This document shows positions 1-64,000 of a DNA stretch of 64,000 bases, one piece after another. Positions within the stretch are counted from its first letter, which is position 1, and each line of letters opens with the position of its first letter. The translations under genes were made by a program, and so were the position numbers. This DNA comes from an uncultured Clostridia bacterium (GTDB taxonomy: Bacteria > Bacillota > Clostridia > Christensenellales > CAG-917), in assembly GCA_934254715.1 (NCBI GenBank), contig CAKQLT010000002.1, positions 928 through 64,927 on the forward strand. The letters are read 5' to 3'. The notes beneath the pieces are model-generated. The model worked only from the letters and a program-made list of their open reading frames with translations. It was not told the origin of the DNA and did not search any database.

Positions 1-1025
1 GAAAACTTCTTTTCGGCGAAAGAACGCCGTCGGGAAAACTTGCCGAAACTTGGCCGTTACGTTATGAGGACGTACCGTTCGGAAAAGATTATTCCAAAAC
101 GGTGAATGAAGTTTATAAAGAAAGCGTTTTGGTCGGATACAGATATTATTCGACTGCAAACAAGCCTGTCAGATATCCGTTCGGATACGGACTTTCATAT
201 ACGAAATTCGAGTATTCCGATTTTTTGATTGAAGAAAAGGACGATGAAATCATTGCAACGGTAAGCGTGAAAAACGTAGGCAAATATGACGGCGCGGAAA
301 TCGTGCAGTTATATGTAGGTGCGCCGACGAGAGACTGTTTTAAGGCAAGGAAGGAACTCAAAGGTTTTTGCAAACTGTATCTTGAAAAAGGTGAAACAAA
401 AACCGCCGTTATATCCGTCAAAAAAGAAGATTTAAGATATTGGAACATCAAAGAAAACCGTTGGGTTCTCGAAGATGGCGAATATGCGGTTGAAATCTGC
501 TCGGATTCCGAAACCGTCCGATTCAAACAGACGTTAAGCCTTGTTGGAGAAACGACGGAAAATCCGTATTCGACGGAAATAGACGAGATATATAGAAACG
601 CTAATTTATCCGATGTGACCGATGCGGTTTTTGAAGAAATGTCGGGGGTGAAAATCCCAGCAATTCCACCCCAAAAACCGATAAGGTTGGAAAGCCGTTT
701 CAGTGATATGAGAGCCACTTTGCTTGGGAAAATCCTCTTTGCTGCCGTTTTATCTGTTGCTAAAATAGATATGATGAAAGCAAAACGTCTTCCGGAAGGA
801 ACAGAGCGCGACAACAAAATCAAAGGCGCGATTTTCCTAAAACGTATTCTTGAAAGCAATTCGATAATAACGATGTCGATGTCGGCAGGCAAGAGCTGTC
901 CGTACAATTTTGCCAAGGGATTTGTCGATATGGCGAACGGACACATAATTAAAGGTATCAAAGATTTTTGCACTCCGATACAAGCACCGGAACTGCCAAA
1001 AGATAAGATGGATAAGGAGAAATAA
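1..1025 (+). CDS. Glycoside hydrolase family 3 beta-glucosidase, C-terminal portion (5' end lies upstream of the window)
   Basis: Frame 3 is open from nt 3 ([27 protein letters not shown]...), so the GTG at 102 in the ORF track is not the true start. [15 protein letters not shown] and [15 protein letters not shown] are GH3 C-terminal/Fn3-like signatures. They align with the full-length paralogue at 58227-60683. Confidence 0.9.
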
Positions 1026-1029
1026 AACG

Positions 1030-2895
1030 ATGAGCGAGAAAGTTTTATTAAGCGGGAAATTATTTGAATCGAGAGTACATTCTCAAAACGTTACGAGCAA
1101 AGAAAAATGGCTCGGTTATTTGCTCGGGCCGTGCGGAGCATTGTTGCTCAATGCGGTTTTGGCAACATATCTGAACGTTTACTATACCGATGTTTTGAAT
1201 CTCACGAGCGTGTGGGGCGGTTTGTTTTTGACGATATTCCCGATTGTGTCAAAAATCATCGATGCAATTACGAACGTGGTTATGGGGTATATCATTGATC
1301 GCACAAAAACGAAACAAGGTAAGGCAAGACCGTGGCTGCTGCTTTCTGCACCGTTAGTTGCGGTTACGGGCGTATTGTTGTTTATAGTGCCGAGCGGCAA
1401 TCAAAAATTGCAAATCGCTTGGGTTATGATTTCGTACAACCTATTCTATTCTTTTGCGTACACGATTTACAATATGAGTCACGGATTGATGGTTCCGCTT
1501 TCCACGAGAAACACCATTCAACGTGGCGGACTTTCGGTTTTCAACCAAATTTCAACGATTATGATGAGCGGTATCGTTGTTGCGCTCGTATTTCCGATGG
1601 CAATTATGCCTGCGCTGGGAGTAAACAAATCACTGTGGATAATTGTTATGAGCGTGCTGAGCATCATCGCACTTCCGCTTACACTTTTGGAATATTATTT
1701 CACAAAAGAAAGAGTCACCGAAGAACAAGTCGATGCCGACGCACCGAAAGTGTCGTTTGCAATGCAACTTAAAATCGTGTTCAGCGACAAATATCTTTGG
1801 ATTATCTTTGTATATTTCCTCATTTATACGTTCGGAACGGTTTTCAAAAATTTAGGGCTTGTCTATTATTGCAACTACGTTCTCGGTACGTACAACGACG
1901 GCATAACTCAAATGCTTGTGTCCGTTATAGGCGGCGTACCTATGGGAATAGGAATATTCCTTGTCTGGCCTCTTGCAAAAAAATTCGGCAAGCGCAACGT
2001 CACGATGTGGGGCTTTGTGCTTTACGCAATCGGCAGTGCGATATGCTGGATGTTCCCGACAAATCTTTATATCGTTCTCGTAGGACAATTTATCAAAAAT
2101 ATAGGCGGACTTCCGTGCGCATACGTGTTTATGGCTTTGTTTGCGGACGCACTGGACCACGTAGAATGGAAGAGCGGTGTTAGATGCGACGGAATTGCAA
2201 TGTCGGTGTACAACATTATTGCAGTCGCACTCGTTGGTGTATGCACGGGTATTTTCAACTCGTTGCTTGCAAATGCAGGTTATATCGCACCGTCGCTCAA
2301 CGAAGCGGGACAAACCATAGCAGCGGCACAACCCGAAGCGGTCAAAAACGCCATAACGTTCTCGTTTGTCGGGCTCGAAGTGTTTACAGGCGCAGTGCTT
2401 GCAATATTGCTTGCGTTCTTCAACGTCGAAAAAACAATAAGCAGAAAGCAACAGATTATAAGAGAAAGACAAAAGGCGGATTGCGAAGCGAAAGGCGAAG
2501 AATGGATTGCGCCCGAAATAAAGGCGGCGGAAGACGAAGAAAGATTCATTCTCGAAAACGAAAAAGCGTTTGCGGAAAACTTGAAGATTAAGTGCGAAAA
2601 GAAAGGACTTGACTTCGATCAAGAACTTGATAAGCACAATAATCAAGTCGCAGACAAGAAAGCAAAAGCGGAAGAGAAGAAACGTCTTGCAGAAGAAAAA
2701 CGTGCCGCAAAACTTGAAAAGGCAGAGCAAAAGAAGGCTCAAAGACTTGAAAAACTCACGCCCGAGCAACTTGCAAAACGTGAAGAACGTCAAAAGGCAA
2801 AACAAGAGCGTGACGAAAAGGCTTGGGAAATCGAAAAGCAAAAGGGCGAAGAATACTATCAAAAGATTCAAGCCGAACTTGCAAAGAAAGCATAA
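1030..2895 (+). CDS. GPH/MFS-family glycoside-pentoside-hexuronide:cation symporter with a long K/E-rich C-terminal tail
   Basis: The ATG is preceded by AAGGAG (1012-1017). About 12 hydrophobic segments and the N-terminal pattern [11 protein letters not shown]...[10 protein letters not shown]...[25 protein letters not shown] are typical of MelB/YicJ-type symporters. The last ~150 aa are a charged low-complexity tail. Confidence 0.85.
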
Positions 2896-2900
2896 CGATT

Positions 2901-3716
2901 ATGAGCAATGCAAACGATTTGAAAACGGTTAAGAAGAAAAAAATCGTCATAGGCGTATCGAGCGCAGTTGCGGCATTGCTTATTGCGGTATTGATTGCAC
3001 TGTTGATATGCGGAAGTCTATGGGGAATACCGCCGTTCGGTGCATTGCGAGACGCAAGACTTAAAAAACTCGAAGGGAATGCCGACAGATATTCTGTCGA
3101 AAACGTGCAGCCGTTGGATAACAGTCCGCTTGAAGGTAAGAGAATATGCTATCTCGGTTCGTCGGTGACGTACGGCGCATCGTCTTTGCAAACGTCCTTT
3201 GTCGAGTATATCGCAAAGCGGAACAAAACGACTTTTGTCAAAGAGGCGGTCAGCGGAACGACTCTCGTCGATGACGGCAATTCATACGTAAAAAGACTAA
3301 AAAACATAGATAAAAACGAGAAATTCGATTTGTTTGTGTGTCAACTCTCGACAAACGACGCAAGCAAAAAGAAAACGCTCGGAAATGTTGACGATCAAGA
3401 TGCGAAAACAGTTTGCGGTGCGATAAATTTCATAATCGATTATGCTCGTCAAACGTGGAATTGTCCCGTGGTGTTCTATACAAACGCATACTATGAAAGC
3501 AAGCAATATGCCAAAATGGTAGCCGCGCTCGATGAAATCGCAAAAATAAAAGATATTTTTGTTGCCGATTTGTACACGGACGAGCAGTTCAATGCAATAA
3601 GCGACGAGCAACGAAAACTATATATGGAAGACAAGATACATCCGACAAAAGCAGGTTATCTTGAATGGTGGACACCGGCAATCGAAAAGACGCTATACAA
3701 GGCGATTGGAGAATAA
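2901..3716 (+). CDS. Membrane-anchored SGNH/GDSL-family hydrolase (probable carbohydrate esterase)
   Basis: I chose the ATG at 2901, downstream of the transporter stop, rather than the 2823 ORF-track start. The product has an N-terminal TM helix (VIGVSSAVAALLIAVLIALLICGSL), a block I motif ICYLGSSVTYG and a C-terminal DKIHPTKAGY (DxxH) motif. Confidence 0.8.
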   Translation: MSNANDLKTVKKKKIVIGVSSAVAALLIAVLIALLICGSLWGIPPFGALRDARLKKLEGNADRYSVENVQPLDNSPLEGKRICYLGSSVTYGASSLQTSFVEYIAKRNKTTFVKEAVSGTTLVDDGNSYVKRLKNIDKNEKFDLFVCQLSTNDASKKKTLGNVDDQDAKTVCGAINFIIDYARQTWNCPVVFYTNAYYESKQYAKMVAALDEIAKIKDIFVADLYTDEQFNAISDEQRKLYMEDKIHPTKAGYLEWWTPAIEKTLYKAIGE

Positions 3717-3717
3717 A

Positions 3718-6276
3718 ATGAAAGCAATAAATATAAAAACGGAATATTTGCATAATCCTATCGGGCTCGAAACGATAAAGCCGAGAATTATGTGGAATTG
3801 CGACGGCGGCGTAAAACAAACGGCGTATTATATCGCCGCAGTAGTTGACGGCAAAGAGTGCTCGAGCGGAAAGGTTGAAAGCGACAGAATGCACGCCGAT
3901 TTCGGCATTCCGCTTTCATCTCGTTCTCAAGTGAGTTTCAGAATTAAACTTTGGGACGAAAACGGCAAAGAAGGCGAGTGGAGCGAAGAAAACTTTTTTG
4001 AAATCGGATTGATTGAAAAAAGCGATTGGCAAGCAAAGTGGATAAGCGGCGACTATAAAGTCGACAAGAAAAAACGATATCCCGTGGATTGTTTCAAAAA
4101 AGAATTCGACGCAAGCGACGTTGAAAAAGCACGGCTTTATATATCTGCTTGCGGTCTTTACGAGGCAAGACTCAACGGACAAAAATGCGGTGAATTCGTG
4201 TTTGCGCCGGGTGCTGTCGACTATCGCAAGAGAGTGCAATATCAAACGTACGACGTGACCGATTTGATAAGAAAAGGCGAAAACGATTTGACCGTTGAAC
4301 TTGCGGACGGATGGTATCGCGGTTCAAGCGGTTCAAAGGGCAGAGTCAACACTTACGGCACGCAGACTAAGTTTATCGCTCAACTTGAAATATTAACAAA
4401 AAACGGCGTTAAAACTACGATTTGCACGGATGAAACGTGGAATTGGTCAAACGACGGCGCAATTCGTTTTGCAGACTTAAAGGACGGAGAAATAGTTGAC
4501 GCGAGAAAAATGCCGACGTACAACGGCAAGGCGATTGCGGTTAAATACGATGCAAACCTCACTGCGTCCGACAATTTCGACGTCAAAGAAAACGAAAAGT
4601 TTTCGCCTATAACCATAATCAAAACACCAAGCGGAAAAACCGTTCTCGAATTCGAACAAAACCTGTCGGGATATATCGCGTTTTCTCTCAACGCCAAAGC
4701 AGGACAAAAGGTTCGCATTACGCTCGGAGAGTTGATCGGTAGCGACGGCGAACTTACTCTCAAAAACATTCAATGTATTTTTAAGGGGAAACCGTCGCCG
4801 TTACAAGAGATAGATTACACTTGCAAAGACGGATTGAACGAGTACAAGCCGAAGTTCTTCTACGGTGGGTTTAAGTATGCCCAAATCGATACGGACGTAC
4901 CCTTTGAAAAAGACGATTTTAAGGCTGTTGCGGTGTACAGCGCATTTGAAGAAACGTCAAAGTTTGAATGTTCGAACGAGCTTATAAACAAGTTTTATCA
5001 CAATACGCTTTGGTCGCTCAAAAGCAATTCGACGGATTTCCCGTCCGATTGCCCGACGAGAGAGCGTATGGGGTGGACGGGCGACAGCGAAGTGTTCTTC
5101 AATACGGCATCTTATATGGTGAATTATGCGCCGTTTGCAAGAAAGCACGTCAGAGATATTTTCGACAGGCAATGGAATAGCGGTCGCCTTCCGCAAATCG
5201 TTCCGTATGCTCACGAAGATTGGTTTATGTGGGTGATGAACGGCTCGGTAGGTTGGGCGTGCGCAGGCGTGTATATTCCGCTTTACTATTACGAAAAATA
5301 CGGCGACGACAGACTGCTCAAAGAGAATTACGAAGGCATAATCAAATATGCAAACTTTATGATAAAACGAGCAGGGAAATGGGGCGGTCCGTATGCAAAA
5401 TTCATACCGATGTCGCTCAAAAACCACAAGTATTTCGTCAACTGCGGACAGTCTTACGGAGAGTGGGCGGAGCCAAACGACGTTATGGCGTTTAAGTGGT
5501 ACGATTTTGCTGCACCGCACCCTGAAGAATCCACCGCGTACACCTATTTCACGCTCAAAAGAGTGCTTGAAATCGCGGACATTCTCGGTAAAAAAGACGA
5601 TAAACGCCTTGCTAAAATCAAAGAATACAGCGAAGGCGCAAAGCGTGCGTATCAAGAATACGTGTCAAAGCCCAAGTATTCGCTGGATACGGACAGACAG
5701 GCAAAACTCGTGCGTCCGCTCTATATGGGACTTTTGGACGAAAAACAAACCGAATATGCAAAAAAGCGTCTTATTAAGGCTATGGACAATTATGACTGGC
5801 GCATCGGCACGGGCTTTTTGTCAACGCCGTTCATTATGGACGTGCTTGCGGACATAAATATCGAATACGCCTACAAACTTCTCGAAAACGAGAAATGCCC
5901 CGGTTGGTTGTTTATGCCAAAGATAGGCGCAACGACGATCTGGGAAGATTGGGAAGGTCCTGCCGCAAAGGATAAAGGGCTTGCATCGCTCAATCACTAT
6001 TCCAAAGGCGCGGTTTGCGAGTGGCTTGTAAGAAGTATGTGCGGCATAAACGTTGTCGGTGAAAACCACTTTGTGATTGCGCAGAAAGTCGGCGGAAAAG
6101 AAACGTATGCAAAATGCGAATATCAAAGTATTTACGGAAAAGTTTCGAGCAAGTGGGAAAGAAAGGACGGCAAAACGCATTATACGATAGAAATTCCGTC
6201 AAATACGACGGCGGAAATATCAATCGACGGAAAAACTCATACTGTCGACGCAGGCAAATTCGAGTTAGAAGAATAA
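3718..6276 (+). CDS. Alpha-L-rhamnosidase (GH78)
   Basis: The ATG at 3718 follows GGAGA. The N-terminus MKAINIKTEYLHNPIGLETIKPRIMWNC is characteristic of GH78. Length (~850 aa), an internal DCPTRERMGWTGD motif and the adjacent rha genes agree. Confidence 0.92.
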   Translation: MKAINIKTEYLHNPIGLETIKPRIMWNCDGGVKQTAYYIAAVVDGKECSSGKVESDRMHADFGIPLSSRSQVSFRIKLWDENGKEGEWSEENFFEIGLIEKSDWQAKWISGDYKVDKKKRYPVDCFKKEFDASDVEKARLYISACGLYEARLNGQKCGEFVFAPGAVDYRKRVQYQTYDVTDLIRKGENDLTVELADGWYRGSSGSKGRVNTYGTQTKFIAQLEILTKNGVKTTICTDETWNWSNDGAIRFADLKDGEIVDARKMPTYNGKAIAVKYDANLTASDNFDVKENEKFSPITIIKTPSGKTVLEFEQNLSGYIAFSLNAKAGQKVRITLGELIGSDGELTLKNIQCIFKGKPSPLQEIDYTCKDGLNEYKPKFFYGGFKYAQIDTDVPFEKDDFKAVAVYSAFEETSKFECSNELINKFYHNTLWSLKSNSTDFPSDCPTRERMGWTGDSEVFFNTASYMVNYAPFARKHVRDIFDRQWNSGRLPQIVPYAHEDWFMWVMNGSVGWACAGVYIPLYYYEKYGDDRLLKENYEGIIKYANFMIKRAGKWGGPYAKFIPMSLKNHKYFVNCGQSYGEWAEPNDVMAFKWYDFAAPHPEESTAYTYFTLKRVLEIADILGKKDDKRLAKIKEYSEGAKRAYQEYVSKPKYSLDTDRQAKLVRPLYMGLLDEKQTEYAKKRLIKAMDNYDWRIGTGFLSTPFIMDVLADINIEYAYKLLENEKCPGWLFMPKIGATTIWEDWEGPAAKDKGLASLNHYSKGAVCEWLVRSMCGINVVGENHFVIAQKVGGKETYAKCEYQSIYGKVSSKWERKDGKTHYTIEIPSNTTAEISIDGKTHTVDAGKFELEE

Positions 6277-6328
6277 ATGAAAAATATTGGCGAAAGTCAT
6301 ATTTATAAAAAATAATAGGAGAATTATT

Positions 6329-7216
6329 ATGAGAAAGAAATCAGTTTTGATTTTGGTTGCATTGTGCCTGGTGGTTGCAATGCTTGCACTCGTTGCTTGC
6401 AACGATGACGGTGACAACACGCCGCCGGAAGAAGGTGCGTGGTTTGCAAAAACCGAGATTATGAGCGGAACTGCAACCGCAACTTTGACCTTCGTGTCGG
6501 ATACGGAATGGAAGTTGGATTGCGAGGGCGCATTCCTTTCCAAAGATTGGAATCCTTGGCAAAGCGGTACTTATAGCTTTGAGGGAAAAGCGGGTGAGTC
6601 TGCGTTGCATATGACCGCTACGAAAGAGTCTAAAAACACTTTTATCAAAGACAAGAGCGTTGGGGAAGAGGCAACATATCAACCGGAAAACGGCGTGTAC
6701 ACAATTGTCTTTGCCATAAATGGTGACGATGCTACTTTTCAATTGAAACCGCCGACAAACGGAACAAAACCGAGTGGCGATTCCGGGGAGGAAGAGCCTT
6801 GCACCGAGCACGTTGACGAAAACAAAGACGGCAAATGCGATAAGTGCGGTGCGGACGTTGAAGTGCCCGCACAAGTGCAACTTACAATGCTTTCCGAAGC
6901 GAATGCATACGGACAAACTGCAAAAATCGAAATGATGACGGACGGCACTTGGAGGTTGGGAATTTCCTATTACGCAGGTGGAGACTTCACCGAAACCGCA
7001 AGCGGAACGTGGGTTGCAAACGGTTATGAGAGTATGACGCTTACCGTGACCAAAGACGAGGCAAACGTTCTCGATGCAAAGACATATACCGTGCCTTTCG
7101 ATTTTGCAACAAACCCCGGCAATATCACTTACGCACTCACAATCAAGTGCAATGTACCGCAATTGGGCGAGTTGACGTTTGCGCTTTCCGCAAAAGTCGC
7201 AATGCCGCAACAATAA
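6329..7216 (+). CDS. Lipoprotein of unknown function with a central Cys4 motif, embedded in the rhamnose locus
   Basis: The ATG at 6329 follows AGGAG (6318-6322). The signal peptide has a lipobox (MRKKSVLILVALCLVVAMLALVAC). Two similar halves are separated by PCTEHVDENKDGKCDKCGADV. I recognise no family. Confidence 0.75.
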   Translation: MRKKSVLILVALCLVVAMLALVACNDDGDNTPPEEGAWFAKTEIMSGTATATLTFVSDTEWKLDCEGAFLSKDWNPWQSGTYSFEGKAGESALHMTATKESKNTFIKDKSVGEEATYQPENGVYTIVFAINGDDATFQLKPPTNGTKPSGDSGEEEPCTEHVDENKDGKCDKCGADVEVPAQVQLTMLSEANAYGQTAKIEMMTDGTWRLGISYYAGGDFTETASGTWVANGYESMTLTVTKDEANVLDAKTYTVPFDFATNPGNITYALTIKCNVPQLGELTFALSAKVAMPQQ

Positions 7217-7230
7217 TTATAATAACGAAT

Positions 7231-7257
7231 ACAGCCGACGGTTTTGCCGTCGGCTGT
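7231..7257 (+). other. Perfect 11-bp stem-loop without a U-tract between the lipoprotein gene and rhaB
   Basis: The sequence is ACAGCCGACGG-TTTT-GCCGTCGGCTGT. It is followed by an A-run, so it is not a canonical intrinsic terminator. It could be an RNA processing or stability element. Confidence 0.5.
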
Positions 7258-7271
7258 AAGCAAAAAAAACT

Positions 7272-8579
7272 ATGGACAACAAGTATTATCTTGCAATAGA
7301 TCTCGGGGCATCCAGCGGACGACATATCATCGGTTGGAAAGAAGACGGAGAGATAAAAACCAAAGAGATATACCGCTTTGAAAATCATATGGACAACAAG
7401 GGCGGACATCTCGTTTGGGATACGAAAAGACTGTTTAACGAGATTAAAAACGGACTTAAAGTGGCTTTTTCGCAATACGAGAGTATTGAAAGCCTTGCAA
7501 TAGATACGTGGGGCGTGGACTACGTTCTCATAAAAGACGGCAAATCCGTGTTGCCTTGCTATGCGTATAGAGATTCGAGAACGGAGAGTGCAATCGAAGA
7601 GATAAACTTAAAGATTTCTTTTGAAACGTTCTATATGCGCACCGGTATACAGTTCCAGTCTTTCAACACGGTGTATCAACTTTATGCGGATAAAAAGAGC
7701 GGTCGTTTGGACGGCGTTTCGACGTTTCTTATGATGCCCGAATACTTTGGTTATTTGCTTACGGGCAATATGGTGAAGGAATACACGGACGCAACTACGA
7801 CGGGACTTGTGAACTGCAAAACGAGAAAGTTCGATATAGACCTTATTCAAACTCTCGGTTTACCGCTTCAAATGTTTCCGTCGCTCAATACGCCGGGAAC
7901 GGTCGTCGGAAAACTCAATGACAGCGTTGCAAAAGAAGTTGGCGGACAAACGACGGTCAAACTCTGTCCGTCGCACGATACGGCAAGTGCGTTTTATGCC
8001 GTTGACAACCCAGAAAATAGCGTGCTTATTTCGAGCGGAACTTGGGCAATTCTCGGCGCAAAGATAAAAGAAGCCAACGTGTCGAGAGATGCTTTGAGAT
8101 ACAATTTCGCAAACGAAGGCGGAGTGGGGAACTTCCGTTTTTTGAAGAACATCACGGGTATGTGGATAAACGTGTGTCTTAAAAACGTGTTCGGAAGAAG
8201 TTTTGACGAGATGACGCGCCTTGCAAGCGAAAGTATGTTTGACGGAACGTTCGACGTAAATGACAAAGAGTTTTCTTTGCCCGAAAATATGGACAAGAAA
8301 ATCAAGAACTGGTTTGAGAGTCGTAATCTCAATGCTCCTAAAACGGAAGGGGACTTGTATCGCAGTGCGTACAGGTCTATGGCAATGGGATATAAAAAAG
8401 CAATTGACGATTTGGAAAAATGCGAAAACCGCACGTTCGATAAGATTTACATCGTAGGCGGTGGCGCAAACAACAAGTTGGTCAATGATTTTACAAGAGA
8501 ATTTACGAATAAACAAGTCGTTGCAATGCCCATAGAAGCAACGGCGATAGGCAATCTGAAAAGCCAAATGGAGTTATAA
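7272..8579 (+). CDS. rhaB: Rhamnulokinase (FGGY family)
   Basis: The N-terminus YYLAIDLGASSGRHIIG and the C-terminal IYIVGGGANNKLVN motif are typical. The gene lies immediately upstream of rhaA and rhaD. Confidence 0.9.
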   Translation: MDNKYYLAIDLGASSGRHIIGWKEDGEIKTKEIYRFENHMDNKGGHLVWDTKRLFNEIKNGLKVAFSQYESIESLAIDTWGVDYVLIKDGKSVLPCYAYRDSRTESAIEEINLKISFETFYMRTGIQFQSFNTVYQLYADKKSGRLDGVSTFLMMPEYFGYLLTGNMVKEYTDATTTGLVNCKTRKFDIDLIQTLGLPLQMFPSLNTPGTVVGKLNDSVAKEVGGQTTVKLCPSHDTASAFYAVDNPENSVLISSGTWAILGAKIKEANVSRDALRYNFANEGGVGNFRFLKNITGMWINVCLKNVFGRSFDEMTRLASESMFDGTFDVNDKEFSLPENMDKKIKNWFESRNLNAPKTEGDLYRSAYRSMAMGYKKAIDDLEKCENRTFDKIYIVGGGANNKLVNDFTREFTNKQVVAMPIEATAIGNLKSQMEL

Positions 8580-8582
8580 ACT

Positions 8583-9818
8583 ATGAGTTATCAGGAAGCG
8601 AAAGAAGTTTACGCAAAGATAGGCGTGGACACGGAACAAGCGATTGAAAAACTTAAAAATACCGCAATCTCGGTGCATTGTTGGCAAGGCGACGACGTTG
8701 TAGGTCTTGACGGTGGCGGTGCTGCGTCGGGCGGTATTCAAACGACTGGCAATTATCCCGGACGTGCAAGAAACTTTGAAGAACTCAAAGAAGATTTGAG
8801 AAAAACGTTTTCGCTTATGCCGGGCAAGAAAAGACTTAATTTACACGCAAGTTACGCAATTCTTAACGGCGAGAAAGTGGACAGAAACGCATATCGTCCC
8901 GAACATTTTGCGCCTTGGGTTGAGTTTGCAAAAGAGATAGGACTTGACGGAATCGATTTCAATCCCACGATGTTTTCGCACCCGATGGTAAAGGGCGGAC
9001 TTACGCTTTCGTCACCCGACGAGAACGTGCGCAAATTCTGGATTGAGCATTGCAAGGCGTGTATCCGCATTTCCGAATATTTCGCAAAGGAAATGAACAG
9101 CCATTGCCTTATGAATATTTGGATTCCCGACGGATTCAAGGACGTACCTAGCGACAGACTTACCCCAAGACTTCGTCTTAAAGAGAGCCTTGACGAGATT
9201 TTGAAAGAGCCGTATGACAAGAAGAAGGTCGTTGTTGCGGTGGAAAGCAAAGTGTTCGGTATAGGCGTTGAGAGTTATACGGTGGGTAGCAACGAGTTCT
9301 ATCAGAACTATGCGGCAAAGAACGATATTTGTTGCTTGCTTGACAACGGACATTATCATCCGCTCGAATATGTAAGCGACAAGATTCCTGCCTTGCTTGC
9401 TTTCTACGATAAAGTTGCACTTCACGTGACGCGCGGAGTGAGATGGGACAGCGACCACGTCGTTTTGTTTGAAGACGAACTCAAAGAGATTGCAAAAGAG
9501 ATTGTAAGAAACGACGCACTTGACAAGGTGCTTATCGGTCTTGACTATTTCGATGCGTCCATAAACCGTATATCTGCGTGGGTTACGGGTGAGCGCAATA
9601 TGCAAAAGGCATTGCTTTACGCATTGCTTACGCCAAACGACGCGCTCAAAAAGTTGCAAGATAACGGCGAGTTTACCGAACTTATGTACAGACAAGAACA
9701 ACTCAAAACCTATCCTTTCGGCGAAGTTTGGAAAGAGTATCTCGACAGACAAGGTATGAAAGACGATTGGTTTGACGAAATAAAAGACTACGAAAAAGGA
9801 GTGCTTAACAAAAGATGA
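8583..9818 (+). CDS. rhaA: L-rhamnose isomerase
   Basis: The motif AISVHCWQGDDVVG, a length of ~410 aa and the position between rhaB and rhaD support the call. Confidence 0.92.
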   Translation: MSYQEAKEVYAKIGVDTEQAIEKLKNTAISVHCWQGDDVVGLDGGGAASGGIQTTGNYPGRARNFEELKEDLRKTFSLMPGKKRLNLHASYAILNGEKVDRNAYRPEHFAPWVEFAKEIGLDGIDFNPTMFSHPMVKGGLTLSSPDENVRKFWIEHCKACIRISEYFAKEMNSHCLMNIWIPDGFKDVPSDRLTPRLRLKESLDEILKEPYDKKKVVVAVESKVFGIGVESYTVGSNEFYQNYAAKNDICCLLDNGHYHPLEYVSDKIPALLAFYDKVALHVTRGVRWDSDHVVLFEDELKEIAKEIVRNDALDKVLIGLDYFDASINRISAWVTGERNMQKALLYALLTPNDALKKLQDNGEFTELMYRQEQLKTYPFGEVWKEYLDRQGMKDDWFDEIKDYEKGVLNKR

Positions 9819-10627
9819 AAAACATACTTGAAGCACCGTTTGTAAAAGAACTTTGCAAAATTACGAGCAATATGTATCGTCAAGGCTGGGACGAGAGAAA
9901 CGGCGGAAACGTTTCCGTGTTGCTCGATGAAGAACAAGTAAAAGAATATCTCGATACGAACAAGGTTTTGCGCGTTATCCCGACGGGATTCGATGCAAAA
10001 GAGTTGGTCGGCAGATATTTTATCGTGACGGGAACGGGCAAGTATTTCAAGAACGTTGAAGGCGATCCAGAAACCAATCTCGGTATAATTCGTATCTGCG
10101 CAGACGGCAAATCGGCGGAACTTTTGTGGGGATATAAGGACGGCGGAAAATTCACGAGCGAACTTCCTGCGCACCTTATGACGCACGCAACTCGTTTGAA
10201 AATAGACCCCAGCCACAGAGTCGTTATGCATACGCACCCGACGTATACGATTTGTATGTCGGCGGTTGTAAAAACCGACGACAGGGTGTTTACCGAAAAG
10301 TTGTGGCGCAACAATACCGAAGCAATCGTTGTATTCCCGGACGGCGTAGGCGTGTTGCCTTGTATGGTTTGCGGAACGAACGAAATCGGTGAAGCGACGG
10401 CAGAGAAGATGAAGAAATATCGTCTTGTCGTATGGACGAATCACGGCATTTACGGTGTTGGCAAAGACATTGACGAAGCCTTCGGACTCATTGAAACGGT
10501 TGAGAAAACGGCACAACTTTATATGCTCACTTTGGGACACGTCGTCAACGAAATCGGTGATGACGTATTGCAAGGACTTGTGGATTTGTGGCATCTCACA
10601 CCGCTTGACGGAATCTTGGGAAAATAA
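9815..10627 (+). CDS. rhaD: Rhamnulose-1-phosphate aldolase (class II aldolase)
   Basis: An ATGA overlap joins it to rhaA. GWDERNGGNVS and the HTHPT metal-binding motif are present, and the length is ~270 aa. Confidence 0.9.
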   Translation: MKNILEAPFVKELCKITSNMYRQGWDERNGGNVSVLLDEEQVKEYLDTNKVLRVIPTGFDAKELVGRYFIVTGTGKYFKNVEGDPETNLGIIRICADGKSAELLWGYKDGGKFTSELPAHLMTHATRLKIDPSHRVVMHTHPTYTICMSAVVKTDDRVFTEKLWRNNTEAIVVFPDGVGVLPCMVCGTNEIGEATAEKMKKYRLVVWTNHGIYGVGKDIDEAFGLIETVEKTAQLYMLTLGHVVNEIGDDVLQGLVDLWHLTPLDGILGK

Positions 10628-10708
10628 GCGAACATATCCAAAGCAACGGCGTATTGCCTAAATATAGTTTGGGAAAAATAATAGAATTACCTTTAAGGAG
10701 ATAAAATT

Positions 10709-11857
10709 ATGGCAAACAGATTTATCTTGAACGAAACATCATACTTCGGCGCAGGCGCAAGACGTGAACTTCTCGGCGAAATCAAAGCGCGCGGATTCAA
10801 AAAGGCGTTTATCGTTGCAGATAAAGACCTTGTGAAATTCGGTGTGGCAGATATGGTTACGTCAACTCTCGAAGGTTTTCAGTATGAGATGTTCACGGAC
10901 TTCAAAGCAAACCCGACCGTGACGAACGTTAAGAACGGACTTGCGGCATTCAAAGCGTCCGGTGCGGATTTCCTTATTGCAATCGGTGGCGGTAGCGCAA
11001 TCGATACGTCAAAGGGTATTGCAATCGTTGCAAACAACCCCGAATTTGAAGACGTCGTTTCGCTTGAAGGCGTTGCTCCTACAAAACATAAATGCGTTCC
11101 GATTATCGCACTTCCGACAACCGCAGGCACGGCAGCAGAAGTCACAATCAATTACGTCATTATCGACGAAGAAACGGGCAGAAAGATGGTTTGCGTAGAT
11201 CCGCACGACATTCCCGTGCTTGCTATTATCGACGCAGAACTTATGGCATCTATGCCCAAAGGTTTGACTGCTGCAACAGGTATGGACGCACTTACGCACG
11301 CAATCGAAGGTTATATCACGAAAGGCGCGTGGGAACTTTCCGATATGTTTGAACTCAAAGCGATTGAACTTATCTCCAAGAACCTTCGCAATGCAACGTT
11401 CAACGGCAAAGATATGACCGCTCGTGAGAATATGGCACTTGCACAATACGTTGCAGGTATGGCTTTCTCAAACGTCGGACTTGGTTGCGTTCACTCAATG
11501 GCGCACCCGCTCGGCGCAAGATTTGATATTCCGCACGGCGTTGCAAACGCACTTCTATTGCCTATCGTTATGGAATACAATATGCCTGCTGCACAAGAGA
11601 AGTATTGCAATATCGCACGCGCAATGGGTGTGAATATCGATGGTTTGTCCGTTGAAGAAGGCGCAAAAGCGGCAGTAAGCGCAGTCAAACAACTTTCGCT
11701 CGACCTTGGCATTCCGCAAACTCTTCGTGAGATAAATATCCCCGAAAGCGCACTTGAACAACTTTCCAAAGACGCATTCGCAGACGTGTGTACGGGCGGC
11801 AATCCGAGAGAAATAACCGAAAAAGACATTTTGGAACTCTACAAGATAGCATATTGA
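10709..11857 (+). CDS. fucO: Lactaldehyde reductase / 1,2-propanediol oxidoreductase (iron-containing alcohol dehydrogenase)
   Basis: The RBS is AAGGAG. The motifs LIAIGGGSAIDTSKGIA and HSMAHPLGARFDIPHGVANA mark the Fe-ADH family. Its position after rhaBAD fits lactaldehyde reduction. Confidence 0.88.
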   Translation: MANRFILNETSYFGAGARRELLGEIKARGFKKAFIVADKDLVKFGVADMVTSTLEGFQYEMFTDFKANPTVTNVKNGLAAFKASGADFLIAIGGGSAIDTSKGIAIVANNPEFEDVVSLEGVAPTKHKCVPIIALPTTAGTAAEVTINYVIIDEETGRKMVCVDPHDIPVLAIIDAELMASMPKGLTAATGMDALTHAIEGYITKGAWELSDMFELKAIELISKNLRNATFNGKDMTARENMALAQYVAGMAFSNVGLGCVHSMAHPLGARFDIPHGVANALLLPIVMEYNMPAAQEKYCNIARAMGVNIDGLSVEEGAKAAVSAVKQLSLDLGIPQTLREINIPESALEQLSKDAFADVCTGGNPREITEKDILELYKIAY

Positions 11858-11914
11858 TGTAATTACTTTTTTTATGAAATTAGAAAGGGAGAAGTGAGAT
11901 TCGTTTCTTCCTTT

Positions 11915-12613
11915 TTAATTGTTTTTGACACAAAGTGCGTTAAGTTTATTTTGCAATTTCATTTTTCTGCGCCATATGGTCGTGCGGTTGACATTCAAAA
12001 GTTGTGTTATTTCTAGATAAGTCAATCCCGACATATAGGCGCAGAGAACGTCATATTCGCCTTGCGTCAAATTCATTCTTTTGATGAGCGCATCAACGGC
12101 GGTATAATCGTTGTTGGATTCGTCGTCGATAAAAGTTATGTGCGACAATGCAACACTGTCGCTTATGACGGTTGTGTGCGTTAAATGACGGGTGAATTGT
12201 TTGTCCAAGTATCTATCCGTAAAACGGAAGCACGCTTGCTTAATCGAGATAATATTTCCACGAGTGGTCGTATAATTATCGCCAAGTCTTTTGCCGATGT
12301 GTTCACAAAGGAAAAGCATTGCGGTTTGCGCTATATCGTATCCGTCCGAGTATTTGTCGAGAGAATCATTTGATTTGTTGCAATCCTTTATAAGTCCGTC
12401 GTATAGACGATATAAATCTTTGCCCGAACGACACATTACTGTTCTTATAGTAAGCAACGCTATCAATTCGCCGAGTTTCTTGATGTCGTCTGCGGTTATA
12501 ACAACGTCATCGTCTAAAATGTATTGCCTTTTCGCAATGATTTTGACTTGTGCTTGATTGCCATCATAAATACCGATTGCATTTTGATTTTGAAGATGGA
12601 TTTGAGATTTCAT
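11915..12613 (-). CDS. Sigma-70 region-4-like HTH protein (mobile-element-type transcription factor)
   Basis: I chose the ATG at 12613, which follows GGAG; the 12628 ORF-track start is a TTG lying inside the RBS. The C-terminus LTQGEYDVLCAYMSGLTYLEITQLLNVNRTTIWRRKMKL looks like a sigma region 4/LuxR-type HTH. The gene sits in an AT-rich islet. Confidence 0.6.
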   Translation of the reverse strand: MKSQIHLQNQNAIGIYDGNQAQVKIIAKRQYILDDDVVITADDIKKLGELIALLTIRTVMCRSGKDLYRLYDGLIKDCNKSNDSLDKYSDGYDIAQTAMLFLCEHIGKRLGDNYTTTRGNIISIKQACFRFTDRYLDKQFTRHLTHTTVISDSVALSHITFIDDESNNDYTAVDALIKRMNLTQGEYDVLCAYMSGLTYLEITQLLNVNRTTIWRRKMKLQNKLNALCVKNN

Positions 12614-12704
12614 ATTGATACGCTCCAAGTTTTATTTGCCTTTCGGCAACAAGACGGCGTAGCACCGAGAAAACTCAAAAACGTATCACTTCAACTCGCA
12701 AGAT

Positions 12705-12908
12705 GCCTATGCCAACGACCAGCATAAAAATGTTGTGTAAAAATCTTTCTACTTGTATCAAAGACTACGGCACGTCTAATCGTCACACTTGTATCAAGAC
12801 TACGGCTCGTCTAACAGGCAAACGGGCAAAATTCACATAAAATACACATTAAATTAGAGACAATTTTTGAGAGTTGCAAAACAAGATTTTTATGCCGTTG
12901 ACATAGGC
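12705..12908. repeat. Inverted repeats flanking two ~30-bp direct repeats
   Basis: The left arm is GCCTATGCCAACGACCAGCATAAAAATG (12705-12732). The right arm is TTTTTATGCCGTTGACATAGGC (12887-12908); its reverse complement matches the left arm with 1 mismatch and a 4-nt indel. The direct repeats are ACTTGTATCAAAGACTACGGCACGTCTAAT (12751-12780) and ACTTGTATCAAGACTACGGCTCGTCTAAC (12787-12816). Confidence 0.7.
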
Positions 12909-13146
12909 TTTTCTCTGTGCTAAACCATCACACCGAAAGGCAATACAAAACTCGGAGCAGGCATAAAAATGATTGCGATTTAAGAAATCTATCGCAGGAT
13001 ATGGAAATTGATTGAATGTAAAAAATTGCAAAAAATTATACTTGATTTTATACTCGTTTTTGATAATAATACTGCAACATACAATATAATGTGTTTCTTG
13101 TGATTGCAAAATTCAACTTATAGTGTATAATGTAGGAACAGTATAT

Positions 13147-13188
13147 AATTATTAATTATTCATTATAAAGGCGCTCGCAGATGCGAGC
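13147..13188 (+). repeat. AT-box plus GC hairpin composite repeat, copy 1
   Basis: AATTATTAATTATTCATTAT... is followed by the hairpin GCTCGC-AGAT-GCGAGC. The first 21 nt are identical to the copies at 17273 and 22541-22566 (the latter reverse-complemented). Confidence 0.7.
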
Positions 13189-13229
13189 ATCTTTATATAG
13201 AATGTTTTTTGATTTTTTTCAAATTTGTA

Positions 13230-13258
13230 TTGACAATAACGAAAGGTTTTGCTATAAC
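13230..13258 (+). promoter_or_regulatory. Candidate sigma-A promoter of the zur-znu operon
   Basis: TTGACA (13230-13235), a 17-nt spacer, then TATAAC (13253-13258). A 7-bp inverted repeat, ATAACAT (13254-13260) and ATGTTAT (13278-13284), overlaps the -10 and the start codon. It may be an operator. Confidence 0.5.
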
Positions 13259-13277
13259 ATATGCAAATGAATCGCAA

Positions 13278-13685
13278 ATGTTATCGAGGCACGATTTGAA
13301 AGATTATACGACAAAACAGAGAAAACTCATATTGAATGCACTCGCTAACAGTGATTCTATGACTGCAGAGGACATATTTGTCGCATTGAAAAACGACGGC
13401 GTAAGCATAAGCACCGTATATAGAAATCTCGACAAACTTGTTCAAAGCAACCGTGTTGTGCGTGAATTGTCAAAAGACGGCAGCAAGTCGTTGTATCGAC
13501 TGAACAAAACCGCTTTTTGTTCGGGGCATTTGCATCTGGTATGTAGCAACTGCGGCTGTGTAATTCACGTCAGCGACAACGATACAAGCAAACTCGGCGA
13601 ATCCGTTATGAGTAAATACGGATTTTCGATAGACGAGCAAAGTTCTTTTATAACGGGACTTTGCCAAAAATGCAAGAACTTATAA
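13278..13685 (+). CDS. zur: Fur-family metalloregulator, probably zinc uptake regulator
   Basis: The winged-helix segment is QRKLILNALANSDSMTAEDIFVALKNDGVSISTVYRNLDKL. Two CxxC pairs are present (CSNCGC...CQKC). The gene lies directly upstream of znuACB. The start is uncertain: ATG 13278 was chosen because the longer ORF would cover the promoter. Confidence 0.8.
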   Translation: MLSRHDLKDYTTKQRKLILNALANSDSMTAEDIFVALKNDGVSISTVYRNLDKLVQSNRVVRELSKDGSKSLYRLNKTAFCSGHLHLVCSNCGCVIHVSDNDTSKLGESVMSKYGFSIDEQSSFITGLCQKCKNL

Positions 13686-13700
13686 AAAGAGGGCAAACAA

Positions 13701-13997
13701 ATGTTGCGTAAACGCAAGGTATTAATAATCGCTTTGGTCGCGTTTTTTATCGTGGCGTTTTTGTTTGCGTCTTTGTTTTCTCAAATAGAGCACGACCACG
13801 ATTGCACCGGCGACGATTGCCCTATATGTGCGGTGTTGCACTTCGTGCAAGATTTTTTGTCGAGCATCAAACGTCCCGATAATTTAATTGCGTTGTTTAT
13901 TCTTTTTGTCGCGGCTACATTTGCATTGCCTGAAAACGGACAACGCACAAGCAGTGCTGTGACCCCTGTTTCTTTGAACGACGTATTGACATTTTAA
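13701..13997 (+). CDS. Small membrane protein with an HDHDCTGDDCPICAVLH metal-binding-like motif
   Basis: The RBS is AGAGGG. There are two hydrophobic helices with the Cys/His cluster between them. The gene sits between zur and znuA. Confidence 0.6.
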   Translation: MLRKRKVLIIALVAFFIVAFLFASLFSQIEHDHDCTGDDCPICAVLHFVQDFLSSIKRPDNLIALFILFVAATFALPENGQRTSSAVTPVSLNDVLTF

Positions 13998-14122
13998 TAT
14001 AATCTTTAGCAAGGCATAACCGATGTCATCGGTTGTTTTGACGTGCGGAAATTCTCTGAAAAGAGAAGGTTCTGTGTGTTTGCCTTGTATTTTTTTATAA
14101 AAAAATTGAAGGAGATGTAAAT

Positions 14123-15148
14123 ATGAAAAAATCAAATGTAATAAATGTAAAAATCTTTATAGCAATTTTGACAATATGTGTTGTGGCTATCGGTTGTTTA
14201 GGTCTCGTTGCGTGCGACAAGACAAAAGACGACGGCAAACTTTCTATCGTCTGCACGATTTTCCCCGAATACGATTGGACAAAACAAATCCTCGGCGATG
14301 AAGCCGAGAACGTCGATTTGACTTTGCTTTTGGACGACGGCGTGGATTTGCACAGTTATCAACCGTCCGTTGAGGATATTGCAAAAATATCGACCTGCGA
14401 TTTGTTTATATACGTCGGCGGCGAGTCAGACGAGTGGGTTGACAAGGCTCTTGAAAACGCAACCAACAAAGATATGAAAGTTATCAATTTGCTCGAAGTT
14501 TTGGGCGAAAAGGTAAAAAACGAAGAAACAGTTGAAGGAATGGAAGGCGAGCACGAACACGAGCACGAGGAAGAACACGAGGAAGAACACGAGGAAGAAC
14601 ACGAGGAAGAAAAAGACGAACACGTTTGGCTTTCCTTGAAAAACGCCTCGATTCTTTGTGACAAAATCGCGTCTGATTTAAAGGCTCTCGATAGTAAAAA
14701 TGCAGAGAAATACGACAAAAACCTTGCCGAATACAAAAGCAGCCTTTCCGAACTCGACGGCGAATATGCATCTGCGGTGAAGAACGCAAAATACAACACG
14801 CTTGTTTTCGGCGACAGATTCCCGTTCCGTTATCTTGTCGACGACTACAATTTGAAGTATTATGCGGCGTTTGTGGGTTGCTCTGCCGAAACGGAAGCAA
14901 GTTTTGAAACCATAGCGTTTCTTGCAGGCAAAGTGGACGAATTGTCGTTGCCGGCAATCTGCACGATAGAGGGCGCAAAGCACGAGATTGCAAAAACCGT
15001 GAAAGACAATACAAAAACAAAAGATCAGAAGATAGTAACGTTCGATTCTATGCAGTCGACGACTTCGCAAGACATTGCAAACGGTGAAACGTACTTGTCT
15101 GCGATGAGAGGAAATTTGAACTCGCTCAAAACCGCATTGGGCGAATAA
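14123..15148 (+). CDS. znuA: Zinc ABC transporter substrate-binding lipoprotein with a His/Glu-rich loop
   Basis: The RBS is GGAGA and the lipobox is LGLVAC. The fold looks like a cluster A-I SBP (IVCTIFPEYDW..., DEHVWLS). The loop GEHEHEHEEEHEEEHEEEHEEEKDEH is typical of ZnuA/AdcA. Confidence 0.9.
   Translation: MKKSNVINVKIFIAILTICVVAIGCLGLVACDKTKDDGKLSIVCTIFPEYDWTKQILGDEAENVDLTLLLDDGVDLHSYQPSVEDIAKISTCDLFIYVGGESDEWVDKALENATNKDMKVINLLEVLGEKVKNEETVEGMEGEHEHEHEEEHEEEHEEEHEEEKDEHVWLSLKNASILCDKIASDLKALDSKNAEKYDKNLAEYKSSLSELDGEYASAVKNAKYNTLVFGDRFPFRYLVDDYNLKYYAAFVGCSAETEASFETIAFLAGKVDELSLPAICTIEGAKHEIAKTVKDNTKTKDQKIVTFDSMQSTTSQDIANGETYLSAMRGNLNSLKTALGE
14564..14611 (+). repeat. Four tandem copies of the 12-nt unit CACGAGGAAGAA inside znuA (encodes HEEE x4)
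   Basis: The four copies are exact, at 14564-14575, 14576-14587, 14588-14599 and 14600-14611. Confidence 0.9.
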
Positions 15149-15158
15149 GAGGCGAATT

Positions 15159-15869
15159 ATGGCTGAACTCGTATGCCAAAACCTTTCTGTCGGATATGAC
15201 GGAAAATCGGTGGCGGAAAGTATCGATTTAACAATAGAAAAAGGCGATTATCTTTTTGTCGTCGGTGAAAACGGCGCAGGTAAAAGCACGTTTATGAAGA
15301 CGCTTTTAGGATTGCTTAAACCCGTTTCGGGCAATGTCGTTTTTGACGGCGTGAAGCAAAAAGAAATAGGTTATGTGCCGCAACAAACGAGCGCACAAAA
15401 GGATTTTCCCGCTTCTGTTTATGAAATCGTGCTTTCCGGTTGCCTGTCGGGATGCGGGTTCAGACCGTTTTATTCCAAAGCGCAAAAGGATTCCGCTCGC
15501 AAAAATATGGAATTGCTCGGAATATCCGATTTGGCAAAAAAGTGCTATCGAGAACTGTCGGGCGGGCAGCAACAAAGAGTTCTTCTTGCTCGCGCTTTAT
15601 GCGCTGCAAATAAGATGCTTCTTCTTGACGAACCCGTTGCGGGACTCGACCCTATCGCAACGCAGGATTTGTATGGCATCGTAAGAAAATTGAATGAGGA
15701 AAACGGTATGACGATTATAATGATTTCTCACGATATTTCGGCTGCGTTAAAGAATGCAAAGCACGTTCTTTATGTCGGCAAGCCTTGCTATTATGCTGCG
15801 ACGGACGAATTCAAAAACAGTGATTTTTGCAAGAATGCAATCGAGGATTCAGGTTATGGACGCATTTGA
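15159..15869 (+). CDS. znuC: Zinc ABC transporter ATP-binding protein
   Basis: Walker A (GENGAGKST), the ABC signature (LSGGQQQRV) and Walker B (LLLDEP) are present. The gene lies between znuA and znuB. Confidence 0.9.
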   Translation: MAELVCQNLSVGYDGKSVAESIDLTIEKGDYLFVVGENGAGKSTFMKTLLGLLKPVSGNVVFDGVKQKEIGYVPQQTSAQKDFPASVYEIVLSGCLSGCGFRPFYSKAQKDSARKNMELLGISDLAKKCYRELSGGQQQRVLLARALCAANKMLLLDEPVAGLDPIATQDLYGIVRKLNEENGMTIIMISHDISAALKNAKHVLYVGKPCYYAATDEFKNSDFCKNAIEDSGYGRI

Positions 15870-16716
15870 GAAACTGTCGACATATTTTCAATTTCCGTTT
15901 GTGCAATATGCGCTTATCGTCGGCGTTTTGATTGCATTGTGCGCTTCGCTTTTCGGCGCAACGCTCGTATTAAAACGGTTTTCGTATATAGGCGACGGAT
16001 TGTCGCACGTTGCATTCGGCGCGATGGCAGTCGCCGGCGTTGTCGGACTCACAAACGATATGCTGATCGTTATGCCCGTTACCATTGTAGCGGCAATAAT
16101 ACTATTGAGGGTAGGGCAAAATGCAAAAATTAAGGGCGATGCGCTGATAGCAATGATTTCCGTAGGCTCGCTTGCCATAGGTTATTTGTTGCTGAACGTA
16201 TTTTCCGCATCCGCAAACCTTTCGGGCGACGTGTGCAGTACGCTGTTCGGTTCGACGTCTATCCTTACGCTGTCAAAAACCGAAGTATGGCTGTGTTTCG
16301 GGCTTTCGATTTTCGTCGTGTTGTTTTTCGTGTTTGCATACAATAGGCTTTTTGCGGTAACGTTCGACGAAACGTTTGCAAAAGCAACCGGAAGCAAGGT
16401 GGAAGTTTACAACCTTGTGATTGCCATAATAATTGCGGTTATCATTGTGCTTGCAATGAACCTTGTCGGGTCTCTTTTAATATCCGCACTGATAATTTTC
16501 CCCGCTCTGTCGGCAATGCGGATATTTAAAAGTTTTAAGTCTGTTGTCATATGCTCGGCTTGCGTATCCGTCGTATGCGCCGTGCTCGGCATATTGATTT
16601 CAATCGTCTACGGAACGCCGGTCGGTTCGACTATCGTAGCGGCGGATATAGTGTGCTTCCTCTTGTTTTACGCAATAGGATTTGTGTCAAGAAAATTTAC
16701 AACGTCAAAGGTGTGA
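15856..16716 (+). CDS. znuB: Zinc ABC transporter permease
   Basis: I chose the ATG at 15856, which overlaps the znuC end by 14 nt. The polytopic membrane protein begins MDAFEKLSTYFQFPFVQYALIVG, typical of the ZnuB/MntC/TroC family. Confidence 0.88.
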   Translation: MDAFEKLSTYFQFPFVQYALIVGVLIALCASLFGATLVLKRFSYIGDGLSHVAFGAMAVAGVVGLTNDMLIVMPVTIVAAIILLRVGQNAKIKGDALIAMISVGSLAIGYLLLNVFSASANLSGDVCSTLFGSTSILTLSKTEVWLCFGLSIFVVLFFVFAYNRLFAVTFDETFAKATGSKVEVYNLVIAIIIAVIIVLAMNLVGSLLISALIIFPALSAMRIFKSFKSVVICSACVSVVCAVLGILISIVYGTPVGSTIVAADIVCFLLFYAIGFVSRKFTTSKV

Positions 16717-16718
16717 TT

Positions 16719-17180
16719 ATGTCAATGAAAAGAAACGGTAACAATGTAACAAAAAAAATCGTAGGAATTACTGCCTGCATTATAGTTGCGACGATGTGTT
16801 TGATTTGTTTTGCCGCGTGCGGTGAAAACACAATCGCAACGGAAGAAGTCGACGTGGATTTGAGCGTATTGAATTCAACTATGGTATATGCAAAAGTGTA
16901 TGACATCGTGACAAATCCAACCGCCTACCTCGGAAAAACGATAAAGGCAAAGGGAAGCTACGATACGAGTTATTACTCGCCGACCCAAAAGTATTATAAC
17001 TATGTAGTTATACAAGACGCGACCGCTTGCTGCGCACAAGGTTTAGAGTTCGAGTGTTCTGCCGCAAATTATCCGACCAGAGGCTCGGAAATCGAAATTG
17101 TCGGTGTGTTTAAGAGTTATGAAGAACTCGGAATAACGTATTATTACATTCAGGCAAGCACCTTGACGGTTAATCCGTAA
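16719..17180 (+). CDS. Small lipoprotein of unknown function, last gene of the znu operon
   Basis: The ATG at 16719 lies 3 nt after the znuB stop. The lipobox is LICFAAC. A conserved-looking VVIQDATACCAQGLEFE motif is present. Confidence 0.65.
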   Translation: MSMKRNGNNVTKKIVGITACIIVATMCLICFAACGENTIATEEVDVDLSVLNSTMVYAKVYDIVTNPTAYLGKTIKAKGSYDTSYYSPTQKYYNYVVIQDATACCAQGLEFECSAANYPTRGSEIEIVGVFKSYEELGITYYYIQASTLTVNP

Positions 17181-17187
17181 ATCGAAA

Positions 17188-17213
17188 ACGCTCGCATTTG
17201 CGAGCGTCTTTCG
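17188..17213 (+). terminator. Intrinsic terminator of the znu operon
   Basis: ACGCTCGCA-TT-TGCGAGCGT is followed by CTTTCG. It belongs to the CTCGC..GCGAG hairpin family. Confidence 0.65.
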
Positions 17214-17266
17214 TATGCACATAGTGAATATTATTTCTTTTCAGGTGTGGACAGAGTCCACCCAAA

Positions 17267-17322
17267 ATTAATAATTATTAATTATTCATTATTAATTAAA
17301 AAGCACTCGCATTTGCGAGTGC
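17267..17322. repeat. AT-box plus GC hairpin composite repeat, copy 2 (the hairpin also acts as a bidirectional terminator)
   Basis: ATTAATAATTATTAATTATTCATTATTAATTAA is followed by GCACTCGCA-TT-TGCGAGTGC, then CTTTCGTTTTT. An A-run lies upstream, so it can also terminate the minus-strand kinase gene. Confidence 0.7.
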
Positions 17323-17331
17323 CTTTCGTTT

Positions 17332-18930
17332 TTACTTGTTTGCGTTGAGAATCGCAAAGTTCTTTTTGTTTTGTTTATACAAGGATTTGAACACCTCGAA
17401 GCCCTTGTCGTAAACTTTCTCTTTCAACTCAAAGTTGGGGTTAAACGTCTTTTTTGCGGGGATAAACTTCTTTATCTCGTCAAAAGAGGGGATAATGCCC
17501 AAACCTACGCCGACGCACGCCGCCGCGCCTACCGCACCGATGTTTTGCGGATTGTCAACGGTTTCGATGACGTGACCCGTGATGTCTGCAAGCACTTGGC
17601 AAGTGAAGTCGGAAAGCGCGCCGCCACCGACGAATCTGATGACGTCGGACGGTTTGACTTTCTTTGCGGACGCTTCGAGCATCCAGCGTTTGTGATAGCA
17701 AATGCCTTCCAGCACCGCGCGGATAAGTTCGGTCTTGCCCGTTTCGAGACTGATGTTGAAGAACATACCTCTCGCGTTGGGGTCTTCAAACGGACAACGG
17801 TTGCCGTGAAGCCAAGGCGTGAAGATGACGCCGCCGCTTCCTGCGGGAATGTCGTCCACGATTGAAGTCATATACGAGAAAAGGCTGAGATACTTGCTTT
17901 CGATGTCGTCGGTGATGTGTTTCTTTTGAATATAGATTCCGCACTCGTCGAGAGCGATGTGGTCCTTGACCCATTCAAAGCATTTGCCCGACGTTTCGAG
18001 TTCGGCAAAGTAGTTGTATCTGCCGGGTTGCGCCGCAACGACCGCCGCAATCATCGACGTTACGTCAACGGTGGGTTTGTCGGTGATTGTGCCGACCCAG
18101 CCCGACGTGCCGCTGTAAATGTGCGTGTCGCCGAGTCCCGTCGAGCCTGCGCCTACGCCGATAAGGTTTGCGTCCATACCGCCACCGTACACCTTGATAC
18201 CTTTGACGAGTCCGAGTGCCTCTGCCGCCTTTTCGGTGAGAGTGCCCGCACATTCGGTGGATTCGATAAGTCTCGGCATATGCTTGACGTCGATGCCGAA
18301 CATCTTGCACATAGACTTGCTTATGCACTTGTTTTTGAGGTCGTACAGCATAGTGCCGAACGCCGAGTCGTGCGTGAGTACGAATTCGTCCGTCATACGC
18401 GCGATGAGATATTCCTTGACGTCGAGCCACTTATATACGCGCGCGAAGTTTTCGGGTTCGTTGTTTTTGAGCCAGAGATATTTCCAAAGCGGGTCTTTTA
18501 CGCTGAGCGGGGCAGCGCCGGTTATGGCGAGGGATTTGAGAAGTCTGAAAACGTTTGCGCCTTCGATTTGAAGTCCGAATCTGATTCCGTCCTTGATTTC
18601 CTTCGTTGCGCGCTGATCCATATAACTGAACGCGCGATGTACGGGTACGCCGTCGCGATCTACGAGCACCAAGCCTTGCGCTTGCGAGCAGAAAGATATA
18701 CCTTCGACTTGTTCGGGTTTGACGGACGAGTTTTCAAAAATGCGACGAGTGGTCGCTTTCATAGCGTCCCACCATTCTTCGGGGTCTTGTTCCGCGCCAC
18801 CGCCGGGAAGAACGTAAAGTTGATAGCCTTGCGACGCAGCCGAAAGAATCTTGATGCTCTTGTCGATTTCGATAAGACAAGTTTTGATGCCTGTTGTGCC
18901 TACGTCGTAGGCGAGAACGTAATTGCCCAT
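17332..18930 (-). CDS. FGGY-family carbohydrate kinase (xylulokinase-like)
   Basis: I chose the ATG at 18930, which follows AAGGTGG. The N-terminus is YVLAYDVGTTGIKTCLI. FGGY C-terminal motifs are present (GGGMDANLIG..., FVGGGALSDF). Confidence 0.85.
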   Translation of the reverse strand: MGNYVLAYDVGTTGIKTCLIEIDKSIKILSAASQGYQLYVLPGGGAEQDPEEWWDAMKATTRRIFENSSVKPEQVEGISFCSQAQGLVLVDRDGVPVHRAFSYMDQRATKEIKDGIRFGLQIEGANVFRLLKSLAITGAAPLSVKDPLWKYLWLKNNEPENFARVYKWLDVKEYLIARMTDEFVLTHDSAFGTMLYDLKNKCISKSMCKMFGIDVKHMPRLIESTECAGTLTEKAAEALGLVKGIKVYGGGMDANLIGVGAGSTGLGDTHIYSGTSGWVGTITDKPTVDVTSMIAAVVAAQPGRYNYFAELETSGKCFEWVKDHIALDECGIYIQKKHITDDIESKYLSLFSYMTSIVDDIPAGSGGVIFTPWLHGNRCPFEDPNARGMFFNISLETGKTELIRAVLEGICYHKRWMLEASAKKVKPSDVIRFVGGGALSDFTCQVLADITGHVIETVDNPQNIGAVGAAACVGVGLGIIPSFDEIKKFIPAKKTFNPNFELKEKVYDKGFEVFKSLYKQNKKNFAILNANK

Positions 18931-19186
18931 ATTCCACCTTATGTATAAGATATACATAGTATAACACACGCGAAAAATCGTGTAAATAGACTATTTGTCA
19001 AATATTTGAAAAAATAATACAACAAACGAAATTTGTATGAATTTTTGGCGGTTTTGGCAGTAAAAAGAGACGATTTCAGTGCCGAAAAGCAGTCGTTTTT
19101 CGATAAAAAACAATCAATATCGATAAATTTGAAACGAAAGCAATCGATTGAAAGTTGCAAAAGTATTCGGAACGGATTTTTGCGGA

Positions 19187-19930
19187 TTATTTTGCGAGTT
19201 TTGCGGCTTTAAGCGCAAGCACTATGGGCGGAGTAATGAGCGAGAACGACACCACCTCGACGGCAAAGTTCACGCCGAACCACGCAAGCACGTATTCGAC
19301 CGTAACGACGGTGTTTTGCGCAATGGACGTGCCGTTGAAAAACAAAAGGGTGAATATCGCAACGAACAGTGTGTTGGTGACGACGCCGAGCGCGGCGGAA
19401 AAAGCGTATATAAACTGATTGGTCAATATCTCGCGCCCCTCTTTTTTCTTTTCGGAATCGCGATTTTTTTCGGCGTTATTTTGCGAAGTTGCGCCCTCGT
19501 TTGTCGCATTTTCGAGGGAAGAATCGAGGGTATTCTCATATGCGGTTTGGCGCATATATTCGTAATTGCACGTGCGTTTCATACGCGCGTAAAACGCGCA
19601 TTTTTGAAGTCCGTATCTCGTGAAATAGCAAACCACCGCAATGAGTATTCTCGGCACAATGCAAACGAGCGGATTTTGAAAAATCGGCGCGACGGGGGAA
19701 GCGGCTTTCGTGGTGAACCACGCGATATAGTTGACGAGCCCCATCATAATTCCCATTGCGAGCGAGGTTTTGAAAGAAGCGACTTGCGCAAGGATAATCG
19801 TCGGCAAAATCATAAGTGCAAGGGTTATCGTGCCGAACTGAACGGGGACGAAACAAAAGATTATCGTCAGCGCGAGCATAAGCGCGAGAAGGGTGATATT
19901 CTTGATGTTTTCAAGTCTTTTGCTTTGCAT
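19187..19930 (-). CDS. ECF-transporter S component-like membrane protein (substrate unknown)
   Basis: There are about six hydrophobic helices. The N-terminus LENIKNITLLALMLALTIIFCF is typical of vitamin ECF S components. An inserted hydrophilic loop of ~60 aa is present. Confidence 0.6.
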   Translation of the reverse strand: MQSKRLENIKNITLLALMLALTIIFCFVPVQFGTITLALMILPTIILAQVASFKTSLAMGIMMGLVNYIAWFTTKAASPVAPIFQNPLVCIVPRILIAVVCYFTRYGLQKCAFYARMKRTCNYEYMRQTAYENTLDSSLENATNEGATSQNNAEKNRDSEKKKEGREILTNQFIYAFSAALGVVTNTLFVAIFTLLFFNGTSIAQNTVVTVEYVLAWFGVNFAVEVVSFSLITPPIVLALKAAKLAK

Positions 19931-19973
19931 AATAACCTTAAACTTTTTATTTGCCGATTCGTTTGATAAATTG

Positions 19974-20002
19974 ATTATATGCTCTTATTCCGTCTTTGTC
20001 AA
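19974..20002 (-). promoter_or_regulatory. Consensus sigma-A promoter for the S-component gene
   Basis: The minus strand reads TTGACA (20002-19997), a 17-nt spacer, then TATAAT (19979-19974). Confidence 0.55.
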
Positions 20003-20205
20003 ACTTATATGATGGCGTAGTTTCTCGATTGCGAGCGATTCGTTTGCGATTGCAAAACGCGGCGTTTATATATTCAAAACGCAATAATAAAACCGCTTTT
20101 TTGACGATAAAAGTTTTGACATTTTTCGACGGCGTAAGAAATAATAGTGCTTTTTGCGCACCGAAAAAGAAAAATTCCGCACGACGGATTTGCTAAAATT
20201 GCGGT

Positions 20206-22500
20206 ATGAAAAACCATATTCTCACCGCCAAAAGAAAAGTGTTTCCGACTTTCGATTTGAAGATGAGCGCAAAAACGGCAGTTGCGTTCACTCTCGAAGG
20301 TCTTGCGTTATTCTTGTTTGCGAGCGTGCCGTCTTTCGGCTTTGCGTTTTCGCTCGCGCTGTTTTGCGCCCTCGTTTTCGCACGGCAAAATATACTTGCC
20401 GTATCGCCTTGCTTTATAGTCGCAAACGTCGTTTTCACGCCCGACTGGCGTATGCTTCTGTATGCGCTTGCCCCCGTCGTGATACTCGTTGCGCTGTATG
20501 CGATTTTCTACAAATTCCGCAAAAACGTGCCTCTTTGGTCGATTGCCCTTTGCGCGCTTGTCGGTATGATTCCCTACGTTGCGTGCGGTTGCGTTTTCGA
20601 CGGCGATTATTTAAGATTCGGACTGTCGGCGTTGTTTGCCGTCGTGACGACGTTTTGCGTCGGCATTTGCGCGTACGCGGTGTTCGTGCGCTCGATTCTG
20701 CACAAGGCAACCGTTGACGAACTCATTTGCGGCGGCATAACTCTCGCCGTCACGGGTTACGCGCTGTCGGGCGTTGGCGGTTACGGCTTTTACGCATACG
20801 GCGCGGCACTGTCTTTTTGCGTGCTGTTTTGCTCGGTTTGCTTCAAGCCGCAAACGACGCTTTTCGTGGGAATACTGCTCGGCGCGGGTATGAGCGTTGC
20901 AAGGTGGGATATGACCTATCTCGGCGCGGCGGTCGCACTCGCAACGGCGGCGGTTGCGTTTTCGCCGTTCACAAAGTGGTCGTCCGCTCTTGCAATCCTC
21001 GCAGTCGAGGGCATAGAGTGGCTTATCGAAGCGTATTCGGGCGCGGGGTGGCAATCGCTCGCGACGTGCGCCGTCGGCGTGGTTTGCGCGCTGTGTATCC
21101 CCTCGTCCGTAACCACCAAAATCAAAGGACTTGCGAAAGGGGATAACCGCAGAGCGTACACGGGCGTCGTGAACAGACGAGGCAGAGAACTCGCCGCAAG
21201 ACTATCGTCCGCTTCCGACGTGTTTTACGATATGTCCAAAAATCTCGAACAAGTTGCGCAAAACTCGTCCGAGTGTTCCCCCGACAAACTTGCAAAAGAG
21301 GTCGCGAAAAGTTTTTGCGGACGTTGCCGCGACAGAGAGATATGTTTCACCGCGCTCGGCTCGGACACGGCAAGCGTACTCTTGCCTATGGCGGACGCGG
21401 CGGTCAACAGAGGCAAGGTTACGATTCTCGATATGCCGCCGTTTGTGACGAGCAGATGCTCGAATATGCACTCGCTCGCCTCTGCGATAAACACGAGTGC
21501 CGAAGCGTACAAAAAGAGAATGAGCGAGGCAAAGAGCCTCGTCGCGTGCAAAAGTCTGATGTCCGAGCAGTTTGCGGGGGTTGCGCTCGTGCTGGATTCG
21601 CTTGCGACTTCTTGCGCCGAACAAGTCAATTTTGCTTCCGACGACGTGGAACTTCTAAAAAGCGAACTTCTCAAACACAACGTCGTGGCAAGCGAAATAG
21701 TGATATGCGGCGAAGGCTCGAAATCGAGCGCGACATTGCTCGTTCGCAATTCCGACGCGCAAAAAGCCGTCGTTGCGAAAATCGTATCGAAACATCTCGG
21801 TTGCAAAATGGAAGTGTCCAAAATTCAAGACAAAGGCTCGCAAAAGGCGATATATCTCGACTGCGCGCCCGTTTACGAAGTGGCGTTCGGCACTGCGCAG
21901 AAAAGATACGGCGAGGAAAGCGAAAGCGGCGACACCGTCAGCGTGCTTTGTCCGTCGAGAACGCGCCGACTTTTCGCCATTTGCGACGGTATGGGACACG
22001 GAAGCAACGCAAGCAAAACGAGCAAAAACGCCGTGCGTATGATTGAAAGTTTCTACCGCGCGGGCATAGATTCGGGCATAATTCTGAGCCTTGCCAACAA
22101 GTTGCTAAAAATAGGCGCGGAAGATATGTTTTCCTCTCTCGACATAGCGGTGCTCGATATGCAGTCGGGCGGTCTCGACGTCGTGAAACTCGGCTCGGCA
22201 AGCAGTTTCATCATTCGCAAAGAAAACATCGAAATGCTCACTTGCACTTGCGCGCCCATAGGAATCGTGGACGACGTTGAGAGTATAACGTCGCGCTATC
22301 AACTTTTCGACGGCGATATGCTGCTTATGATGAGCGACGGCGTATTCGACGTGCTCGACGGTTCGGGCGTTTGCGAAGCGATTGACGAAATCGACACGCA
22401 AAATCCCCAAACGCTTGCCGACGCAATCCTCGAAAAAGCACTGCAAAAGGGCGCAAACGACGATTGCACCGTGCTCGCAATGCGGCTTTTTATGGTGTAA
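20206..22500 (+). CDS. spoIIE: Stage II sporulation protein E (PP2C-type phosphatase with a polytopic membrane N-terminus)
   Basis: There are about 10 N-terminal TM segments. The C-terminal PP2C domain reads LFAICDGMGHGSNASKTS...MLLMMSDGVFDV...GANDDCTVLAMRL. The gene lies upstream of tilS-hpt, as in Bacillus. Confidence 0.9.
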   Translation: MKNHILTAKRKVFPTFDLKMSAKTAVAFTLEGLALFLFASVPSFGFAFSLALFCALVFARQNILAVSPCFIVANVVFTPDWRMLLYALAPVVILVALYAIFYKFRKNVPLWSIALCALVGMIPYVACGCVFDGDYLRFGLSALFAVVTTFCVGICAYAVFVRSILHKATVDELICGGITLAVTGYALSGVGGYGFYAYGAALSFCVLFCSVCFKPQTTLFVGILLGAGMSVARWDMTYLGAAVALATAAVAFSPFTKWSSALAILAVEGIEWLIEAYSGAGWQSLATCAVGVVCALCIPSSVTTKIKGLAKGDNRRAYTGVVNRRGRELAARLSSASDVFYDMSKNLEQVAQNSSECSPDKLAKEVAKSFCGRCRDREICFTALGSDTASVLLPMADAAVNRGKVTILDMPPFVTSRCSNMHSLASAINTSAEAYKKRMSEAKSLVACKSLMSEQFAGVALVLDSLATSCAEQVNFASDDVELLKSELLKHNVVASEIVICGEGSKSSATLLVRNSDAQKAVVAKIVSKHLGCKMEVSKIQDKGSQKAIYLDCAPVYEVAFGTAQKRYGEESESGDTVSVLCPSRTRRLFAICDGMGHGSNASKTSKNAVRMIESFYRAGIDSGIILSLANKLLKIGAEDMFSSLDIAVLDMQSGGLDVVKLGSASSFIIRKENIEMLTCTCAPIGIVDDVESITSRYQLFDGDMLLMMSDGVFDVLDGSGVCEAIDEIDTQNPQTLADAILEKALQKGANDDCTVLAMRLFMV

Positions 22501-22510
22501 TTTTTCGGGC

Positions 22511-22566
22511 GTGCACGGCAAAGCCGCAAAAAAAAATTAATAATTAATAATGAATAATTAATAATT
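22511..22566 (-). repeat. AT-box plus GC hairpin composite repeat, copy 3 (inverted orientation)
   Basis: The reverse complement of 22536-22566 is AATTATTAATTATTCATTATTAATTATTAAT. Its first 26 nt are identical to copy 2. The adjacent hairpin TGCACGGCAAAGCCGCA (22511-22527) belongs to the TGCGGCTTTGCCGCA family. Confidence 0.7.
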
Positions 22567-22961
22567 GCGGAAGGCGAAGCCTTAATCCGAATACATATTC
22601 GAAGGCTACTTGTACACGGAATGTGCGACTTCGAAGACGGAACACGAGCCGCAAGGCGGCGAGCCTATGAGCGCCGAACTTGACGAGCAGTACAAGCGAC
22701 TGCGCCGTCCGTTGGCCACTGCCTGGCGCACAAAGCGCAGTGGCATAATGAGAGAAATGTCCCTATCTATGTGAGTGCCGACTTCCCCTCTTGCGAACGA
22801 TGTGTAATCTTGCAGAGAATTGGCGCAAGTTTGAGCAATAGGGGAAAGCCCGAAGGGAAGGGGTGATGTGTTGTTTTAGAGTTTACGCCGTCAAACTTTT
22901 GTAGAGGAAGAACAAATTCCCGCTGATGAAAAGGCAATCTTAATTCCGGTGACATAATGTG

Positions 22962-22990
22962 TTGTGTTTTTCGTCCGTTTGCTGTATAAT
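22962..22990 (+). promoter_or_regulatory. Candidate promoter placing the tilS ATG at about +1 (leaderless candidate)
   Basis: TTGTGT (22962-22967), a 17-nt spacer, then TATAAT (22985-22990). The ATG is at 22997 and has no purine-rich RBS upstream. Confidence 0.35.
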
Positions 22991-22996
22991 TGCCGT

Positions 22997-24436
22997 ATGG
23001 CAAACGATATTCAAATAAATTTGAATAAGTTTTTTGAAAATCCGTCTTTTTCGGGCAAGAGAATAGGCGTTGCGCTCAGCGGCGGCAGAGATTCCGTCGC
23101 GCTTGCTTATGCGCTCAAAACGGCGGATATTCCTTTGATTGCAATCAATGTCGAACACGGAATAAGAGGCGAAAACAGCCTCAAAGACAGCAAATTCGTT
23201 GCGGATGTTTGCAAAAAATACGACGTTCCGCTGTTGAGTTTTTCGCTCGACGTTCCGTCGTTTTGCGAGGAAAACGGTTATACGACAGAGCAAGGCGCAC
23301 GCATTTTGCGATACGAGATTTTCGACAAGGTTCTTGACGAAGGCAAATGCGACTATATCGCGCTTGCGCACCACGCCGACGACCAAGCGGAAACGATTTT
23401 TATGCGCATAATCCGCGGTACGGGCGTTAGAGGTCTTTGCGGTATGAAAGAGGTGAGCGGCCGCTATATTCGCCCGCTTCTCAACTGCACGAGAGAGGAT
23501 ATAAACGCTTTCGTCGAACAAAATTCGCTTCCGTTCGTCGAGGACGAAACCAACGCCGATACGGCGTACACCCGCAATTTTATCCGCGCAGAACTTTCAA
23601 GAATCAAGGAAAAATTCCCGTATCTTTGCACGTCGGTGTCGAGGCTTTGCCAAAACGCAAACGAAGTTTGCGACTATATCGACCAAAACACGCCGAGTTT
23701 GAAACTCGAAAACGGCGAAGTCGCGGTGAACGTCGAGTATATGGACGGCTCGCTCGAAGGCAAGGAACTCGTGCTTAAAGCGGCAAAACTTCTCGGCGTT
23801 TGTCAAGATATAGAGCAACGCCATTTTCCGCTCGTGTTCGACCTTGCAAAAGCCCAAAACGGAAAAAGAATCGAACTTACGCACGGAATTTGCGTGCATA
23901 AAGAGGGCGAAAACCTCGTTTTTTCAAGGCAAAATTCAACTTGCGGCAATGCAGTCGATATGCCTAAAACGAACTTCGATGTGCGGGATTTCGACGACTT
24001 CGGCGTGTCGGTTAAGCGTTCGGACAGAAAAGAATACGAAGCGCAAAAGGGCAAAGGCGCGCTTTTTATAGACGGCGACAAAGTGGCGAAAAACGCCGTT
24101 TTGAGATACAGAAAAGACGGCGATTTTATTGAGAAATTCGGCGGCGGGTCAAAGAGCATAGGTGACTTTTTTACGGACAAGAAAGTGCCGCTGCGGAAAA
24201 GAGATTCGCTCGTGTTGCTTGCGAGCGGCAACGAGGTCTTGGCAGTCTTCGGCTTGGAAATTTCCCAAAAGGTCGCAATCGACGAAGATACGAAAAACGT
24301 ATTGAAACTTACGAAAAAAATAATCGGGTGTACCGAAAACGCACCAAAGAAATCATTATTATGGGGTATAGAAAAATGTACGGCAAAGAAATCAAAAAAG
24401 TTCTTATCGAACGTCAAGACATCGCAAAAAGAGTGA
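22997..24436 (+). CDS. tilS: tRNA(Ile)-lysidine synthetase
   Basis: The PP-loop is GVALSGGRDSVALA. The C-terminal TilS domain reads KSIGDFFTDKKVPLRKRDSLVLLASGNEVLAVFGLEIS. About 45 aa follow the usual end (…NVLKL) and run into hpt. Confidence 0.88.
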   Translation: MANDIQINLNKFFENPSFSGKRIGVALSGGRDSVALAYALKTADIPLIAINVEHGIRGENSLKDSKFVADVCKKYDVPLLSFSLDVPSFCEENGYTTEQGARILRYEIFDKVLDEGKCDYIALAHHADDQAETIFMRIIRGTGVRGLCGMKEVSGRYIRPLLNCTREDINAFVEQNSLPFVEDETNADTAYTRNFIRAELSRIKEKFPYLCTSVSRLCQNANEVCDYIDQNTPSLKLENGEVAVNVEYMDGSLEGKELVLKAAKLLGVCQDIEQRHFPLVFDLAKAQNGKRIELTHGICVHKEGENLVFSRQNSTCGNAVDMPKTNFDVRDFDDFGVSVKRSDRKEYEAQKGKGALFIDGDKVAKNAVLRYRKDGDFIEKFGGGSKSIGDFFTDKKVPLRKRDSLVLLASGNEVLAVFGLEISQKVAIDEDTKNVLKLTKKIIGCTENAPKKSLLWGIEKCTAKKSKKFLSNVKTSQKE

Positions 24437-24918
24437 GCGAACTCGGAAAGCAAATTTCAAACGACTATAAGGGCGAATCCGTCACGCTCGTTTGCACTTT
24501 AAGAGGCGCAAGTATCTTTTTTGCAGACCTCGTCAGAGAAATCGAAGGCGACGTCGTGATTGACTTCATCGCGGTTTCGAGTTACGGCTCGGGCACGAGT
24601 TCGAGCGGCGAAGTGAAGATGATAAAGGACTTGTCCGAACCCATCAAAGACAAAAACGTGATTATCGTCGAGGACATCATCGACACGGGAATCACGCTTT
24701 GCTATCTCAAGAAACTTTTGCTTGCGCGCGCGCCGAAATCCCTCAAAGTCTGCTCGCTTCTCGACAAGCCGTCAAGACGTAAAGTTGACTTCAAAGGCGA
24801 CTACATCGGCTTTGAAATCGAAAACGAATTCGTGGTCGGTTACGGTCTCGATTACGACGAAAAGATGAGAAACTTCAAAGACGTTTGCGTGCTTGCCCCA
24901 GAGGTCTACGGTGGCTGA
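24376..24918 (+). CDS. hpt: Hypoxanthine-guanine phosphoribosyltransferase
   Basis: MYGKEIKKVLIERQDI matches the usual HPRT N-terminus. The PRPP motif is VIIVEDIIDTGITL, followed by GYGLDYDEKMRN. The start could also be ATG 24361. The gene overlaps the tilS ORF by 61 nt. Confidence 0.88.
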   Translation: MYGKEIKKVLIERQDIAKRVSELGKQISNDYKGESVTLVCTLRGASIFFADLVREIEGDVVIDFIAVSSYGSGTSSSGEVKMIKDLSEPIKDKNVIIVEDIIDTGITLCYLKKLLLARAPKSLKVCSLLDKPSRRKVDFKGDYIGFEIENEFVVGYGLDYDEKMRNFKDVCVLAPEVYGG

Positions 24919-26272
24919 AAAAGAGGATAAACTCAAACTGCTTGCAAGCCTTATAAAGCCCTATGCGACCCTCTACGAAGTGGGCGGCGCGGTGCGTGAC
25001 GAATTGCTCGGCATAGAGCGGTTCGACATCGACGTTTGCTCGAAACTTAGGGTTGAAGACGTCAAAAAGATATTGTTAAACACCGATTTCGTCGTTTCGG
25101 ACAAAAATCTGCGAATGGGAACGGTGCATATATCTTGCGGAAAATTCGTGTGCGAATACACGACTTTTCGCACGGACAGTTACGACTCGGCAAGCGGCGA
25201 GCATACCCCCAAAGACGTTGCTTTCACAACGGATATGAGCCTTGACGCAAGGCGCAGAGATTTCAAATGCAACGCCTTATATAAGGACGTCGAAACGGGC
25301 GAAATCGTCGATTTGCTCGGCGGTATCGACGACGTGAAAAACAAAATCATATCCACCGCCGACGAGCCGAGCGTGGTGTTCGAGGCGGACGGACTTAGAG
25401 TCTTGCGTATGGTGAGATTCGCCGCCGAACTCGGATTCGAGGTTGAAAAAAACACCTTTGAAACCGCAAGAAAAAACGCGTGGCGCGTCAAAGATTTGGC
25501 GGTCGAGCGCGTGCGCGACGAGTTTGAAAAAATCCTCGTTGCCGACACGAAACATAAGGAACTCGGATTGAAAAACGCGCATATCAGAGGCGTTGAAATG
25601 CTCGACGAACTCGGAATCCTCGATATGCTTCTTCCAGAACTTGCAACGCTCAAAGGCGTGGAACAACCGAAGAAATATCACCTTTACGACGCTTTCAATC
25701 ACTCGCTCAAAGCCTGCGAGTATGCGCCGCCGAGATTGAGATTTGCCGCGCTGTTGCACGACGTGGGTAAGGCGGAAGCGATAAGGCAAAACGGAAATAT
25801 GCACGAGCACGCTCAAATAGGGGCGCAAATGGCGGACGAGATTTGCAAGAGATTCAAATTGCCGACCGCACAAAGAAAGAAAATCGTCAAACTCGTGGCG
25901 TTGCATATGACGGACATAAAAGGCGATACGTCTACGGCAAAGTTGAGACGATTCGTTGCGATAAACTACGACGTGATATTCGACCTTTGCGACCTTATGG
26001 ACGCAGACGCTATGGCTTCGTCGGGAAAAATCGACAGAGAAAACAGAATCCGAAATATTGCTATCGAAATGCAAAAGGACGGTTCGCCGCTGTCGGTGAA
26101 AGAGTTGAAAATAAACGGAAACGACCTCGTAAATCTCGGCGTGGACGAAAAATCGCGCGCTACGATTCTCAACGAGTTGTGGCTCGATACGGTTATGAAT
26201 CCCGTGCTCAACGACAGAGATAAGGCTCTTGCGTACGTCGAAAAATACGCCGAAAAAAGAATAAATCGATAA
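24911..26272 (+). CDS. cca: CCA-adding tRNA nucleotidyltransferase (PolyA_pol head plus HD domain)
   Basis: The GTG at 24911 follows AGAGG and overlaps the hpt stop (GTGGCTGA). The motifs are YEVGGAVRDELLG, DIDV and LLHDVGK (HD). Confidence 0.85.
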   Translation: MAEKEDKLKLLASLIKPYATLYEVGGAVRDELLGIERFDIDVCSKLRVEDVKKILLNTDFVVSDKNLRMGTVHISCGKFVCEYTTFRTDSYDSASGEHTPKDVAFTTDMSLDARRRDFKCNALYKDVETGEIVDLLGGIDDVKNKIISTADEPSVVFEADGLRVLRMVRFAAELGFEVEKNTFETARKNAWRVKDLAVERVRDEFEKILVADTKHKELGLKNAHIRGVEMLDELGILDMLLPELATLKGVEQPKKYHLYDAFNHSLKACEYAPPRLRFAALLHDVGKAEAIRQNGNMHEHAQIGAQMADEICKRFKLPTAQRKKIVKLVALHMTDIKGDTSTAKLRRFVAINYDVIFDLCDLMDADAMASSGKIDRENRIRNIAIEMQKDGSPLSVKELKINGNDLVNLGVDEKSRATILNELWLDTVMNPVLNDRDKALAYVEKYAEKRINR

Positions 26273-26302
26273 GTAAATCGGCAAGGAAAAAGACGACGAA
26301 AC

Positions 26303-26340
26303 GAAGAAAAATCAACGGTAAGAAGAAAAATCAACGGTAA
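26303..26340 (+). repeat. Exact tandem duplication of the 19-nt unit GAAGAAAAATCAACGGTAA
   Basis: The two units are 26303-26321 and 26322-26340. They lie inside a T-poor, purine-rich spacer (26281-26395) upstream of rmuC. Confidence 0.9.
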
Positions 26341-26397
26341 ACGGAAAGAATAAACGATAAGAAAACAAACAGAAAATACAAAGTAAGTGAGGCTGAT

Positions 26398-27738
26398 ATG
26401 ACAGGATTGTACGTTTTGATTGCGGTGTGCATCGCGCTATTAATCGCTTGCATTGCGATGTGCGTCCTTTTGCTCAAAAAAAGCGGCGAAAAATCCGCTA
26501 ATACCGAAATCGCGGGCGTTAGAGAGGAAAACGAAAGACTCAAAAACGAAATCGACACCGCTATGAAAATCAACAACTCTATGTTGCTCGGAACGCTCAA
26601 CGTTCAGTCCGAAAACATAAAGTCGGTGGGCGAGCGTATGGACAGATTCGTGCAAATCACGCAAAGAGGCTTGGAAGAAGTCAAGACCCAAACCGCTCAA
26701 AGCATAGCCGCGCTTCGCGTGGCAAACGAGCAAAGCATTGCGACTCTCACGGCTCTTAACGCAAACAGTATGAAAGAGATGAAAGAGGACAACGCAAAGC
26801 AACTCGAAAAAATGCGCGAAACCGTCGACGAAAAACTCAGCGCGACCCTCGAAACGAGATTCAATCAGTCCTTCAAAATCGTCAACGACAGGCTCGAAGA
26901 AATCAACAGAACTTTTTCCGAACTTCAAAACTTACAGACGGGCGTCAACGACCTCAACCGCATTTTCAAAAACGTCAAAACGCGCGGGACGTGGGGGGAA
27001 GTGTCGCTTGAAAATCTGCTTGCGCAAATCCTCGCGCCAGAACAATATCAAAAGCAAGTGCGCATAAAGAGGGGAAGCGAAGATATGGTGGATTTTGTCA
27101 TTCGTATGCCGGGGAAGGGCGACGAAGAAGTGTTGTTGCCCATTGACGCAAAGTTTCCCGTCGAGGACTACGCGCGCCTCGTCGAAGCGTCCGAAAAGGG
27201 CGACCCCGACGGCGTGGAAGCGGCAAGCAAGGCTCTCGCGGCTCGCGTGAAAGGCGAGGCTATGAGCATAAGAGACAAGTACGTCAATCCGCCCAAAACC
27301 ACCGATTTTGCGATTATGTATCTTCCCACCGAGGGCTTGTACGCAGAGATTATCAAACGCGAAGGTCTTGTCGAGGACATTCAAAACAAGTTCAGAATCG
27401 TAGTGTGCGGACCGACCACCATTGCGGCGTTGCTCAACAGTTTGCAAATGGGATTCAGAAGCGTCGCAATCGAAAAACGAAGCACCGAAATAGGCAAACT
27501 TTTGCAAGGATTTATGAGCGATTTCGCGCTGTTCACGAAGTACTTAAAGCAGACGGGCGACCGTTTGGACACCGTGAAAAAGTCGCTTGAAAACGCCGAA
27601 GAACGCACGAGAATCATCGGCAAAAAACTCAACAAAGTCAACAGCCTTTCCGACGAGAAAGGACCTGATATGGAACAACTTATAGCGTCGTCTACGGATG
27701 ACGAAATCACGTTTGAGGACGGAACGTATGAAGGCTGA
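26398..27738 (+). CDS. rmuC: DNA recombination protein RmuC
   Basis: There is an N-terminal TM helix, then a long coiled coil, then the RmuC core RGTWGEVSLENLL...IDAKFP...AIMYLPTEGLY. Confidence 0.85.
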   Translation: MTGLYVLIAVCIALLIACIAMCVLLLKKSGEKSANTEIAGVREENERLKNEIDTAMKINNSMLLGTLNVQSENIKSVGERMDRFVQITQRGLEEVKTQTAQSIAALRVANEQSIATLTALNANSMKEMKEDNAKQLEKMRETVDEKLSATLETRFNQSFKIVNDRLEEINRTFSELQNLQTGVNDLNRIFKNVKTRGTWGEVSLENLLAQILAPEQYQKQVRIKRGSEDMVDFVIRMPGKGDEEVLLPIDAKFPVEDYARLVEASEKGDPDGVEAASKALAARVKGEAMSIRDKYVNPPKTTDFAIMYLPTEGLYAEIIKREGLVEDIQNKFRIVVCGPTTIAALLNSLQMGFRSVAIEKRSTEIGKLLQGFMSDFALFTKYLKQTGDRLDTVKKSLENAEERTRIIGKKLNKVNSLSDEKGPDMEQLIASSTDDEITFEDGTYEG

Positions 27739-28516
27739 TTTGCACATTCACACAAACAAAAGCGACGGCTCTCTCTCGCCCAGAGAAGTCGTGCGCTGGG
27801 CAAAAAACAAGGGCTTGGACGTTATGGCAATCACCGACCACGACACCGTGGCGGGGCTTGACGAAGGGCGCGACGAGGCGCAGAAAGTCGGCATAAAATT
27901 TGTCGGCGGAATTGAACTGAGCACCTTTTCAATTTGCGAAATCCACATTTTAGGATACAATATCGACTACAAAAACCCCGATTTCTTGCAAGAACTGCAA
28001 AAAGTGCAAGATATGCGCAAGGATAGAAATATCCGCATAGGTCAAAAACTCAAAGACCTCGGAATCAACGTTGATATTGATTTTTCGGCAAACGGACTCG
28101 GGCGTATGAATATGGCGCGCCAACTCGTGAAAGAAGGGTATTGCAGAGATATTAACGACGCTTTCGACAGATACCTTAAACCCGGGGCGAAAGCGTATTG
28201 CGAGGCAAAAAGACTTACGCCCGTCGAGGCGGTGAAACTCATAAAAAAATACGGCGGTTTCGCTTCCGTCGCGCACCCGAAAAAATACTTGCTCGACAAA
28301 CGCCTCGATATGTTGCTCGGCGGTCTTAAACAATTCGGACTCGACGGAATGGAACTCAACTATCCCTCGCACAACGAGCAAGACAAAAAGAACTTTGCCG
28401 CACTTATGGAAAAGCACCGCTTGTTGCCTACGGGCGGAAGCGATTTCCACGGTGACGAGGACAAGAACTTTGTTTACGACCTCGACCAAAGAACGGCGAA
28501 AAGATTGCACGTTTAG
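27728..28516 (+). CDS. PHP-domain phosphoesterase (TrpH/YciV-like)
   Basis: The ATG at 27728 overlaps the rmuC stop by 11 nt. The motifs are ADLHIHTNKSDGS, AITDHDT and GGSDFHG. Confidence 0.85.
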   Translation: MKADLHIHTNKSDGSLSPREVVRWAKNKGLDVMAITDHDTVAGLDEGRDEAQKVGIKFVGGIELSTFSICEIHILGYNIDYKNPDFLQELQKVQDMRKDRNIRIGQKLKDLGINVDIDFSANGLGRMNMARQLVKEGYCRDINDAFDRYLKPGAKAYCEAKRLTPVEAVKLIKKYGGFASVAHPKKYLLDKRLDMLLGGLKQFGLDGMELNYPSHNEQDKKNFAALMEKHRLLPTGGSDFHGDEDKNFVYDLDQRTAKRLHV

Positions 28517-28551
28517 CAGAGATTTTCTGCCAAACGCGCAATCAACTATAT

Positions 28552-28635
28552 CGTTGCTTTCGCAACGGTGAAATTCTCGCTTTGCGAGAGTGAAATTGTG
28601 ACTTACGTCACAATGAAATTGCGGCTTTGCCGCAG
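28552..28635. repeat. Tandem hairpin array, cluster 1 (4 stem-loops)
   Basis: The first stem-loop is CGTTGCTTTCGCAACG. Three more units start at 28574, 28596 and 28619. Each has the form (G/A)TGAAAT + T-stem-CTTxG-stem-A, with stems CTCGC, GTGAC and GCGGC. Confidence 0.85.
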
Positions 28636-28721
28636 TTGCGGATGATTTGAAATCAATTCTTCAGTTTGTCCTTGCGAGGAATAACGAATATTGCGACGTG
28701 TAGGTCAAGGCGAAGCCACAT

Positions 28722-28761
28722 TACGCTACGCTAGATTCCCACGCTTACGCTCGGAATGACG
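28722..28761 (+). repeat. 40-nt dispersed element, copy A
   Basis: TACGCTACGCTAGATTCCCACGCTTACGCTCGGAATGACG is near-identical to the copies at 31900 and 32554, in the same orientation. Confidence 0.85.
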
Positions 28762-28785
28762 AAATGGTGGGACACCCACACCCGA

Positions 28786-28999
28786 TTGCGACTCGCGTCA
28801 CAATGAAATTGCGGCTTTGCCGCAGTGAAATTCTCGCTGTGCGAGAGTGAGATTGAACTTCGTTCAGTGATATTGTCCTTGCGGACAGTTATATTGTGAC
28901 TTGCGTCACAGTGATATTGCGGCTTTGCCGCAGTGAAATTCTCGCTTTGCGAGAGTGAAATTGTGTCTTTGACACAATGAAATTGCGGCTTTGCCGCAG
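28786..28999. repeat. Tandem hairpin array, cluster 2 (10 stem-loops, ~22-nt period)
   Basis: Units start at 28786, 28809, 28831, 28853, 28873, 28894, 28917, 28939, 28961 and 28983. The stems are GCGAC/GTCAC, GCGGC, CTCGC, GAAC, GTCC, GTGAC, GCGGC, CTCGC, GTGTC and GCGGC. The linkers are GTGAAAT, GTGAGAT, GTGATAT, GTTATAT and ATGAAAT. Confidence 0.85.
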
Positions 29000-29080
29000 T
29001 TGAGGAAGATTTAGATGTCCTAAATGCAATTAACCGACAGAGTTAACGCCGCAGTTGAGGAATATTCAAATGTTCTTAAT

Positions 29081-29137
29081 AAAAAATAACCCCTTAACGC
29101 GGGCAACGCCGCGGTTAGGGGTTATTTGATTTTTTTG
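29081..29137. terminator. Bidirectional intrinsic terminator (copA on the minus strand; any plus-strand read-through from the hairpin array)
   Basis: An A-run is followed by AATAACCCCTTAACGCGG...CCGCGGTTAGGGGTTATT and then TGATTTTTTT. Confidence 0.7.
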
Positions 29138-29173
29138 CTTATTAGCCGTTTAATTTAACGTCGTTATTCCGCG

Positions 29174-31861
29174 TTATTTTATGCCTTTTACGTCGTAGCC
29201 GGCGTTCTCGACGGCGGACTTTAAGACGGAATCGTCTACGTTCGTCGCAAGCGTGACTACAGCGTTTTTATCGTCGAGAGATACCTCGACTTCCGTTACG
29301 CCGCTTACCTTTGAAAGTGCGTCCTTGACGTGCTTTACGCAGTGCATACACATCATTCCTTCGATTGAAATCGTTTTTTGCATAGTGTTTCCTTCCTTTT
29401 GAGTATTTTGTGCCGAATCGGTTCGATTTTCGCTTGCAATATCGTCGTTTGCGACTTCGCCGCTCGTTTCGTTCGCCGTTTGATTTTCTACGACCGAAAC
29501 CTCGATATTTTGCGCGTTTTCGGCAGTTATAGTTTGAGTTTGCTCGCCGTCTTTATGCGCGGATTCGTTTGATTTTACCGCTTGTATAACCTCGTTCACG
29601 TCGAAGTTTACGGGCGGTTTTTTGCGTTTGGTGTGTTTGTTCAAATTGACGAGGTTGAGCCTCAAAGCGTTGAGCACCACGCATACGCTCGAAAGGCTCA
29701 TCGCACCCGCGGCAATCATAGGATTGAGCGTGACGTTTATCGGGTCGAAAGACAGCACACCCGCCGCAATCGGTATGCAAATGACGTTGTATATGAACGC
29801 CCAGAACAAGTTTTCTTTGATGTTGAGAAGGGTGCGTCTCGAAAGCGTGACGGCTTTTGCCACGTCCGAAAGGCTCGACTTCATAAGCACTACGTCCGCG
29901 CTGTCTATGGCGATGTCCGTGCCCGCGCCGATTGCTATGCCGACGTCCGCGCGAGAGAGGGCGGGCGCGTCGTTGATTCCGTCGCCGACCATAACGACTT
30001 TGCCGTACTTTTTGAGGGAAGATACCACGCGGTCTTTGTCTTGCGGCAATACGTCGGAAATGACCGCGTCAACGTTACACTCGTCCGCAATGGCTTTTGC
30101 GCTGAGCGAGTTGTCGCCCGTGAGCATAACCACGCGCAAGCCTTGTTTTTTGAGGGTGGAAATTGCTTGCGCGCTGTCGGGTTTTATCTCGTCCGCAACC
30201 GCAATCACGCCCGCGATTTTGCCGTCGAGAGCGAAGTAAAGAGGCGTTTTGCCTTGCTTCGAGAACGCGTTTGCGACGGCTTCAGCCTCGTCCGTAAGCA
30301 ATGAATTTTCACGCATTAACGAGGCGTTGCCGATGAGTGCGTCGAGTCCGTCGAGCGTGCCTTTTATGCCGTGTCCCGACAAGTTTTGGAAGTTGTCGGC
30401 GGCAGGAATTTCGCCGTTTGTAATCTCTTTTGCGCGGTTGACGATTGCCGAAGCGATGGGGTGTTCGCTTCCCGATTCGAGCCTTGCGGCAAGCAAAATC
30501 AAGTCGTTTTGTCCGACCGTTCCGAGCGACTTTACGTCGGTTACGACGGGCGTTCCTTTGGTTATCGTGCCCGTCTTGTCAAGCACGATTATATCCGTTT
30601 TACCCGCTTCTTCAAGGGCGGTTGCGGTCTTGAAAAGCACGCCCGCTTTCGCGCCTTTTCCGTTGCCTACCATAATCGCGACGGGGGTTGCGAGACCCAG
30701 CGCGCAAGGGCAACTTATGACCAAAACGCTGATTGCGTGTTTGAGGGATTGTTCGACGTCTTTGGTGATTGAAATCCAGACTATGAAAACGAGCAAAGCA
30801 ACCAAAATGACGGTTGGTACGAATATTCCAGACACTTTATCTGCCGTTTTTGCAATCGGGGCTTTCGACGCGGACGCGTCCTCGACGAGTTTTACTATGC
30901 CCGAAAGTGTGGTGTTTTCGCCCACTTTTTGCGCTTTTACGGTTACGAATCCGTTGAGGTTGGTAGTGCCCGAAATGACGCTCGAACCCTCGCTCTTGTC
31001 AACGGGCATACTCTCGCCTGTGACGGACGATTCGTTGACCGTCGTTTCGCCGCTCACTATCACGCCGTCGGCGGCGAAGTTCTCGCCCGGGCGCACCGTG
31101 AACAAGTCGTCCACGTTCAAATCGGATACGGGGATTTCCGTTTCCGTTCCGTCTTTAAGCACTCGAACCGTTTTCGGCGCAAGATTCATAAGTCCTTTGA
31201 TTGCCGAAGTGGTTTTGCCTTTGCTGTACGCTTCCAAAGTTTTGCCGAGCGTTATGAGCGCGAGTATCATCGCCGCCGACTCGAAGTATAAGTTGTGCGC
31301 GAGGTGGTGAAGATGCTCGGGGTGTACGCCTGCTTGTATCATAAGCGCGACGCTGTATACGAAGGATATTGCGCTGCCCATCGATACGAGCGTGTCCATA
31401 TTCGGCGCGCGGTGGATAAGGCTCTTTGTGCCGCTCACGAAAAACTTGCCGTTGACAACCATAATCACGAGCGACAGCACGAGTTCGTATACGGCGATTG
31501 CCATCGGGTCGTCCTTGAACGACAGCGGCCAGTCCCACATAACCACGCCCATCGAAACGTACATAAGCGGCAAGAGCAACGCGATAGAAATCGCAAGGCG
31601 AATCACCATAACGAGTATGGGATTCATTTTGTCTTTCTTTTCGGATTTGTCGCTCGCGAGGGCGGCTTTGTAACCCGCTTCCGCCACCGCTTTGCATATG
31701 TCTTTTGCCGTGAGCGGTGCGTCGTACTCGACGAGCATAGAGTTGGTCAAAAGACTGACGCTTACGCTCTTTACGCCGTCGAGCGCGCCCACGACTTTCT
31801 CGACTCTCGCCGAGCAAGCCGAACACGACATTCCCGATACGTTGAATTTTTGTTTTTCCAT
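29174..31861 (-). CDS. copA: Copper-translocating P1B-type ATPase with N-terminal and C-terminal HMA domains
   Basis: The RBS is GAGGAA. The N-terminal HMA carries GMSCSACSARVE. The core motifs are CPC (SCPCALGL), DKTGT, GDGINDAP and TGDN. A low-complexity linker leads to a second HMA (MQKTISIEGMMCMHCVKHV). Confidence 0.93.
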   Translation of the reverse strand: MEKQKFNVSGMSCSACSARVEKVVGALDGVKSVSVSLLTNSMLVEYDAPLTAKDICKAVAEAGYKAALASDKSEKKDKMNPILVMVIRLAISIALLLPLMYVSMGVVMWDWPLSFKDDPMAIAVYELVLSLVIMVVNGKFFVSGTKSLIHRAPNMDTLVSMGSAISFVYSVALMIQAGVHPEHLHHLAHNLYFESAAMILALITLGKTLEAYSKGKTTSAIKGLMNLAPKTVRVLKDGTETEIPVSDLNVDDLFTVRPGENFAADGVIVSGETTVNESSVTGESMPVDKSEGSSVISGTTNLNGFVTVKAQKVGENTTLSGIVKLVEDASASKAPIAKTADKVSGIFVPTVILVALLVFIVWISITKDVEQSLKHAISVLVISCPCALGLATPVAIMVGNGKGAKAGVLFKTATALEEAGKTDIIVLDKTGTITKGTPVVTDVKSLGTVGQNDLILLAARLESGSEHPIASAIVNRAKEITNGEIPAADNFQNLSGHGIKGTLDGLDALIGNASLMRENSLLTDEAEAVANAFSKQGKTPLYFALDGKIAGVIAVADEIKPDSAQAISTLKKQGLRVVMLTGDNSLSAKAIADECNVDAVISDVLPQDKDRVVSSLKKYGKVVMVGDGINDAPALSRADVGIAIGAGTDIAIDSADVVLMKSSLSDVAKAVTLSRRTLLNIKENLFWAFIYNVICIPIAAGVLSFDPINVTLNPMIAAGAMSLSSVCVVLNALRLNLVNLNKHTKRKKPPVNFDVNEVIQAVKSNESAHKDGEQTQTITAENAQNIEVSVVENQTANETSGEVANDDIASENRTDSAQNTQKEGNTMQKTISIEGMMCMHCVKHVKDALSKVSGVTEVEVSLDDKNAVVTLATNVDDSVLKSAVENAGYDVKGIK

Positions 31862-31899
31862 ACTATTTCCTCATTGTGTTTTGCACAAAATTCGTTTTT

Positions 31900-31946
31900 T
31901 TCGCTACGCTGGATTCCCACGGTCACTTCGTTCCCTCGGAATGACG
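31900..31946 (+). repeat. 40-nt dispersed element, copy B (variant, inside the csoR-copA spacer)
   Basis: The sequence is TTCGCTACGCTGGATTCCCACGGTCACTTCGTTCCCTCGGAATGACG. Confidence 0.8.
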
Positions 31947-32129
31947 GGCGCAAAAATCATCGTCGAGGCAACGGCAACAAGCAGGTTTGCGTATTGCCGA
32001 GAGCCTTGCTCGATTTTTGCGCTACTACCGCGCAAGCCCTCTTCACTCTCAAAACAAGACGGACAAGGAATCAAACCACAATTTCGTGCGAGTGCTTGCT
32101 TGGTGCGTTCTTTGCAGTTGCGACCGTAA

Positions 32130-32459
32130 TTATTTCATTTTCTTGATGAGTTCAATCGCTTCGTCGAGAATTTGTACGTTGCCGTCTTGCACGTTTTCCA
32201 CCACGCACGTTTTGAGGTGTTCGCCCAGTATCTCGTAGCCGAAACTTTCAAGCGCGCGCTGTACCGCCGACAACTGTATAAGTATATCGCCGCAATAGCG
32301 ATTGTCGTTGAGCATATTTTTGATTCCGCCGAGTTGCCCGATTATGCGATTGAGCCTCGAATTGAGCGATTTCAATTCTTCGTCGCTTCGGGGCGTGTGC
32401 TTTTGATGAGTGCAACACGAGCAACAAGCCGTGCATTGTTGTTTTTCGTCGTTTTCCAT
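32130..32459 (-). CDS. csoR: CsoR-family copper-sensing transcriptional repressor
   Basis: LNRIIGQLGGIKNMLNDNRYCGDILIQLSAVQRALESFGYEILGEHLKTC is the CsoR/RcnR (DUF156) fold. I chose the ATG at 32459, which follows GAGGT, because the longer ORF (32507) would contain the operator. Confidence 0.88.
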   Translation of the reverse strand: MENDEKQQCTACCSCCTHQKHTPRSDEELKSLNSRLNRIIGQLGGIKNMLNDNRYCGDILIQLSAVQRALESFGYEILGEHLKTCVVENVQDGNVQILDEAIELIKKMK

Positions 32460-32470
32460 TGTGTACCTCG

Positions 32471-32489
32471 TATACCCTATGGGGGTATA
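32471..32489 (-). promoter_or_regulatory. CsoR operator (GC-tract pseudo-palindrome)
   Basis: TATACCCTATGGGGGTATA matches the known CsoR operator architecture TACCC-N4-GGGGGTA. It lies 12 nt upstream of the csoR ATG. Confidence 0.7.
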
Positions 32490-32553
32490 TTGAGTATAAA
32501 TCCGCATAGCGCGATAGTCAACGGAATTTCGGAATTTTTTTGAGAAAAAACAT

Positions 32554-32593
32554 TTCGCTACGCTGGATTCCCACGCTTACGCTCTGAATGACG
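32554..32593 (+). repeat. 40-nt dispersed element, copy C
   Basis: The sequence is TTCGCTACGCTGGATTCCCACGCTTACGCTCTGAATGACG. Confidence 0.85.
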
Positions 32594-32691
32594 ATGTGGG
32601 CGATTGACTTTGCCGCAACGCCGTTTGAGCAATGTTGTATAGCGTTTGTAATACATTTGCATTAAAAATGCGCACAAAGTGTCAAAATGTA

Positions 32692-32720
32692 TTGACATTG
32701 TGTGTATATTGTGATACATT
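32692..32720 (+). promoter_or_regulatory. Candidate promoter/operator region of the relB-yafQ module
   Basis: TTGACA (32692-32697), a 17-nt spacer, then TACATT. ATACATTTGCAT and ATACATTTTGCAT motifs lie at 32651 and 32716. The inverted repeat AATGTAT...ATACATT spans the promoter. Confidence 0.45.
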
Positions 32721-32749
32721 TTGCATAGAATATAGAAGGAGGAAGGCTT

Positions 32750-33022
32750 ATGGCGAGCAAATCTATTTGCATAAGAACCGATGAAGAAGTGAAAAAAGAT
32801 GCCGAAGTGCTTTTTGACAGTATGGGTATGTCGTTGTCGACGGCTGTCAACGTCTTTTTGAAACAGGCTATTCGCGTCAACGGTATGCCTTTTGAATTGA
32901 AAGGATATGCCCCCAACGACACCACGAGAGCGGCAATAAAAGAAAGCGACGAAAAAGTCCTTTCGGGCAAAAGCAAAGGTTATAACGATATTGATAGTCT
33001 TAGGTCTGCTTTGGAACTATGA
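32750..33022 (+). CDS. relB: Type II antitoxin, RelB/DinJ family
   Basis: The RBS is AGGAGG. MASKSICIRTDEEVKKDAEVLFDSMGMSLSTAVNVFLKQAIRVNGMPFEL is a typical DinJ/RelB ribbon-helix-helix N-terminus. A 4-nt overlap joins it to the toxin gene. Confidence 0.9.
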   Translation: MASKSICIRTDEEVKKDAEVLFDSMGMSLSTAVNVFLKQAIRVNGMPFELKGYAPNDTTRAAIKESDEKVLSGKSKGYNDIDSLRSALEL

Positions 33023-33294
33023 AGTATATCGTTGACTTTACCACGCAGTTCAAAAAGGATATAAAACTTGCAAAAAAGCAAGGCAAAGACACAGAGAAGA
33101 TATTTGAAGTGGTCGAAAAACTTGCAAACGACGAAGTTTTGGAAGCAAAATACAAAGACCATTGTTTGACGGGGGATTATAAAGATTGCAGAGAATGTCA
33201 TATCGAGCCGGATTGGCTTTTGATATACAAAAAGTATGAGTCCGAACTGATATTGATGCTTGTCAGAACGGGCAGTCATTCGGATTTGTTTTAA
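33019..33294 (+). CDS. yafQ: Type II toxin, YafQ/RelE-family mRNA interferase
   Basis: The toxin motifs are FKKDIKLAKKQGKD...HCLTGDYKDCRECHIEPDWLLIYK...LVRTGSHSDLF. Confidence 0.9.
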   Translation: MKYIVDFTTQFKKDIKLAKKQGKDTEKIFEVVEKLANDEVLEAKYKDHCLTGDYKDCRECHIEPDWLLIYKKYESELILMLVRTGSHSDLF

Positions 33295-33399
33295 GATACA
33301 AACGTAAAATAAATAGCGTTTCGGGCGAGGTGTTGGAAGACGTCTCGCTTTTTTGTCGAAAATTTTCTGAAAAAATTTGCAAATCGTCCAATAAAACGA

Positions 33400-33428
33400 T
33401 TGCTTGGATTGTATATGTAATATAAAAT
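33400..33428 (+). promoter_or_regulatory. Candidate promoter of the giant gene
   Basis: TTGCTT, a 17-nt spacer, then TAAAAT, about 40 nt upstream of the ATG at 33470. Confidence 0.35.
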
Positions 33429-33469
33429 ATATAAATAATGCGTGTATGCGCACACAGACGGAGAGTAAG

Positions 33470-36400
33470 ATGAGAAGTACAAGGATAGGACAAACCAAAC
33501 TGAAAAAATGTATGAAGTTGACTGCGAGCGGATTGCTGCTTGCGGTGATGTTTGTCCTCGTCTTTGCCGGCACGCTCTCCGGTGCTTTCGGCATTGAAAA
33601 TATTGCAAACGCTGCGGTTTCAAAAAGTTATGGCAGTTCGGATAGTATGGCAACAACGCATACCATTCCTATCAGTGCAAGCAACTGGACACTCGAAGCG
33701 GTTTCTTCTACGCAAAACGCGGCTCGCGTTTACGGTTTGGGCGGCGATTTTACCGATTCGTATTCAAACAACGACAGTTATAACAAAGCGTTCAGAATCC
33801 GCCCCGTTACGTTTGCGGCAAATGAAAATATCGCAGACCCTACCGCAAATAAAGTCGGCGGAAGCACCACGAAGGGCGGAACGAGTTATGGAACTTCGCT
33901 AAAATACGATTCAGTCGGTATCAACGCAATGAGCGGCGATGATAACTGCGGTACGGCTGTTTTCAACTTGTACACGACAATTCAAGTGCCGCAATCTATT
34001 ACGAGTTTCTCTTTCGACGCGCTTATGTGGGCGGGAATGGACGCATACAAGGCGTCTTCTTGGGGAAGCGGAACACCTTCGCATAACACTTCTTTTAATC
34101 TCGCGGTATATGCGGGTGACGGCGTGAGAAGCGGAACGGCTCTTTGCAACACGTCGTCTTATAGTATTTCAAGTTCTAATTCAAGCAAAAACAGCGTTGA
34201 AACAAAAACCGACGGAAGTATTTCCAAATCGGATATTGACATTTCAAACGTTGCTATTTCAAACGGCACAAAATCTATAACCATAGTATTGCAGATGTCG
34301 GCATATAAAGCCGATACCGGCGGTTATTACGATATGTCAACCCATATGCTTCTCGTTTACAATATGAGAATCTCATATAAAGGTCATTATCAAGTGGCGT
34401 TCAACGGAAACGGAAGCACGAAAGGTTCGATGAGCAATCAAGTGCTTACATACGGCGCGGGCGATTCGCTCAACTTGAATCAGTTTGAAAGAGCGGGTTA
34501 CAAATTTACGGGTTGGAACGACCAAATCGACGCAAACGGAAACGGAATCGGCAATAGTTTTGCAGACGGTGCGACCATTACGGAAGATTTTACGAAAACG
34601 CCTTCAACGTCGAGCGCAAACGGTATCGTGGCAAAAACGTTGTATGCGCAGTGGACGCCGTTGTTCGGCTTGATATATCACCAAAACGCCTCGTCGGGCG
34701 ATACTACGACGGTTTATTATAATATCGAGGGCGGCTCGCAGATAACCTTGTATACGGCAGACGACTTTGCCGCAACGGGCGCACTCAGCGGTTTTGCGAA
34801 ATCGGGCTACTATTTTGCGGGGTGGGCGGATTCTGCCGACTCTCAAACGCCGTTGCCGAGCACGATTACGGCGGGCGCAAACGGTCAAACGCGCGATATT
34901 TACGCAATTTGGAAACCCATTGAATACACCATTTATTTCGATAAAAACAATACGAGCGCAAGCGGCACAGTCGATAATATAAGCGGCTACGGCGGAAGCG
35001 CAATCGCAAGTTTGCCCTACGGCTACCATATGCAAGACGGCTTCTTCACGGGGTGGACGTTGAACGCTACCGGAAGCGGCACTTTCTACAAAAAAGGCGA
35101 GGGTATTTCGGCAACCGCTCTCAACGCGCTTTTGACAAACGCGCAAAATAAAAAGATAGACACGGCAAGCGTTTCGTTGAGATTGTACGCGCAATGGGTC
35201 ACTAATATCGAGTTCGGCAAAGACTCGGGACACCTCGACGAAAAGTGGGGTTCGCAAAGCAATCCGTACGTCATTCGCAACGTCACGCAACTCAACAACC
35301 TTGCAAAAATCGTAAACGCAAAATGTTCCGCTTCGGCTAGCGGCGTGGTGGGCAGTATCGTCGGCTCGTCCTACGCTTATGCGACGAATCCGCTTGCAAG
35401 CGCAAACGGCGGATATGCAAATTGCTATTTCAGACTCGACGTAGACATAACGAATATGTCGGGCTTTACGACGCCTATCGGCACGAATACGGCGGTATTT
35501 TCGGGATTTTTCGACGGCAACAATAAAACGTTGAGCGGAATCGACATCGACAAGGCGGGCAGTTACGTCGGCCTTTTCGGCTATACGAGCGGCGCAACCA
35601 TTCAAAACCTCACGATTTCGGGTTCGGTGAAAGGCTCGAAGTACGTCGGCGGCGTTGTGGGTTACGCACTTAATACGACGATTTACAACGTAACCAACAA
35701 TGCGACCGTCACCGCAAGATATTCGGTGGATAACGACGCGGGCGGAAGCATAATTCAATACGACGGCGGCAATCAGACAAACGAAGGTTTCGATAAGGTT
35801 TTTGACGGAACGGACAAGAAGTTCTGCGGCACGCAATCGGGTATGAGTTTCGTTGCGGATTTGGGAAGCAGTTTGGCGATTTCGGGTTTTGCAATCAAAA
35901 ACGCAAACGACACGGCAAGCAATACAAACAGACGTCCCAAAACGATTCAAATTTGGGGTTCGGACGAAAGCACGAATCACGGCAATAAAAACGATAAGGG
36001 AAACGCGGGCGCGTCGCCGACAAGCAAAGGCTATACGAACTGGAATCTCGTATTCTCGCTCGATACGAACAATTTTTCTTCAACGAACTACGAGAGAGTC
36101 GAGTTCGCATTTGACGGAAACAAAACTTACAAATACAGATACTACTGGGTTTATATCATAAGCGCGGGCGGTATCATTCAGTTTTCCGAGTTCGATTTCT
36201 TGGCGGCGGGCGAGGACGTAGGTGGCGTGGTCGGCTACGCTTCGGGTACGAGCGGAAACGGCACGGTCATTTCAAACGTCAAGAACAACGCAAGCGTTAC
36301 GGGCAGTAACTATACGGGCGGTCTCGTCGGCAGAGCGAGCGGCATTTTTGCAATTACCGATTCGTCAAACGCGGGCGGCATTATGGGCTTCGACGGCGTT

Positions 36401-39400
36401 GCGGGCGTACTCGGCGCAATGACGAACAATGCGAACGTCACGATTACGAGTTGCCAAAACAGCGGAACGGTGTCGAGCAGTCCCGAATCCAACGGCGTTG
36501 CTGGTATAATCGGTCGTACGGAATCGGCTTCAAACAGATTGGTCGTTCAAGGCTGTAAAAACACTGCGGTCATAACGGGCGACAGAAACGTCGGCGGCAT
36601 AGGCGGACGTATCGAAACCACGAGAAACGCAAAAGGCTCGTTGGTTTTTGCAAACTGCTACAACGACGGCAGTATCGCCGCAACCGCGTACGGCACGGTG
36701 GGCGGCATTGCCGGTTATTTCTTTGCAAACGGAACGTCGATAGCGGACGTTGCGACGATTTCGTATTGCTTCAGTTCGGGCGCGGTTTCGTCCAACAGCA
36801 CCGCTTCAGACAAGAATATCGGCGGTATCGTAGGCAATCCGAGAGCAAGTACGTTGACTTCCACGCGCGTGTATAACTGCTATACGACTAACACGACTTA
36901 CGCAATTTCGGGCACGGCAAACGCAACTATCGACAACACCAACTACGTCATTGCAAGCGGCGCTTCCGCACCGTCCACGACGAACGGCGGTAAATACTTG
37001 GTGTATAACTCTGCGTTTACTTTCAAACCCGCAATTATCAGCGGAAGTACGTACACGCCGTATAATAGTTGGACTGCGATTGCCGAATACGTCAACGCAA
37101 CCGTAAACGGCGAAGTCGTCAGAGTGTTCAACGACATAAACGGATTTATGGTGTCGGGCAACGTCGCGCCGAGTTCGAGTCAATATTTCCTTTCAAGAAA
37201 GGGCGTGTCGAGTTCGGAATATCTCACGCCGAGCAAGGTTGAAAACGGCAATCCCACGAACGCCGCAGACAGAAGCAATACCGCGACGTTTACCGTTACC
37301 GCGTGGTACGGCGCAAACACAAATAGCAATATTCAGTGCACGATAAGCACAGTTACGATAAACGATTCAAAAAACAATATTTACAACGGTCAACAGCAAG
37401 GCTTTGCAAGAAGCGAGGTGAGCAATCCGAACGCCAACAATAGCGTATACGGCGTCGTGTTCGACTACTTGCTTACTTCGCCGTCCGAGCATTTCGTCAA
37501 GACGTTTGCTTTCGATTCCAACGGCAACCAAATCGAAAGCGGAAGCAATCCGTATCAAGTGGGCGCGTATAACACGACCGTATTCGTAAAAATCGGCGAC
37601 GTTATCGTCGGTAAGAGAGTAAACAGAGTTTTTGAAATCGCGCAAGAAACGATTAACGTCGCGTGGGAATGGACGGATGGCAAGCAATCGACTTTGTTCA
37701 GCCGTATCGGCACGGGCGACGGCGTTCAGTTCGTATACAACAAAGCGGAACAAGGTTTGGGGTCGGTGACGTTCGCTTACAACAAAAACTCGTTCTATAC
37801 GGCGGCGGAATATATGTTTACCGCAAGCGGTAATTTGAAGTATATGAACGCAAGCGGCAACGCGTATTCCCGTACGTACACGCTGAACGACACGAGAAAC
37901 TTTAAGATTCATTCGACGAATACAAATGCGGATTTGTCGGGTACGACGGTTACGTTCGAGTGGATTATCCGCAGAAACAAACTCACAATCGAAAATAGGT
38001 GGGTGAGAGCGGACTTCGGAAAAGACTCGACTATTTATACCTTTGAATACAACGCGGCACATCAAGGTTTGCTCGCGACGGACGGTATCACTTATATCGT
38101 CGAAAACGATACGGCGGGTAAGTCGCACGAGATTTATTCGTGGGTTTTGTATATTGACAATCACGCAAACACCATAAACGTCGGCAAGTATACTCGCAGT
38201 ATTTACGTAAACGACCAGACCAACTACGTGATTGCCTACACAAATTCGTACGTCGGAAACGGCATTGCCAAACTTTCGGGCAACAAGGGCGTGAGCGTAA
38301 ACGATACGCAGTCTTCCGTGACGTATTCGTGGCAGATTCTCGCATACAACATTCTCGACAACTTTAATTCGGATTCGAGCAAGACGAAAGTCTGGTTCGG
38401 CGGTATCGCAGGCGACAACGGGCTTATCGTCGGCAATCAGTTGACTTCCGTCATTTCGGGGGCGACGAGAGACGGCAATAGCGTGAACGTCGCATATTAT
38501 CCGCTTCAATCCGCTTCAAGCGGCGTGCAACAAGTGCTTGTCTACGGTCAGAGCCGATACGACGAGGCAAAGTTTGTCATTTACGTTCAGTACAACGACG
38601 GTACGATTGCGCAACTCTTTGGCAACGAATATACGCTGTCAAACCTCGACGCGCCCACAAAAGAAAACCCAACGCCCATTAACACGAGCGTGACGGCAAG
38701 CGGTCAAGGCAACTTCGCGGGCGACCTCAGCAAATACTATACGGTTTTGTACAGCGATTTCGGCTGGAAGTCGGGCAAGAATCCCAACTCGGCAAACTGG
38801 GGCGCTGCGGACAATCCCTACGTCATCGACAGACCCGAATATCTGCTCAGACTCAGCCAAATCGTAAACGGCAAGGACAAGGCGTGGAACTCTATTGCAA
38901 ACACCTCATACTGCTATGCGCCGCAATCCACCGCAACCGCGCAAAACGCAACTTATAAGGGCGCATACTTCCTCGTCACCGCAAATATCGATATGTCGGA
39001 TTACGTCAGCAAGGACGGATTGACCAACTTCTTGCCCGTGGGCGACGGCTCGGCAAACGGTGAACGCCCGTTCTCGGCTATATTCGACGGCGGTAATAAT
39101 GAGATTAAATATATATATAATATCGGTTATTTCGTAAATAAAGCGAATCCGAGCGGCGAAGAAAAGTACGATTACGTCGGTCTTTTCGGCTATATCGACG
39201 GCGCGACGGTCAAGAACTTGACTGTTACGAGCGAGCGCAGTATTTCCTTCACCGTGGGCGACGTGACGTATAAGGGCGGCGTAAACGGCAGAGATTACGT
39301 CGGCGGCATAGTCGGCAAAGCGGTGGATTCCACCCTCGAAGAAGTCGTATTGAGATACGGCGATTGCGTGTACGGCAACGATTACGTCGGCGGCGTGGTC

Positions 39401-42400
39401 GGCTTTGCCCAAAACACGACGATTGCAAACTCGGAAAAGATTTTCAACGCGAGCGTAAGCGGCAGATTCTACGTCGGCGGTGTTGCGGGCGAGTGGCAAG
39501 TTTACGACAAATCCCAACTCGGATTGAACAACCAACAGAGCCTTACGCCTATCGACAGCAGCAGCGTAAGCGGCGCGAAGTACGTCGGCGGTCTCGTCGG
39601 CTGGCTGGATTTGTCGAATTGTTCGGGAAGCGTGACCTTTACGCCGCAATACGACAACGGCACGAGCAAAACTCTCGAAGTTAAGGGCACGGAATACGTC
39701 GGCGCGCTGTTCGGCACGCTCGTAGGCAACGGATACCGTCAAACCGCAAACAGCACGGGCTTGACTTCAATCGTCATCGAATCGAGCAAAGTGGGCAACG
39801 TTACGCTCAAACCCGTGACGTACTCGGACGGAAATTCGACGTATTTGCCCAAAGTGGTGGGCGGCCTCGTCGGATTTATCGAGAGCGCGGCACTCGTTTT
39901 CGGCACGAGTTGGAACACCGACAATATCACTTTCGACTTCAACAAGACTTCGACGTCGTTCCTCGGCGGCGTGGTCGGCGTTATGAGCAAAAATTCGACT
40001 ATCGAAATGTTCGTCTTGATCAAAAACGACGGCTCGCAACTCACCTCGGTAGACGGAAAAATCACGGCTAATACGCAGTTCGGACACGCGGGTTCGCCGA
40101 GTTCGAGCAACTACAACGCGGGCAGTTTCGTCGGCGGTATCGTAGGCTACGTTTCCTCGCAAGCGGGCTCGTTCTGGCGCGAGGGTACGACCATTTTCGG
40201 CAACGCGGTTCAATTTGAAAACACGGCAAACGTTTACGCAACGGGCTTTGCGGGCGGCATTTTCGGCGCGCTCGGAAATATCGCGCTCTCGAAGATAGAG
40301 CAGAGCGTAGGCGCGGTTTACGACGAAATATCCGTTGCGCAAAATCAAGATAACAGAACTAATATTCTTCAAAAAATCCTCGTAGGCGGCGTGCGCGAAG
40401 GCTTGTCCGTCACGACTCTCGGCATTGCGCCGACCACCGACAGCGACTACGTTTCGGGCGCAAACGGCAAACTCAGAAACACCGCAAGCGTGCAAGTGAC
40501 GAAGTCGAACGGCGTGGGCGGCGAATACGTCGGCGGTATCGTCGGTTACAGCGGCGCAAACGTACGTCTTGTGCTCAGAAACAAACCGCAAACGGGCGAT
40601 ATAGACGTGAGCGCGCTCAACGTGTACAGCGGCGGCGCAAACGTGGCGATTGCGGGCAGTTACGCGGGCGGTATCGCAGGTTTTACCGACAATCTCGAAC
40701 ACGAATTGCAATATATCGTCGTTCAAGCCAAGTTTACGGACTCGAACGCCACGAGAGTGGGCGGCCTTATCGGCGAAATGACAAGCGGCGCGATTAACGG
40801 TTGCGTGGTCGTGAGCGCAATGGCGGCAGGCGAGAGAATATCCTTTGACACGGACAACTTCCAAGGCACGGAATACGTCGGCGGTCTCGTGGGTAAAACC
40901 GAAAACGCGACCATAAAAGACAGTATCGCGACGGGATTCAACCTTCAAAGCACGTCTATCACCAAAGGCGGCGTGCTCGGCGGCGGTACGAACCCGACAA
41001 TCGAGGCAAGTTGGACGTTCTACATCGCAAACGAGGGCGCGACTTACTCAACAATCAGCGCAAACGAATACGGCAAATATATCCTCGTGGACAAGGACAC
41101 CATAACGTCAAACGGCTCGTCTTATCCGTCGTTTGAAAAACTTTGCGCTTTTGCAGGCATTGCAAACACGTTGCAAAACGGCGTTGTAGGCATACTCGAA
41201 TTTGCCCTCAACGTTCCGTCTGCAACGTATAACGCAAATTGGGGCGGGGCGCAACTCGCATTTTACGACGCGAGCGGAAGCGACAAAATTACAACCAACT
41301 TTGGCGCAACGGAAAACAATTCCGTAGGTGCAATCAAAGATTTTGTGAACGTCAACAACGTTGTGACAGTCAAACTCGATATGGAAACGGGCACGAGTAT
41401 GCAAGTGTGCATAGTCCCGATAGAGTTTGTCAACGTAAAAAAATGGACGACTTCTAACGATTTGTACGCAAGCACAAACTCGCGAAAATGGCAACTCAAT
41501 ATCGAAAATTCATACAAACAACCGTCTTCTTCTTCGAGATATGTCGTTTACGTCACAAACAATAACGAGGGAACGCTGAGCAGCAATAAAGAACGTCTTT
41601 ATGACGATGACGGCAACGTGCGTTACATTCAAGCCAGCGTTTTCTACAACTGGCAAGACAAAGACGGCAATGAATTTTACGTTCTTATCGGAAACGGTGA
41701 CAATAGCAACTTTGTAGGTAGTTATGACAAAGAATTGACACCCGGCAGTAAGGGAAATCCGTTCACGATAAGCAATCAGAAAGAGTGGAACGATTTTGCG
41801 CACAGCGTGTACAGCGGAACGAGTTATAGCGGTCAATACGTCAAGTTGCTCACCGACGAAATCGTTATCGACAACAGCGCGCACTACGGCACGGCAAGCA
41901 GTACGAAAAAACTCGATTTCGGCACGGCGGTAACGAGTACGCCTGCAAACGGTACGGCCGCGGGAAGCAACATCGGCTACAACTTTGCGGGCGATATAAG
42001 CAAGGACAGCAACGAGCATAACTTCCAAGGCGTGTTCGACGGAAACGGACACTATATAACCGTAAACTATAACAGCGGCGGATACCATCGCGTCAGCGTG
42101 TTCCCGAACGCCGCAAACGCAGAGTTCAGAAACCTTACGATAAAAGGTTCGATTATGGCGGCAAGCCAAATGACGGGCGCGGACGGTATAGCAAATTCCG
42201 CCGCATACGACATTGCCGCATTCGTCGCAAAACCGTTCGGCAGTCTCGAATTTTACAACTGCACCAACGAAGCGGACATCATAGGCTTGCGTAACGTTGC
42301 TGGTATCGTCGGTTACAACTCGGGCGGACACGGAATCAAACTCGAAGCGTGCGTAAACACGGGCAACATCACGTCGTTGCAAGGTATGTACACCGTCAGC

Positions 42401-45400
42401 GGCGGATTTAAGGATACCTACAAATATAACGACAACCTCGCCGACACGGGCGTCGGTGTAAACAACATCAGTTTCACGTTCGGCACGGGCGGTATCATCG
42501 GCTCTTACGTCGGCACGATAACGATTGAAAGTTGCCGCAACGCAGGCGAAATCATAGGCGGCAACAACGTCGGCGGCATTATCGGACGTCACGAAGGTTC
42601 GTCGAGTTCGACGGCAACGCTCACTATAAACAACTGCGCAAATACGGGCAACGTCCTTTCCAACTCGGGTTACTGGGGCGAGGACGAAGGCGGCGTAGAG
42701 GGCGCAAATTCCGAAGGCGTAAGACAACACGTTTTCGGCTATGCGGGCGGACTCGTGGGTATCACGGGACAACATTCAATCCTCAGAATGTACGCTTCCT
42801 ACAACACGGGCGACGTCACGACCTACTCGAACATCGTCGGCGGACTCGTCGGCGGCGTAGGCGCGTTGTATCAACCGTCGGGCAAAAACACAGTCAAGAC
42901 GGGCGGTAGGTCTATCATCGCATACTGCTACAACACGGGCACGATAAAAGCGGGCGGCACATTCCCCAAAACGACCCAAGCGTACGGCGGCGGTCGTGAA
43001 AACTTCGGCGGCACGGTGTCGGGCGGTTTCGTCGGAATTGCGGGCGATATTCAAATTTCGCAAGGCTACAATGCGGGCGACGTGTGGAATTACGGACATA
43101 TATCCTATCAATTCTCGTGGCAGGTGCGTGCGGGCGGTATCGTCGGACAATCCGAACCCGTGACCGAAAGCGGACATACGGGATACGTCCTTTTCGACAA
43201 CCTCTATAACGTCGGAACGATTTTCGTGCGCCCGATAGACTATGAAATCATATTCGGTTACACGGTCAAAAACAATTTGCGTTACGGCGCGGCAATATCG
43301 GGTTACTGCGACGTTTCGGACAAATCCGACAGAATCAAAGCGTCCGATTGCTATTCGATAAACAACTGTATTTCGTCTCGTTGCGCAGTTTTGAACGGCA
43401 AGGAATATTCCTATTACAAGAACGGTCAAAACAGTTGGAATCCCGAATTTAGAGACCAGTGGTATCAAAACTCGGGCGTCGGCGGTATCGGTGAAACGAA
43501 GGTCAATCTTCTTGAAACGGGTCGAGTTTACAACACCTACGACTCGTTGACCGCCGCAATGGACGAAAACAGCAAGTTGAGAATGACGGGTTCTAACTTC
43601 GCTTTCGACCAGTCCACAACCGCGCTTACGCTCAATTACGGCTCGGTCGGCAATTACACGTCAATCAAAGAGCAAATTATAGGCGCGGACGCAAGCATTT
43701 CGGACAATGCCGTCAGCAACCTTTCGACGATAGGCTGGAAGAAATTCCCCGACAGTTGGTTGTACGTTTACGGTTGCTTGCCGCAACTTTCTATGTTCGC
43801 ACTCGACACGCAAAACGGTTTGAGTATGCGTTCGGTCGGCTACGGTAAAGACGACTACGGCGTATACAACGACGAAGGCGTTGCGGCGGGTTCGGAACAA
43901 TATCCGTATATAATAAAAGACGGCGTTGACCTTATGGGTATGCAGGCTCTCGTCGACGCGGGATTGTCTTTTGAGGGCAAGTATATCGAAATCGCAAACG
44001 GTTCAAACAACCTCGAAGGCATTGCTTCGACGAGAATCGAACTCGCAACTTACGACGGTACGAATACCGCCGCAGTCAACGACGATAGCAACACTATGTA
44101 CAAAGCCGTAGACCAAAACGGCGATTACAAAGTCGGCAAGAGTTATCACTTGCTCTTGCAAGGCGCAATATTCAACAAGGCGTACAATCAAGGTCAAAAT
44201 CCGACGTACGTCGGCACGGACTACGCTTACTGGGCGTGGAATACTTACTACTATAACGGCGAAACCCTCTCGAACGTATGGGAATCGGGAAGTCCGAATC
44301 CGAATAAATGGGATTCTTACGGCAGTATGCGCCACTACGGCGTGTTCTCGCTGCAAAACTTCATTCCTATGGGCAGAGGAAACAGCGTATTCAAGGGCAA
44401 TTTCAGCGGTAAACAAGCAAACGGCGAAATGACCTATATCGACAACGTGCGCATTTCGACGGGCAAATACAACAATTCCTCGAACGTCACGTGCGGAAGC
44501 GAATACGGCGGTTTGTTCTCTAAAGTCGAAAACGCTTACATAGGCTACATCGCGATAGGCGGCAACAGCAAGATTTTGTCTTTCGCAAAGGAAAACGATA
44601 TTTCCGCAACGGGCGGTATCGTCGGCTTGTCGCTCGGCTCGTCGGTTATCGACAACTGCGGCGTGAGCGATTCCGCGACTATCGGCGCATACGGCGTTTC
44701 AAAAACCAATCAATACGTCGAAAACGAAAGCATTGCAAACAACAAAAAGTATGCAAAAGATACCTATGCGGGCGGTATAGTCGGTTTGGCGGACACGAAG
44801 CACGGCAATTCGTACAGCGCGGGTATTACGGCGATAATCCGCAACTGCAACGTTTCCACGACGGGCAATATCGAGAGCGCAAAAGATTATATCGGCGGCA
44901 TACTCGGTTACGTCGAGGGTTCGAGCAATGCGGAAGGCAAAGGCAACAGCGTTCGCATTGAAAATTGCAACGTGCAAAACGCAGTCATTCAAGCGGCGGA
45001 CAGCGCAACTACGTCGAGTTATATCGGCGGCGTGTTCGGATTCGGTTCGCAATACGTTTCCGCATTCGTCACTGGTTGCTCGGTGGGCGTAGGCGGCAAG
45101 GTTACGATTAAAGGCGAACACAGCCTCGGCGGCATTGCGGGCGGTATGTCCAACGCACAAGGCGGTTATATCGATTCTTGCACGGTCGGCGGCGGCACGA
45201 GCATAACGCGTATAGACCAAGGCGGCGACAAACAAGTTGTCGAAAGCGCGAATCACGGCACTGCAATCGGCGGTCTCGTCGGATTTACGCAAAACTCGAC
45301 GGACACGGTCAGCCCGCTCACCACGACGTTCAGCGGCACGTCCTCGTTCGCAGGTACGATTACTGTGGGCGTTGCGGCTACCAACCAATCGGCTGATTCC

Positions 45401-48400
45401 GACGCGGCAATAAGCTGTATCGGCGGTATCGTGGGCGATATGGGCAGCGGCGCAAACTTCGCTTCCGGCTCGGACGTCACCGTCCGCGGTACGATTTCCA
45501 TTCCGCTTGCGGCGGCAAACGTCGGCGGCGTTGCGGGTCGTACGAACACCGCTACGTTCATAGGCAAGTTCGACGTCAGCCCGAATATGAGCACCGCTAA
45601 CACCGAAAACGTCGGCGGCTTCATCGGCAAGAATATCGGCACTGTATATATCCTCGCCGACAACACCGACAAACTCGTCGACGGCAACCTTAAAGGCACG
45701 CAAATTTCAATCGGCGGCACAATCGTCGGCACGAACGAAGTTGGCGGCTTTATCGGCGTAAACAACTCGCAAAGCACCCTCAATATCGGCTCTAACGTCG
45801 CAAACGCAAAGCCGTATAGGTCGGGTACGCTCAACATCACGATTTCCGCAACCGTTACGGGTTCGGGCGAGAACGTCGGCGGTATCGTCGGCAAGAACGA
45901 GGGCGCAAGTTCTCTCGGCGCAACCGACTACGCAACCGTGGACATCGTAAAGGGCGTTATTCTGCAAAAGGGCGACATAGAAGGTCAAAAATACGTCGGC
46001 GGCATTATCGGTCTCAACCAAGGCTTGCTCACGACGGGCGGCGGCGAGGCAGACACCGCGATTGGCGGCGCAACGCTCTCGAACGCGCAAATAAATTCAA
46101 TCAAAAATCTTTCCATAACCAACGAAGGCAACGTCAAGGGCGGCGCATTGAACGGCACGGCCTACGAAAACGGCGACTACGTGGGCGGCGTTATCGGTTT
46201 GCTCGATTCGCCCGACACGCTCAAAGTCACCGACGAGGGCAAGGGCGCAATCGCGGGTACGTTCACCAACGGCGGCAAGGTCGAGGGCGGCAGATTCGTC
46301 GGCGGCTCGATAGGCTTCGTCGGCAAAAACGTCACGATTACCGCAAAAGATACCGACACGCTGTTCGTCAACAGCGGCGAGGTTACGGCGCACGGCTACT
46401 TCGCAGGCGGTTCTATCGGCGCGCTCGTTGGCACAATCGAGGGCGTAAGCACCGAATATATGGTCAACTTCGAGAACGAAGGCAACGTCAACGCGACAGG
46501 TTTCGTTGGCGGCTCTATCGGCGTGCTTGCAGGTCCGGTTAAATTCGCGCAATTCGTCAACAAATCGAACGGCTTGACGATGGAAGCGGTCAACGCGGTC
46601 GGCGGCTCGGTCGGCTACATCGGCTTGTCTTCTACGCTCAAAACCGTGCTCGATACGCTCGGAATCACGCTTGAAAGCGATTACGTTCAAATCGTCAACA
46701 CGCACTTCGAGGCAAAAGGCAATCTCACCGTCAACGCAAATCAAACCGCAATAGACGAAGCAAAAGGCAACGCTTCCGACTCGTCTACGGGTTGGGGTGG
46801 CGTAGGCGGCGCAATCGGCGTTATCGGCGCAAGCGTTGCAAAGTGGGGTTCGAGCGATAAGGAAAGAAACACCTACTACGCAAACGGCAACGTCGTTGCG
46901 AGCGGCATAAACAACGTCGGCGGTATCGTCGGTTTGGTCAACGCAAACGACATCACCATAAGCAATATGCTCGCGTACGGCACGACCGTCAAGGGCGGCG
47001 CAAACGTCGGCGGTATCGTCGGCGCAACGACGGGCGCAGGCACGGTTATCAAGTCGGCATACGCGGTCGAGGGTACGTTTGAAGGCTCGGAAATGGTGGG
47101 CGGCATTATCGGTCGCACCAAGTCCGACACCGACGCGAAATCTTCCTACTGGGTCAAAGGCTATCCCAACGCAACCCTCGCGGGTACGGACGTAGGCAAA
47201 CTGCAAACGGACCTCGGCAAGTTTGAAACCATAGTCGAGTACGTCGGCAGTCAACCCGTCGTGTTCACAGAAGAATTCTGCACGATGTACACGCCAAAGA
47301 CCTATTACGACGACTACACCGGCACGCATAAATACGACGGAAAGACCATAACCGCCGTAACCGACGCCAATATGACGTGGGAACAATACTTCGCCTCGAG
47401 CCTCGGCATTGCAAACGCGGAAAAGAAGAACGGCGCGTGGGTCAAACCCATTGCGGGCGCAAAGTCGTACACGACGGGCGCAAGCGACACGGGCTGGTAC
47501 TTCGTTTACGCAACCGATACCACGATAGGCACTATCAGCGCGGAACATTCCGTCAACGCAAACGAATCCTACTGGAAACGCATTGCCGACGCGTACACCG
47601 CAAGCGAGCGCGAAGCGGGCGACGATACGAAGGCTCTCACCGCTTCCGAAATAGTTTTGGGCGATAACGGTCAACCTCAAAAATCCACGCTTTACGCAAC
47701 CGCGACTTCCGCGGGCGAAAACAGCGGATATTATCTGTATATGGCAACGTCGGGCAACTCTCGTCCGAGCGCAACGTATTCGGACGGCTTGTTCTTTATC
47801 AAAACCCTCACCGCAAACGAAGACGCGCTCGCGGAAAACGTCGCCGTGTACTATCGCACCATTTCGAGAGGCAAATCTCTCACTTACAACGGCTACGCGC
47901 GTTTCGCGCCCGTCGGAATCACCGCTTCGGAAGGCGACGAAGTTCCGTTCGTCGAAAATCCGACGACGGGTACGCCCGACACGTACTGCTATTCGTCGGA
48001 TACGTCGGCGGACAGCACGAAGACCGACCCCAACGAAGCGGGCAAGCCTTACAAGTCCAAAGTCAAGATTTACTACTTTGACAGCGAAGGCACGCCTCAC
48101 GTAGTCGGCGGCGTAGAAATCGATTGGGAAATCAAAAAGCGCGATCTCGAAGCCTCGTTCTCGGACAGCGGCGAGAGAGTTTACGGCGTTGACAGAGCAG
48201 AGTCTAGCGACGGCACGGCCAAACACGACGTTACGCTTAAAATATCAAATATCGCGCCGAACAAAGGCTCTGATTTGAGTTTGATAATAACGATTAGGGA
48301 CAAAGACAACAACGCAACTACGTTTACACTCAGCAAAAATTCTATGACGCCCGAAGCAATAAACGGCATATCCATTGTCGGCGCAGGTATAACCAACTTG

Positions 48401-51400
48401 TGCGAAAACAAGTGGGATGTAAACGATTCGCTGTACAACGTCACAGAGCCGAGTGAAAAACAAACCTACGAGTTCTCTTGTGCTATCGACTTCCAGAACG
48501 CAAAGGAATACACCATAGAAATTTCGCTTTCGAACGCTTCGACTGCGCTGTACAATCTTACGGGCGATACGACCAAAGGATTCAACGTTAAACCTGCAAC
48601 GTTGACGATAAGCGGCAACGGAACGGATTCCGTTATGTTTGACAACAAAACGCACGGTTACGGTTGGACTATATCGGGACTTGTCAATAAAGCGGGATAT
48701 AGTGACACTATAGCGGTGCTTGCGGCGTTCTCGCCTAAGGCTTGCGCAAAACTCGAAGGCGAAACGAATCCGTATGAAGTCGATTTATATTCCAGTTCCA
48801 CAGCGTTGAAAACAGGAAATATAGCACTCGACTCATTGGCAGGCGTGTCGCTCACAATAAACGGAAATCCGCCTTCAATCGACCTCACGGGTGCAAAGAA
48901 AGCCGGTTCGTATTATCTTACCTTCGCAACGCTTACGGCAGGAAACTATACGCTCAATCTCGAAGGCAGTACGACTGCGAAACAGTCGAAGAAACTTGCA
49001 ATCTCAACCAATTCGCTAACGTTTGAATGGCAAGGTGCAGGTGGAAGCCACACTTACGATAAAGAAACGACTGGCGTTATAACGTTGACGATAAAAGCGG
49101 CAAAAGAAATCAGCGATTTTGCAAACTTTGTGAACAAGTATTTCACAATGTCTATGTCCGGTACGGGTAGCACTGTCAGTGCCGTCACGTCTTCAAACAA
49201 TACGACTGCAACCGTTAAGTTTACGACGGGCGTAAATGCATTGAAGTATTATCAGGCAAAAGTCACGTTGAATAAAAACGAAACCGACTTTATCGAAGAT
49301 AACAAGGGCAGTTGTTCATATCCGTCCGCGCTTTCAAACGGCGGTTCTATAATAAAGAATTACGAGATACTTCGTCGCTCGTTGTCGTTTGAGTTCTCGA
49401 CGAGCAACGGCACGTATAATGCGCAAAATCAAGGCTGGAACGGCGTTAGAACAAAAGCAAAAGCAAACGACGGAACGGGGCTTATAAGCGGTGACAGCGT
49501 AAAAGTCGGTATTGTTATTACGAGAAACGATTCTGCTTTCAAATCTGCGGCGAACATATCCGTGTCTACGTCGTATGTCACAGGCGGCTTGTCAACAATC
49601 GCGTGGGGTAATTATGTCGTAACGGTAACGCTCGATGAAAGCCAAAGCAAAAACTATACGGTTTCAAGCAGCGCGACGACAACGGCTTCGTGGAAAATCA
49701 ATAAGTATTCGTTGTCGCTTAAAGGTCTTGAAGGCGGGAAAAAGACTTATGACGGTACGGCTGTCACGCCAAAACTTTCAATCAACAATCAAGATATAAC
49801 TGACGGCAAGTATAATTATTACGGTGACGCGATTTCAATCACGTATTCAGTGCTCGATGCTGAAAACAAATCGCACGATTCGCTTGTAAACGTAGGTGTA
49901 TATAACATTTCAATAGGTGGAAGCGGAAGCAATGCGATTTCCGTTATTCCCAAACAGCGTGACGGTATCGATACAGCCGACAATTATGCTATAGATTCGT
50001 CGGAAAGCGGATCTACGACTTACACGATAGAACCCAGACAAATCAAACTCACTTGGCAAGAAATCGCGTCCTTCGTGTTCAGCAATGCGGCGCAAGGCTT
50101 GATAGTCACGGGCGTTGAGGGTATCGACGGCAACGGAAGCCTCGCAATCGTAAACGGTTCGAGCACGATAGACGGCGTGAATATCAAGGGATATGCAGGA
50201 AACGACGTCATCGAAATCACCATATCTGGCGCGGCAACTCACGTTGCGGACGGCAAGAAGTTTATGACTGCGGTCATAAGCAAAGTGACGGGAACGAATG
50301 CCGACGGCTCGGATTCCAATTTCAAAAACTACGAAATCGTCGAAGGTATAACGAGCGGCGAGTTCGAGATAACGCCGTCCGTCGTGTCCGTGCGCTTTAC
50401 GGCTACGAACGCAACGCTCGAAAAGGTGTACGACGGCAACAACAGAGTGACGGCACAAATTCTCGACAGTTACTTCACGTTGAGCGCAACGGGACACGTT
50501 CCTACGAAATTCCCGTTCACAATCAGCGGAACGTACGACGACGAAAACGTGCTTTACGATTCGAGCAACAACGTTATAAGAGGCAAAGAGGTCACGTTCT
50601 CGTATACGTTTGCCGACCCGACGAACGTCGGCGACTACGCTTTGGGAAGCGTCGATACGGCGGCGTACAACGTCGGAAAGATTACGCCGAAACACATTCA
50701 AGTTTTCCTCGACAAACTGCGCTCTAACAAGGCGACGAGGACGTACACTGACGATACGACCTACGGCGGCAGCGGCGTAAGCGGCAACGGCACGACGAAA
50801 CCATATCGCGCGGGCGAAGGCTTCAGAGTAAGCGGCGTTTTGACGGGCGACGTAGTGACCGTCTTCGCAAATTACGCCGAATCCGACAACTTGCGCAACA
50901 CCTCTACGAACGGCGGCTTCGACTTTGCAAAATACGTCAACGACGTATACAAAGACTCGGACGGCACGTTCAAGAAAGCAACTTCGGGTTCGTATCTCAA
51001 GAAACTCGTGTTCGAGATGAACGGCGCGGACGCAGGCAACTATACGTTCAACGTATATCATTCGAGCGACGGCGCATACAGCGATACGGACGGCAACTTT
51101 GCGACTAAAGTCACCGTGTACGACAGCAGAGAAAGCGACCAAAACCGCAAGAATAAGAGCGGCTCGCCGCAAATCCAAATCGAAATAACCGTCAAATCCG
51201 TCAAAGTGGAATACTCGAACACCGCTCAAAGTTACGCCAACGACGACAACACCTACAACACCGACTGGGCGCGCGTCGAGGGTACCAACAAGGAAACGGA
51301 CAAGGCGGGCGCGGACATCATCGTCACCAACGGCTGGATGTACGATGACGGCAAAGACCGCCCGATAGATTCCACCGACAAAAAGAGAGAATACCACGGC

Positions 51401-53215
51401 TACACGGTCATTCAGGGTAGGTCGGGCAATTCCCGACTCGGTGCGTCCGTGTCTACGACCAACGGTATGAATCTCAACTATCGTTTGAGCAATCAGCCGA
51501 CTCTTACCATCGCGTACTTCGTGTCCACAGAGAGCAACGAATACAAGATAACTTCGCTTGCGCGTTTGCTCATTGCGTCCTTCTACTACACGGCGCATCA
51601 GAACCCGCAAAACCTCGATATGATCAAGATCGTATCGTCGGGTTACGCGTGGGTCAAGGTCGTTAGCGTGGGCGAGGACGGCGCATACGTCGGCGATTAC
51701 AAGAAGCCCGACAATTCGCCTATCAAGGATTCTACCGCAACCACTTGGGACGAGTATCTTGCAGAATTGCAAGCGGCGGATTACGCGGTGTTCTTCGACA
51801 CCGAAAAGAACGAATGGGGCTACTATAGTTCCAACGAATCCACGCAAAACGACATTCCGTTGAAGTTCGTGCAAACGAAAGACATAACGGGTACGTTCAC
51901 GGCGCAAGACGTCGAAATACTCAACGCGTTCTTCACGACCTCGTCCGTAGACGACAACGGCAACGTTACGCAAAAGCAGTATAACTGGAACGGAACTAAC
52001 AAGGACTTCCTCACGAACGTACTCAAAGCGAGAGTGGGCGCAAACGTGACGATAGACGGCAGTCTGTTCGTATCGACGGCAACGTCGAAAGTGAACGGAA
52101 GCGACGTGTTGACGGGCTTTGACGGCACTTACGACGGCAACGGCTACGTCATCGAATATCTCAATATTATGGGCTACGGCAAAGCAAACGTCGGCTTGTT
52201 CGACGTGATAGGCGAAAGCGGTATCGTAAAGAACGTGCATTTGAGAAACGTCACTATCAACGCAAATCAAGGCAACGTAGGCGCAATCGCCGGTAGCGTT
52301 TACGAATCGAAAACCACCGAAACGAGCGTAAAGAACGTGTCCGTACACGGCGCAATCAACGCAAGCGGCGGCACGGTGGGCGGTCTGTTCGGCACGAGCG
52401 CGAGAGATATTGAAAACGCAATCGTTCTCGGCACGATAACCTCTCAAAACGCAACCGTCGGCGGCGTTGTCGGCACGACGAGCGCAAGCGTAAAGAACGT
52501 CGTTTCCCTTGTGCAAATCACCGCATACGGCGGCACGACAAAAGCGTTTACGACTTCGGGCGCAACGATTGAAGATTCCTATCATATGACTAACGCCGTA
52601 TGGCAAAAGGGAAGCGGATTCGACAACGTTTCGGGCAAGTCCAAGACGTTCAACGAGTTGATGTCGGGTTCTGTTTCGGGTTACGGCACGCAAAACAAGT
52701 ATTACTACACGGGTACGGTCGCGCCGACCAAAGGCGAGTTTGACGTTCTCGACGACGTGCAGATTACCGAACTTTCGGCAATAGGCTCGCAAAACGAAGA
52801 AAACGAAAAGCAGAGTATGCGCCTCAAAGATGTAGTTTCCGTATATCTAATGATGTATTCTTTGTCAAAGACGACGGGAACGCTCACGAGCGACGGCAAG
52901 AGTTTCAACGTAAACGCATACGCGATTAGTTCGTCGAGTTGGCTCGTAGGCACGGCGGACGGCACGCAAAGCAATCCGATTGCAATCGCAAACAAGCAAA
53001 ACGTATCGCTTTTAAGACAACTTCCGTTTGCGACGTTCACGCTCAAGACCAATATCGCGCTCGACATTGCAAGCACGTTTGCAGGCGCGTTCTTCGGAAC
53101 GGTTACGAGCGCGACGGATAGCGCGGGCAATTCGTTCGGATACAAGATAACTTGCGACAAGGATATGTTCGAGGCGTACGCCGAAAGCAATCCGAGTTGG
53201 ATAGAAGTCGCATAA
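33470..53215 (+). CDS. Giant (6,581 aa) secreted GLUG-repeat/beta-helix adhesin-like surface protein
   Basis: This is one uninterrupted ORF. I chose the ATG at 33470, 5 nt after GGAGAG, giving the N-terminus MRSTRIGQTKLKKCMKLTASGLLLAVMFVLVFAGTLSGAFG (a Sec signal). It contains three Listeria-Bacteroides (Flg_new) repeats and dozens of GLUG-type motifs (YVGGVVGYA, NVGGIVG, FVGGSIG). These sit in at least five modules, each opening with a G-x-x-x-NPY-x-I cap. A discoidin-like insert and many Y-x-G/YDG (MBG-like) Ig-type repeats are also present. There is no LPXTG, SLH or C-terminal TM segment. Confidence 0.9.
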   Translation: MRSTRIGQTKLKKCMKLTASGLLLAVMFVLVFAGTLSGAFGIENIANAAVSKSYGSSDSMATTHTIPISASNWTLEAVSSTQNAARVYGLGGDFTDSYSNNDSYNKAFRIRPVTFAANENIADPTANKVGGSTTKGGTSYGTSLKYDSVGINAMSGDDNCGTAVFNLYTTIQVPQSITSFSFDALMWAGMDAYKASSWGSGTPSHNTSFNLAVYAGDGVRSGTALCNTSSYSISSSNSSKNSVETKTDGSISKSDIDISNVAISNGTKSITIVLQMSAYKADTGGYYDMSTHMLLVYNMRISYKGHYQVAFNGNGSTKGSMSNQVLTYGAGDSLNLNQFERAGYKFTGWNDQIDANGNGIGNSFADGATITEDFTKTPSTSSANGIVAKTLYAQWTPLFGLIYHQNASSGDTTTVYYNIEGGSQITLYTADDFAATGALSGFAKSGYYFAGWADSADSQTPLPSTITAGANGQTRDIYAIWKPIEYTIYFDKNNTSASGTVDNISGYGGSAIASLPYGYHMQDGFFTGWTLNATGSGTFYKKGEGISATALNALLTNAQNKKIDTASVSLRLYAQWVTNIEFGKDSGHLDEKWGSQSNPYVIRNVTQLNNLAKIVNAKCSASASGVVGSIVGSSYAYATNPLASANGGYANCYFRLDVDITNMSGFTTPIGTNTAVFSGFFDGNNKTLSGIDIDKAGSYVGLFGYTSGATIQNLTISGSVKGSKYVGGVVGYALNTTIYNVTNNATVTARYSVDNDAGGSIIQYDGGNQTNEGFDKVFDGTDKKFCGTQSGMSFVADLGSSLAISGFAIKNANDTASNTNRRPKTIQIWGSDESTNHGNKNDKGNAGASPTSKGYTNWNLVFSLDTNNFSSTNYERVEFAFDGNKTYKYRYYWVYIISAGGIIQFSEFDFLAAGEDVGGVVGYASGTSGNGTVISNVKNNASVTGSNYTGGLVGRASGIFAITDSSNAGGIMGFDGVAGVLGAMTNNANVTITSCQNSGTVSSSPESNGVAGIIGRTESASNRLVVQGCKNTAVITGDRNVGGIGGRIETTRNAKGSLVFANCYNDGSIAATAYGTVGGIAGYFFANGTSIADVATISYCFSSGAVSSNSTASDKNIGGIVGNPRASTLTSTRVYNCYTTNTTYAISGTANATIDNTNYVIASGASAPSTTNGGKYLVYNSAFTFKPAIISGSTYTPYNSWTAIAEYVNATVNGEVVRVFNDINGFMVSGNVAPSSSQYFLSRKGVSSSEYLTPSKVENGNPTNAADRSNTATFTVTAWYGANTNSNIQCTISTVTINDSKNNIYNGQQQGFARSEVSNPNANNSVYGVVFDYLLTSPSEHFVKTFAFDSNGNQIESGSNPYQVGAYNTTVFVKIGDVIVGKRVNRVFEIAQETINVAWEWTDGKQSTLFSRIGTGDGVQFVYNKAEQGLGSVTFAYNKNSFYTAAEYMFTASGNLKYMNASGNAYSRTYTLNDTRNFKIHSTNTNADLSGTTVTFEWIIRRNKLTIENRWVRADFGKDSTIYTFEYNAAHQGLLATDGITYIVENDTAGKSHEIYSWVLYIDNHANTINVGKYTRSIYVNDQTNYVIAYTNSYVGNGIAKLSGNKGVSVNDTQSSVTYSWQILAYNILDNFNSDSSKTKVWFGGIAGDNGLIVGNQLTSVISGATRDGNSVNVAYYPLQSASSGVQQVLVYGQSRYDEAKFVIYVQYNDGTIAQLFGNEYTLSNLDAPTKENPTPINTSVTASGQGNFAGDLSKYYTVLYSDFGWKSGKNPNSANWGAADNPYVIDRPEYLLRLSQIVNGKDKAWNSIANTSYCYAPQSTATAQNATYKGAYFLVTANIDMSDYVSKDGLTNFLPVGDGSANGERPFSAIFDGGNNEIKYIYNIGYFVNKANPSGEEKYDYVGLFGYIDGATVKNLTVTSERSISFTVGDVTYKGGVNGRDYVGGIVGKAVDSTLEEVVLRYGDCVYGNDYVGGVVGFAQNTTIANSEKIFNASVSGRFYVGGVAGEWQVYDKSQLGLNNQQSLTPIDSSSVSGAKYVGGLVGWLDLSNCSGSVTFTPQYDNGTSKTLEVKGTEYVGALFGTLVGNGYRQTANSTGLTSIVIESSKVGNVTLKPVTYSDGNSTYLPKVVGGLVGFIESAALVFGTSWNTDNITFDFNKTSTSFLGGVVGVMSKNSTIEMFVLIKNDGSQLTSVDGKITANTQFGHAGSPSSSNYNAGSFVGGIVGYVSSQAGSFWREGTTIFGNAVQFENTANVYATGFAGGIFGALGNIALSKIEQSVGAVYDEISVAQNQDNRTNILQKILVGGVREGLSVTTLGIAPTTDSDYVSGANGKLRNTASVQVTKSNGVGGEYVGGIVGYSGANVRLVLRNKPQTGDIDVSALNVYSGGANVAIAGSYAGGIAGFTDNLEHELQYIVVQAKFTDSNATRVGGLIGEMTSGAINGCVVVSAMAAGERISFDTDNFQGTEYVGGLVGKTENATIKDSIATGFNLQSTSITKGGVLGGGTNPTIEASWTFYIANEGATYSTISANEYGKYILVDKDTITSNGSSYPSFEKLCAFAGIANTLQNGVVGILEFALNVPSATYNANWGGAQLAFYDASGSDKITTNFGATENNSVGAIKDFVNVNNVVTVKLDMETGTSMQVCIVPIEFVNVKKWTTSNDLYASTNSRKWQLNIENSYKQPSSSSRYVVYVTNNNEGTLSSNKERLYDDDGNVRYIQASVFYNWQDKDGNEFYVLIGNGDNSNFVGSYDKELTPGSKGNPFTISNQKEWNDFAHSVYSGTSYSGQYVKLLTDEIVIDNSAHYGTASSTKKLDFGTAVTSTPANGTAAGSNIGYNFAGDISKDSNEHNFQGVFDGNGHYITVNYNSGGYHRVSVFPNAANAEFRNLTIKGSIMAASQMTGADGIANSAAYDIAAFVAKPFGSLEFYNCTNEADIIGLRNVAGIVGYNSGGHGIKLEACVNTGNITSLQGMYTVSGGFKDTYKYNDNLADTGVGVNNISFTFGTGGIIGSYVGTITIESCRNAGEIIGGNNVGGIIGRHEGSSSSTATLTINNCANTGNVLSNSGYWGEDEGGVEGANSEGVRQHVFGYAGGLVGITGQHSILRMYASYNTGDVTTYSNIVGGLVGGVGALYQPSGKNTVKTGGRSIIAYCYNTGTIKAGGTFPKTTQAYGGGRENFGGTVSGGFVGIAGDIQISQGYNAGDVWNYGHISYQFSWQVRAGGIVGQSEPVTESGHTGYVLFDNLYNVGTIFVRPIDYEIIFGYTVKNNLRYGAAISGYCDVSDKSDRIKASDCYSINNCISSRCAVLNGKEYSYYKNGQNSWNPEFRDQWYQNSGVGGIGETKVNLLETGRVYNTYDSLTAAMDENSKLRMTGSNFAFDQSTTALTLNYGSVGNYTSIKEQIIGADASISDNAVSNLSTIGWKKFPDSWLYVYGCLPQLSMFALDTQNGLSMRSVGYGKDDYGVYNDEGVAAGSEQYPYIIKDGVDLMGMQALVDAGLSFEGKYIEIANGSNNLEGIASTRIELATYDGTNTAAVNDDSNTMYKAVDQNGDYKVGKSYHLLLQGAIFNKAYNQGQNPTYVGTDYAYWAWNTYYYNGETLSNVWESGSPNPNKWDSYGSMRHYGVFSLQNFIPMGRGNSVFKGNFSGKQANGEMTYIDNVRISTGKYNNSSNVTCGSEYGGLFSKVENAYIGYIAIGGNSKILSFAKENDISATGGIVGLSLGSSVIDNCGVSDSATIGAYGVSKTNQYVENESIANNKKYAKDTYAGGIVGLADTKHGNSYSAGITAIIRNCNVSTTGNIESAKDYIGGILGYVEGSSNAEGKGNSVRIENCNVQNAVIQAADSATTSSYIGGVFGFGSQYVSAFVTGCSVGVGGKVTIKGEHSLGGIAGGMSNAQGGYIDSCTVGGGTSITRIDQGGDKQVVESANHGTAIGGLVGFTQNSTDTVSPLTTTFSGTSSFAGTITVGVAATNQSADSDAAISCIGGIVGDMGSGANFASGSDVTVRGTISIPLAAANVGGVAGRTNTATFIGKFDVSPNMSTANTENVGGFIGKNIGTVYILADNTDKLVDGNLKGTQISIGGTIVGTNEVGGFIGVNNSQSTLNIGSNVANAKPYRSGTLNITISATVTGSGENVGGIVGKNEGASSLGATDYATVDIVKGVILQKGDIEGQKYVGGIIGLNQGLLTTGGGEADTAIGGATLSNAQINSIKNLSITNEGNVKGGALNGTAYENGDYVGGVIGLLDSPDTLKVTDEGKGAIAGTFTNGGKVEGGRFVGGSIGFVGKNVTITAKDTDTLFVNSGEVTAHGYFAGGSIGALVGTIEGVSTEYMVNFENEGNVNATGFVGGSIGVLAGPVKFAQFVNKSNGLTMEAVNAVGGSVGYIGLSSTLKTVLDTLGITLESDYVQIVNTHFEAKGNLTVNANQTAIDEAKGNASDSSTGWGGVGGAIGVIGASVAKWGSSDKERNTYYANGNVVASGINNVGGIVGLVNANDITISNMLAYGTTVKGGANVGGIVGATTGAGTVIKSAYAVEGTFEGSEMVGGIIGRTKSDTDAKSSYWVKGYPNATLAGTDVGKLQTDLGKFETIVEYVGSQPVVFTEEFCTMYTPKTYYDDYTGTHKYDGKTITAVTDANMTWEQYFASSLGIANAEKKNGAWVKPIAGAKSYTTGASDTGWYFVYATDTTIGTISAEHSVNANESYWKRIADAYTASEREAGDDTKALTASEIVLGDNGQPQKSTLYATATSAGENSGYYLYMATSGNSRPSATYSDGLFFIKTLTANEDALAENVAVYYRTISRGKSLTYNGYARFAPVGITASEGDEVPFVENPTTGTPDTYCYSSDTSADSTKTDPNEAGKPYKSKVKIYYFDSEGTPHVVGGVEIDWEIKKRDLEASFSDSGERVYGVDRAESSDGTAKHDVTLKISNIAPNKGSDLSLIITIRDKDNNATTFTLSKNSMTPEAINGISIVGAGITNLCENKWDVNDSLYNVTEPSEKQTYEFSCAIDFQNAKEYTIEISLSNASTALYNLTGDTTKGFNVKPATLTISGNGTDSVMFDNKTHGYGWTISGLVNKAGYSDTIAVLAAFSPKACAKLEGETNPYEVDLYSSSTALKTGNIALDSLAGVSLTINGNPPSIDLTGAKKAGSYYLTFATLTAGNYTLNLEGSTTAKQSKKLAISTNSLTFEWQGAGGSHTYDKETTGVITLTIKAAKEISDFANFVNKYFTMSMSGTGSTVSAVTSSNNTTATVKFTTGVNALKYYQAKVTLNKNETDFIEDNKGSCSYPSALSNGGSIIKNYEILRRSLSFEFSTSNGTYNAQNQGWNGVRTKAKANDGTGLISGDSVKVGIVITRNDSAFKSAANISVSTSYVTGGLSTIAWGNYVVTVTLDESQSKNYTVSSSATTTASWKINKYSLSLKGLEGGKKTYDGTAVTPKLSINNQDITDGKYNYYGDAISITYSVLDAENKSHDSLVNVGVYNISIGGSGSNAISVIPKQRDGIDTADNYAIDSSESGSTTYTIEPRQIKLTWQEIASFVFSNAAQGLIVTGVEGIDGNGSLAIVNGSSTIDGVNIKGYAGNDVIEITISGAATHVADGKKFMTAVISKVTGTNADGSDSNFKNYEIVEGITSGEFEITPSVVSVRFTATNATLEKVYDGNNRVTAQILDSYFTLSATGHVPTKFPFTISGTYDDENVLYDSSNNVIRGKEVTFSYTFADPTNVGDYALGSVDTAAYNVGKITPKHIQVFLDKLRSNKATRTYTDDTTYGGSGVSGNGTTKPYRAGEGFRVSGVLTGDVVTVFANYAESDNLRNTSTNGGFDFAKYVNDVYKDSDGTFKKATSGSYLKKLVFEMNGADAGNYTFNVYHSSDGAYSDTDGNFATKVTVYDSRESDQNRKNKSGSPQIQIEITVKSVKVEYSNTAQSYANDDNTYNTDWARVEGTNKETDKAGADIIVTNGWMYDDGKDRPIDSTDKKREYHGYTVIQGRSGNSRLGASVSTTNGMNLNYRLSNQPTLTIAYFVSTESNEYKITSLARLLIASFYYTAHQNPQNLDMIKIVSSGYAWVKVVSVGEDGAYVGDYKKPDNSPIKDSTATTWDEYLAELQAADYAVFFDTEKNEWGYYSSNESTQNDIPLKFVQTKDITGTFTAQDVEILNAFFTTSSVDDNGNVTQKQYNWNGTNKDFLTNVLKARVGANVTIDGSLFVSTATSKVNGSDVLTGFDGTYDGNGYVIEYLNIMGYGKANVGLFDVIGESGIVKNVHLRNVTINANQGNVGAIAGSVYESKTTETSVKNVSVHGAINASGGTVGGLFGTSARDIENAIVLGTITSQNATVGGVVGTTSASVKNVVSLVQITAYGGTTKAFTTSGATIEDSYHMTNAVWQKGSGFDNVSGKSKTFNELMSGSVSGYGTQNKYYYTGTVAPTKGEFDVLDDVQITELSAIGSQNEENEKQSMRLKDVVSVYLMMYSLSKTTGTLTSDGKSFNVNAYAISSSSWLVGTADGTQSNPIAIANKQNVSLLRQLPFATFTLKTNIALDIASTFAGAFFGTVTSATDSAGNSFGYKITCDKDMFEAYAESNPSWIEVA
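34388..35197 (+). other. Three Listeria-Bacteroides (Flg_new) repeats within the giant protein
   Basis: The repeats read YQVAFNGNGSTKGSM...AGYKFTGWND...LYAQW, then IYHQNASSGD...SGYYFAGWAD...IYAIW, then YTIYFDKNNTSASG...DGFFTGWTL...LYAQW. Confidence 0.7.
35750..36199 (+). other. Discoidin/F5-8 type C-like (CBM32-like) domain inserted in the first GLUG module
   Basis: The segment reads IIQYDGGNQTNEGFDKVFDGTDKKFCG...FAIKNAND...RPKTIQIWGS...YRYYWVYII...IIQFSEFDF. Confidence 0.5.
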
Positions 53216-53234
53216 TCGCAACGCAAATCGCAAT

Positions 53235-53257
53235 CGGACGGCAAAAAAAGCCGTCCG
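53235..53257 (+). other. Stem-loop after the giant gene (no U-tract)
   Basis: The sequence is CGGACGGC-AAAAAAA-GCCGTCCG. It is not a canonical terminator, so read-through into the next genes is possible. Confidence 0.4.
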
Positions 53258-53476
53258 TGAGCGAGAAAAACGAGCGAAAAAAAGCAATTCGCTCGAAAAT
53301 CCGAAGAATTGCGAAAATATCACAAAATCGTGATTCTAACCGCACGTTTTCAAAAAGTTGAAATATCGTGCAAAAAAAATCGACGAAAAATCAAATAAAA
53401 CACCTTGCTCGATTGTAGTTTATATATAAATATATAAAAATCCGCAAGGCACGAGCAAAAGAAACAAGGATAAACT

Positions 53477-54559
53477 ATGCAAGCAAGCAAAAGCAAAAAC
53501 TTCAAAATCGTAATGTCAGTTATGATTCCGCTTTTGATAATCGTGACCACCGTCGTTATGGTGGGCGCGTCTTTTGCGTGGTTTTCCAACGCCGACAAAG
53601 TCACCGTTGCTGAAATAACGATGTCTACGGCGGATTCTTACAGAATCGATTTTACTCGTCAGCCTTTGTCCACCGACGGTAAGTTGCTGTTTGACAATAT
53701 GCAGTACGTCGGACAGACCGCATTTTGCGCAAGCGGCGCAAACGCGGGCAAACTTATGACCAAAGCGGTTGCGGCGGGCAACGCCGTTGACACGAGCGAC
53801 CGCGCGTATTATTTCATCAACACGGTTGCGCTCGACACGCAAGGCAAGACGTTCGATATGAGTATGGCGTTCGACGGCGTGAAGATAGTGAAGTACAAGC
53901 GCAACGCCGACGGCTCGATTACCAAAGACGAAAACGAGGAAAACGTCGTTGAAAAAACCAACAAAATCTACGCCGCTACGGGTTCTAACGTATCGCCGGT
54001 GAGCGACATTCCGTTCGCGTTCACGTGGTTTTTCAAAGTGCACGACGAAACCGCGGACGGCGTCGTAAGAAACTATCAGACCTACGACATCGACGAGGAA
54101 ATGCAAGGACAACGACTCTTGCAACTCGAACCGCAAAAGAACGAGGTTTGGTACACGCCGTACGGCAAACTCACGTTCGGCGACGACAATCTCGTTGCGC
54201 GCGTAAACGACGACGATTCAATCGACGCCGCGAGCATAAAGGACGTTGACAAGCGCGTTATCAACGACTTCGGCACGAACGGCATAGGCAACGCCACGTC
54301 GCAATTATTCGATTTCTATATCGTTTTCGCGCCCGAAAAACTGTTCTGGATGCAGTTTTTCAAGAGCGATAGGGACAAATACACCGCAAACGATATTTAC
54401 AAAACCACGACGGACGGCGTAACGACGGATTACACCAAAAAGATTTTTGAGGAATTGTCCAATCAGATGTACTATTCGCATATGGATTATTCGGGTTCTA
54501 CGTTTGAATTTTCGGCGGTACTCAACGTAACGAACGTACACGAGGAGGCGCAAGGATAA
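53477..54559 (+). CDS. Secreted protein with a SipW/TasA-class signal peptide (TasA/camelysin-like), gene 1 of 3
   Basis: The RBS is AAGGA. The N-terminus is MQASKSKNFKIVMSVMIPLLIIVTTVVMVGASFAWFSNADKV. The C-terminal strand STFEFSAVLNV resembles the TasA-family end. Confidence 0.75.
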   Translation: MQASKSKNFKIVMSVMIPLLIIVTTVVMVGASFAWFSNADKVTVAEITMSTADSYRIDFTRQPLSTDGKLLFDNMQYVGQTAFCASGANAGKLMTKAVAAGNAVDTSDRAYYFINTVALDTQGKTFDMSMAFDGVKIVKYKRNADGSITKDENEENVVEKTNKIYAATGSNVSPVSDIPFAFTWFFKVHDETADGVVRNYQTYDIDEEMQGQRLLQLEPQKNEVWYTPYGKLTFGDDNLVARVNDDDSIDAASIKDVDKRVINDFGTNGIGNATSQLFDFYIVFAPEKLFWMQFFKSDRDKYTANDIYKTTTDGVTTDYTKKIFEELSNQMYYSHMDYSGSTFEFSAVLNVTNVHEEAQG

Positions 54560-55362
54560 TGAACAAGACCAAACGCACTCTAATCGTATCGTCCGTAGTT
54601 ATGGCACTCATATTCGTCGTCACGATAGTCAGCGTGACCGCCGCGTGGTTTACTAACGTTGCGGACAGCAACGAGGACGGATTCACCACCGATTCCGCGC
54701 TTTTGCAAGAGAGCGCAAGCATATCCATCGACGAGAACGCCGCAAGCGACTACGGCACTTCGGTTTGGCCCGCCGTGGCAACGCCGGGATACCTTTCAAA
54801 AGGCAACGCCGCGCCGTACGGTACGGATTTGAAGCAGAAGCAGACGAGCAAAATCGACGTCGCGGCAAAATGCGCCGTGCTGTATTTTCCGATAACGTTC
54901 GTCGGCTCGTCGGACGCGGGGTATAGCGACGGAAGAAAATCGCTTATGCTCAGCGTGCTTTCGGCTCACCTCGACAACGACGCCGAAAATAAAGATTATC
55001 TTTCCGATTTCAACGTCGAAATGGAACTCGTCACCTTAAAAGAGGACGGTGAGTCCAAAACCAGCGAAACCATAATGCCGACTGCGCCGAGCGATTTTTC
55101 GGGCAATCCGAGCGCGATATATTACAATCAACCGTTCAAAGACGCCGAACGTAAATTGCCGAGTTACAAACTCTATATGCTCGTAATCCCCGGCGAAACC
55201 TACTATGTCAAAGCAACCATTTATTTCAATCGTATCGACGAGGAATGTAGCGAGAAACTTATTTACCTCGCCAATACGCAAAAGAATATCACGTTCCAGT
55301 TTGAAATCAAGGACAACGTTGCGCAAGGCGTGAATATCAGAGAAGGGAATATGCCCGTATGA
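54559..55362 (+). CDS. Secreted protein with a SipW/TasA-class signal peptide (TasA/camelysin-like), gene 2 of 3
   Basis: The RBS is GAGGAGG and the junction is a TAATG overlap. The N-terminus is MNKTKRTLIVSSVVMALIFVVTIVSVTAAWFTNVADS. The C-terminus is ITFQFEIKDNVAQ. Confidence 0.75.
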   Translation: MNKTKRTLIVSSVVMALIFVVTIVSVTAAWFTNVADSNEDGFTTDSALLQESASISIDENAASDYGTSVWPAVATPGYLSKGNAAPYGTDLKQKQTSKIDVAAKCAVLYFPITFVGSSDAGYSDGRKSLMLSVLSAHLDNDAENKDYLSDFNVEMELVTLKEDGESKTSETIMPTAPSDFSGNPSAIYYNQPFKDAERKLPSYKLYMLVIPGETYYVKATIYFNRIDEECSEKLIYLANTQKNITFQFEIKDNVAQGVNIREGNMPV

Positions 55363-56042
55363 CGTCACTTCGCAAAAACAAAATCGCGATGATAGTCGCA
55401 ATAATAGTGCTTTTTGCAGTCGCAGTTTCGGCGATGGGCGTTTCCTATGCCGTTTGGATTTCCCCCGACGGTCCGATAGGCGGCGGCTCGTCCAAAGCGT
55501 CCCCGTCCGTTACGCCCGACTCGAACAACGTCTGGGCAAAGTATTTCAATTATAAGGAAATAACGGTCGAGGGGTTGGACGGCAAATACGTCGAAATATC
55601 CACGTTCTACACCGACGGCGAAAACGCACAAGGACTCAATTTGTCCGATTTGTATATTCCCGAGGTCATTTGGGTGGAAAAGGGCAGCGGCAAAGTGCTT
55701 GCAACGCTGGACGGCGTAAGCGAAAACGCGTACGAAACCTACAATGTTTACCGCATTACCAACAGCATATTCGCGGATTCGTCCCTCAAAAGTTTGCCCG
55801 TAACTATCCATATTCCTGCAAGCGTATGCGAAATCGACGCCGCCGCTTTTGCAGGTCTGCCCAATCTTCAATCCGTGTATTTTGAAAACAGAATGCCGTG
55901 TACGTTAGGGGCGTATGCGTTTGCAGGTTGCTCAAATCTCGAATACGTCTACGACGTCAGAAACGGCGGCGTAACGCCCGACGACACCTCTTTCGTCGGC
56001 ACAAAAATCACCGTCACCGACGGTCAAATTCAGTTTGCGTAA
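55359..56042 (+). CDS. BspA-type leucine-rich-repeat protein with a similar N-terminal signal/anchor, gene 3 of 3
   Basis: The junction is an ATGA overlap. The N-terminus is MTSLRKNKIAMIVAIIVLFAVAVSAMGVSYAVWISPDG. The LRR_5-like segment reads IPASVCEIDAAAFAGLPNLQSVYFEN...LGAYAFAGCSNLEYVY. Confidence 0.75.
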   Translation: MTSLRKNKIAMIVAIIVLFAVAVSAMGVSYAVWISPDGPIGGGSSKASPSVTPDSNNVWAKYFNYKEITVEGLDGKYVEISTFYTDGENAQGLNLSDLYIPEVIWVEKGSGKVLATLDGVSENAYETYNVYRITNSIFADSSLKSLPVTIHIPASVCEIDAAAFAGLPNLQSVYFENRMPCTLGAYAFAGCSNLEYVYDVRNGGVTPDDTSFVGTKITVTDGQIQFA

Positions 56043-56092
56043 AAATAAATTGCAAAACGTCGCAAGTTTTTTAGCAAATTTAACGGCAATGT

Positions 56093-56121
56093 TTGACACA
56101 ATCGCAAACTCTTGCTATACT
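56093..56121 (+). promoter_or_regulatory. Sigma-A promoter upstream of the tRNA pair
   Basis: TTGACA (56093-56098), a 17-nt spacer, then TATACT (56116-56121), about 155 nt upstream of tRNA-Ser. Confidence 0.55.
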
Positions 56122-56276
56122 GAAAAGGCTTGATAGTGAAAAGAATTGCTTGAAGTGATACGAAAGCGTATTAAACGTAGGCATACGAGCGTGTCTTGCT
56201 TGATAGCGAAGCGTCAAACCGTTTGGACAGAAAACGGTTTCAAAAACAAAAGAAACGATTTGCTTTGATTTTATAT

Positions 56277-56365
56277 GGAAGCGTATCGAAGCGGTCATAA
56301 CGAGGCGGTCTTGAAAACCGTTTGGGTGCAAGCCCACGGGGGTTCGAATCCCTCCGCTTCCGCCA
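56277..56365 (+). tRNA. tRNA-Ser (anticodon UGA), CCA encoded
   Basis: The acceptor stem is GGAAGCG/CGCTTCC and the D-stem has 3 bp. The anticodon stem-loop is GCGGT-CTTGAAA-ACCGT. There is a long variable arm (TGGG..CCCA). The T-arm is GGGGG-TTCGAAT-CCCTC, with discriminator G plus CCA. Confidence 0.93.
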
Positions 56366-56372
56366 AAAATAT

Positions 56373-56448
56373 GCTGATGTGGCTCAGGTGGTAGAGCACA
56401 TCCTTGGTAAGGATGAGGTCACCAGTTCAAGTCTGGTCATCAGCTCCA
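56373..56448 (+). tRNA. tRNA-Thr (anticodon GGU), CCA encoded
   Basis: The acceptor stem is GCTGATG/CATCAGC and the D-arm is GCTC-AGGTGGTA-GAGC. The anticodon stem-loop is CATCC-TTGGTAA-GGATG. The T-arm is ACCAG-TTCAAGT-CTGGT, followed by T plus CCA. Confidence 0.93.
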
Positions 56449-56450
56449 AA

Positions 56451-56481
56451 TCCGTGAACGAAATTCGTTCACGGATTTTTT
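56451..56481 (+). terminator. Intrinsic terminator after the tRNA pair
   Basis: TCCGTGAACGAAATTCGTTCACGGA is followed by TTTTTT. Confidence 0.8.
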
Positions 56482-56714
56482 ATATCTTCGTGTACGAAGA
56501 TATAAAAGCGCGGCTTTCAACCGCGCGGCGCGCTCGTCGTCATCGCACAGCGATTGAGAATACTTTGTGCTCTCATCGCCTTTGCTTGCCGTCATCAGTC
56601 ACATTACCGCAATTTTTCGTGGTTTGGTAGTCCGAAAATGGCGTTTTTCTTTACCTTTTTTACCCAAAACGACACTCGCAATTACCGCTTTTTGCACGTT
56701 TATTGCAGAATCGT

Positions 56715-56760
56715 GTGTCAAAATGGTGTCAAAATGGTGTCAAAAAGTGTGTCAAAAAAT
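56715..56760 (+). repeat. Four tandem, helically phased GTGTCAAAA repeats (iteron-like / A-tract array)
   Basis: The units are GTGTCAAAATG (56715-56725), GTGTCAAAATG (56726-56736), GTGTCAAAAAGT (56737-56748) and GTGTCAAAAAAT (56749-56760). Confidence 0.85.
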
Positions 56761-56884
56761 CACAAAAATCGTAATAGGTTTACTTACTGCTTTAATATCG
56801 ACCGTTGCGCATATTTGCATATCAGAGTTCTCGTATTCGTGTATGCGCAAATATACATATGTCTAAAAAAGTTGCAATCAAGTG

Positions 56885-56913
56885 TTTACGAGTCGAAATT
56901 CGTGTGCTATAAT
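56885..56913 (+). promoter_or_regulatory. Extended -10 promoter for the GDPD gene
   Basis: TTTACG, a 17-nt spacer, then TGcTATAAT (TG at 56905-56906, TATAAT at 56908-56913). The RBS AAGGTG precedes the ATG at 56952. Confidence 0.5.
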
Positions 56914-56951
56914 GTCAATATTATAAATTTTATATTGTGATAAGGTGAAAA

Positions 56952-58070
56952 ATGAAAATCAAATTGAACGAATTTTTCAGACGTGACGTTGACGGCGTTG
57001 ACGTGTTGCTTACGGATTCCCCCGAAGTCAAAGCGCAAGTGAAAAAGCACAAAAAAAACGTGAAAGACGCAATCGTATGGTCGATTGTGGGTACGCTTTT
57101 GTTCGTGTTGGTGCTCAACGTCGTGATTTTGCCGCTTACGGGCAAGTGCGCGCGCGTCGAACACGTCACCGATTACGTCGGCGACAATCAATATATCGCT
57201 TTCCACAAGCCCGAAGGCTTGATGCTTTCCGCTCACCGCGCGGGCGGCGTTCTCGAACCCGAAGAAACGATGGCGGCGTTCAAGCAATGTATGGAAGAAG
57301 CGCAAAGAGAGAATTACAAAGTCGATATTCTCGAATTTGACTTGCACCTCACAAAAGACGACGTACTCGTGCTTATGCACGACCACGAAATCGACCGTAC
57401 GTCAAACGGCACGGGCAAGATTTGCGATATGACTCTTGCCGAACTCAAAACCTACAATTTCGGTTACAACTTCCAAACCGAAGACGGCGTATACAAATAT
57501 CGCGACAAGTTCGACGCAGAACTCGAAAACGTGCGTATCGTCACGCTCAAAGAAGTGTTGGATTACGTCGAAAAGGTCGCTCGCCCCGACAAATCTATGA
57601 ATTACGTCATCGAAATCAAGGACGGCGACGACGTTGGCAGACGCGCTATGAACAAACTCTACCGTATGATGGTGGAATACGACATCGTTGACCGCACGGC
57701 GTTCGGCACTTTCCACGGCGAAATCAGCAAGTACGTAGACGAGTGCAACGCTTTGGGCGTATTCGAGCAAGAAGTGGTGCGCTCTGCGGGTATAACCGAA
57801 GTGCTCGATTTCTATTTCGCATTCCTTTACGGCAATACGAACGCAAAATTCAATTTCAAGGTTTTGCAAATTCCGATGGGCTTCAACGGTTTCTTTGATT
57901 TGTCCACGAAAGAGTTTATCGACTTTGCGCACAGTATGGGTATTGCGGTGCAGTACTGGACGATAAACGACCCCGACGACGTTGCCAAACTTCAAGCCAA
58001 CGGCGCGGACTGCATAATGACGGACAACCCGAAAATGGCATACGAAGTTCTGCACAGAAACGACAAATAA
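56952..58070 (+). CDS. Membrane-anchored glycerophosphodiester phosphodiesterase (GDPD family)
   Basis: There is an N-terminal TM helix. The GDPD motifs are HRAGGVLEPEETMAAF, EFDLHLTKDDVLVLMHDHEIDRTSNG and QYWTINDP. Confidence 0.85.
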   Translation: MKIKLNEFFRRDVDGVDVLLTDSPEVKAQVKKHKKNVKDAIVWSIVGTLLFVLVLNVVILPLTGKCARVEHVTDYVGDNQYIAFHKPEGLMLSAHRAGGVLEPEETMAAFKQCMEEAQRENYKVDILEFDLHLTKDDVLVLMHDHEIDRTSNGTGKICDMTLAELKTYNFGYNFQTEDGVYKYRDKFDAELENVRIVTLKEVLDYVEKVARPDKSMNYVIEIKDGDDVGRRAMNKLYRMMVEYDIVDRTAFGTFHGEISKYVDECNALGVFEQEVVRSAGITEVLDFYFAFLYGNTNAKFNFKVLQIPMGFNGFFDLSTKEFIDFAHSMGIAVQYWTINDPDDVAKLQANGADCIMTDNPKMAYEVLHRNDK

Positions 58071-58182
58071 GTTTGCAAATAAACTCGGTTTTTAAGAAAC
58101 GTAATTTTGTAGAAACGACAAATTTCGGAAAAAATAAACGATAATTAGTTTTCAAAAGCAAACGATTTTCAAAACGGATTAT

Positions 58183-58211
58183 AAAAAAGGCACTCTTTCG
58201 AGTGCCTTTTT
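58183..58211. terminator. Bidirectional terminator between the GDPD and GH3 genes
   Basis: AAAAAA-GGCACTC-TTTC-GAGTGCC-TTTTT. Confidence 0.7.
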
Positions 58212-58226
58212 CAATTTGTCGAGCGA

Positions 58227-60683
58227 TTATTTCTTTTCGTTCTTTTCTTCCTTTTCTTTGCCGAAGCCTTTGAGGAATCTGCGGAAGCCGCCTTTTCTGC
58301 CGTTGAGCATATCCACGAGTCCGTCAAGCGAACGCTTGGATATGATGCCCATCGACCACGCCGCTATCGTGCGGTAGGGCATATCTTTGACGGAATTGGT
58401 GAGCATTTCGGGGTTCTCGGACGAGAGCGCGACGAGGTTGATGACGCCCACGCAGAGATTGTACATAAACTTGCCGAATGGCGAAACTCTGCATTGACCG
58501 ATCGTGTTGTTTGCAAGCAATTCGCCTTTTTCGTAAGGTCTGTTTTCAATCATCTTTGCGCCGTAGAGTGCCTCGAATTGCGCGACGGGGATTTCGGTTG
58601 CGTTTGCGATGTCGTAGTAGCAAGGCGCAACTGCTTTGTAGTCGGGGATAGGTGCGTCGGGATTCTTGGACGTCACGTTTACGATGCCTTCGAGTTTGAT
58701 GTCGCGAGAGGATGCGCCAACCAAAATCTTGAAGTCGCCGCTTTCGACGTGCCAGTCTTTGATTGCGACGTTGTAGTATGCGAATGCTCTTGAATCGAGA
58801 GTGATTTCGACATCCTTTTCTTCACCCGGTTGCAAGAACACTTTTTTGAAGCCTTTGAGTTCTTTTGCGGGGCGATAGAGAGTGCTTTCGACGTCCGAAA
58901 CGTAGAGTTGCGCGATTTCCGCACCCGCGACCTTGCCGACGTTCTTGACGGTGAAAGTGACGGTGAGCGGGTCGCCTTCGTTGATTGCGTTTGCGCTTAT
59001 GCGAAGATTCGAGTACTCGAATTGCGTGTAGGAAAGACCGTAGCCGAAGGGATATTTGACTCTCTTTTTCGCGCTGTCGTAATAGCGATAGCCGACGTAA
59101 ATGCCTTCGCGGTATTCAACCGTTCTCGGTCCCATACGGAAGTATTTAGAGCCGAGATAATCGTCTTCGTGGACGGGGAAGGTTTCTGCGAGTTTGCCCG
59201 ACGGATTGACCTTGCCGTAGAGAAGGTTGTACGCCGCTTCGCCGCCTGCCTGACCGCCGAGATAGAGGTTGAGAATACCTTTTACGCTCTTGTCCCAGTC
59301 GCCGATTTCGACGGGCGAACCGCAAGAAAGCACGACGACGACGTTTTTGTTGACTTTCAAAATTTCGTTGATGAGCGTGACGTGCGAGGACGGCATTTTG
59401 ATGTGGTGGCGGTCGTAGCCTTCCGATTCAAACGCGTCTGTAAGACCGATGAACAAAAGCACGACGTCTTTGCCTTTTGCGGCTTTTACCGCCTTGTTTA
59501 TGAGGCTCTTTTTGTAGCCTTCGCCTTTGAGAACGTAGCCGTCTGCGTACTCGTAGGGTTGACCCGCTTTGTCGAGTGCGTCGGTGAACGACGTGAGTTT
59601 CGTGGGAAGAATGTGGCTCGAACCACCGCCTTGATAGCGGATTTTCTTTGCGAGTTTGCCGATGACGGCGATGTTTTGCTTCTTGTTCAAAGGAAGTATG
59701 CCGTCGTTTTTGAGAAGAACCGCGCCGCCTTCCGCCGCTTTGCGTGCGATAGCGTTGTGTTTTTCGATGTCAAAGGTTACGCCTTCGATTTCGCGCACGG
59801 TGTTTTCGTATGCGAATCTGATGAGACGAAGCACCACTTTGTCGATGTCTTCTTCGGTGAGAGTGCCTGCTTCGAGTGCCTTGTAAACGGTGCCGCCGTT
59901 AAGGCCGCACCCTTTGCTGCCGGGCATTTCGAGGTCCATACCGGCCTTGACGCCTTCCGCGCGGTCGTTGACTGCGCCCCAGTCGCTTACGACTATGCCT
60001 TTGTATCCCCATTCGTCGCGAAGAATATCGGTGAGGAAGCGTTTGTGGTCGCTAAGGTACGTTCCGTTGAGGCGGTTGTAGGAACACATAACGGTCGTGG
60101 GTTGTTCCTCTTTGACGATATGCTCGAAAGCGGGCATATAGATTTCGCGCAAAGTGCGCTCGTCAACGATGGAATCGATTGTCATTCTTATGTATTCTTG
60201 GTTGTTTGCAAGATAGTGTTTGAGGGAAGTGCCGACGTTTTTCTTTTGCACGCCGTGAACCCACGCGCCGCCCATACGACCTGCGAGGAACGGGTCTTCC
60301 GAGAAGTACTCGAAGTTTCTTCCGCACAACGGACCTCTTTTGATGTTTACGCCCGGTCCGAGAACGGTCGAAACGCCGAGCGATTGAGCCTCGACAGCGA
60401 TAGCCTCGCCGACTTCTTCAACGAGGTCTACGTCCCAACTCGAAGCGGTGGTGACTGCGCCGGGGAAGCAAGTTGCGGGTTCGGGCGTTTGCATAATGTT
60501 GACGCCTTTGCCGATTTTTTCACGTCTGAGTCCGCTCGGTCCGTCGCTCATACGCACGGCGGGAATGTCGATTCCGTCGCGTTTGACGGGTTGAGTGAGC
60601 CAGTTTGTAGAACCGGAAAGCATAGACACTTTTTCGTCAAGCGTCAACTTGCCCAGTATTTCCAAATAGTCCTTGTCGTTCAT
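58227..60683 (-). CDS. Glycoside hydrolase family 3 beta-glucosidase (full length)
   Basis: I chose the ATG at 60683, which follows GGAGG; the 60695 ORF-track start is a TTG. The motifs are MSDGPSGLR, the catalytic region GIVVSDWGA, SGKLAETFP, and [15 protein letters not shown]. Confidence 0.93.
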   Translation of the reverse strand: MNDKDYLEILGKLTLDEKVSMLSGSTNWLTQPVKRDGIDIPAVRMSDGPSGLRREKIGKGVNIMQTPEPATCFPGAVTTASSWDVDLVEEVGEAIAVEAQSLGVSTVLGPGVNIKRGPLCGRNFEYFSEDPFLAGRMGGAWVHGVQKKNVGTSLKHYLANNQEYIRMTIDSIVDERTLREIYMPAFEHIVKEEQPTTVMCSYNRLNGTYLSDHKRFLTDILRDEWGYKGIVVSDWGAVNDRAEGVKAGMDLEMPGSKGCGLNGGTVYKALEAGTLTEEDIDKVVLRLIRFAYENTVREIEGVTFDIEKHNAIARKAAEGGAVLLKNDGILPLNKKQNIAVIGKLAKKIRYQGGGSSHILPTKLTSFTDALDKAGQPYEYADGYVLKGEGYKKSLINKAVKAAKGKDVVLLFIGLTDAFESEGYDRHHIKMPSSHVTLINEILKVNKNVVVVLSCGSPVEIGDWDKSVKGILNLYLGGQAGGEAAYNLLYGKVNPSGKLAETFPVHEDDYLGSKYFRMGPRTVEYREGIYVGYRYYDSAKKRVKYPFGYGLSYTQFEYSNLRISANAINEGDPLTVTFTVKNVGKVAGAEIAQLYVSDVESTLYRPAKELKGFKKVFLQPGEEKDVEITLDSRAFAYYNVAIKDWHVESGDFKILVGASSRDIKLEGIVNVTSKNPDAPIPDYKAVAPCYYDIANATEIPVAQFEALYGAKMIENRPYEKGELLANNTIGQCRVSPFGKFMYNLCVGVINLVALSSENPEMLTNSVKDMPYRTIAAWSMGIISKRSLDGLVDMLNGRKGGFRRFLKGFGKEKEEKNEKK

Positions 60684-60879
60684 AATTTCCTCCAACAGAG
60701 TGTTTATATTTTGGTTTTTCGGCGATAAAGTGCCGATTCTGTGTTTTTCGTCTTTTTGCGGCGCGACTTAATGCGCGTGCGCGTTATTTATATAATCAAA
60801 CGAGTTTTGAAAAACTATATTTCATTATATCATTTTTGCACTCAACGTTCAATATGAATTTTTGCAATCACAGATACGA

Positions 60880-61563
60880 TTATTTTTGAGCGGCGAGTTT
60901 TTCTTTTTCACGGATAGAGAACGGCATTTCGTCGTTTATATAGGTGTTCCAAACGTCGATTCTGTCCTTGTCGTCGAGATAGCGAAGCACTCTTGCGGGC
61001 GAGCCTACCGCAATGCAGTTGGCGGGCAAGTCGCGAGTCACCACGCTTCCCGCGCCCACGACCGTGTTTTCGCCAATCGTAACGCCGCCGCATATCGTCA
61101 CGTTCGAGGCAATCCAGCACCCCTTTTTTATCGTTACGGGTTTTGAATATTCGAGGTCGTGGAAGCCGTCGGGATATTGTTGATTTAAGCGTTCGCTCGC
61201 CAAAAACGGATGACAAGGCGTTGCGATAGTGACGTTTGCGCCGAGCCATACGCCGTCTTCGAGCGTTATGGGCGAGATGTCCAAAAGCGTGCAGTGATAG
61301 TTGAAAAATATATCGTTTCCGACGTGAATGTTTACGCCGTATTCGCAATAAAACGGCGCGAAAACCCAAACGGATTTGCCCTTCGACGACGGAATGAGTT
61401 TGTTGAGAAGTCGTTTTTGTTTGGGTGCGTTCCAAACGGGGCATTTGTTGAATCTTTGCGTCAGCCACATACCCCTTGCGTGTTGCCAGAAAATGTCTTT
61501 GCTCGACGAGTTGTAGAGTTTGCCCTCAACCATACGAGTCCAGTCTTTCTTTTCCTTGCTCAT
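60880..61563 (-). CDS. Maltose/galactoside O-acetyltransferase-like hexapeptide-repeat protein
   Basis: The RBS is AAGGGG. The left-handed beta-helix repeats read GANVTIATPCHP...GCWIASNVTICGGVTIGENTVVGAGSVVTRDLPANCIAVGSPARV. Confidence 0.85.
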   Translation of the reverse strand: MSKEKKDWTRMVEGKLYNSSSKDIFWQHARGMWLTQRFNKCPVWNAPKQKRLLNKLIPSSKGKSVWVFAPFYCEYGVNIHVGNDIFFNYHCTLLDISPITLEDGVWLGANVTIATPCHPFLASERLNQQYPDGFHDLEYSKPVTIKKGCWIASNVTICGGVTIGENTVVGAGSVVTRDLPANCIAVGSPARVLRYLDDKDRIDVWNTYINDEMPFSIREKEKLAAQK

Positions 61564-61692
61564 ATAAAATACCCCTTTCGATATTTTTTTACGATACCAT
61601 TTTATTTTATAAAAGGATAGATTTATATCAAAATTTATTACAAAATATCAAAAAACCGTTGTAAAATACAAAAAGTATGATATTATTTTCGT

Positions 61693-62454
61693 ATGAGCAA
61701 CGACGACAACGCAAAACTTAACGTCCGATTCCTTCCCAAAGGCGTGCAAAATCCGCAATTCGAGCAACGAGAAAGCGGCGTTGCGCATACGCCGTACAGT
61801 CGCGAAGTGGCGTTCTATACTTGCGTTAAAAACGGCGACCTCGAAGGACTCAAAAGCAATATGGCGAGTTTTATGAGCGAAGCGTTGGTCGTAGGCAGAA
61901 TGAGCGACGACAATTTGCGACAAGTCAAGTATCTTGCGGTCAGTTGCATTACGCTCGCCACGCGCTACGCCGTCGAAGGCGGACTTATGGAAAGCGAGGC
62001 GTACAACCTCTCGGACGCGTACATTCAAACCGTAGATAAGACGGATTCGCCCGAAGAAATAATGAATTTTCTCATCGAAAAGGCAACCGAACTTACTATG
62101 CTCGTGAAAAGTCACCGCCAAAGGCTGGAATATCCGCCGTATATCCGCAAGGCGATAAAGGTGGTAAACGCGAGGCTTCACGAAAGGCTGACTTGCGACG
62201 ACGTTGCGAGCGAGTGCGGCGTGAGCGCGGATTATCTGTCGCAAAAATTCAAAAAGTACGTCGGCGTAAGTTTGCACAAATACATCGTTACGCAAAAACT
62301 CGAAGCGTCCAAAACTCTGCTTGCAAACGGCGTGGAATACGGCGAAATAGGCTATTATTTCGGGTTCTGCTCGCAAACGCACTACATTCAGTGCTTCAAA
62401 AAAGAGTACGGAATGACCCCCAAAGAGTATATCGCCGTAAACGCAACCGTTTGA
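61693..62454 (+). CDS. AraC-family transcriptional regulator
   Basis: The C-terminal double HTH reads LTCDDVASECGVSADYLSQKFKKYVGVSLHKYIVTQKLEASKTLL...EIGYYFGFCSQTHYIQCFKKEYGMTPKEY. Confidence 0.85.
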   Translation: MSNDDNAKLNVRFLPKGVQNPQFEQRESGVAHTPYSREVAFYTCVKNGDLEGLKSNMASFMSEALVVGRMSDDNLRQVKYLAVSCITLATRYAVEGGLMESEAYNLSDAYIQTVDKTDSPEEIMNFLIEKATELTMLVKSHRQRLEYPPYIRKAIKVVNARLHERLTCDDVASECGVSADYLSQKFKKYVGVSLHKYIVTQKLEASKTLLANGVEYGEIGYYFGFCSQTHYIQCFKKEYGMTPKEYIAVNATV

Positions 62455-62565
62455 GTGCGCCTTAAAATATCGAAAAATGTGCGAAAATATCGCGTTTTTT
62501 TGAAAAAAATATAGCAAAAATCAGTAACCGAAATAGGATACGAACGTCTTTATAGTGAGGGATGA

Positions 62566-63045
62566 ATGAAAAACACCGCTTGGGAAAACTTGTTTAAGAA
62601 ATACTACAACGAGGCTCTCTTGTACGTGTTTTCGTTCTGCCGCAATCGCACGCTTGCCGAGGACATCGTGCAAGAAGCGTATATGCGCGCAATCCGCTCT
62701 ATCGACGAGGAAAAAGACGGCTTTAAGTTCTGGCTGTTCAAGGTGTGCCGCAATCTCTACTTCGATATGCTCAGAAAAAACAAGAGAATCGAAGCGATAG
62801 AAGGCGACGTGCAATCGGACGATTCGCTTGTGGACGACGTGATTCAAAAGGACGAATATCGCGCGCTCTACAAGGCAATATCGCTCTTGAAAGACGGTTA
62901 TCGCGAGGTCGTGCGGCTCTATTATTTCGACTCGATGTCCGTCAAGGAAATAGCGTCAATCGTCGGCGAATCTACGGATAACGTGAAGATTCAACTGTAT
63001 AGAGCGAGGCTCAAACTCAAAGAAATTTTGGAGGCAAACATATGA
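62566..63045 (+). CDS. ECF-type RNA polymerase sigma factor
   Basis: The RBS is GAGGGA. Region 2 reads AEDIVQEAYMRAI...FKFWLFKVCRNLYFDMLRK. Region 4 reads VVRLYYFDSMSVKEIASIVGESTDNVKIQLYRARLKLK. Confidence 0.88.
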   Translation: MKNTAWENLFKKYYNEALLYVFSFCRNRTLAEDIVQEAYMRAIRSIDEEKDGFKFWLFKVCRNLYFDMLRKNKRIEAIEGDVQSDDSLVDDVIQKDEYRALYKAISLLKDGYREVVRLYYFDSMSVKEIASIVGESTDNVKIQLYRARLKLKEILEANI

Positions 63046-63605
63046 ATTTTGACGAAGCGTTCAAACACTATCGGGACGGTGTCGCCACCGAAGAAGAAAA
63101 ACAATTCGTAAAAGAGCAACTCGCAAAAGCCAACGAGTTTTTGCAAAACGAGTCCGTGCGCGAGGAATCGCCGGTTAAGGAAGCGGACGCGGAAGACGTG
63201 AAAAAAGCCAAAAAGAAATTCAAATGGCAATATATCGTCATTCCGTTCTGCTCGCTCGTATGCGCGCTTGCGGTCATTGCCGCAATTTTGGGCGGCGTGT
63301 TCGGCTCGGCGGCGTCGTACGCCAAAAAGTCGGCAGTGTATTCAAAATCCGCTTGTATCGACATCGCAAAGACAAAAGCGTTTGAGTTCGTCAGCGATTC
63401 CAACAACTTCACGTACGTCAACGTGGCAAGCAAAGACGACTTCAAAACCGAAGACGTGGACGCGGACTTCAACTACAACGGCAAAGATTTGAAAAGCAGT
63501 TATTACACGTATATCATCGAACTCGAAGTCAAGCGCAGCGATTTTGAAATCAAAATCGAGGTTGATACGAGAAACGGCGATTGCAAGGTTATAAAAATCG
63601 ATTGA
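63042..63605 (+). CDS. Single-pass membrane protein co-transcribed with the ECF sigma (putative anti-sigma factor)
   Basis: A 4-nt overlap joins it to the sigma gene. It has a short cytoplasmic N-terminus, one TM helix (YIVIPFCSLVCALAVIAAILGGVFG) and an extracytoplasmic C-terminal domain. Confidence 0.6.
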   Translation: MNFDEAFKHYRDGVATEEEKQFVKEQLAKANEFLQNESVREESPVKEADAEDVKKAKKKFKWQYIVIPFCSLVCALAVIAAILGGVFGSAASYAKKSAVYSKSACIDIAKTKAFEFVSDSNNFTYVNVASKDDFKTEDVDADFNYNGKDLKSSYYTYIIELEVKRSDFEIKIEVDTRNGDCKVIKID

Positions 63606-63637
63606 CCTTTTAAGCCGTAAATCATAAAACAGCATTT

Positions 63638-63671
63638 AAGGAACGTTTTTTCAAGGCGTTCCTTTCTTTTT
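63638..63671 (+). terminator. Intrinsic terminator after the sigma/anti-sigma pair
   Basis: AAGGAACG-N11-CGTTCCTT is followed by TCTTTTT. Confidence 0.7.
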
Positions 63672-63726
63672 GTATTCTACAAAATATTCCACTAATTTTT
63701 GTATAGCGTTTGCATACAATAGTTGT

Positions 63727-64000
63727 ATGTGGTCAAACGTGATTAGCATCGGCAAAGAGTACGGAAAGGAAATCGACTATATCCTCAAAAAACTTCAATG
63801 CACCAAAGACGTGTCCTACGCGACGGAAGAAAACGACGAGAGAATATGGATATATCTCGCATCGTCTTGCGACGTTTCGCAAAAAATCGAAAACGAAATG
63901 TATCGCACGCTCGCGGTCGTGTTTTTGTCGTATCTGAAACTCAGATTCTTTTTGGAAAGATTGCCCGTCCACCGTATGTCGTACGCAAAGTGCGCGCTGA
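63727..64000 (+). CDS. Hypothetical protein, 5' part (runs off the window)
   Basis: The frame from the ATG at 63727 is open to the window end (MWSNVISIGKEYGKEIDYILKKLQCTKDVSYATEENDERIWIYLASS...). It is absent from the ORF track only because it has no stop. There is no RBS, and the ATG lies 7 nt after TACAAT (63715-63720), so it may be leaderless. The competing minus-strand ORF 63733-63972 looks less protein-like. Confidence 0.45.
   Translation, partial: MWSNVISIGKEYGKEIDYILKKLQCTKDVSYATEENDERIWIYLASSCDVSQKIENEMYRTLAVVFLSYLKLRFFLERLPVHRMSYAKCAL

Follow-up and report, generated by a model that had tools for sequence, protein, structure and literature searches.

In the stretch of DNA analysed here (64,000 nucleotides; the window), a gene for a PHP-family phosphoesterase and one for a copA-type P-type ATPase converge on a spacer of 657 nt, which runs from the PHP stop (28516) to the copA stop (29174) and holds a ladder of short hairpins (Table 1). 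The array begins 36 nt past the PHP stop codon in the orientation of the PHP gene and comprises 14 hairpins between 28552 and 28998, four in a first run (arm 1) and ten in a second (arm 2). Consecutive hairpins are linked by the heptamers GTGAAAT, ATGAAAT, GTGATAT, GTGAGAT or GTTATAT, at a start-to-start distance of 20-23 nt (Tandem Repeats Finder periods of 21-22 over the array), and all 13 linkers lie on the + strand. A single C·A mismatch interrupts the first hairpin of arm 2 (28787-28802); the remaining hairpins are perfect. A first-pass annotation of this DNA had reported the 14 hairpins, the linkers, their spacing and the spacer length, all of which were borne out, with coordinates within one base. 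The terminator common to both genes is a long GC stem between an A-run and a T-run, and is missing from the list produced by a simple scanner.

Table 1. Features in and around the convergent PHP-copA spacer (window coordinates).
Feature	Position	Strand	Basis and remarks
PHP-family phosphoesterase gene, 272 aa	27698..28516	+	ORF list and translation
Arm 1, first hairpin CGTTGCTTTCGCAACG	28552..28567	+	sequence; preceded by CAACTATAT instead of a canonical heptamer
Arm 1, three heptamer-plus-hairpin units (TCTCGC.., TGTGAC.., TGCGGC..)	28568..28634	+	sequence; Gut-1 match 28543-28624
Arm 1, end motif GTTGCGGATGATTTGAAAT	28635..28653	+	genome-wide array end; direct-repeat families D2/D3
Module B repeat, GTCCTTGCGAGGAA...CTCGGAATGAC..., between the two arms	28656..28790	+	blastn against own genome
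Arm 2, ten hairpins linked by nine heptamers	28786..28998	+	sequence; Gut-1 matches 28801-28878 and 28909-28988
Arm 2, end motif GTTGAGGAAGATTTAGAT	28999..29016	+	sequence; direct-repeat analysis
Solo remnant, half of last hairpin plus end motif (GCCGCAGTTGAGGAATATTCAAAT)	29048..29075	+	direct-repeat family D3
Bidirectional intrinsic terminator common to convergent PHP and copA	29081..29137	.	read from sequence; fold
copA-type P-type ATPase gene, 895 aa, convergent to PHP gene	29174..31861	-	ORF and translation

The spacer had been described as built almost entirely of one kind of unit, which did not hold. The segment at 28656-28790 (module B) is an unrelated repeat with ~15 partial copies on 11 contigs of the genome from which the window derives (own genome; blastn), where it is also found behind other arrays, and the end motifs GTTGMGGAAKATT are distinct from the hairpin unit. 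Three end motifs are present in the window, one behind each arm (28635-28653 and 28999-29016) and one in the solo remnant, which is 85% identical to 28993-29025, has its end-motif part at 29054-29071 and is found too in three sister species (L042, L043 and L066). Further repeat families are often attached behind the end motif at loci of the own genome, as module B is here, and the spacer is therefore a mosaic of several repeat kinds. Within arm 2, a three-unit block is duplicated (28785-28855 vs 28893-28963, 71 nt, 92% identical), and direct-repeat analysis of the window also found the last unit plus end motif repeated at 95% identity; the unusual length of the array thus results from local duplication of a block of ~66-71 nt. 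Single copies of the same hairpins had been proposed at 13173, 17188, 17303, 22511 and 56508, but these are other GC-rich, terminator-like hairpins, and no exact array hairpin occurs elsewhere in the window.

Three matches to Gut-1 RNA (RF01706) were found by an Rfam scan, at 28801-28878 (66.4 bits), 28543-28624 (63.4 bits) and 28909-28988 (62.4 bits); each covers model positions 1-77 of 77 on the + strand and exceeds the gathering score of 50 bits, so that the window array belongs to the family by its own threshold over the full model. The model consists of three hairpins with GUGAAAU between them and is listed under the Rfam type 'Gene; sRNA'; the first-pass annotation did not identify the array as Rfam Gut-1. 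The original description drew on 43 sequences from human-gut metagenomes, named no organism, context or function, and judged the motif a likely non-coding RNA on account of its covariation (Weinberg et al. 2010, Genome Biol 11:R31, PMC2864571). A literature search on Gut-1 RNA returned nothing related besides that study. The window array is like the published Gut-1 in that three of its stretches fit the 77-position model end to end and that both come from uncultured human-gut bacteria. However, the published Gut-1 is a candidate small RNA with a fixed set of three hairpins, known from no other source than the 43 metagenome sequences, whereas here it forms polar arrays of variable length (2-10 units) with a defined end motif, at ~40 copies per genome, on both strands and without an RNA-strand signature. 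The window array is a new, unusually long, gene-less orphan member of this already catalogued family.

In the own genome (1.61 Mb in 126 contigs, 75% complete), the Rfam model gave 31 Gut-1 matches, spread across many contigs and on either strand. An independent scan found 43 arrays with two or more units, mostly three to four; the longest are the window array and one on contig C25. Each sister species has 20-46 matches. Within the genus, 27 of the 52 species genomes carry Gut-1 and reach as many as 46 matches; every genome sharing 73% or more CopA identity with the own one is positive, and deeper branches are mostly negative. It was not found in 16 other families of the order, and in an even sample of the class it occurs in 27 of 149 genomes from at least 13 families, usually with 1-9 matches. 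Taken together, the genus, order and class counts indicate that Gut-1 is patchy, usually of low copy number and amplified in this sub-clade. The units of the window array are a dispersed, multi-copy extragenic repeat.

The organization of the arrays was compared with chance by a linker-defined test, in which consecutive same-strand heptamer pairs 18-26 nt apart were counted over the whole genome and hairpins were not presupposed. This test was used instead of a linker-free hairpin-chain detector, which was noisy at chains of two to three hairpins (chains of two: 639 real vs 312 shuffled). There were 68 such pairs against ~2.3 expected, while the heptamer pattern by itself showed no enrichment in the window (44 matches vs 36.6 expected); it is thus the clustering, not the heptamer frequency, that stands out. 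Of the inter-linker segments, 78% pair perfectly from their ends over 5 bp or more, vs 0.16% of shuffled segments. The stems, described earlier as differing yet always self-complementary, are diverse (44 of 61 hairpin sequences in the linker-defined set are distinct) but not arbitrary: they scatter around a consensus (T-G-Y-S-S-C / loop / G-S-S-R-C-A). Folding of arm 2 was far more stable than that of shuffled sequences on either strand (z = -8.3 on +, -8.9 on -).

The layout had been called the opposite of a CRISPR array, and so it proved: CRISPR arrays have conserved repeats of 23-50 nt and unique, non-palindromic spacers about as long as the repeats, and here the constant part is 7 nt and the variable part a palindrome of 13-17 nt drawn from a recurring set. 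The other suggestion, a BIME-like cluster of REP elements, was correct in part. REP stems are conserved in the REP/BIME and REPIN-RAYT systems of E. coli and Pseudomonas, and BIME units alternate in orientation. Like these elements, Gut-1 consists of short extragenic palindromes that number in the tens per genome, gather in 3′ and convergent spacers and vary in content, as REP/BIME do between strains; its ~43 multi-unit arrays agree with that part of the suggestion. Unlike REP, however, it is the linker that is conserved, and the palindromes vary; unlike BIME, all units of an arm are direct repeats, and inversion is seen only between whole arms, at other loci. The genome-wide search for the unit and for an associated RAYT (Y1 transposase, PF01797), proposed as a check in the first-pass annotation, returned the arrays on both strands and the sister-species matches given above, with no PF01797 match in the own genome at 75% completeness. 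Nor was PF01797 matched in four of five array-rich relatives that are 94-98% complete, and the RAYT/REPIN model was rejected on this absence.

All Gut-1 loci share one polarity, namely (heptamer-hairpin)n followed by the end motif GTTGMGGAAKATT(YRAAT) after the last hairpin. At several other loci of the own genome the arms occur in pairs: in gene-less two-armed doublets (for example, C5:30349-30561, C73:2968-3163 and C7:12452-12654), two arms point inward and their end motifs abut as the palindrome GTTATGGAATATT-CAA-ATATTCCGCAAC. The complete form is accordingly two inward arms that enclose either this short AT-rich palindrome of two abutting end motifs or a gene of ~120 aa for an Avd-like protein (see below). 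By comparison, the window copy is a one-armed orphan, made of arms and end motifs only and enlarged by the internal three-unit duplication.

Turnover at the PHP-copA site was followed in seven sister species, whose PHP orthologues are 96-99% identical to the own one and all have an array at the same position. Array length had been named in the first-pass annotation as worth comparing between strains; its content was found to differ from the window in each of the seven, with 4, 4+7, 4+6, 4+5, 7, 4+5 and 4 hairpins against 4+10 in the window, and with extra repeats inserted in the array of the 4+6 species. In more distant species the site has other Gut-1 flavours or no array. The PHP-copA spacers of the array-less species are too diverged for alignment with the window spacer. 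Since the number of hairpins ranges from 4 to 14 between species, no particular array is needed at this site. The first-pass annotation itself had taken random variability of the array in close relatives, together with an untranscribed region, as speaking against a specific function, and on the first of these the variable content at the site and the local duplication make such a function unlikely. The first hairpin, CGTTGCTTTCGCAACG, is nevertheless kept as the first of the array in all seven sister species, and its retention together with that of the 36-nt position could reflect a local function beyond shared ancestry.

One form that a local function could take is co-option of the array as a functional element in the 3′-UTR of the PHP mRNA, where it would stop 3′-to-5′ exonucleases or shield the converging transcripts of PHP and copA from each other; we consider this quite unlikely. 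Some REP/BIME elements of E. coli have been shown to act in these ways. In all seven sister species, a sense-oriented array separates the PHP stop from the shared terminator, 28 of the 43 arrays of the own genome have a same-strand gene directly upstream, often at 0-85 nt, and convergent spacers are preferred over divergent ones (17 vs 4). Yet within co-directional spacers the arrays are sense and antisense equally often (20 vs 21), the hairpin number at the site is as variable as described above, and selection against promoter disruption would enrich any selfish insert at 3′ ends too. These orientation counts are based on crude longest-ORF gene calls in the own genome and 20 regions of one relative (G010). 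The shortage of divergent spacers is significant in this set (p = 0.007), and such avoidance of promoter-containing spacers is the pattern expected of any insert that is tolerated away from promoters.

Strand asymmetry was also sought within the hairpins. A structured RNA would be expected to show an excess of wobble pairs on its sense strand. Among the linker-defined stems, 190 of 218 are perfect and 28 have one mismatch, and in these G·T and A·C are equally frequent (10 each). The second arm folds equally well on both strands, and no dedicated promoter was found in the spacer, where two promoter-like matches occur at chance level. These results bear directly on the proposal, made in the first-pass annotation, that the array is a protein-sponge RNA with 14 repeated GUGAAAU sites. 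In that account, a non-coding RNA or long 3′-UTR with 13 such sites, single-stranded between hairpin clamps, would sequester an RNA-binding protein, as CsrB/RsmZ do. It draws on the classification of Gut-1 as a likely non-coding RNA for its covariation (Weinberg et al. 2010) and on the predicted single-stranded state of the heptamers between the hairpins. The proposal was not supported and is regarded as highly improbable: dozens of arrays occur per genome in both orientations, with no bias in co-directional spacers; a G·U excess is absent; both strands fold alike; the spacer has the two chance-level promoter matches only; array length is not conserved; and the motif sits in the linkers, with no cognate RNA-binding protein known for it. 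Nor does the array fit the layout of a Csr/Rsm-type sponge, which has a dedicated transcription unit at a conserved locus and binding motifs repeated on one strand, as there are ~43 loci on both strands with content unconserved in the sister species, and it was rejected from that class.

The interpretation we prefer, at a probability of roughly 60%, is that the window array represents a one-armed Gut-1 orphan that has expanded locally, and that Gut-1 in these genomes is a dispersed repeat at the DNA level, not a dedicated regulatory RNA. The element is modular and polar, consisting of a first hairpin, a variable number of units of GTGAWAT heptamer plus 13-17-nt palindrome, and the end motif. 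Its palindromes would be kept or regenerated at the DNA level, possibly through unequal recombination or slippage between the 22-nt units, or through template-switch 'correction' of quasi-palindromes, which alters both arms of a stem at once; recombination in the 9-nt A-GTGAAAT-T joints may in addition shuffle the units. DNA-level correction of this kind would yield co-varying stems without any selection on RNA, and maintenance at the DNA level is consistent with perfect palindromes that differ between units and with the absent strand signature. As the array lies upstream of the shared terminator, it is probably co-transcribed with PHP as a passive 3′-UTR, with a string of stable hairpins whose influence on 3′-end stability would be no more than generic and REP-like. 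A point against this DNA-repeat interpretation is that no transposase or recombinase is tied to the Gut-1 element. Moreover, conservation of the single-stranded heptamer is not accounted for by a purely neutral model, and presumably a protein or mobilizing enzyme reads it.

The obvious candidate for such a reader is an Avd-like protein. Two genes of family PF05635 (23S_rRNA_IVP; Avd-like four-helix bundle) are present in the own genome (94.6 and 89.8 bits). The one on contig C82 sits directly behind tRNA-Arg, with a two-armed Gut-1 array before it and another arm after it, and the whole cassette is bracketed by a direct repeat of ~115 nt that comprises a terminator and an arm. The encoded protein (P0003, 120 aa) has matches to TIGR02436 and to PDB 2rld, a structure of five chains. 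The second, on contig C41, has arms of AT-rich 11-nt repeats and no hairpin arrays. In five relatives (G010, G013, G004, G009 and G012), a PF05635 gene lies between two inward-pointing Gut-1 arms in the arrangement ...hairpin-GTTGAGGAATATTTGAAT-(ribosome-binding site)-gene-...TATTCCACAAC-hairpin..., so that an end motif stands between arm and gene on both sides. End motifs of the form GTTGMGGAATA thus face the PF05635 gene on C82 and in all five relatives. In the window array, neither a PF05635 ORF nor a remnant of one was found by tblastn, and this cassette feature is lacking. The gene-less doublets have the same inward arms and end motifs and therefore represent the cassette architecture minus the gene; the gene may have been lost from their centre or, in the other direction, may have been inserted into it.

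Across the 52 genomes of the genus, Gut-1 and PF05635 occur together in 19, Gut-1 alone in 8, the gene alone in 1 and neither in 24 (Fisher p = 5e-7, a value that treats kin as independent though they are not). Among the eight genomes with Gut-1 only, four do not exceed 76% completeness and three have no more than three matches; G017, at 93% completeness with 23 Gut-1 matches and no PF05635 gene found, is a real exception. As the positive genomes largely form one clade (that with CopA identity of at least 73%), the co-occurrence reflects few independent events, and physical adjacency was for this reason given more weight. A PF05635 gene lies within 1.5 kb of two of the nine top Gut-1 loci of the genus and one of the six of other families; conversely, two other families of the order have PF05635 but no Gut-1. 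Most Gut-1 arrays are orphans without a PF05635 gene. A literature search on the function of PF05635 returned nothing relevant.

These associations suggest a more specific scheme, rather unlikely in our estimation, in which Gut-1 arrays are the structured inverted arms of an undescribed small mobile cassette, whose sole gene encodes a pentameric Avd-like protein that reads the heptamer-plus-hairpin units, and in which gene-less arms, the window copy included, spread and expand as miniature derivatives. If true, it would provide a function for an orphan Rfam family and for the large orphan PF05635/TIGR02436 family.

The arrays might instead be binding platforms for the Avd-like protein or for another reader of heptamer plus hairpin, with orphans acting in trans through titration, nucleoprotein structure or as landing pads for cassettes; the protein would then bind DNA, whether as duplex, cruciform or single strand, instead of a specific RNA strand. 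We hold this to be unlikely. It accords with the heptamer being the best-conserved part of the unit while stems vary, with the arrays on both sides of PF05635 genes in the five relatives and on C82, with the presence of the gene in 19 of 27 Gut-1-positive genomes vs 1 of 25 negative ones, and with a 22-nt period close to two turns of B-DNA. The five chains of the PDB 2rld match have a counterpart in the 4-5 units of canonical arms, but to equate a pentamer with five units is numerology. Further points against it are that the co-occurrence is mostly that of one clade, that G017 has 23 matches with the gene not found, that the C41 gene has other arms, and that the two families of the order with PF05635 lack Gut-1.

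The cassette and its orphans were also compared with other known systems. BOX elements of Streptococcus pneumoniae have the organization boxA-(boxB)n-boxC, with a boxB of 45 nt that is conserved in sequence. Gut-1 resembles BOX as an intergenic Firmicute repeat that is polar and modular, with distinct end modules, variable tandem units and no transposase of its own. Unlike BOX, its unit is 22 nt, with conservation limited to the heptamer and the stem consensus; the two were compared by layout, sequence similarity not being expected. The intervening sequences of 23S rRNA in Leptospira and Coxiella carry an ORF of the S23p / PF05635 family. Like them, the Gut-1 cassette has a small ORF for a four-helix bundle from that Pfam family, set between inverted repeats and near stable-RNA genes (C82, behind tRNA-Arg), but it lies outside any rRNA helix and its arms are tandem heptamer-hairpin arrays, and the window copy has no ORF. 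Diversity-generating retroelements (DGRs) combine a reverse transcriptase with Avd and template/variable repeats. With their Avd, the likeness is that the associated protein falls in the Avd-like four-helix-bundle family. RVT_1 was found in 14 of the 52 genus genomes, unrelated to Gut-1 status, and was absent from the own genome and most array-rich genomes; a DGR or reverse-transcriptase link was rejected on these grounds.

The ladder in the window thus adds a further copy to a family on record since 2010, and a function specific to this locus is not needed to explain it. Gut-1, listed as a small RNA, is now placed in assembled genomes of a genus of uncultured gut Clostridia, where its behaviour is that of a rapidly evolving DNA repeat in high copy number, with a defined polarity and end motif and physically linked to Avd-like four-helix-bundle genes, so that two orphan families (Gut-1 and PF05635) become testable together. 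It also serves as a warning that covariation in short perfect palindromes is no evidence for RNA. As a minor observation on the gene content of the own genome, its sole GIY-YIG match lies in a 634-aa, UvrC-like ORF.

The Gut-1 (Rfam RF01706) array in the PHP-copA spacer, a polar run of heptamer-plus-hairpin units closing in an end motif, is accompanied by a dispersed repeat, module B; coordinates of this and related features are collected below. The module B copy at 28656-28790 separates the two hairpin runs of the array (28552-28634 and 28786-28998), and around 15 partial copies are spread across 11 contigs of the same genome, with Gut-1 end motifs often directly preceding them. The sole GIY-YIG match of this genome falls in a UvrC-like ORF of 634 aa. 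An end motif followed by module C, a third repeat, was observed at no fewer than five loci of that genome.

Coordinates of the repeats, the recurring array unit and the PF05635 genes (C numbers, contigs of the window's own genome, G000; L numbers, sequence regions)
Feature	Sequence	Location
Module B (dispersed repeat)	GTCCTTGCGAGGAA...GATTCCCACGCTTACGCTCGGAATGAC	window 28656-28790; also about 32550-32594
Module C	CTTGCGTGCGAAGCACGC..CACCAAGCA..GCGGAATTGTGG..GAGTTTTTGTCC.TCTTATTTTGA.AG	C5:24790-24900; C36:10220-10330; C4:17840-17950; C6:9480-9590; C101
Recurring imperfectly palindromic unit	[AC]CTC[AG]C-TNC-G[CT]TCG[TG]	C5:24916; C19:12989; C4:17962; C7:12577; L041-L045; L066
PF05635 gene cassette behind tRNA-Arg(ccg)		L121 (C82) 1115-1983
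Second PF05635 gene and flanks		L120 (C41) about 1240-2000

Within the arrays, the recurring imperfectly palindromic unit, of which ACTCGCTTCGCTCGT and CCTCACTGCGTTCGG are examples, shows sequence conservation, yet its palindrome is unclean, being interrupted by a 2x2 internal mismatch, and it is usually followed by CCACGCTGTGCGTGG. This unit may represent a distinct functional word inside the arrays.

A longer array is indicated in a sister species (G004), where six Gut-1 matches lie in register at 63-nt steps (G004:C40:13694-14085); this regular spacing implies an array of approximately 18 units built from a repeated 3-unit block, which exceeds that of the window.

The two genes of the Avd-like PF05635 family in the window's genome differ in their flanks. 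On both sides of the C82 cassette is a direct repeat of ~115 nt that combines a terminator hairpin with a three-unit Gut-1 arm, and which looks like the duplicated junction left by an insertion beside the tRNA-Arg(ccg) gene. The arms of the C41 gene are inverted AT-rich tandem repeats, (AATTAATAATT)n, with no hairpin arrays, although this gene is still faced by the TTGAGGAA / TTCCGCAA motif. The same AT-rich repeat also adjoins several hairpins of the window (near 13150, 17290 and 22540) and is located upstream of two Gut-1 arrays on contig C25.

What the first reader, a model, noticed from the sequence alone, without database searches (positions are those of the whole stretch)
33470..53215. 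A 19.7-kb single ORF encoding an anchorless 6,581-aa multi-module GLUG beta-helix protein
One uninterrupted reading frame takes up 31% of the window. By eye the architecture is as follows:
- A Sec signal peptide.
- A ~260-aa N-terminal region I cannot assign.
- Three Listeria-Bacteroides repeats.
- At least five beta-helix modules. Each opens with a cap such as GSQSNPYVIRNVTQLNNLAKIVN, GAADNPYVIDRPEYLLRLSQIVN, SKGNPFTISNQKEWNDFAHSV, SEQYPYIIKDGVDLMGMQALV or TQSNPIAIANKQNVSLLRQL. Each is then filled with GLUG-type G-G-(I/L/V)-(V/I)-G rungs and C-x-N-x-G turns.
- A discoidin-like insert.
- Two blocks of Y-x-G / YDG (MBG-like) Ig-type repeats.
The C-terminus (…KITCDKDMFEAYAESNPSWIEVA) has no LPXTG, SLH, choline-binding or TM anchor. 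I saw no HExxH protease motif. How such a protein is exported and retained is therefore unexplained.
Basis: partly seen in the sequence, partly recalled or inferred. Interest (0 to 1): 0.65.

Follow-up and report, generated by a model that had tools for sequence, protein, structure and literature searches.

The report
Giant beta-helix surface protein with partner genes
This is a real, conserved 6,581-residue exported protein of uncultured human-gut Clostridia, built from beta-helix, sugar-binding-like and Ig-like modules, and it always sits directly upstream of three small membrane-anchored proteins that probably hold it on the cell, which makes it a new variant of the familiar giant-adhesin theme rather than a new kind of system.

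Summary
The ORF is real: window 33470-53215 (+) encodes 6,581 aa with no internal stop. It is not an assembly artefact.
- It contains no long DNA repeats.
- The identical protein is recorded on two contigs.
- Nine related genomes keep the frame open and stop at the same codon.
- Twelve relatives from different 50%-identity clusters are 5,775-6,936 aa long.
- dN/dS is 0.17-0.26.

It has an N-terminal hydrophobic leader, three Flg_new repeats, five GLUG-type beta-helix modules, a galactose-binding-like insert and MBG/Ig-like spacers. However, GLUG and F5/8-C score below Pfam's cut-offs, and only one MBG repeat passes.

No LPXTG, SLH, choline-binding, C-terminal TM or HExxH element exists in this protein or its relatives.

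Three things are new.
- The leader is almost invariant, at the DNA level too, while the next ~450 aa cannot be aligned between relatives.
- The last ~200 aa form a family-specific domain that always lies at the C-terminus.
- Three small genes, each with an N-terminal TM segment (one also with a BspA-type LRR), follow the giant gene in 53 of 53 informative metagenome loci, down to about 30% identity.

Internal cassettes have been exchanged between strains.

Best reading: a Sec-exported surface fibre retained non-covalently by these partner proteins and/or by its own leader.

The parts
33373..33469 (+). Conserved 5' region (promoter-like AT-rich stretch and GGAGAG ribosome-binding site) in front of the giant gene. 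A terminator-like hairpin of the upstream RelE gene lies at 33323-33350.
   Evidence: This region aligns with the orthologous locus L018. Terminator scan. No canonical sigma-70 site was called on the + strand.
33470..53215 (+). Giant ORF of 6,581 aa plus stop codon.
33470..33613 (+). Leader, aa 1-48. It has a basic n-region, a 24-26-aa hydrophobic segment (LTASGLLLAVMFVLVFAGTLSGAFGI), then ENIANA|A, a possible AxA cleavage site.
   Evidence: Hydropathy. The segment is nearly invariant in 9 full-length cluster representatives and 4 N-terminal fragments. 79 of 82 nt are identical to L018, although copA is only 78% identical.
33614..34375 (+). N-terminal variable domain, aa 49-302. It has no family assignment.
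   Evidence: No Pfam or NCBIfam hit. It cannot be aligned to any full-length relative. It is replaced by other sequence in P0099, P0105, P0115 and P0127.
34376..35245 (+). Three Listeria-Bacteroides (Flg_new / InlB B-repeat) repeats, aa ~303-592.
   Evidence: Pfam PF09479 at 40.4 bits against a cut-off of 27. TIGR02543 at 22.1 against 20.95. Hundreds of InlB-B-repeat proteins were hit.
35240..36889 (+). Beta-helix module 1, aa 591-1140 (cap, entry and GLUG-type rungs).
   Evidence: Homologues annotated PF07581. Consensus. AF2 beta-helix with pLDDT above 90. Cap profile.
35747..36199 (+). Galactose-binding-like (discoidin / CBM32-like) insert inside module 1, aa 760-910.
   Evidence: Foldseek matches 3nng (F5/8 type C), CBM62, CBM32 and the EndoS CBM at probability 1.0, TM(target) 0.5-0.64. 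DUF5000 at 20.5 bits and F5_F8_type_C_2 at 18.8 bits are both below their cut-offs. Model confidence in the insert is only 44-71.
36890..38794 (+). Spacer block 1, aa 1141-1775, with Y-N-x-x-x-Q-G motifs. It is presumed Ig-like but not assigned.
   Evidence: No Pfam hit even at E<=10. Motifs are read by eye only.
38795..41029 (+). Beta-helix module 2, aa 1776-2520.
   Evidence: Cap/entry profile at 74 bits. 12 GG-x-x-G motifs.
41744..43219 (+). Beta-helix module 3, aa 2759-3250.
   Evidence: Cap/entry profile at 32 bits. C-x-N-x-G turns.
43886..47149 (+). Beta-helix module 4, aa 3473-4560. This is the longest module, with 17 GG-x-x-G motifs.
   Evidence: Cap profile at 14.8 bits for aa 3473-3524. 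Motif counts.
41267..44869 (+). Variable cassette A, aa ~2600-3800.
   Evidence: Identity to L010 is 16-63% here, mostly 32-48%. L010 is 89-99% identical in the flanking blocks. L002 is 46-98% identical over the same stretch.
47807..51424 (+). Ig-like / MBG-YDG spacer block 2, aa ~4780-5985.
   Evidence: MBG PF17883 at 23.9 bits against 23.3 for aa 5422-5522. AF2 predicts beta-sandwiches with pLDDT 70-89 for aa 5382-5637. Homologues carry PF18657 YDG.
48167..49969 (+). Variable cassette B, aa ~4900-5500. Local GC drops to 0.46.
   Evidence: There is no blastn match to L001 between 48018 and 50021. Identity is 24-47% to L002, L004, L005, L007 and L010, but 69-87% to L003. GC profile.
51524..52669 (+). 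Beta-helix module 5, aa ~6019-6400. It has a divergent cap, an insertion, the entry motif FDGTYDGNGYVIEYLNI, and a few rungs.
   Evidence: Entry profile at 27 bits for aa 6183-6298. AF2 pLDDT is 58-86 for aa ~6231-6371.
52607..53212 (+). Family-specific C-terminal domain, aa 6380-6581. It ends ...GYKITCDKDMFEAYAESNPSWIEVA.
   Evidence: Only 34 hits among 1.84 billion representatives, and all lie at the extreme C-terminus of the hit. No Pfam or NCBIfam hit. The same end is seen in all orthologues.
53477..54559 (+). d1, 360 aa. It has an N-terminal TM segment followed by the invariant motif SFAWF.
   Evidence: It follows the giant gene in every related locus. There is a weak match (E 0.03) to the N-terminal helix of the archaeal flagellin-type filament subunit 8fk7.
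54559..55362 (+). d2, 267 aa. It has an N-terminal TM segment followed by AAWF and is a distant paralogue of d1.
55359..56042 (+). d3, 227 aa. It has an N-terminal TM segment and a BspA-type leucine-rich repeat.
   Evidence: Pfam LRR_5 at 31.9 bits against 27.7. Conserved position.

Best explanation
**What it is.** The ORF encodes a genuine, conserved extracellular fibre-like protein of about 700 kDa from uncultured human-gut Clostridia. The closest genome is labelled Christensenella sp. UBA6880.

**Export.** It is exported by the Sec pathway through its N-terminal leader.

**Mature protein.** The mature part is a chain of five right-handed beta-helix (GLUG-type) modules. They are spaced by Flg_new and MBG/Ig-like beta-sandwich arrays. 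A galactose-binding-like domain is inserted in the first helix. This is the make-up of a glycan- or surface-binding adhesin rather than an enzyme.

**Retention.** The protein is not wall-anchored covalently. I propose it is kept at the cell surface non-covalently. Its highly conserved C-terminal region (the last ~1,000 aa, ending in a family-specific ~200-aa domain) would dock onto the three small N-terminally membrane-anchored proteins d1, d2 and d3. These are encoded directly downstream, and d3 carries a BspA-type LRR, a protein-binding fold. The protein's own unusually long and invariant leader may also help as a membrane anchor.

**Variation.** The N-terminal domain and two internal cassettes are exchanged between strains. 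This is as expected for the exposed, ligand-binding or antigenic parts.

**Shown here:** the reality and conservation of the ORF, the module types, the absence of known anchors, the conservation of the leader, the C-terminal domain, the four-gene cassette, and the mosaicism.

**Inferred:** Sec export, surface location, docking on d1-d3, and adhesive function.
For: **ORF and conservation:**

**Modules**
- Flg_new scores above its cut-off.
- 579 homologues of module 1 were found, most annotated PF07581, and they share the cap and rung consensus.
- AF2 predicts a beta-helix, and Foldseek matches the insert to F5/8-C and CBM32.
- One MBG repeat scores above its cut-off.

**No anchor**
- Pfam and NCBIfam scans of the whole protein find no LPXTG, SLH, CW_binding, CWB2, LysM or M26 domain.
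- There is no LPXTG and no convincing second TM segment in any of 13 family members. One member has a single, probably chance, HExxH. A few have one borderline internal hydrophobic window.

**Leader**
- It is near-invariant across clusters that share no more than 50% identity, while aa 50-500 cannot be aligned.
- 79 of 82 nt are identical between genomes whose copA and csoR genes are 78-81% identical.

**C-terminal region**
- The C-terminal block is the most evenly conserved part of the protein.
- Its last 200 aa occur only in this family and only at the C-terminus.

**Partner genes**
- d1-d3 each have one N-terminal TM segment.
- They are present in the same order after the giant gene in all 10 genome loci.
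- They are present in a distant relative with a different leader, only 19 nt downstream.
- A metagenome scan was seeded on d1 alone. In 53 of 53 loci with enough upstream sequence, the giant C-terminal domain lies directly upstream, down to 28-33% identity.
- No terminator-like site was found between the giant gene and d1.

**Mosaic cassettes:**
Against: - There is no experimental evidence of localisation and no interaction evidence.
- d1 and d2 have no recognisable family, so their role is open.
- The AF2 model of the C-terminal 1,200 aa is poor (pLDDT 47). Foldseek found nothing for it.
- The window protein has a canonical AxA site (ANA|A) six residues after the hydrophobic segment, so the leader may simply be cleaved.
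- A 262-nt gap separates the giant gene from d1, so co-transcription is not shown.
- Conserved gene order within one bacterial lineage can persist without physical interaction.
- A shorter distant relative of 3,185 aa (L020) lacks d1 and d2 downstream.
Confidence: 0.45

Rival explanations
1. The protein is retained only by its own N-terminus. In this reading the leader is an uncleaved signal-anchor (type II topology). The whole 6,500-aa chain hangs from the membrane, and d1-d3 serve another role such as export, folding or regulation.
For: - The hydrophobic segment is 24-26 aa long, which is TM length. It is preceded by five basic residues.
- It is far more conserved than any ordinary signal peptide. 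Most relatives also carry a conserved polar stretch after it (x-L-Q-Q-N-G-I-I-E-N-N-V-A-S-A-A). That stretch puts the AxA motif about 17 residues from the membrane, too far for a typical signal-peptidase site.
- It is the only hydrophobic segment in every family member.
Against: - The window protein itself lacks the polar stretch and has a well-placed ANA|A site.
- Two distant family members (P0266 and P0268) have a different leader but keep d1-d3.
- No signal-peptide predictor was available.
- The DNA-level identity of the leader could reflect recombination rather than selection on the peptide.
Confidence: 0.2
2. The protein is a released exoprotein. The leader is cleaved and the protein is shed. 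It could be a biofilm-matrix or mucus-binding component, or it could decorate a filament built from d1/d2.
For: - No anchor of any known kind was found.
- A canonical AxA site is present.
- A preprint describes other giant Clostridia proteins without TM anchors as predicted extracellular (10.1101/2023.11.21.568195).
- d1 has a weak pilin/archaellin-like N-terminus. A TasA-like motif was seen by eye only.
Against: - The strict linkage to three proteins with membrane-spanning N-termini and the constrained C-terminal domain suggest a cell-bound complex.
- The NCBIfam SipW-signal model and the Pfam pilin models did not hit d1-d3.
Confidence: 0.25
3. The protein is an enzyme rather than an adhesin. 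The beta-helix modules would be polysaccharide lyases or depolymerases, or the protein would be a Zmp/IgA-protease relative.
For: - The beta-helix part of module 1 has weak Foldseek matches to the Klebsiella K1 capsule lyase, phage depolymerases and GH110.
- GLUG motifs co-occur with Peptidase_M26_N in some homologues.
Against: - Those matches have probability 0.14-0.44 and rmsd 13-19 Å.
- There is no HExxH, no Peptidase_M26_N or _C, and no glycoside-hydrolase or lyase family hit.
- No PDB sequence match was found.
Confidence: 0.08
4. The ORF is an artefact: a chimeric or collapsed assembly, or a decaying pseudogene.
For: Related assemblies show the gene split in two.
Against: - The split in L001 is an N10 scaffold gap.
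- The window ORF has no repeats that could mislead an assembler.
- The same protein was assembled independently.
- Size and architecture are conserved over 13 clusters.
- dN/dS is 0.17-0.26.
Confidence: 0.02

Closest known systems
GLUG-motif proteins (Pfam PF07581), including the N-terminal regions of streptococcal M26 zinc metalloproteases (IgA1 protease / Zmp family; the streptococcal link is from my own knowledge of the Pfam entry)
   Same: The cap NPY-x-I...L..L...VN, the entry F-x-G-x-F-D-G-x-G..I-S-G-L, and the repeated N-C-x-N-x-G-x-V-x-G...V-G-G-x-x-G rungs are the consensus of the PF07581-annotated homologues. They fold as a right-handed beta-helix in the model.
   Different: - The protein has five such modules.
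- It has no protease domain or HExxH.
- It lacks the SLH, dockerin or LPXTG partners seen in other GLUG proteins.
- Pfam's own model scores below its cut-off here.
Giant Gram-positive wall-anchored adhesins, e.g. the 7,651-aa Mobiluncus mulieris Ig-repeat adhesin (PMC10619420) and Embp (PMC9302970)
   Same: All are very large, have an N-terminal signal, contain long arrays of Ig-like or beta-sandwich spacers, are presumed to have an adhesive role, and are the largest protein of their genome.
   Different: - Most of those proteins are near-identical tandem repeats, and the Mobiluncus adhesin, like many others, ends in an LPXTG sortase signal.
- This protein has highly divergent modules and no DNA repeats.
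- It has beta-helix modules and no C-terminal sorting signal.
Giant proteins of gut Clostridia noted by West-Roberts et al. (bioRxiv 10.1101/2023.11.21.568195)
   Same: They come from mammalian-gut Clostridia, contain Listeria-Bacteroides repeats and leucine-rich-repeat neighbours, and lack TM anchors. That paper also notes small class-III-signal (pilin-like) genes near giant genes in Omnitrophota.
   Different: - Those proteins are 10,000-30,000 aa or RCC1-based.
- GLUG is not mentioned in that paper (0 occurrences).
- No conserved partner triad is described there.
T1SS giant adhesins of Gram-negative bacteria (SiiE, PMC6272769; LapA-type RTX adhesins, PMC7493085)
   Same: The logic is similar: a very long extender made of beta-sandwich repeats presents terminal ligand-binding domains. 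In LapA-type adhesins, retention is non-covalent and is achieved through one end of the protein together with dedicated partner proteins encoded nearby.
   Different: - The secretion route differs: a C-terminal T1SS signal there, an N-terminal Sec-type leader here.
- The envelope differs.
- There are no RTX or BIg repeats here.
- This is an analogy only, with no homology.
TasA/TapA/SipW fibres and type IV pilin/archaellin-like subunits (as a comparison for d1-d3 only)
   Same: They are small proteins with an N-terminal hydrophobic segment followed by a conserved aromatic motif (S-F-A-W-F-S-N; TasA has W-A-A-F-N-D, quoted from memory). The d1 profile weakly matches the N-terminal helix of the 8fk7 archaeal filament subunit (E 0.03; PMC10334743).
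   Different: - No SipW-signal, camelysin, N_methyl or Pilin_N model hits d1-d3.
- No signal peptidase or prepilin peptidase gene is adjacent.
- The resemblance is a lead, not a membership.

Membership tests
GLUG motif (PF07581) | Pfam HMM score at or above the gathering cut-off (20.5 bits) | tested here: not met
   19.9 and 19.2 bits on 900-aa pieces, and 16.6 bits on aa 1-5000.
GLUG motif (PF07581) | Homology to proteins that carry PF07581, with a shared cap, entry and rung consensus | tested here: met
   579 hits for aa 580-1250, most of those listed annotated PF07581. Consensus. A profile built from them scores 74, 32 and 27 bits on modules 2, 3 and 5.
Right-handed parallel beta-helix fold | Predicted stacked beta-rungs with confident geometry, and similarity to solved beta-helices | tested here: inconclusive
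   AF2 pLDDT is above 90 in the rung regions, with short regular strands. Foldseek matches to solved beta-helices have probability of only 0.14-0.44.
Listeria-Bacteroides repeat (Flg_new PF09479 / TIGR02543) | HMM score above the cut-off | tested here: met
   40.4 bits against 27, with 2 stretches. 22.1 against 20.95.
F5/8 type C / galactose-binding-like domain | Pfam score above the cut-off | tested here: not met
   DUF5000 at 20.5 against 25, and F5_F8_type_C_2 at 18.8 against 27.8.
F5/8 type C / galactose-binding-like domain | Jelly-roll fold matching solved members | tested here: met
   Foldseek matches 3nng, 2yfu, 2w1u, 2j22 and the EndoS CBM at probability 1.0 and TM(target) 0.45-0.64. 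Caveat: pLDDT in the insert is 44-71.
MBG / YDG Ig-like repeats (PF17883, PF18676, PF18887, PF18657) | HMM score above the cut-off | tested here: inconclusive
   One repeat passes (PF17883 at 23.9 against 23.3, aa 5422-5522). MBG_2 scores 11.1 and MBG_3 scores 8.1, which is noise. PF18657 is on record for orthologues P0004-P0006.
Sortase-anchored (LPXTG) surface proteins | C-terminal LPXTG, followed by a hydrophobic segment and a basic tail | tested here: not met
   No LPxT[GAN] motif anywhere, and no C-terminal hydrophobic segment, in this protein or 12 relatives.
Non-covalent wall binding (SLH, CW_binding_1/2, LysM, GW, SH3b) | Any such Pfam or NCBIfam domain | tested here: not met
   None was found in scans of the whole protein.
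M26 IgA1-protease / Zmp family | HExxH zinc site and Peptidase_M26_N/C domains | tested here: not met
   No HExxH. No PF05342 or PF07580 hit.
T7SS substrates (WXG100 / LXG) | N-terminal WXG or LXG helical domain and no Sec leader | tested here: not met
   The N-terminus is a basic-plus-hydrophobic Sec-type leader. No such family was hit.
SipW-dependent (TasA-type) signal, for d1-d3 | NCBIfam SipW-cognate signal model or a camelysin/TasA family hit | tested here: not met
   No hit at E<=1 in NCBIfam or at E<=10 in Pfam. The resemblance is by eye only.
Sec signal peptide (cleavable) | n-h-c regions with AxA at -3/-1, as judged by a trained predictor | not testable with these tools
   The n-region and h-region are present, and ANA|A lies at aa 46-48|49. 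No SignalP or DeepTMHMM was available. The h-region is unusually long at 24-26 aa.

The most novel reading that the evidence does not exclude
The giant gene and d1-d3 together would encode a previously undescribed surface-display apparatus of gut Clostridia. A ~700-kDa beta-helix/Ig fibre would be docked by a dedicated C-terminal domain onto a small pilin-like or LRR membrane complex. A nucleotide-conserved leader would serve both as an export/anchor signal and as a recombination anchor. Strains would vary the fibre by swapping whole modules. In some lineages a homopolymer tract inside the gene (T9 in L018/L019) would switch it on and off.
Probability: 0.18. Interest if true: 0.65.

Novelty: new variant of a known kind. 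Interest (0 to 1): 0.45.

Why it matters
**Who carries it.** The carriers are common but uncultured human-gut Clostridia. Their labels include Christensenella sp. UBA6880, CAG:238, CAG:475 and several UMGS bins, and most of the metagenome contigs are from human gut.

**Why the protein deserves attention.** Their largest protein is likely to be a main point of contact with mucus, diet glycans, other microbes, phages or host IgA. Strains that are otherwise near-identical carry different cassettes in it, which fits such a role.

**What the finding provides**
- It defines a family almost invisible to domain databases, since Pfam covers under 5% of its length.
- It shows that the giant size itself is conserved (5.8-6.9 kaa).
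- It turns the question of how an anchorless giant protein is held on a Gram-positive cell into a testable hypothesis, with three named partner genes and two defined termini.

**What it does not do.** It does not overturn anything. Giant adhesin-like proteins without recognised anchors are frequent in metagenome-assembled genomes.

Tried and rejected
- **Homologue searches with large queries.** A 5,000-aa query timed out.
- **PDB sequence searches.** Both halves of the protein gave nothing.
- **C-terminal structure.** AF2 of the C-terminal 1,200 aa gave pLDDT 47, and its Foldseek search gave no significant match. The fold of the C-terminal domain therefore remains unknown.
- **A truncated sixth module at the end?** I suspected that the last 85 aa are a cap without rungs. 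A cap profile aligns them in the expected register but scores only 3 bits. This is kept as a weak remark only.
- **Leader shared by paralogues?** I first took the proteins sharing the leader (P0099, P0105, P0115, P0127) for paralogues carrying a common sorting signal. P0115 lies at the same copA/csoR-flanked locus. These are therefore allelic or orthologous variants, and no other kind of protein with this leader was seen among the proteins listed (best 120 of 353).
- **d1-d3 as TasA/SipW-type or pilin-type proteins.** No HMM supports this. The only hit is a weak one to 8fk7.
- **The split in L001.** The apparent frameshift turned out to be a scaffold gap.
- **Gut-1 RNA in L018.** The repeats in L018 that match window 28650-28787 are not Gut-1 RNA by Rfam.
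- **Literature.** Searches for GLUG found only passing mentions. Nothing was found on this family.


Full report
**1. The observation**

The window holds one reading frame open from 33404 to the TAA at 53213-53215. The best start is the ATG at 33470, directly preceded by GGAGAG. This gives 6,581 aa with no internal stop and covers 30.9% of the window. An ATG eight codons upstream (33446) explains a 6,589-aa database record of the same protein.

The protein is rich in G, S, T and N. It has a single hydrophobic segment (aa 13-43), no LPXTG and no HExxH.

**2. It is not an artefact**
- Inside the ORF there are no tandem repeats. The only direct repeats are 33-58-nt matches at 60-85% identity that encode the Y-V-G-G-I-V-G rung motif.
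- At the protein level the internal repeats are so divergent that BLASTP finds none, and phmmer finds only weak ones. A repeat-driven collapse or chimera is therefore implausible.
- The exact 6,581-aa sequence is on record from two contigs, and the 6,589-aa form from another.
- Nine species-level genomes carry an orthologue that is 55-96% identical over the last 960 aa. They are Christensenella sp. UBA6880, uncultured Clostridiales UMGS1331 and UMGS1042, Firmicutes bacterium CAG:238 and CAG:475, Clostridia bacterium HGM11462, and three bins with doubtful names. Their frame is open through all the upstream DNA fetched (at least 4,270 aa in seven of them; two are cut by the contig end). All end at the same ...YKITC[DN]K.MFEAY... 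terminus.
- A search of 1.84 billion cluster representatives found twelve further full-length relatives of 5,775-6,936 aa. They have the same layout.
- dN/dS over the last 960 aa is 0.17-0.26.
- Splits seen in other assemblies are an N10 scaffold gap in L001 and a frameshift at a T9 tract in L018/L019.
- SpoIIE in the window and the names of the related records place the organism among spore-forming gut Clostridia.

**3. Architecture**

The layout along the protein is as follows.

| Region (aa) | Feature | Evidence |
|---|---|---|
| 1-48 | Basic n-region, 24-26-aa hydrophobic segment, then ENIANA\|A | |
| 49-302 | No family hit | |
| ~303-592 | Three Flg_new / InlB-B repeats (40.4 bits vs 27; TIGR02543 22.1 vs 20.95) | |
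| 591-1140 | Beta-helix module 1 | |
| 760-910 | Galactose-binding-like insert inside module 1 | |
| 1141-1775 | Spacer block 1, unassigned | |
| 1776-2520 | Beta-helix module 2 (74 bits) | |
| 2759-3250 | Beta-helix module 3 (32 bits) | |
| 3473-4560 | Beta-helix module 4 (15 bits for the cap) | |
| ~4780-5985 | MBG / Ig-like spacer block 2 | |
| ~6019-6400 | Beta-helix module 5 (27 bits for the entry) | |
| 6380-6581 | Family-specific C-terminal domain | |

Module 1 (queried as aa 580-1250) has 579 homologues from many phyla. Most are annotated PF07581 (GLUG), and they have varied partners such as SLH, dockerin, Peptidase_M26_N and Flg_new_2.

AF2 with this alignment gives pTM 0.72 and pLDDT above 90 in the rung regions. 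The insert at aa 760-910 matches F5/8 type C, CBM32, CBM62 and the EndoS CBM at Foldseek probability 1.0. Its Pfam scores are below the cut-offs, with DUF5000 at 20.5 and F5_F8_type_C_2 at 18.8.

The module starts in the table come from a cap/entry profile built from the homologues. Pfam's own Glug model stays just below its cut-off, at 19.9 bits on pieces and 16.6 bits on 5,000 aa against 20.5.

Between the modules lie spacer blocks.
- One MBG repeat passes Pfam (23.9 against 23.3, aa 5422-5522).
- AF2 gives beta-sandwiches with pLDDT 70-89 for aa 5382-5637.
- Orthologues carry PF18657 YDG.
- Spacer block 1 (aa 1141-1775) has no support beyond motifs read by eye.

**4. No known anchor, protease or secretion signal**

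Pfam and NCBIfam scans of the whole protein were run in overlapping pieces, as 5,000-aa and 2,081-aa pieces, and as short pieces at E<=10. None shows an SLH, CW_binding, CWB2, LysM, GW, sortase-signal, M26, LXG or WXG domain.

The same holds for the family. Each of its 13 members has an N-terminal hydrophobic segment and no LPXTG. A few have one borderline internal hydrophobic window, and one has a single, probably chance, HExxH.

**5. The leader is unusual**

I compared nine full-length cluster representatives, each from a different 50%-identity cluster, and four N-terminal fragments. In all of them the stretch ASGLLLA[VL][ML]FVLVFAGTLSGAFG[IV]E is almost invariant. In contrast, the following ~450 aa cannot be aligned at all between the window protein and any full-length relative.

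Most relatives continue with x-L-Q-Q-N-G-I-I-E-N-N-V-A-S-A-A. The window protein lacks these eleven residues, which places ANA|A six residues after the hydrophobic segment.

At the DNA level, 79 of 82 leader nucleotides are identical between the window and locus L018. The neighbouring copA and csoR genes are only 78% and 81% identical between the same two sequences.

The proteins sharing the leader are allelic or orthologous variants at the same copA/csoR-flanked locus, not paralogues. The leader is therefore either under unusual selection, as a membrane anchor or a specialised signal, or it is a recombination anchor for swapping the adjacent variable domain. It could be both.

**6. A family-specific C-terminal domain and three constant partner genes**

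The last 202 aa find only 34 proteins among 1.84 billion. In every one, the match lies at the extreme C-terminus. The last ~1,000 aa are the most evenly conserved part of the protein.

Directly downstream lie d1 (53477-54559), d2 (54559-55362) and d3 (55359-56042).
- Each has a single N-terminal hydrophobic segment. It is followed by a conserved aromatic motif: S-F-A-W-F in d1, A-A-W-F in d2 and Y-A-V-W-I in d3.
- d3 also has a BspA-type LRR.

Their linkage to the giant gene is very consistent.
- They follow the giant gene in all ten genome loci.
- They follow it in a distant relative that has a different leader, where d1 starts only 19 nt after the giant stop.
- A metagenome scan seeded only on d1 returned 60 loci. 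In 53 of the 53 loci with at least 900 nt upstream, the giant C-terminal domain lies directly upstream on the same strand. d2 and d3 follow wherever the contig reaches that far. This holds down to 28-33% identity.
- No terminator-like site separates the giant gene from d1, whereas a strong one follows the tRNAs at 56448-56478.

d1 and d2 match no Pfam, NCBIfam or PDB sequence family. The only hit is a weak match (E 0.03) of the d1 profile to the N-terminal helix of the archaeal filament subunit 8fk7.

**7. Mosaicism**

Identity along the protein is block-wise and differs by genome.

| Region (aa) | L010 | L002 | L003 |
|---|---|---|---|
| 2201-2500 | 89-96% | 85-93% (from aa 2301) | - |
| ~2600-3800 (cassette A) | 16-63%, mostly 32-48% | 46-98% | - |
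| 3801-4800 | 89-98% | 89-100% | 75-95% (from aa 4001) |
| 4900-5500 (cassette B) | 27-41% | 28-41% | 69-87% |
| 5601-6581 | 84-99% | 85-98% | 80-96% |

L002 is 92-100% identical from aa 3401 to 4900.

The second cassette coincides with a local drop in GC to 0.46 and with the only part of the gene that has no blastn match in L001. One strain variant (P0099) replaces the first ~650 aa and rejoins module 1. Whole modules have therefore been exchanged between lineages, as expected for exposed, selected surfaces.

**8. Mechanism**

Shown:
- a conserved ~700-kDa protein with a Sec-type N-terminus;
- beta-helix, CBM-like and Ig-like modules;
- no known anchor;
- constrained termini;
- an invariant four-gene cassette;
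- module swapping.

Inferred: the protein is exported by Sec and displayed as a long fibre whose variable parts bind ligands, probably glycans.

I commit to non-covalent retention at the membrane by the d1-d3 proteins through the conserved C-terminal region, possibly assisted by the leader. My confidence in this is about 0.45.

The rivals are:
- retention by an uncleaved leader alone (0.2);
- release as a soluble or matrix protein (0.25);
- an enzymatic role of the beta-helices (0.08), because the Foldseek matches to lyases and depolymerases have low probability;
- an artefact (0.02).

**9. Comparison with what is known, and novelty**

It works like the giant adhesins of Gram-positive bacteria (for example PMC10619420 and PMC9302970). 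In its retention logic it resembles LapA-type T1SS adhesins (PMC7493085). It is not a member of either group.

It belongs to the broad GLUG-motif superfamily by homology, although not by Pfam's cut-off.

A preprint on giant genes mentions gut Clostridia giants with Listeria-Bacteroides repeats and no TM anchors, and pilin-like small genes near the giant genes of Omnitrophota. It does not mention GLUG or this family. My literature searches found nothing on this family.

I therefore rate it a new variant of a known kind. It is of moderate interest, mainly for the strictly conserved partner triad, the nucleotide-conserved leader and the module swapping.

**10. Limits**
- No signal-peptide predictor was available.
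- There are no expression or localisation data.
- The C-terminal model is poor.
- 5' ends are available for only a few relatives.
- Gene order within one lineage is suggestive evidence of interaction, not proof.

Noticed in passing
window 28543-28624, 28801-28878, 28909-28988 (+): Three copies of the Gut-1 RNA motif (Rfam RF01706, 62-66 bits against a cut-off of 50) lie between the PHP-domain gene and the 3' end of the copper ATPase gene. The spacer between copies 1 and 2 (28650-28787) is itself repeated 3-4 times between copA and csoR in the related locus L018. Rfam calls no Gut-1 there.
   Followed up: partly
window 32750-33022 and 33019-33294 (+): A RelB/DinJ antitoxin and a RelE/YafQ toxin pair (TIGR02384 at 73.8 bits, TIGR02385 at 101 bits) are inserted between csoR and the giant gene. 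They are absent from the orthologous locus L018.
   Followed up: partly
L018 ~6795-6805 and L019 ~2697-2707: In a distant orthologue, the giant gene is broken into 828 + 5,991 aa by a frameshift at a T9 homopolymer. The same break is seen in two independent assemblies. It could be slipped-strand phase variation or a shared sequencing error. The window ORF has only one A7 tract, at 41437-41443.
   Followed up: partly
window 33521-33602 versus L018: The nucleotides encoding the leader are about 96% identical (79 of 82) between two genomes whose flanking copA and csoR genes are 78-81% identical. About 60 nt of AT-rich upstream sequence and the ribosome-binding site are also conserved.
   Followed up: partly
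window 53477-56042 (+): The three small genes d1, d2 and d3 belong to no described family, apart from an LRR_5 hit in d3. Their N-terminal hydrophobic segments end in a conserved [SA]-[FA]-A-W-F motif. By eye this recalls TasA/SipW-type signals. By a weak profile hit it recalls archaeal pilin/archaellin N-termini.
   Followed up: partly
window 1030-11857 (+): An L-rhamnose utilisation cluster is present. It contains an MFS_2 sugar transporter, a GH78 alpha-L-rhamnosidase, a FGGY kinase, RhaA isomerase, a class II aldolase and an Fe-alcohol dehydrogenase (lactaldehyde reductase-like).
   Followed up: no
window 56277-56365 and 56373-56448 (+): tRNA-Ser(TGA) and tRNA-Thr(GGT) lie directly after d3. 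They have their own strong promoter-like site (56093-56121) and a terminator (56448-56478).
   Followed up: no
L011-L017: Weak partial matches (28-34% identity) of the beta-helix entry and MBG/YDG parts occur in Proteobacteria (Dyella, Ideonella, Luteimonas, Rhodanobacter, Rhizobacter). This shows that the module types are widespread outside Firmicutes.
   Followed up: no
L020 5738-15295: A shorter relative of 3,185 aa has the same C-terminal domain in a different genomic context. It is followed by a 1,438-aa Flg_new/LRR_5 protein instead of d1-d3.
   Followed up: no

Follow-up and report, generated by a model that had tools for sequence, protein, structure and literature searches.

A conserved gene cassette of uncultured gut Clostridia joins a giant protein to three exported proteins that may form a fibre or anchor for it

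The donor strand of Bacillus subtilis TasA comprises its first 11 mature residues, and the N-terminus of TapA resembles it (PMC9674648). TasA is processed by the ER-type signal peptidase SipW, and sites with an aromatic P2' residue are poorly cleaved by P-type LepB (PMC10269814). In structure 8AUR, mature TasA is confirmed to start at A28, and the cleavage site is therefore TWA|AFND. In Clostridium perfringens, the sipW-bsaA-bsaB-bsaC operon encodes two remote TasA homologues and a vWA protein, so that a SipW operon with two TasA-like proteins and an adhesive-domain protein is already known (PMC11580942). The M73/camelysin entry captures only 632 of 2,172 BsaA/TasA-family proteins (PMC11580942).

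Few genes of uncultured gut bacteria are as poorly understood as those for giant surface proteins. In particular, it is a question how a protein of 6,000-12,000 residues is retained on a monoderm cell without an LPXTG motif or a C-terminal anchor. In the window (the whole 64,000-nucleotide stretch of DNA analysed), one such gene is followed by three small genes, g1, g2, and g3. We did not find a pairing of such a trio with a giant protein in the literature searched. The features of the locus are as follows.

33470-53215, forward strand: giant gene, 6,581 aa counted from the ATG at 33470 (alternative TTG start at 33404)
51836-53173, forward strand: C-terminal module of the giant, residues 6123-6568, the sole part retained in the mini-giant of locus L044
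53216-53476, forward strand: intergenic region with two hairpins and a near-invariant block; AAGGA lies 8 nt before the g1 ATG
53477-54559, forward strand: g1, 360-aa exported protein
53570-53590, forward strand: g1 motif S-F-A-W-F-S-N, residues 32-38, putative cleavage after A34
54559-55362, forward strand: g2, 267-aa exported protein
54637-54657, forward strand: g2 motif T-A-A-W-F-T-N, residues 27-33, putative cleavage after A29
55359-56042, forward strand: g3, 227-aa exported protein
55443-55463, forward strand: g3 motif S-Y-A-V-W-I-S, residues 29-35, putative cleavage after A31
55743-55952, forward strand: g3 LRR_5 (PF13306) domain, residues 129-198, 31.9 bits against a cut-off of 27.7, E 1.4e-7

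The layout agrees with a first-pass annotation of this DNA. The trio has the coordinates given there and is translationally coupled, the ATG of g2 overlapping the g1 stop in TAATG (54557-54561) and the ATG of g3 overlapping the g2 stop in ATGA (55359-55362). The gap between the giant ORF and g1 measures 261 nt, as described. The three motifs are located at the residues listed above, and the C-terminal strings quoted for the first two products, STFEFSAVLNV and ITFQFEIKDNVAQ, are both present. Each trio protein has one hydrophobic segment, which is N-terminal and directly precedes the motif. A six-frame search of the 64 kb with a motif pattern that does not cover the g3 variant returned g1, g2, and one antisense chance match. 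The label "orphan" has to be corrected, for the genes are merely unannotated: the g1 family comprises 79 clusters at 50% identity, and 276 proteins match g2 at E <= 0.001.

The hairpin that had been noticed between the giant gene and g1 is located at 53235-53257 (CGGACGGC-A7-GCCGTCCG); it is conserved and lacks a U-tract. A second hairpin lies at 53271-53295, and the fold z-score in the region is -5.25. In an alignment with five relatives, a block at ~53325-53465 is almost unchanged and is the probable promoter or 5' UTR of the trio. No Rfam family matches the intergenic region, and no sigma-70 consensus site was called in it.

The N-terminal motifs are strongly constrained. Residues A34 and W35 of g1 are invariant in 63 family representatives, as are A28, A29, W30, and F31 of g2 in 32 sequences and A31 and W33 of g3 in 23 orthologues. 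Such (near) invariance across orthologues at 27-45% identity indicates that the motifs are more than chance. When the g1 and g2 families are compared, only the N-terminal module is alignable (hhalign E 5.8e-6, probability 85%). The N-terminus is the best-conserved part of g2 (0.86 versus 0.57), and the same is true of TasA (0.86 versus 0.51). The conservation common to g1 and g2 includes 20-25 residues past the putative cleavage site. This stretch is unpacked, with pLDDT below 50, in the AlphaFold monomer models of both proteins, a prediction compatible with a candidate donor strand.

As read from the sequence, the predicted sites SFA|WFSN, TAA|WFTN, and SYA|VWIS all carry an aromatic P2' residue. 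They share with TasA the pattern of a small-x-Ala site at the end of the hydrophobic core and, after it, an aromatic P2' and S/T/N-D/N, and the pattern is conserved in orthologues. The proposal that the trio carries SipW-type signals is in part supported by this pattern and by a model match in some of the g1 family. TIGR04088 (curated cut-off 19 bits) matches 10 of the 63 g1 relatives at E <= 1 and is the commonest NCBIfam match there. Only P0291 (20.4 bits) scores above the cut-off; P0293 and P0306 reach 15.4 and 14.4 bits, respectively. The proposal is not supported by the window proteins themselves, as g1, g2, and g3 give no TIGR04088 match at E <= 10; at E <= 1 there is likewise none in the g2 (0/32) and g3 (0/23) families. 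The window proteins are therefore tied to the model by within-family homology. TIGR04088 is the sole signal-class model matching g1 relatives, with no other N-terminal signal class reported for them, and the motif class is plausibly SipW-type. A prepilin-type (class III) signal was considered and rejected, there being no NCBIfam prepilin match and no G[FMLIV][TS][LI][IVL]E in the first 60 residues.

The three proteins differ past the shared module. In g1, the N-terminal module (residues 1-59) is followed by a predicted beta-rich domain (~73-356). This protein has no Pfam or NCBIfam match, and its model (pLDDT 76) has no significant PDB match, with a best E of 0.17 and TasA absent among the 50 matches listed. 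The g2 model (pLDDT 70) is a predicted beta-sandwich (~residues 55-251). In a Foldseek search of 350,542 PDB chains with this model, TasA (5of1_B) ranks 7th (E 0.045, probability 0.38, TM 0.23-0.30) and AbpA (7ueg_A) ranks 10th (E 0.062), both non-significant. Aligned to 40 PF12389 (TasA) proteins with hhalign, g2 is colinear over 117 columns at E 0.0073 and a probability of 5%, and over 218 columns in greedy mode; g1 aligns to the same 40 proteins at the N-terminus only (E 0.047). PF12389 (Peptidase_M73) matches neither g1, g2, and g3 at E <= 10 nor ten distant g1 relatives, and a profile search of PDB sequences did not find TasA. The suggestion that these are TasA-like proteins thus meets with similarities below significance in g2, the predicted g2 sandwich being weakly TasA/AbpA-like, and with no fold match to TasA in g1. 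The third protein combines the N-terminal module and a BspA-type LRR domain with a linker rich in Ser, Gly, and Pro and a conserved WAKYF motif. Its LRR_5 match lies above the Pfam gathering threshold, in accordance with the first-pass assignment.

The linkage to the giant gene was examined in 48 related loci (flanks up to 10 kb per side), 40 of which include upstream sequence. In all 40, an ORF ends just upstream of g1 and the gene order giant-g1-g2-g3 (LRR_5) is found, whatever the flanks. In 39 of the 40, the upstream ORF extends past the 5' limit of the locus; in L044 it is a complete ORF of 594 aa. Two AWF-motif ORFs come next in every locus with enough downstream sequence, and a third ORF with an A-x-W motif follows in all of these except L048, where the third gene is recorded as LRR_5. 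The LRR_5 record of the third gene, with varying strength, extends to L003, L005-L007, L044, and L047. Loci L045, L047, and L048 are deeply divergent (profile E 3e-4 to 2e-29) and retain the order, with giants of 11,686, 5,533, and at least 4,293 aa, respectively. The giant stop overlaps the start of the next gene in L045 and L047, and overlaps or abuts the g1 start in several loci. Flanking genes vary by locus (uvrC/hprK/murB/whiA in L047, FAD oxidoreductases in L045, EamA/MFS in L048), and in closer relatives the wider neighbourhood, with GDPD, GH3, and a hexapeptide acetyltransferase, is largely syntenic too. The co-occurrence check thus places the linkage well beyond local synteny. Cassette carriers are labelled Christensenella sp., Clostridiales, or Clostridia in NCBI records.

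The giant contains Flg_new and GLUG motifs and a single hydrophobic segment, which is N-terminal. In the 17 loci tested, the giant upstream of g1 is its colinear orthologue (30-74% identity). Homology of the L044 mini-giant is confined to the last ~450 residues of the giant, the blastp alignment with residues 6123-6568 covering 496 columns at 34% identity (E 1e-51). The part of the giant relevant to the trio is narrowed accordingly. The giants of L046 and L047 end in similar tail motifs (LLRxxxFATFxL...F.G.F.G). At 6,581 aa, the giant indeed lacks an anchor of its own, with neither LPXTG nor a hydrophobic C-terminal segment. Sortase substrates were rejected for the giant and the trio alike, as none has an LPXTG-like motif in the last 80 residues or a hydrophobic C-terminus, and the scan of window ORFs revealed no sortase domain. 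The reported absence of a signal peptidase gene from the 64 kb agrees with our searches: a Pfam scan of 33 window ORFs detected no S24/S26 domain, and a six-frame regex search detected no SGSMEP-type or GDSMxPT-type motif in the window and the 48 loci with their flanks.

We tentatively favour a reading of the trio as a donor-strand module, divergent but TasA/TapA/BsaA-like, that is coupled to the C-terminal domain of the giant. What is observed comprises the genes with their coupling, the conserved cassette, the module common to the trio, the partial SipW-type model match, and the predicted beta folds; cleavage, reliance on a SipW-like enzyme, donor-strand polymerisation, and contact with the giant are inferred. 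As part of this reading as a whole, and with the same reserve, the giant and g1-g2-g3 would make up a single conserved functional cassette of uncultured gut Clostridia. All three proteins would be Sec-exported, and they have in common one homologous N-terminal module composed of a basic tip, a ~20-residue hydrophobic core, (S/T)-x-A|(W/V/I)-(F/W)-(S/T), and a conserved strand-forming stretch. The module would act like the SipW-dependent signal and N-terminal donor strand of TasA, TapA, and BsaA. Cleavage after the alanine would fall to a signal peptidase able to accept an aromatic P2', probably an ER-type enzyme with its gene in another part of the genome. The new N-termini (WFSN..., WFTN..., and VWIS...) would then serve as donor strands, each entering the beta-sandwich of a neighbouring subunit. 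In this way g2, with its TasA-like sandwich, could join g1, whose beta domain is larger and novel, and g3, as LRR adaptor or adhesin, in a short fibre or stalk, and the assembly could engage the C-terminal ~450-residue module of the giant, which would be held on the cell or displayed. The trio may thus supply the giant with a fibre or anchor not described so far. The broader proposal of a sortase-independent display system of monoderms not recognised before, in which three TasA/TapA-like donor-strand subunits polymerise to a stalk or anchor and retain a beta-helical giant (5,000-12,000 residues) on the cell by capture of its C-terminal module, is speculative and rather improbable at present.

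The hydrophobic segments are ~21-23 residues long, and therefore they could be uncleaved membrane anchors. Proteins g1-g3 would then be bitopic members of an accessory complex with neither a fibre nor a dedicated peptidase, and their ectodomains would form a platform at the membrane-wall interface that holds, folds, or guides the giant via its C-terminal module. We consider this alternative somewhat unlikely. It accounts for the single long segment in each protein, the helix predicted by AlphaFold at g2 residues 4-26, the lack of a signal peptidase gene near any locus, and the failure of the window proteins to match TIGR04088, and it accommodates the conserved cassette equally well. But it does not explain why, in each of the three families, a conserved (S/T)-x-A falls precisely where the hydrophobic segment ends, or why distant g1 relatives match the model of a cleaved SipW-type signal. 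One of them, P0306, carries a C-terminal dockerin, which suggests a released extracellular protein. The hydrophobic segment is the most conserved part of g2, as expected for an anchor, but the true cleaved signals of TasA are equally strongly conserved.

Cleavage by a housekeeping peptidase is assumed by a further alternative, which we regard as unlikely. Here the trio would be ordinary secreted helpers, soluble or wall-associated partners of the giant (e.g. stabiliser, cap, or LRR co-adhesin), that do not polymerise by donor-strand exchange, and the AWF motif would be a conserved first strand. In accordance, the similarity to TasA is not significant, beta-sandwich and LRR domains are widespread in surface proteins, and the archaeal ABP operon likewise has no dedicated peptidase (PMC9245690). 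However, the aromatic P2' residue present in all three proteins is disfavoured by P-type peptidases (PMC10269814). In addition, one N-terminal module is attached to three otherwise unrelated folds, which speaks for a separate function of this module and against a role as the first strand of one fold, and the module is unpacked in both monomer models. A lack of any functional link, with the trio beside the giant through gene order inherited in one lineage, would fit the wider synteny of closer relatives. It is already disfavoured and appears very improbable, since the cassette persists amid wholly different flanks (L047, L045, and L048), the giant stop meets the g1 start in several loci, and the L044 mini-giant retains just the C-terminal module.

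The compact, deeply conserved four-gene cassette defined here provides a concrete and testable set of partners for the giants. If the TasA/TapA-like reading is true, donor-strand fibres would reach from biofilm matrix scaffolds to adhesin display, and three unannotated protein families would join the BsaA/TasA world. If the display-system proposal is true, it would offer uncultured gut Clostridia a general way to keep anchorless giant adhesins. If the segments are membrane anchors, the cassette would still be a new accessory complex for giant adhesins.

Among known systems, Salmonella SiiE with its T1SS (PMC6272769) and Lap-type adhesins resemble the cassette in that a large repetitive surface protein is combined with a small fixed accessory set for its placement or retention. 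However, these systems belong to diderms and include ABC transporters together with membrane-fusion and outer-membrane proteins, or else a periplasmic protease, whereas the cassette has no ATPase, transporter, or protease and just three small exported proteins. Sortase-assembled Gram-positive pili and LPXTG adhesins share monoderm surface display and the combination of small subunits with an adhesin, but differ in the sortase and the LPXTG-like motif, of which the window ORFs scanned and the giant and trio, respectively, are devoid. The bundling pili AbpA/AbpB of Pyrobaculum calidifontis (7UEG; PMC9245690) combine a TasA-superfamily jelly-roll pilin with a larger beta-sandwich protein proposed as nucleator or anchor of the filament, likewise encoded in an operon without a dedicated signal peptidase (PMC9245690). 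That system is from an archaeon, where the housekeeping enzyme itself is ER-type; an LRR protein and a giant partner are lacking, and the likeness of g2 to AbpA is non-significant.

The C. perfringens bsa operon (PMC11580942, PMC7395162) is also from a member of the Clostridia. It encodes three exported proteins, two TasA-like and a third with a protein-interaction domain (vWA there, LRR_5 here), and donor-strand exchange by a disordered N-terminal stretch has been proposed there. In contrast to the cassette, the operon has a dedicated sipW and no giant partner, and an N-E-K isopeptide triad locks the BsaA subunits, whereas the motif asparagine of the cassette varies with aspartate. The B. subtilis tapA-sipW-tasA operon (5OF1, 8AUR) differs from the cassette, which with its flanks has no sipW gene, gives no PF12389 match and, for the window proteins, no TIGR04088 match, and includes a g1 of different and larger fold and an LRR protein as the third member. 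The two have in common small exported beta-sandwich proteins encoded in one operon, a conserved signal with (S/T)-aromatic-A followed by an aromatic P2' and S/T/N-D/N, first mature residues shared by the proteins of the operon, and a weak colinearity of g2 with TasA in profile and fold. Unlike the operon, the cassette couples the module to the gene of a giant protein, to which nothing corresponds in Bacillus.

The gene for the 6,581-aa giant surface protein (from the ATG at 33470) is followed directly by three genes for exported proteins, the trio, located by ORF listing and by reading of the DNA:

53477-54559, same strand as g2 and g3: g1, 360 aa
54559-55362, same strand as g1 and g3: g2, 267 aa
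55359-56042, same strand as g1 and g2: g3, 227 aa

The layout described in the first-pass annotation is accurate. A gap of 261 nt separates the giant gene from g1, and the junctions taken to indicate translational coupling, TAATG at 54557-54561 (g1/g2) and ATGA at 55359-55362 (g2/g3), are present, as are the motifs SFAWFSN (g1), TAAWFTN (g2), and SYAVWIS (g3), each immediately C-terminal of a hydrophobic segment. Over the six frames of the 64 kb, a motif pattern that did not include the g3 variant matches g1, g2, and one antisense chance site. The giant, g1, g2, and g3 each contain one hydrophobic segment, at the N-terminus; LPXTG-like motifs, prepilin-type motifs, and hydrophobic C-terminal tails are absent from all four. 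As had been claimed, the giant lacks an anchor of its own; a prepilin-type reading of the trio and a sortase-substrate reading are ruled out by the absent motifs.

That g3 is an LRR protein is borne out by an LRR_5 match above the Pfam threshold, the only match of g1, g2, and g3 of the window to Pfam and NCBIfam; the giant matches Flg_new and GLUG only. A Pfam sweep of 30 further window ORFs returns rhamnose catabolism genes, a zinc ABC transporter, SpoIIE, TilS, a copper ATPase, GDPD, GH3, AraC, and an ECF sigma factor, and no sortase. Neither this sweep nor a motif search finds a signal peptidase gene, the absence of which had been pointed out. The ECF-type sigma factor (62566-63045) is followed, with a 4-nt overlap, by a 187-aa protein with a central hydrophobic segment (62566-63605 in all); located ~6.5 kb downstream of the cassette formed by the giant and the trio, the two are likely a sigma/anti-sigma pair. 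The long antisense ORFs inside the giant gene, up to 960 aa (49910-52792, minus strand, and similar), are composition artefacts and not genes.

All three proteins are members of unannotated families. For g1, there are 160 relatives among the 90%-identity clusters and 79 clusters at 50% identity, with no Pfam domain in their shared part, and 276 proteins match g2 at E ≤ 0.001; where source names exist, they are of the type "hypothetical protein [Clostridiales bacterium]". Scanned with a 35-sequence g1 alignment, a set with one genome for each GTDB species gives 33 loci, all in metagenome-assembled genomes (one a complete 1.65-Mb chromosome), labeled mostly Christensenella sp., Clostridiales, or Clostridia, and in a few cases with names of other genera. 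In all 40 loci that include upstream sequence (48 fetched), g1 is immediately preceded by the end of an ORF, which extends past the 5' limit of the fetched DNA (up to ~3,300 codons) in 39 and is complete in L044. A second AWF-motif protein follows g1 wherever downstream sequence suffices, and a third protein with an A-x-W motif is found in all such loci except L048, where the third gene is recorded as LRR_5. In eight of the loci, the third gene has LRR_5 on record.

The upstream giants are orthologues that share 30-74% identity and align colinearly as far as their C-termini. Relatives reached by profile only (E 3e-4 to 2e-29) keep the cassette in L045, L047, and L048, where the giants have 11,686, 5,533, and at least 4,293 aa, respectively, and the flanks are unrelated (FAD oxidoreductases in L045, uvrC/hprK/murB/whiA in L047, EamA/MFS in L048). 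The giant stop overlaps the g1 start in L040, L045, and L047 and lies within ~16 nt of it in L041, L042, and L048; these must be single transcripts. The pairing of trio and giant noticed in the window is thus a conserved linkage, constant in order and kept despite divergence and unrelated flanks. In L044, the place of the giant is taken by a small protein:

L044:8112-9896, contig CANPWB010000013.1: mini-giant, 594 aa, with similarity to the giant's final ~450 residues only

It combines an N-terminal hydrophobic segment with a stretch that shares 34% identity with giant residues 6123-6568 (E 1e-51), so the trio tracks the giant's C-terminal module and not its size. The mini-giant also has a weak Peptidase_M26_N match.

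Some loci show further features. In L045:1-15599 (ENA ERZ1029115 k87_67497715), the 11,686-aa giant overlaps the start of a 530-aa g1-like protein carrying Flg_new repeats; next come another two proteins with the motif, and then an extra 859-aa protein with Flg_new, LRR_5, and a lipoprotein-signal-like N-terminus (LVGC). A distant g1-family member (P0306, L011:105-941) carries a C-terminal type I dockerin (E 1.6e-6), implying an extracellular, cohesin-bound location in that organism. In a complete long-read MAG (L043:9956-11031, CP091723.1), the g1 orthologue is broken into two ORFs, one of 252 codons and one with the remainder, either as a frameshift pseudogene or through a long-read indel error.

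The 261-nt spacer folds far better than shuffled controls (z -5.25), and its hairpin at 53235-53257 is kept in relatives. The AT-rich block at ~53325-53465 (TTGTAGTTTATATATAAATATATAAAAA) is nearly invariant in genomes whose giants share only 65-74% identity, and is probably a promoter, operator, or leader. A consensus promoter scan of the spacer calls no site, and an Rfam scan of the intergenic region finds no family, only the two downstream tRNAs. Conservation and fold together suggest an internal promoter or structured leader in this clade, so co-transcription of giant and trio is not assured here; it is forced in clades with overlapping genes. Beyond g3, a near-consensus promoter-like site (TTGACA-17-TATACT with an upstream TG, 11/12; 56093-56121) precedes tRNA-Ser(TGA) at 56277-56365 and tRNA-Thr(GGT) at 56373-56448, and a strong terminator-like hairpin (56448-56478) closes the region 56093-56478.

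In each of the g1, g2, and g3 families, the N-terminus is the most conserved part. Without exception, the 63 g1 representatives have A34 and W35, the 32 g2 sequences A28, A29, W30, and F31, and the 23 g3 sequences A31 and W33. Profile-profile comparison relates g1 and g2 only over a module of the signal and ~25 residues (E 5.8e-6, probability 85%). Full-length paralogy of g1 and g2 is ruled out, as only the first ~56 columns align.

The assignment of these N-termini to the SipW signal class draws mostly sub-threshold model matches from some g1 relatives and none from the window proteins or the relatives of g2 and g3. TIGR04088, the NCBIfam model of SipW-dependent-type signals, is the most frequent NCBIfam match among g1 relatives (10 of 63 at E ≤ 1, including P0291 with 20.4 bits against a cut-off of 19), for which NCBIfam reports no other N-terminal signal class. 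The model matches neither g1, g2, and g3 of the window at E ≤ 10 nor the relatives of g2 and g3. When a home-made HMM of TasA N-termini is run against all window and locus ORFs, the two best matches belong to the g1 family; we discount them, as E values of 0.05 and 0.18 are too weak.

The TasA sequence agrees residue for residue with PDB 8AUR, indicating that mature TasA starts at A28 (TWA↓AFND). In the TasA register, the sites of the trio are predicted to be SFA↓WFSN (g1), TAA↓WFTN (g2), and SYA↓VWIS (g3), each with an aromatic P2' residue. An aromatic P2' occurs in 0 of 143 verified LepB substrates and impairs cleavage by P-type enzymes; TasA is processed by SipW, which is ER-type (PMC10269814). 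The correspondence is specific but circumstantial. The signal region of the giant (33470-33640) ends in AGTLSGAFGIENIANA and that of the mini-giant in FLFFADIKVG; by sequence, both faintly resemble the A-F-N-D-I-K site of TasA.

A motif search of the window and of every locus, with up to 10 kb of flank per side, finds no peptidase gene. The longer loci of distant relatives show no peptidase; three distant relatives on 1-1.3 kb contigs are uninformative on sipW neighbours. The archaeal ABP operon, too, contains no dedicated peptidase (PMC9245690), but in archaea the housekeeping peptidases are already ER-type.

What stands of the proposed TasA-family membership is a weak colinear similarity of g2; there is no direct family match, and g1 does not match TasA. 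Failure of PF12389 (Peptidase_M73) is weak counter-evidence, because the camelysin entry takes in only 632 of 2,172 BsaA/TasA-family proteins (PMC11580942). The AlphaFold model of g1 (pLDDT 76, core 85-95) has a large beta-rich domain, with low confidence for residues 1-53. Foldseek against the PDB gives nothing significant for it: the weak matches are generic jelly rolls and lectins, TasA is absent among the 50 matches listed, and hhalign with TasA aligns the signal region only (E 0.047). The g2 model (pLDDT 70, from a shallower alignment) has an N-terminal helix, an unpacked stretch (27-51), and a beta-sandwich (55-251). Weak matches head its PDB list (Microviridae spike proteins, E 7e-4; CorA copper protein), and among 350,542 chains TasA (5of1_B) ranks 7 (E 0.045, probability 0.38) and the archaeal TasA homologue AbpA (7ueg_A) ranks 10 (E 0.062). 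With 40 PF12389 proteins, hhalign aligns g2 143-261 to TasA 99-241 (E 0.0073, probability 5%), pairing DYLSxFNVEMxLV with (D/E)FLxQFxV as well as the last two strands; in greedy mode, the alignment is colinear over 218 columns (E 0.08). PDB sequence-profile searches with the g1 and g2 alignments give chance matches only (EZH2, E 0.68; nanobody, E 0.05). Plausibly, with about equal chances either way, g2 belongs, as a very divergent member, to the wider BsaA/TasA superfamily; we read g1 as having the front end in common with g2 but a fold of another kind.

The donor strand of TasA is formed by the first 11 mature residues, directly after the SipW site, and the similar N-terminus of TapA is proposed to prime assembly (PMC9674648). 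The sipW-bsaA-bsaB-bsaC operon of C. perfringens codes for a vWA protein and two remote homologues of TasA; for BsaA, polymerisation through donor-strand exchange by a disordered stretch at its N-terminus is proposed (PMC11580942). The cassette has the same logic, with three exported proteins that share one N-terminal stretch and differ in unrelated globular parts, the third carrying a protein-interaction domain, the LRR. The shared stretch shows conservation and an alternation of hydrophobic residues, and the monomer models leave it unpacked. Because of this shared logic, we tentatively favour a reading in which g1, g2, and g3, once exported, would assemble by donor strands, and the assembly would engage the C-terminal module of the giant; we infer the steps after export.

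The main rival, possible but rather doubtful, is a membrane platform formed by the trio, with the segments left uncleaved as anchors. Strong N-terminal conservation might suggest a permanent anchor, but 40 bona fide members of the TasA family show the same pattern (column identity averages 0.86 in the signal and 0.51 in the rest; g2, 0.86 and 0.57). It is unlikely that the trio serve as ordinary secreted helpers without polymerising, and very improbable that they lie beside the giant by pure synteny, given that divergent members keep the cassette amid unrelated flanks, that the giant stop overlaps or abuts the g1 start in several loci, and that the L044 mini-giant retains the C-terminal module only.

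Overall, the original observation is confirmed and its interpretation is supported in part. In the literature searched, which does not take in the 2,172-protein list of PMC11580942, no paper describes this cassette or these families. The closest resemblance of the components is to the TasA/TapA and Bsa systems. New with respect to these systems are the fixed coupling to the C-terminal module of a giant protein, the novel fold predicted for g1, the LRR third subunit, and an organization without a linked peptidase.
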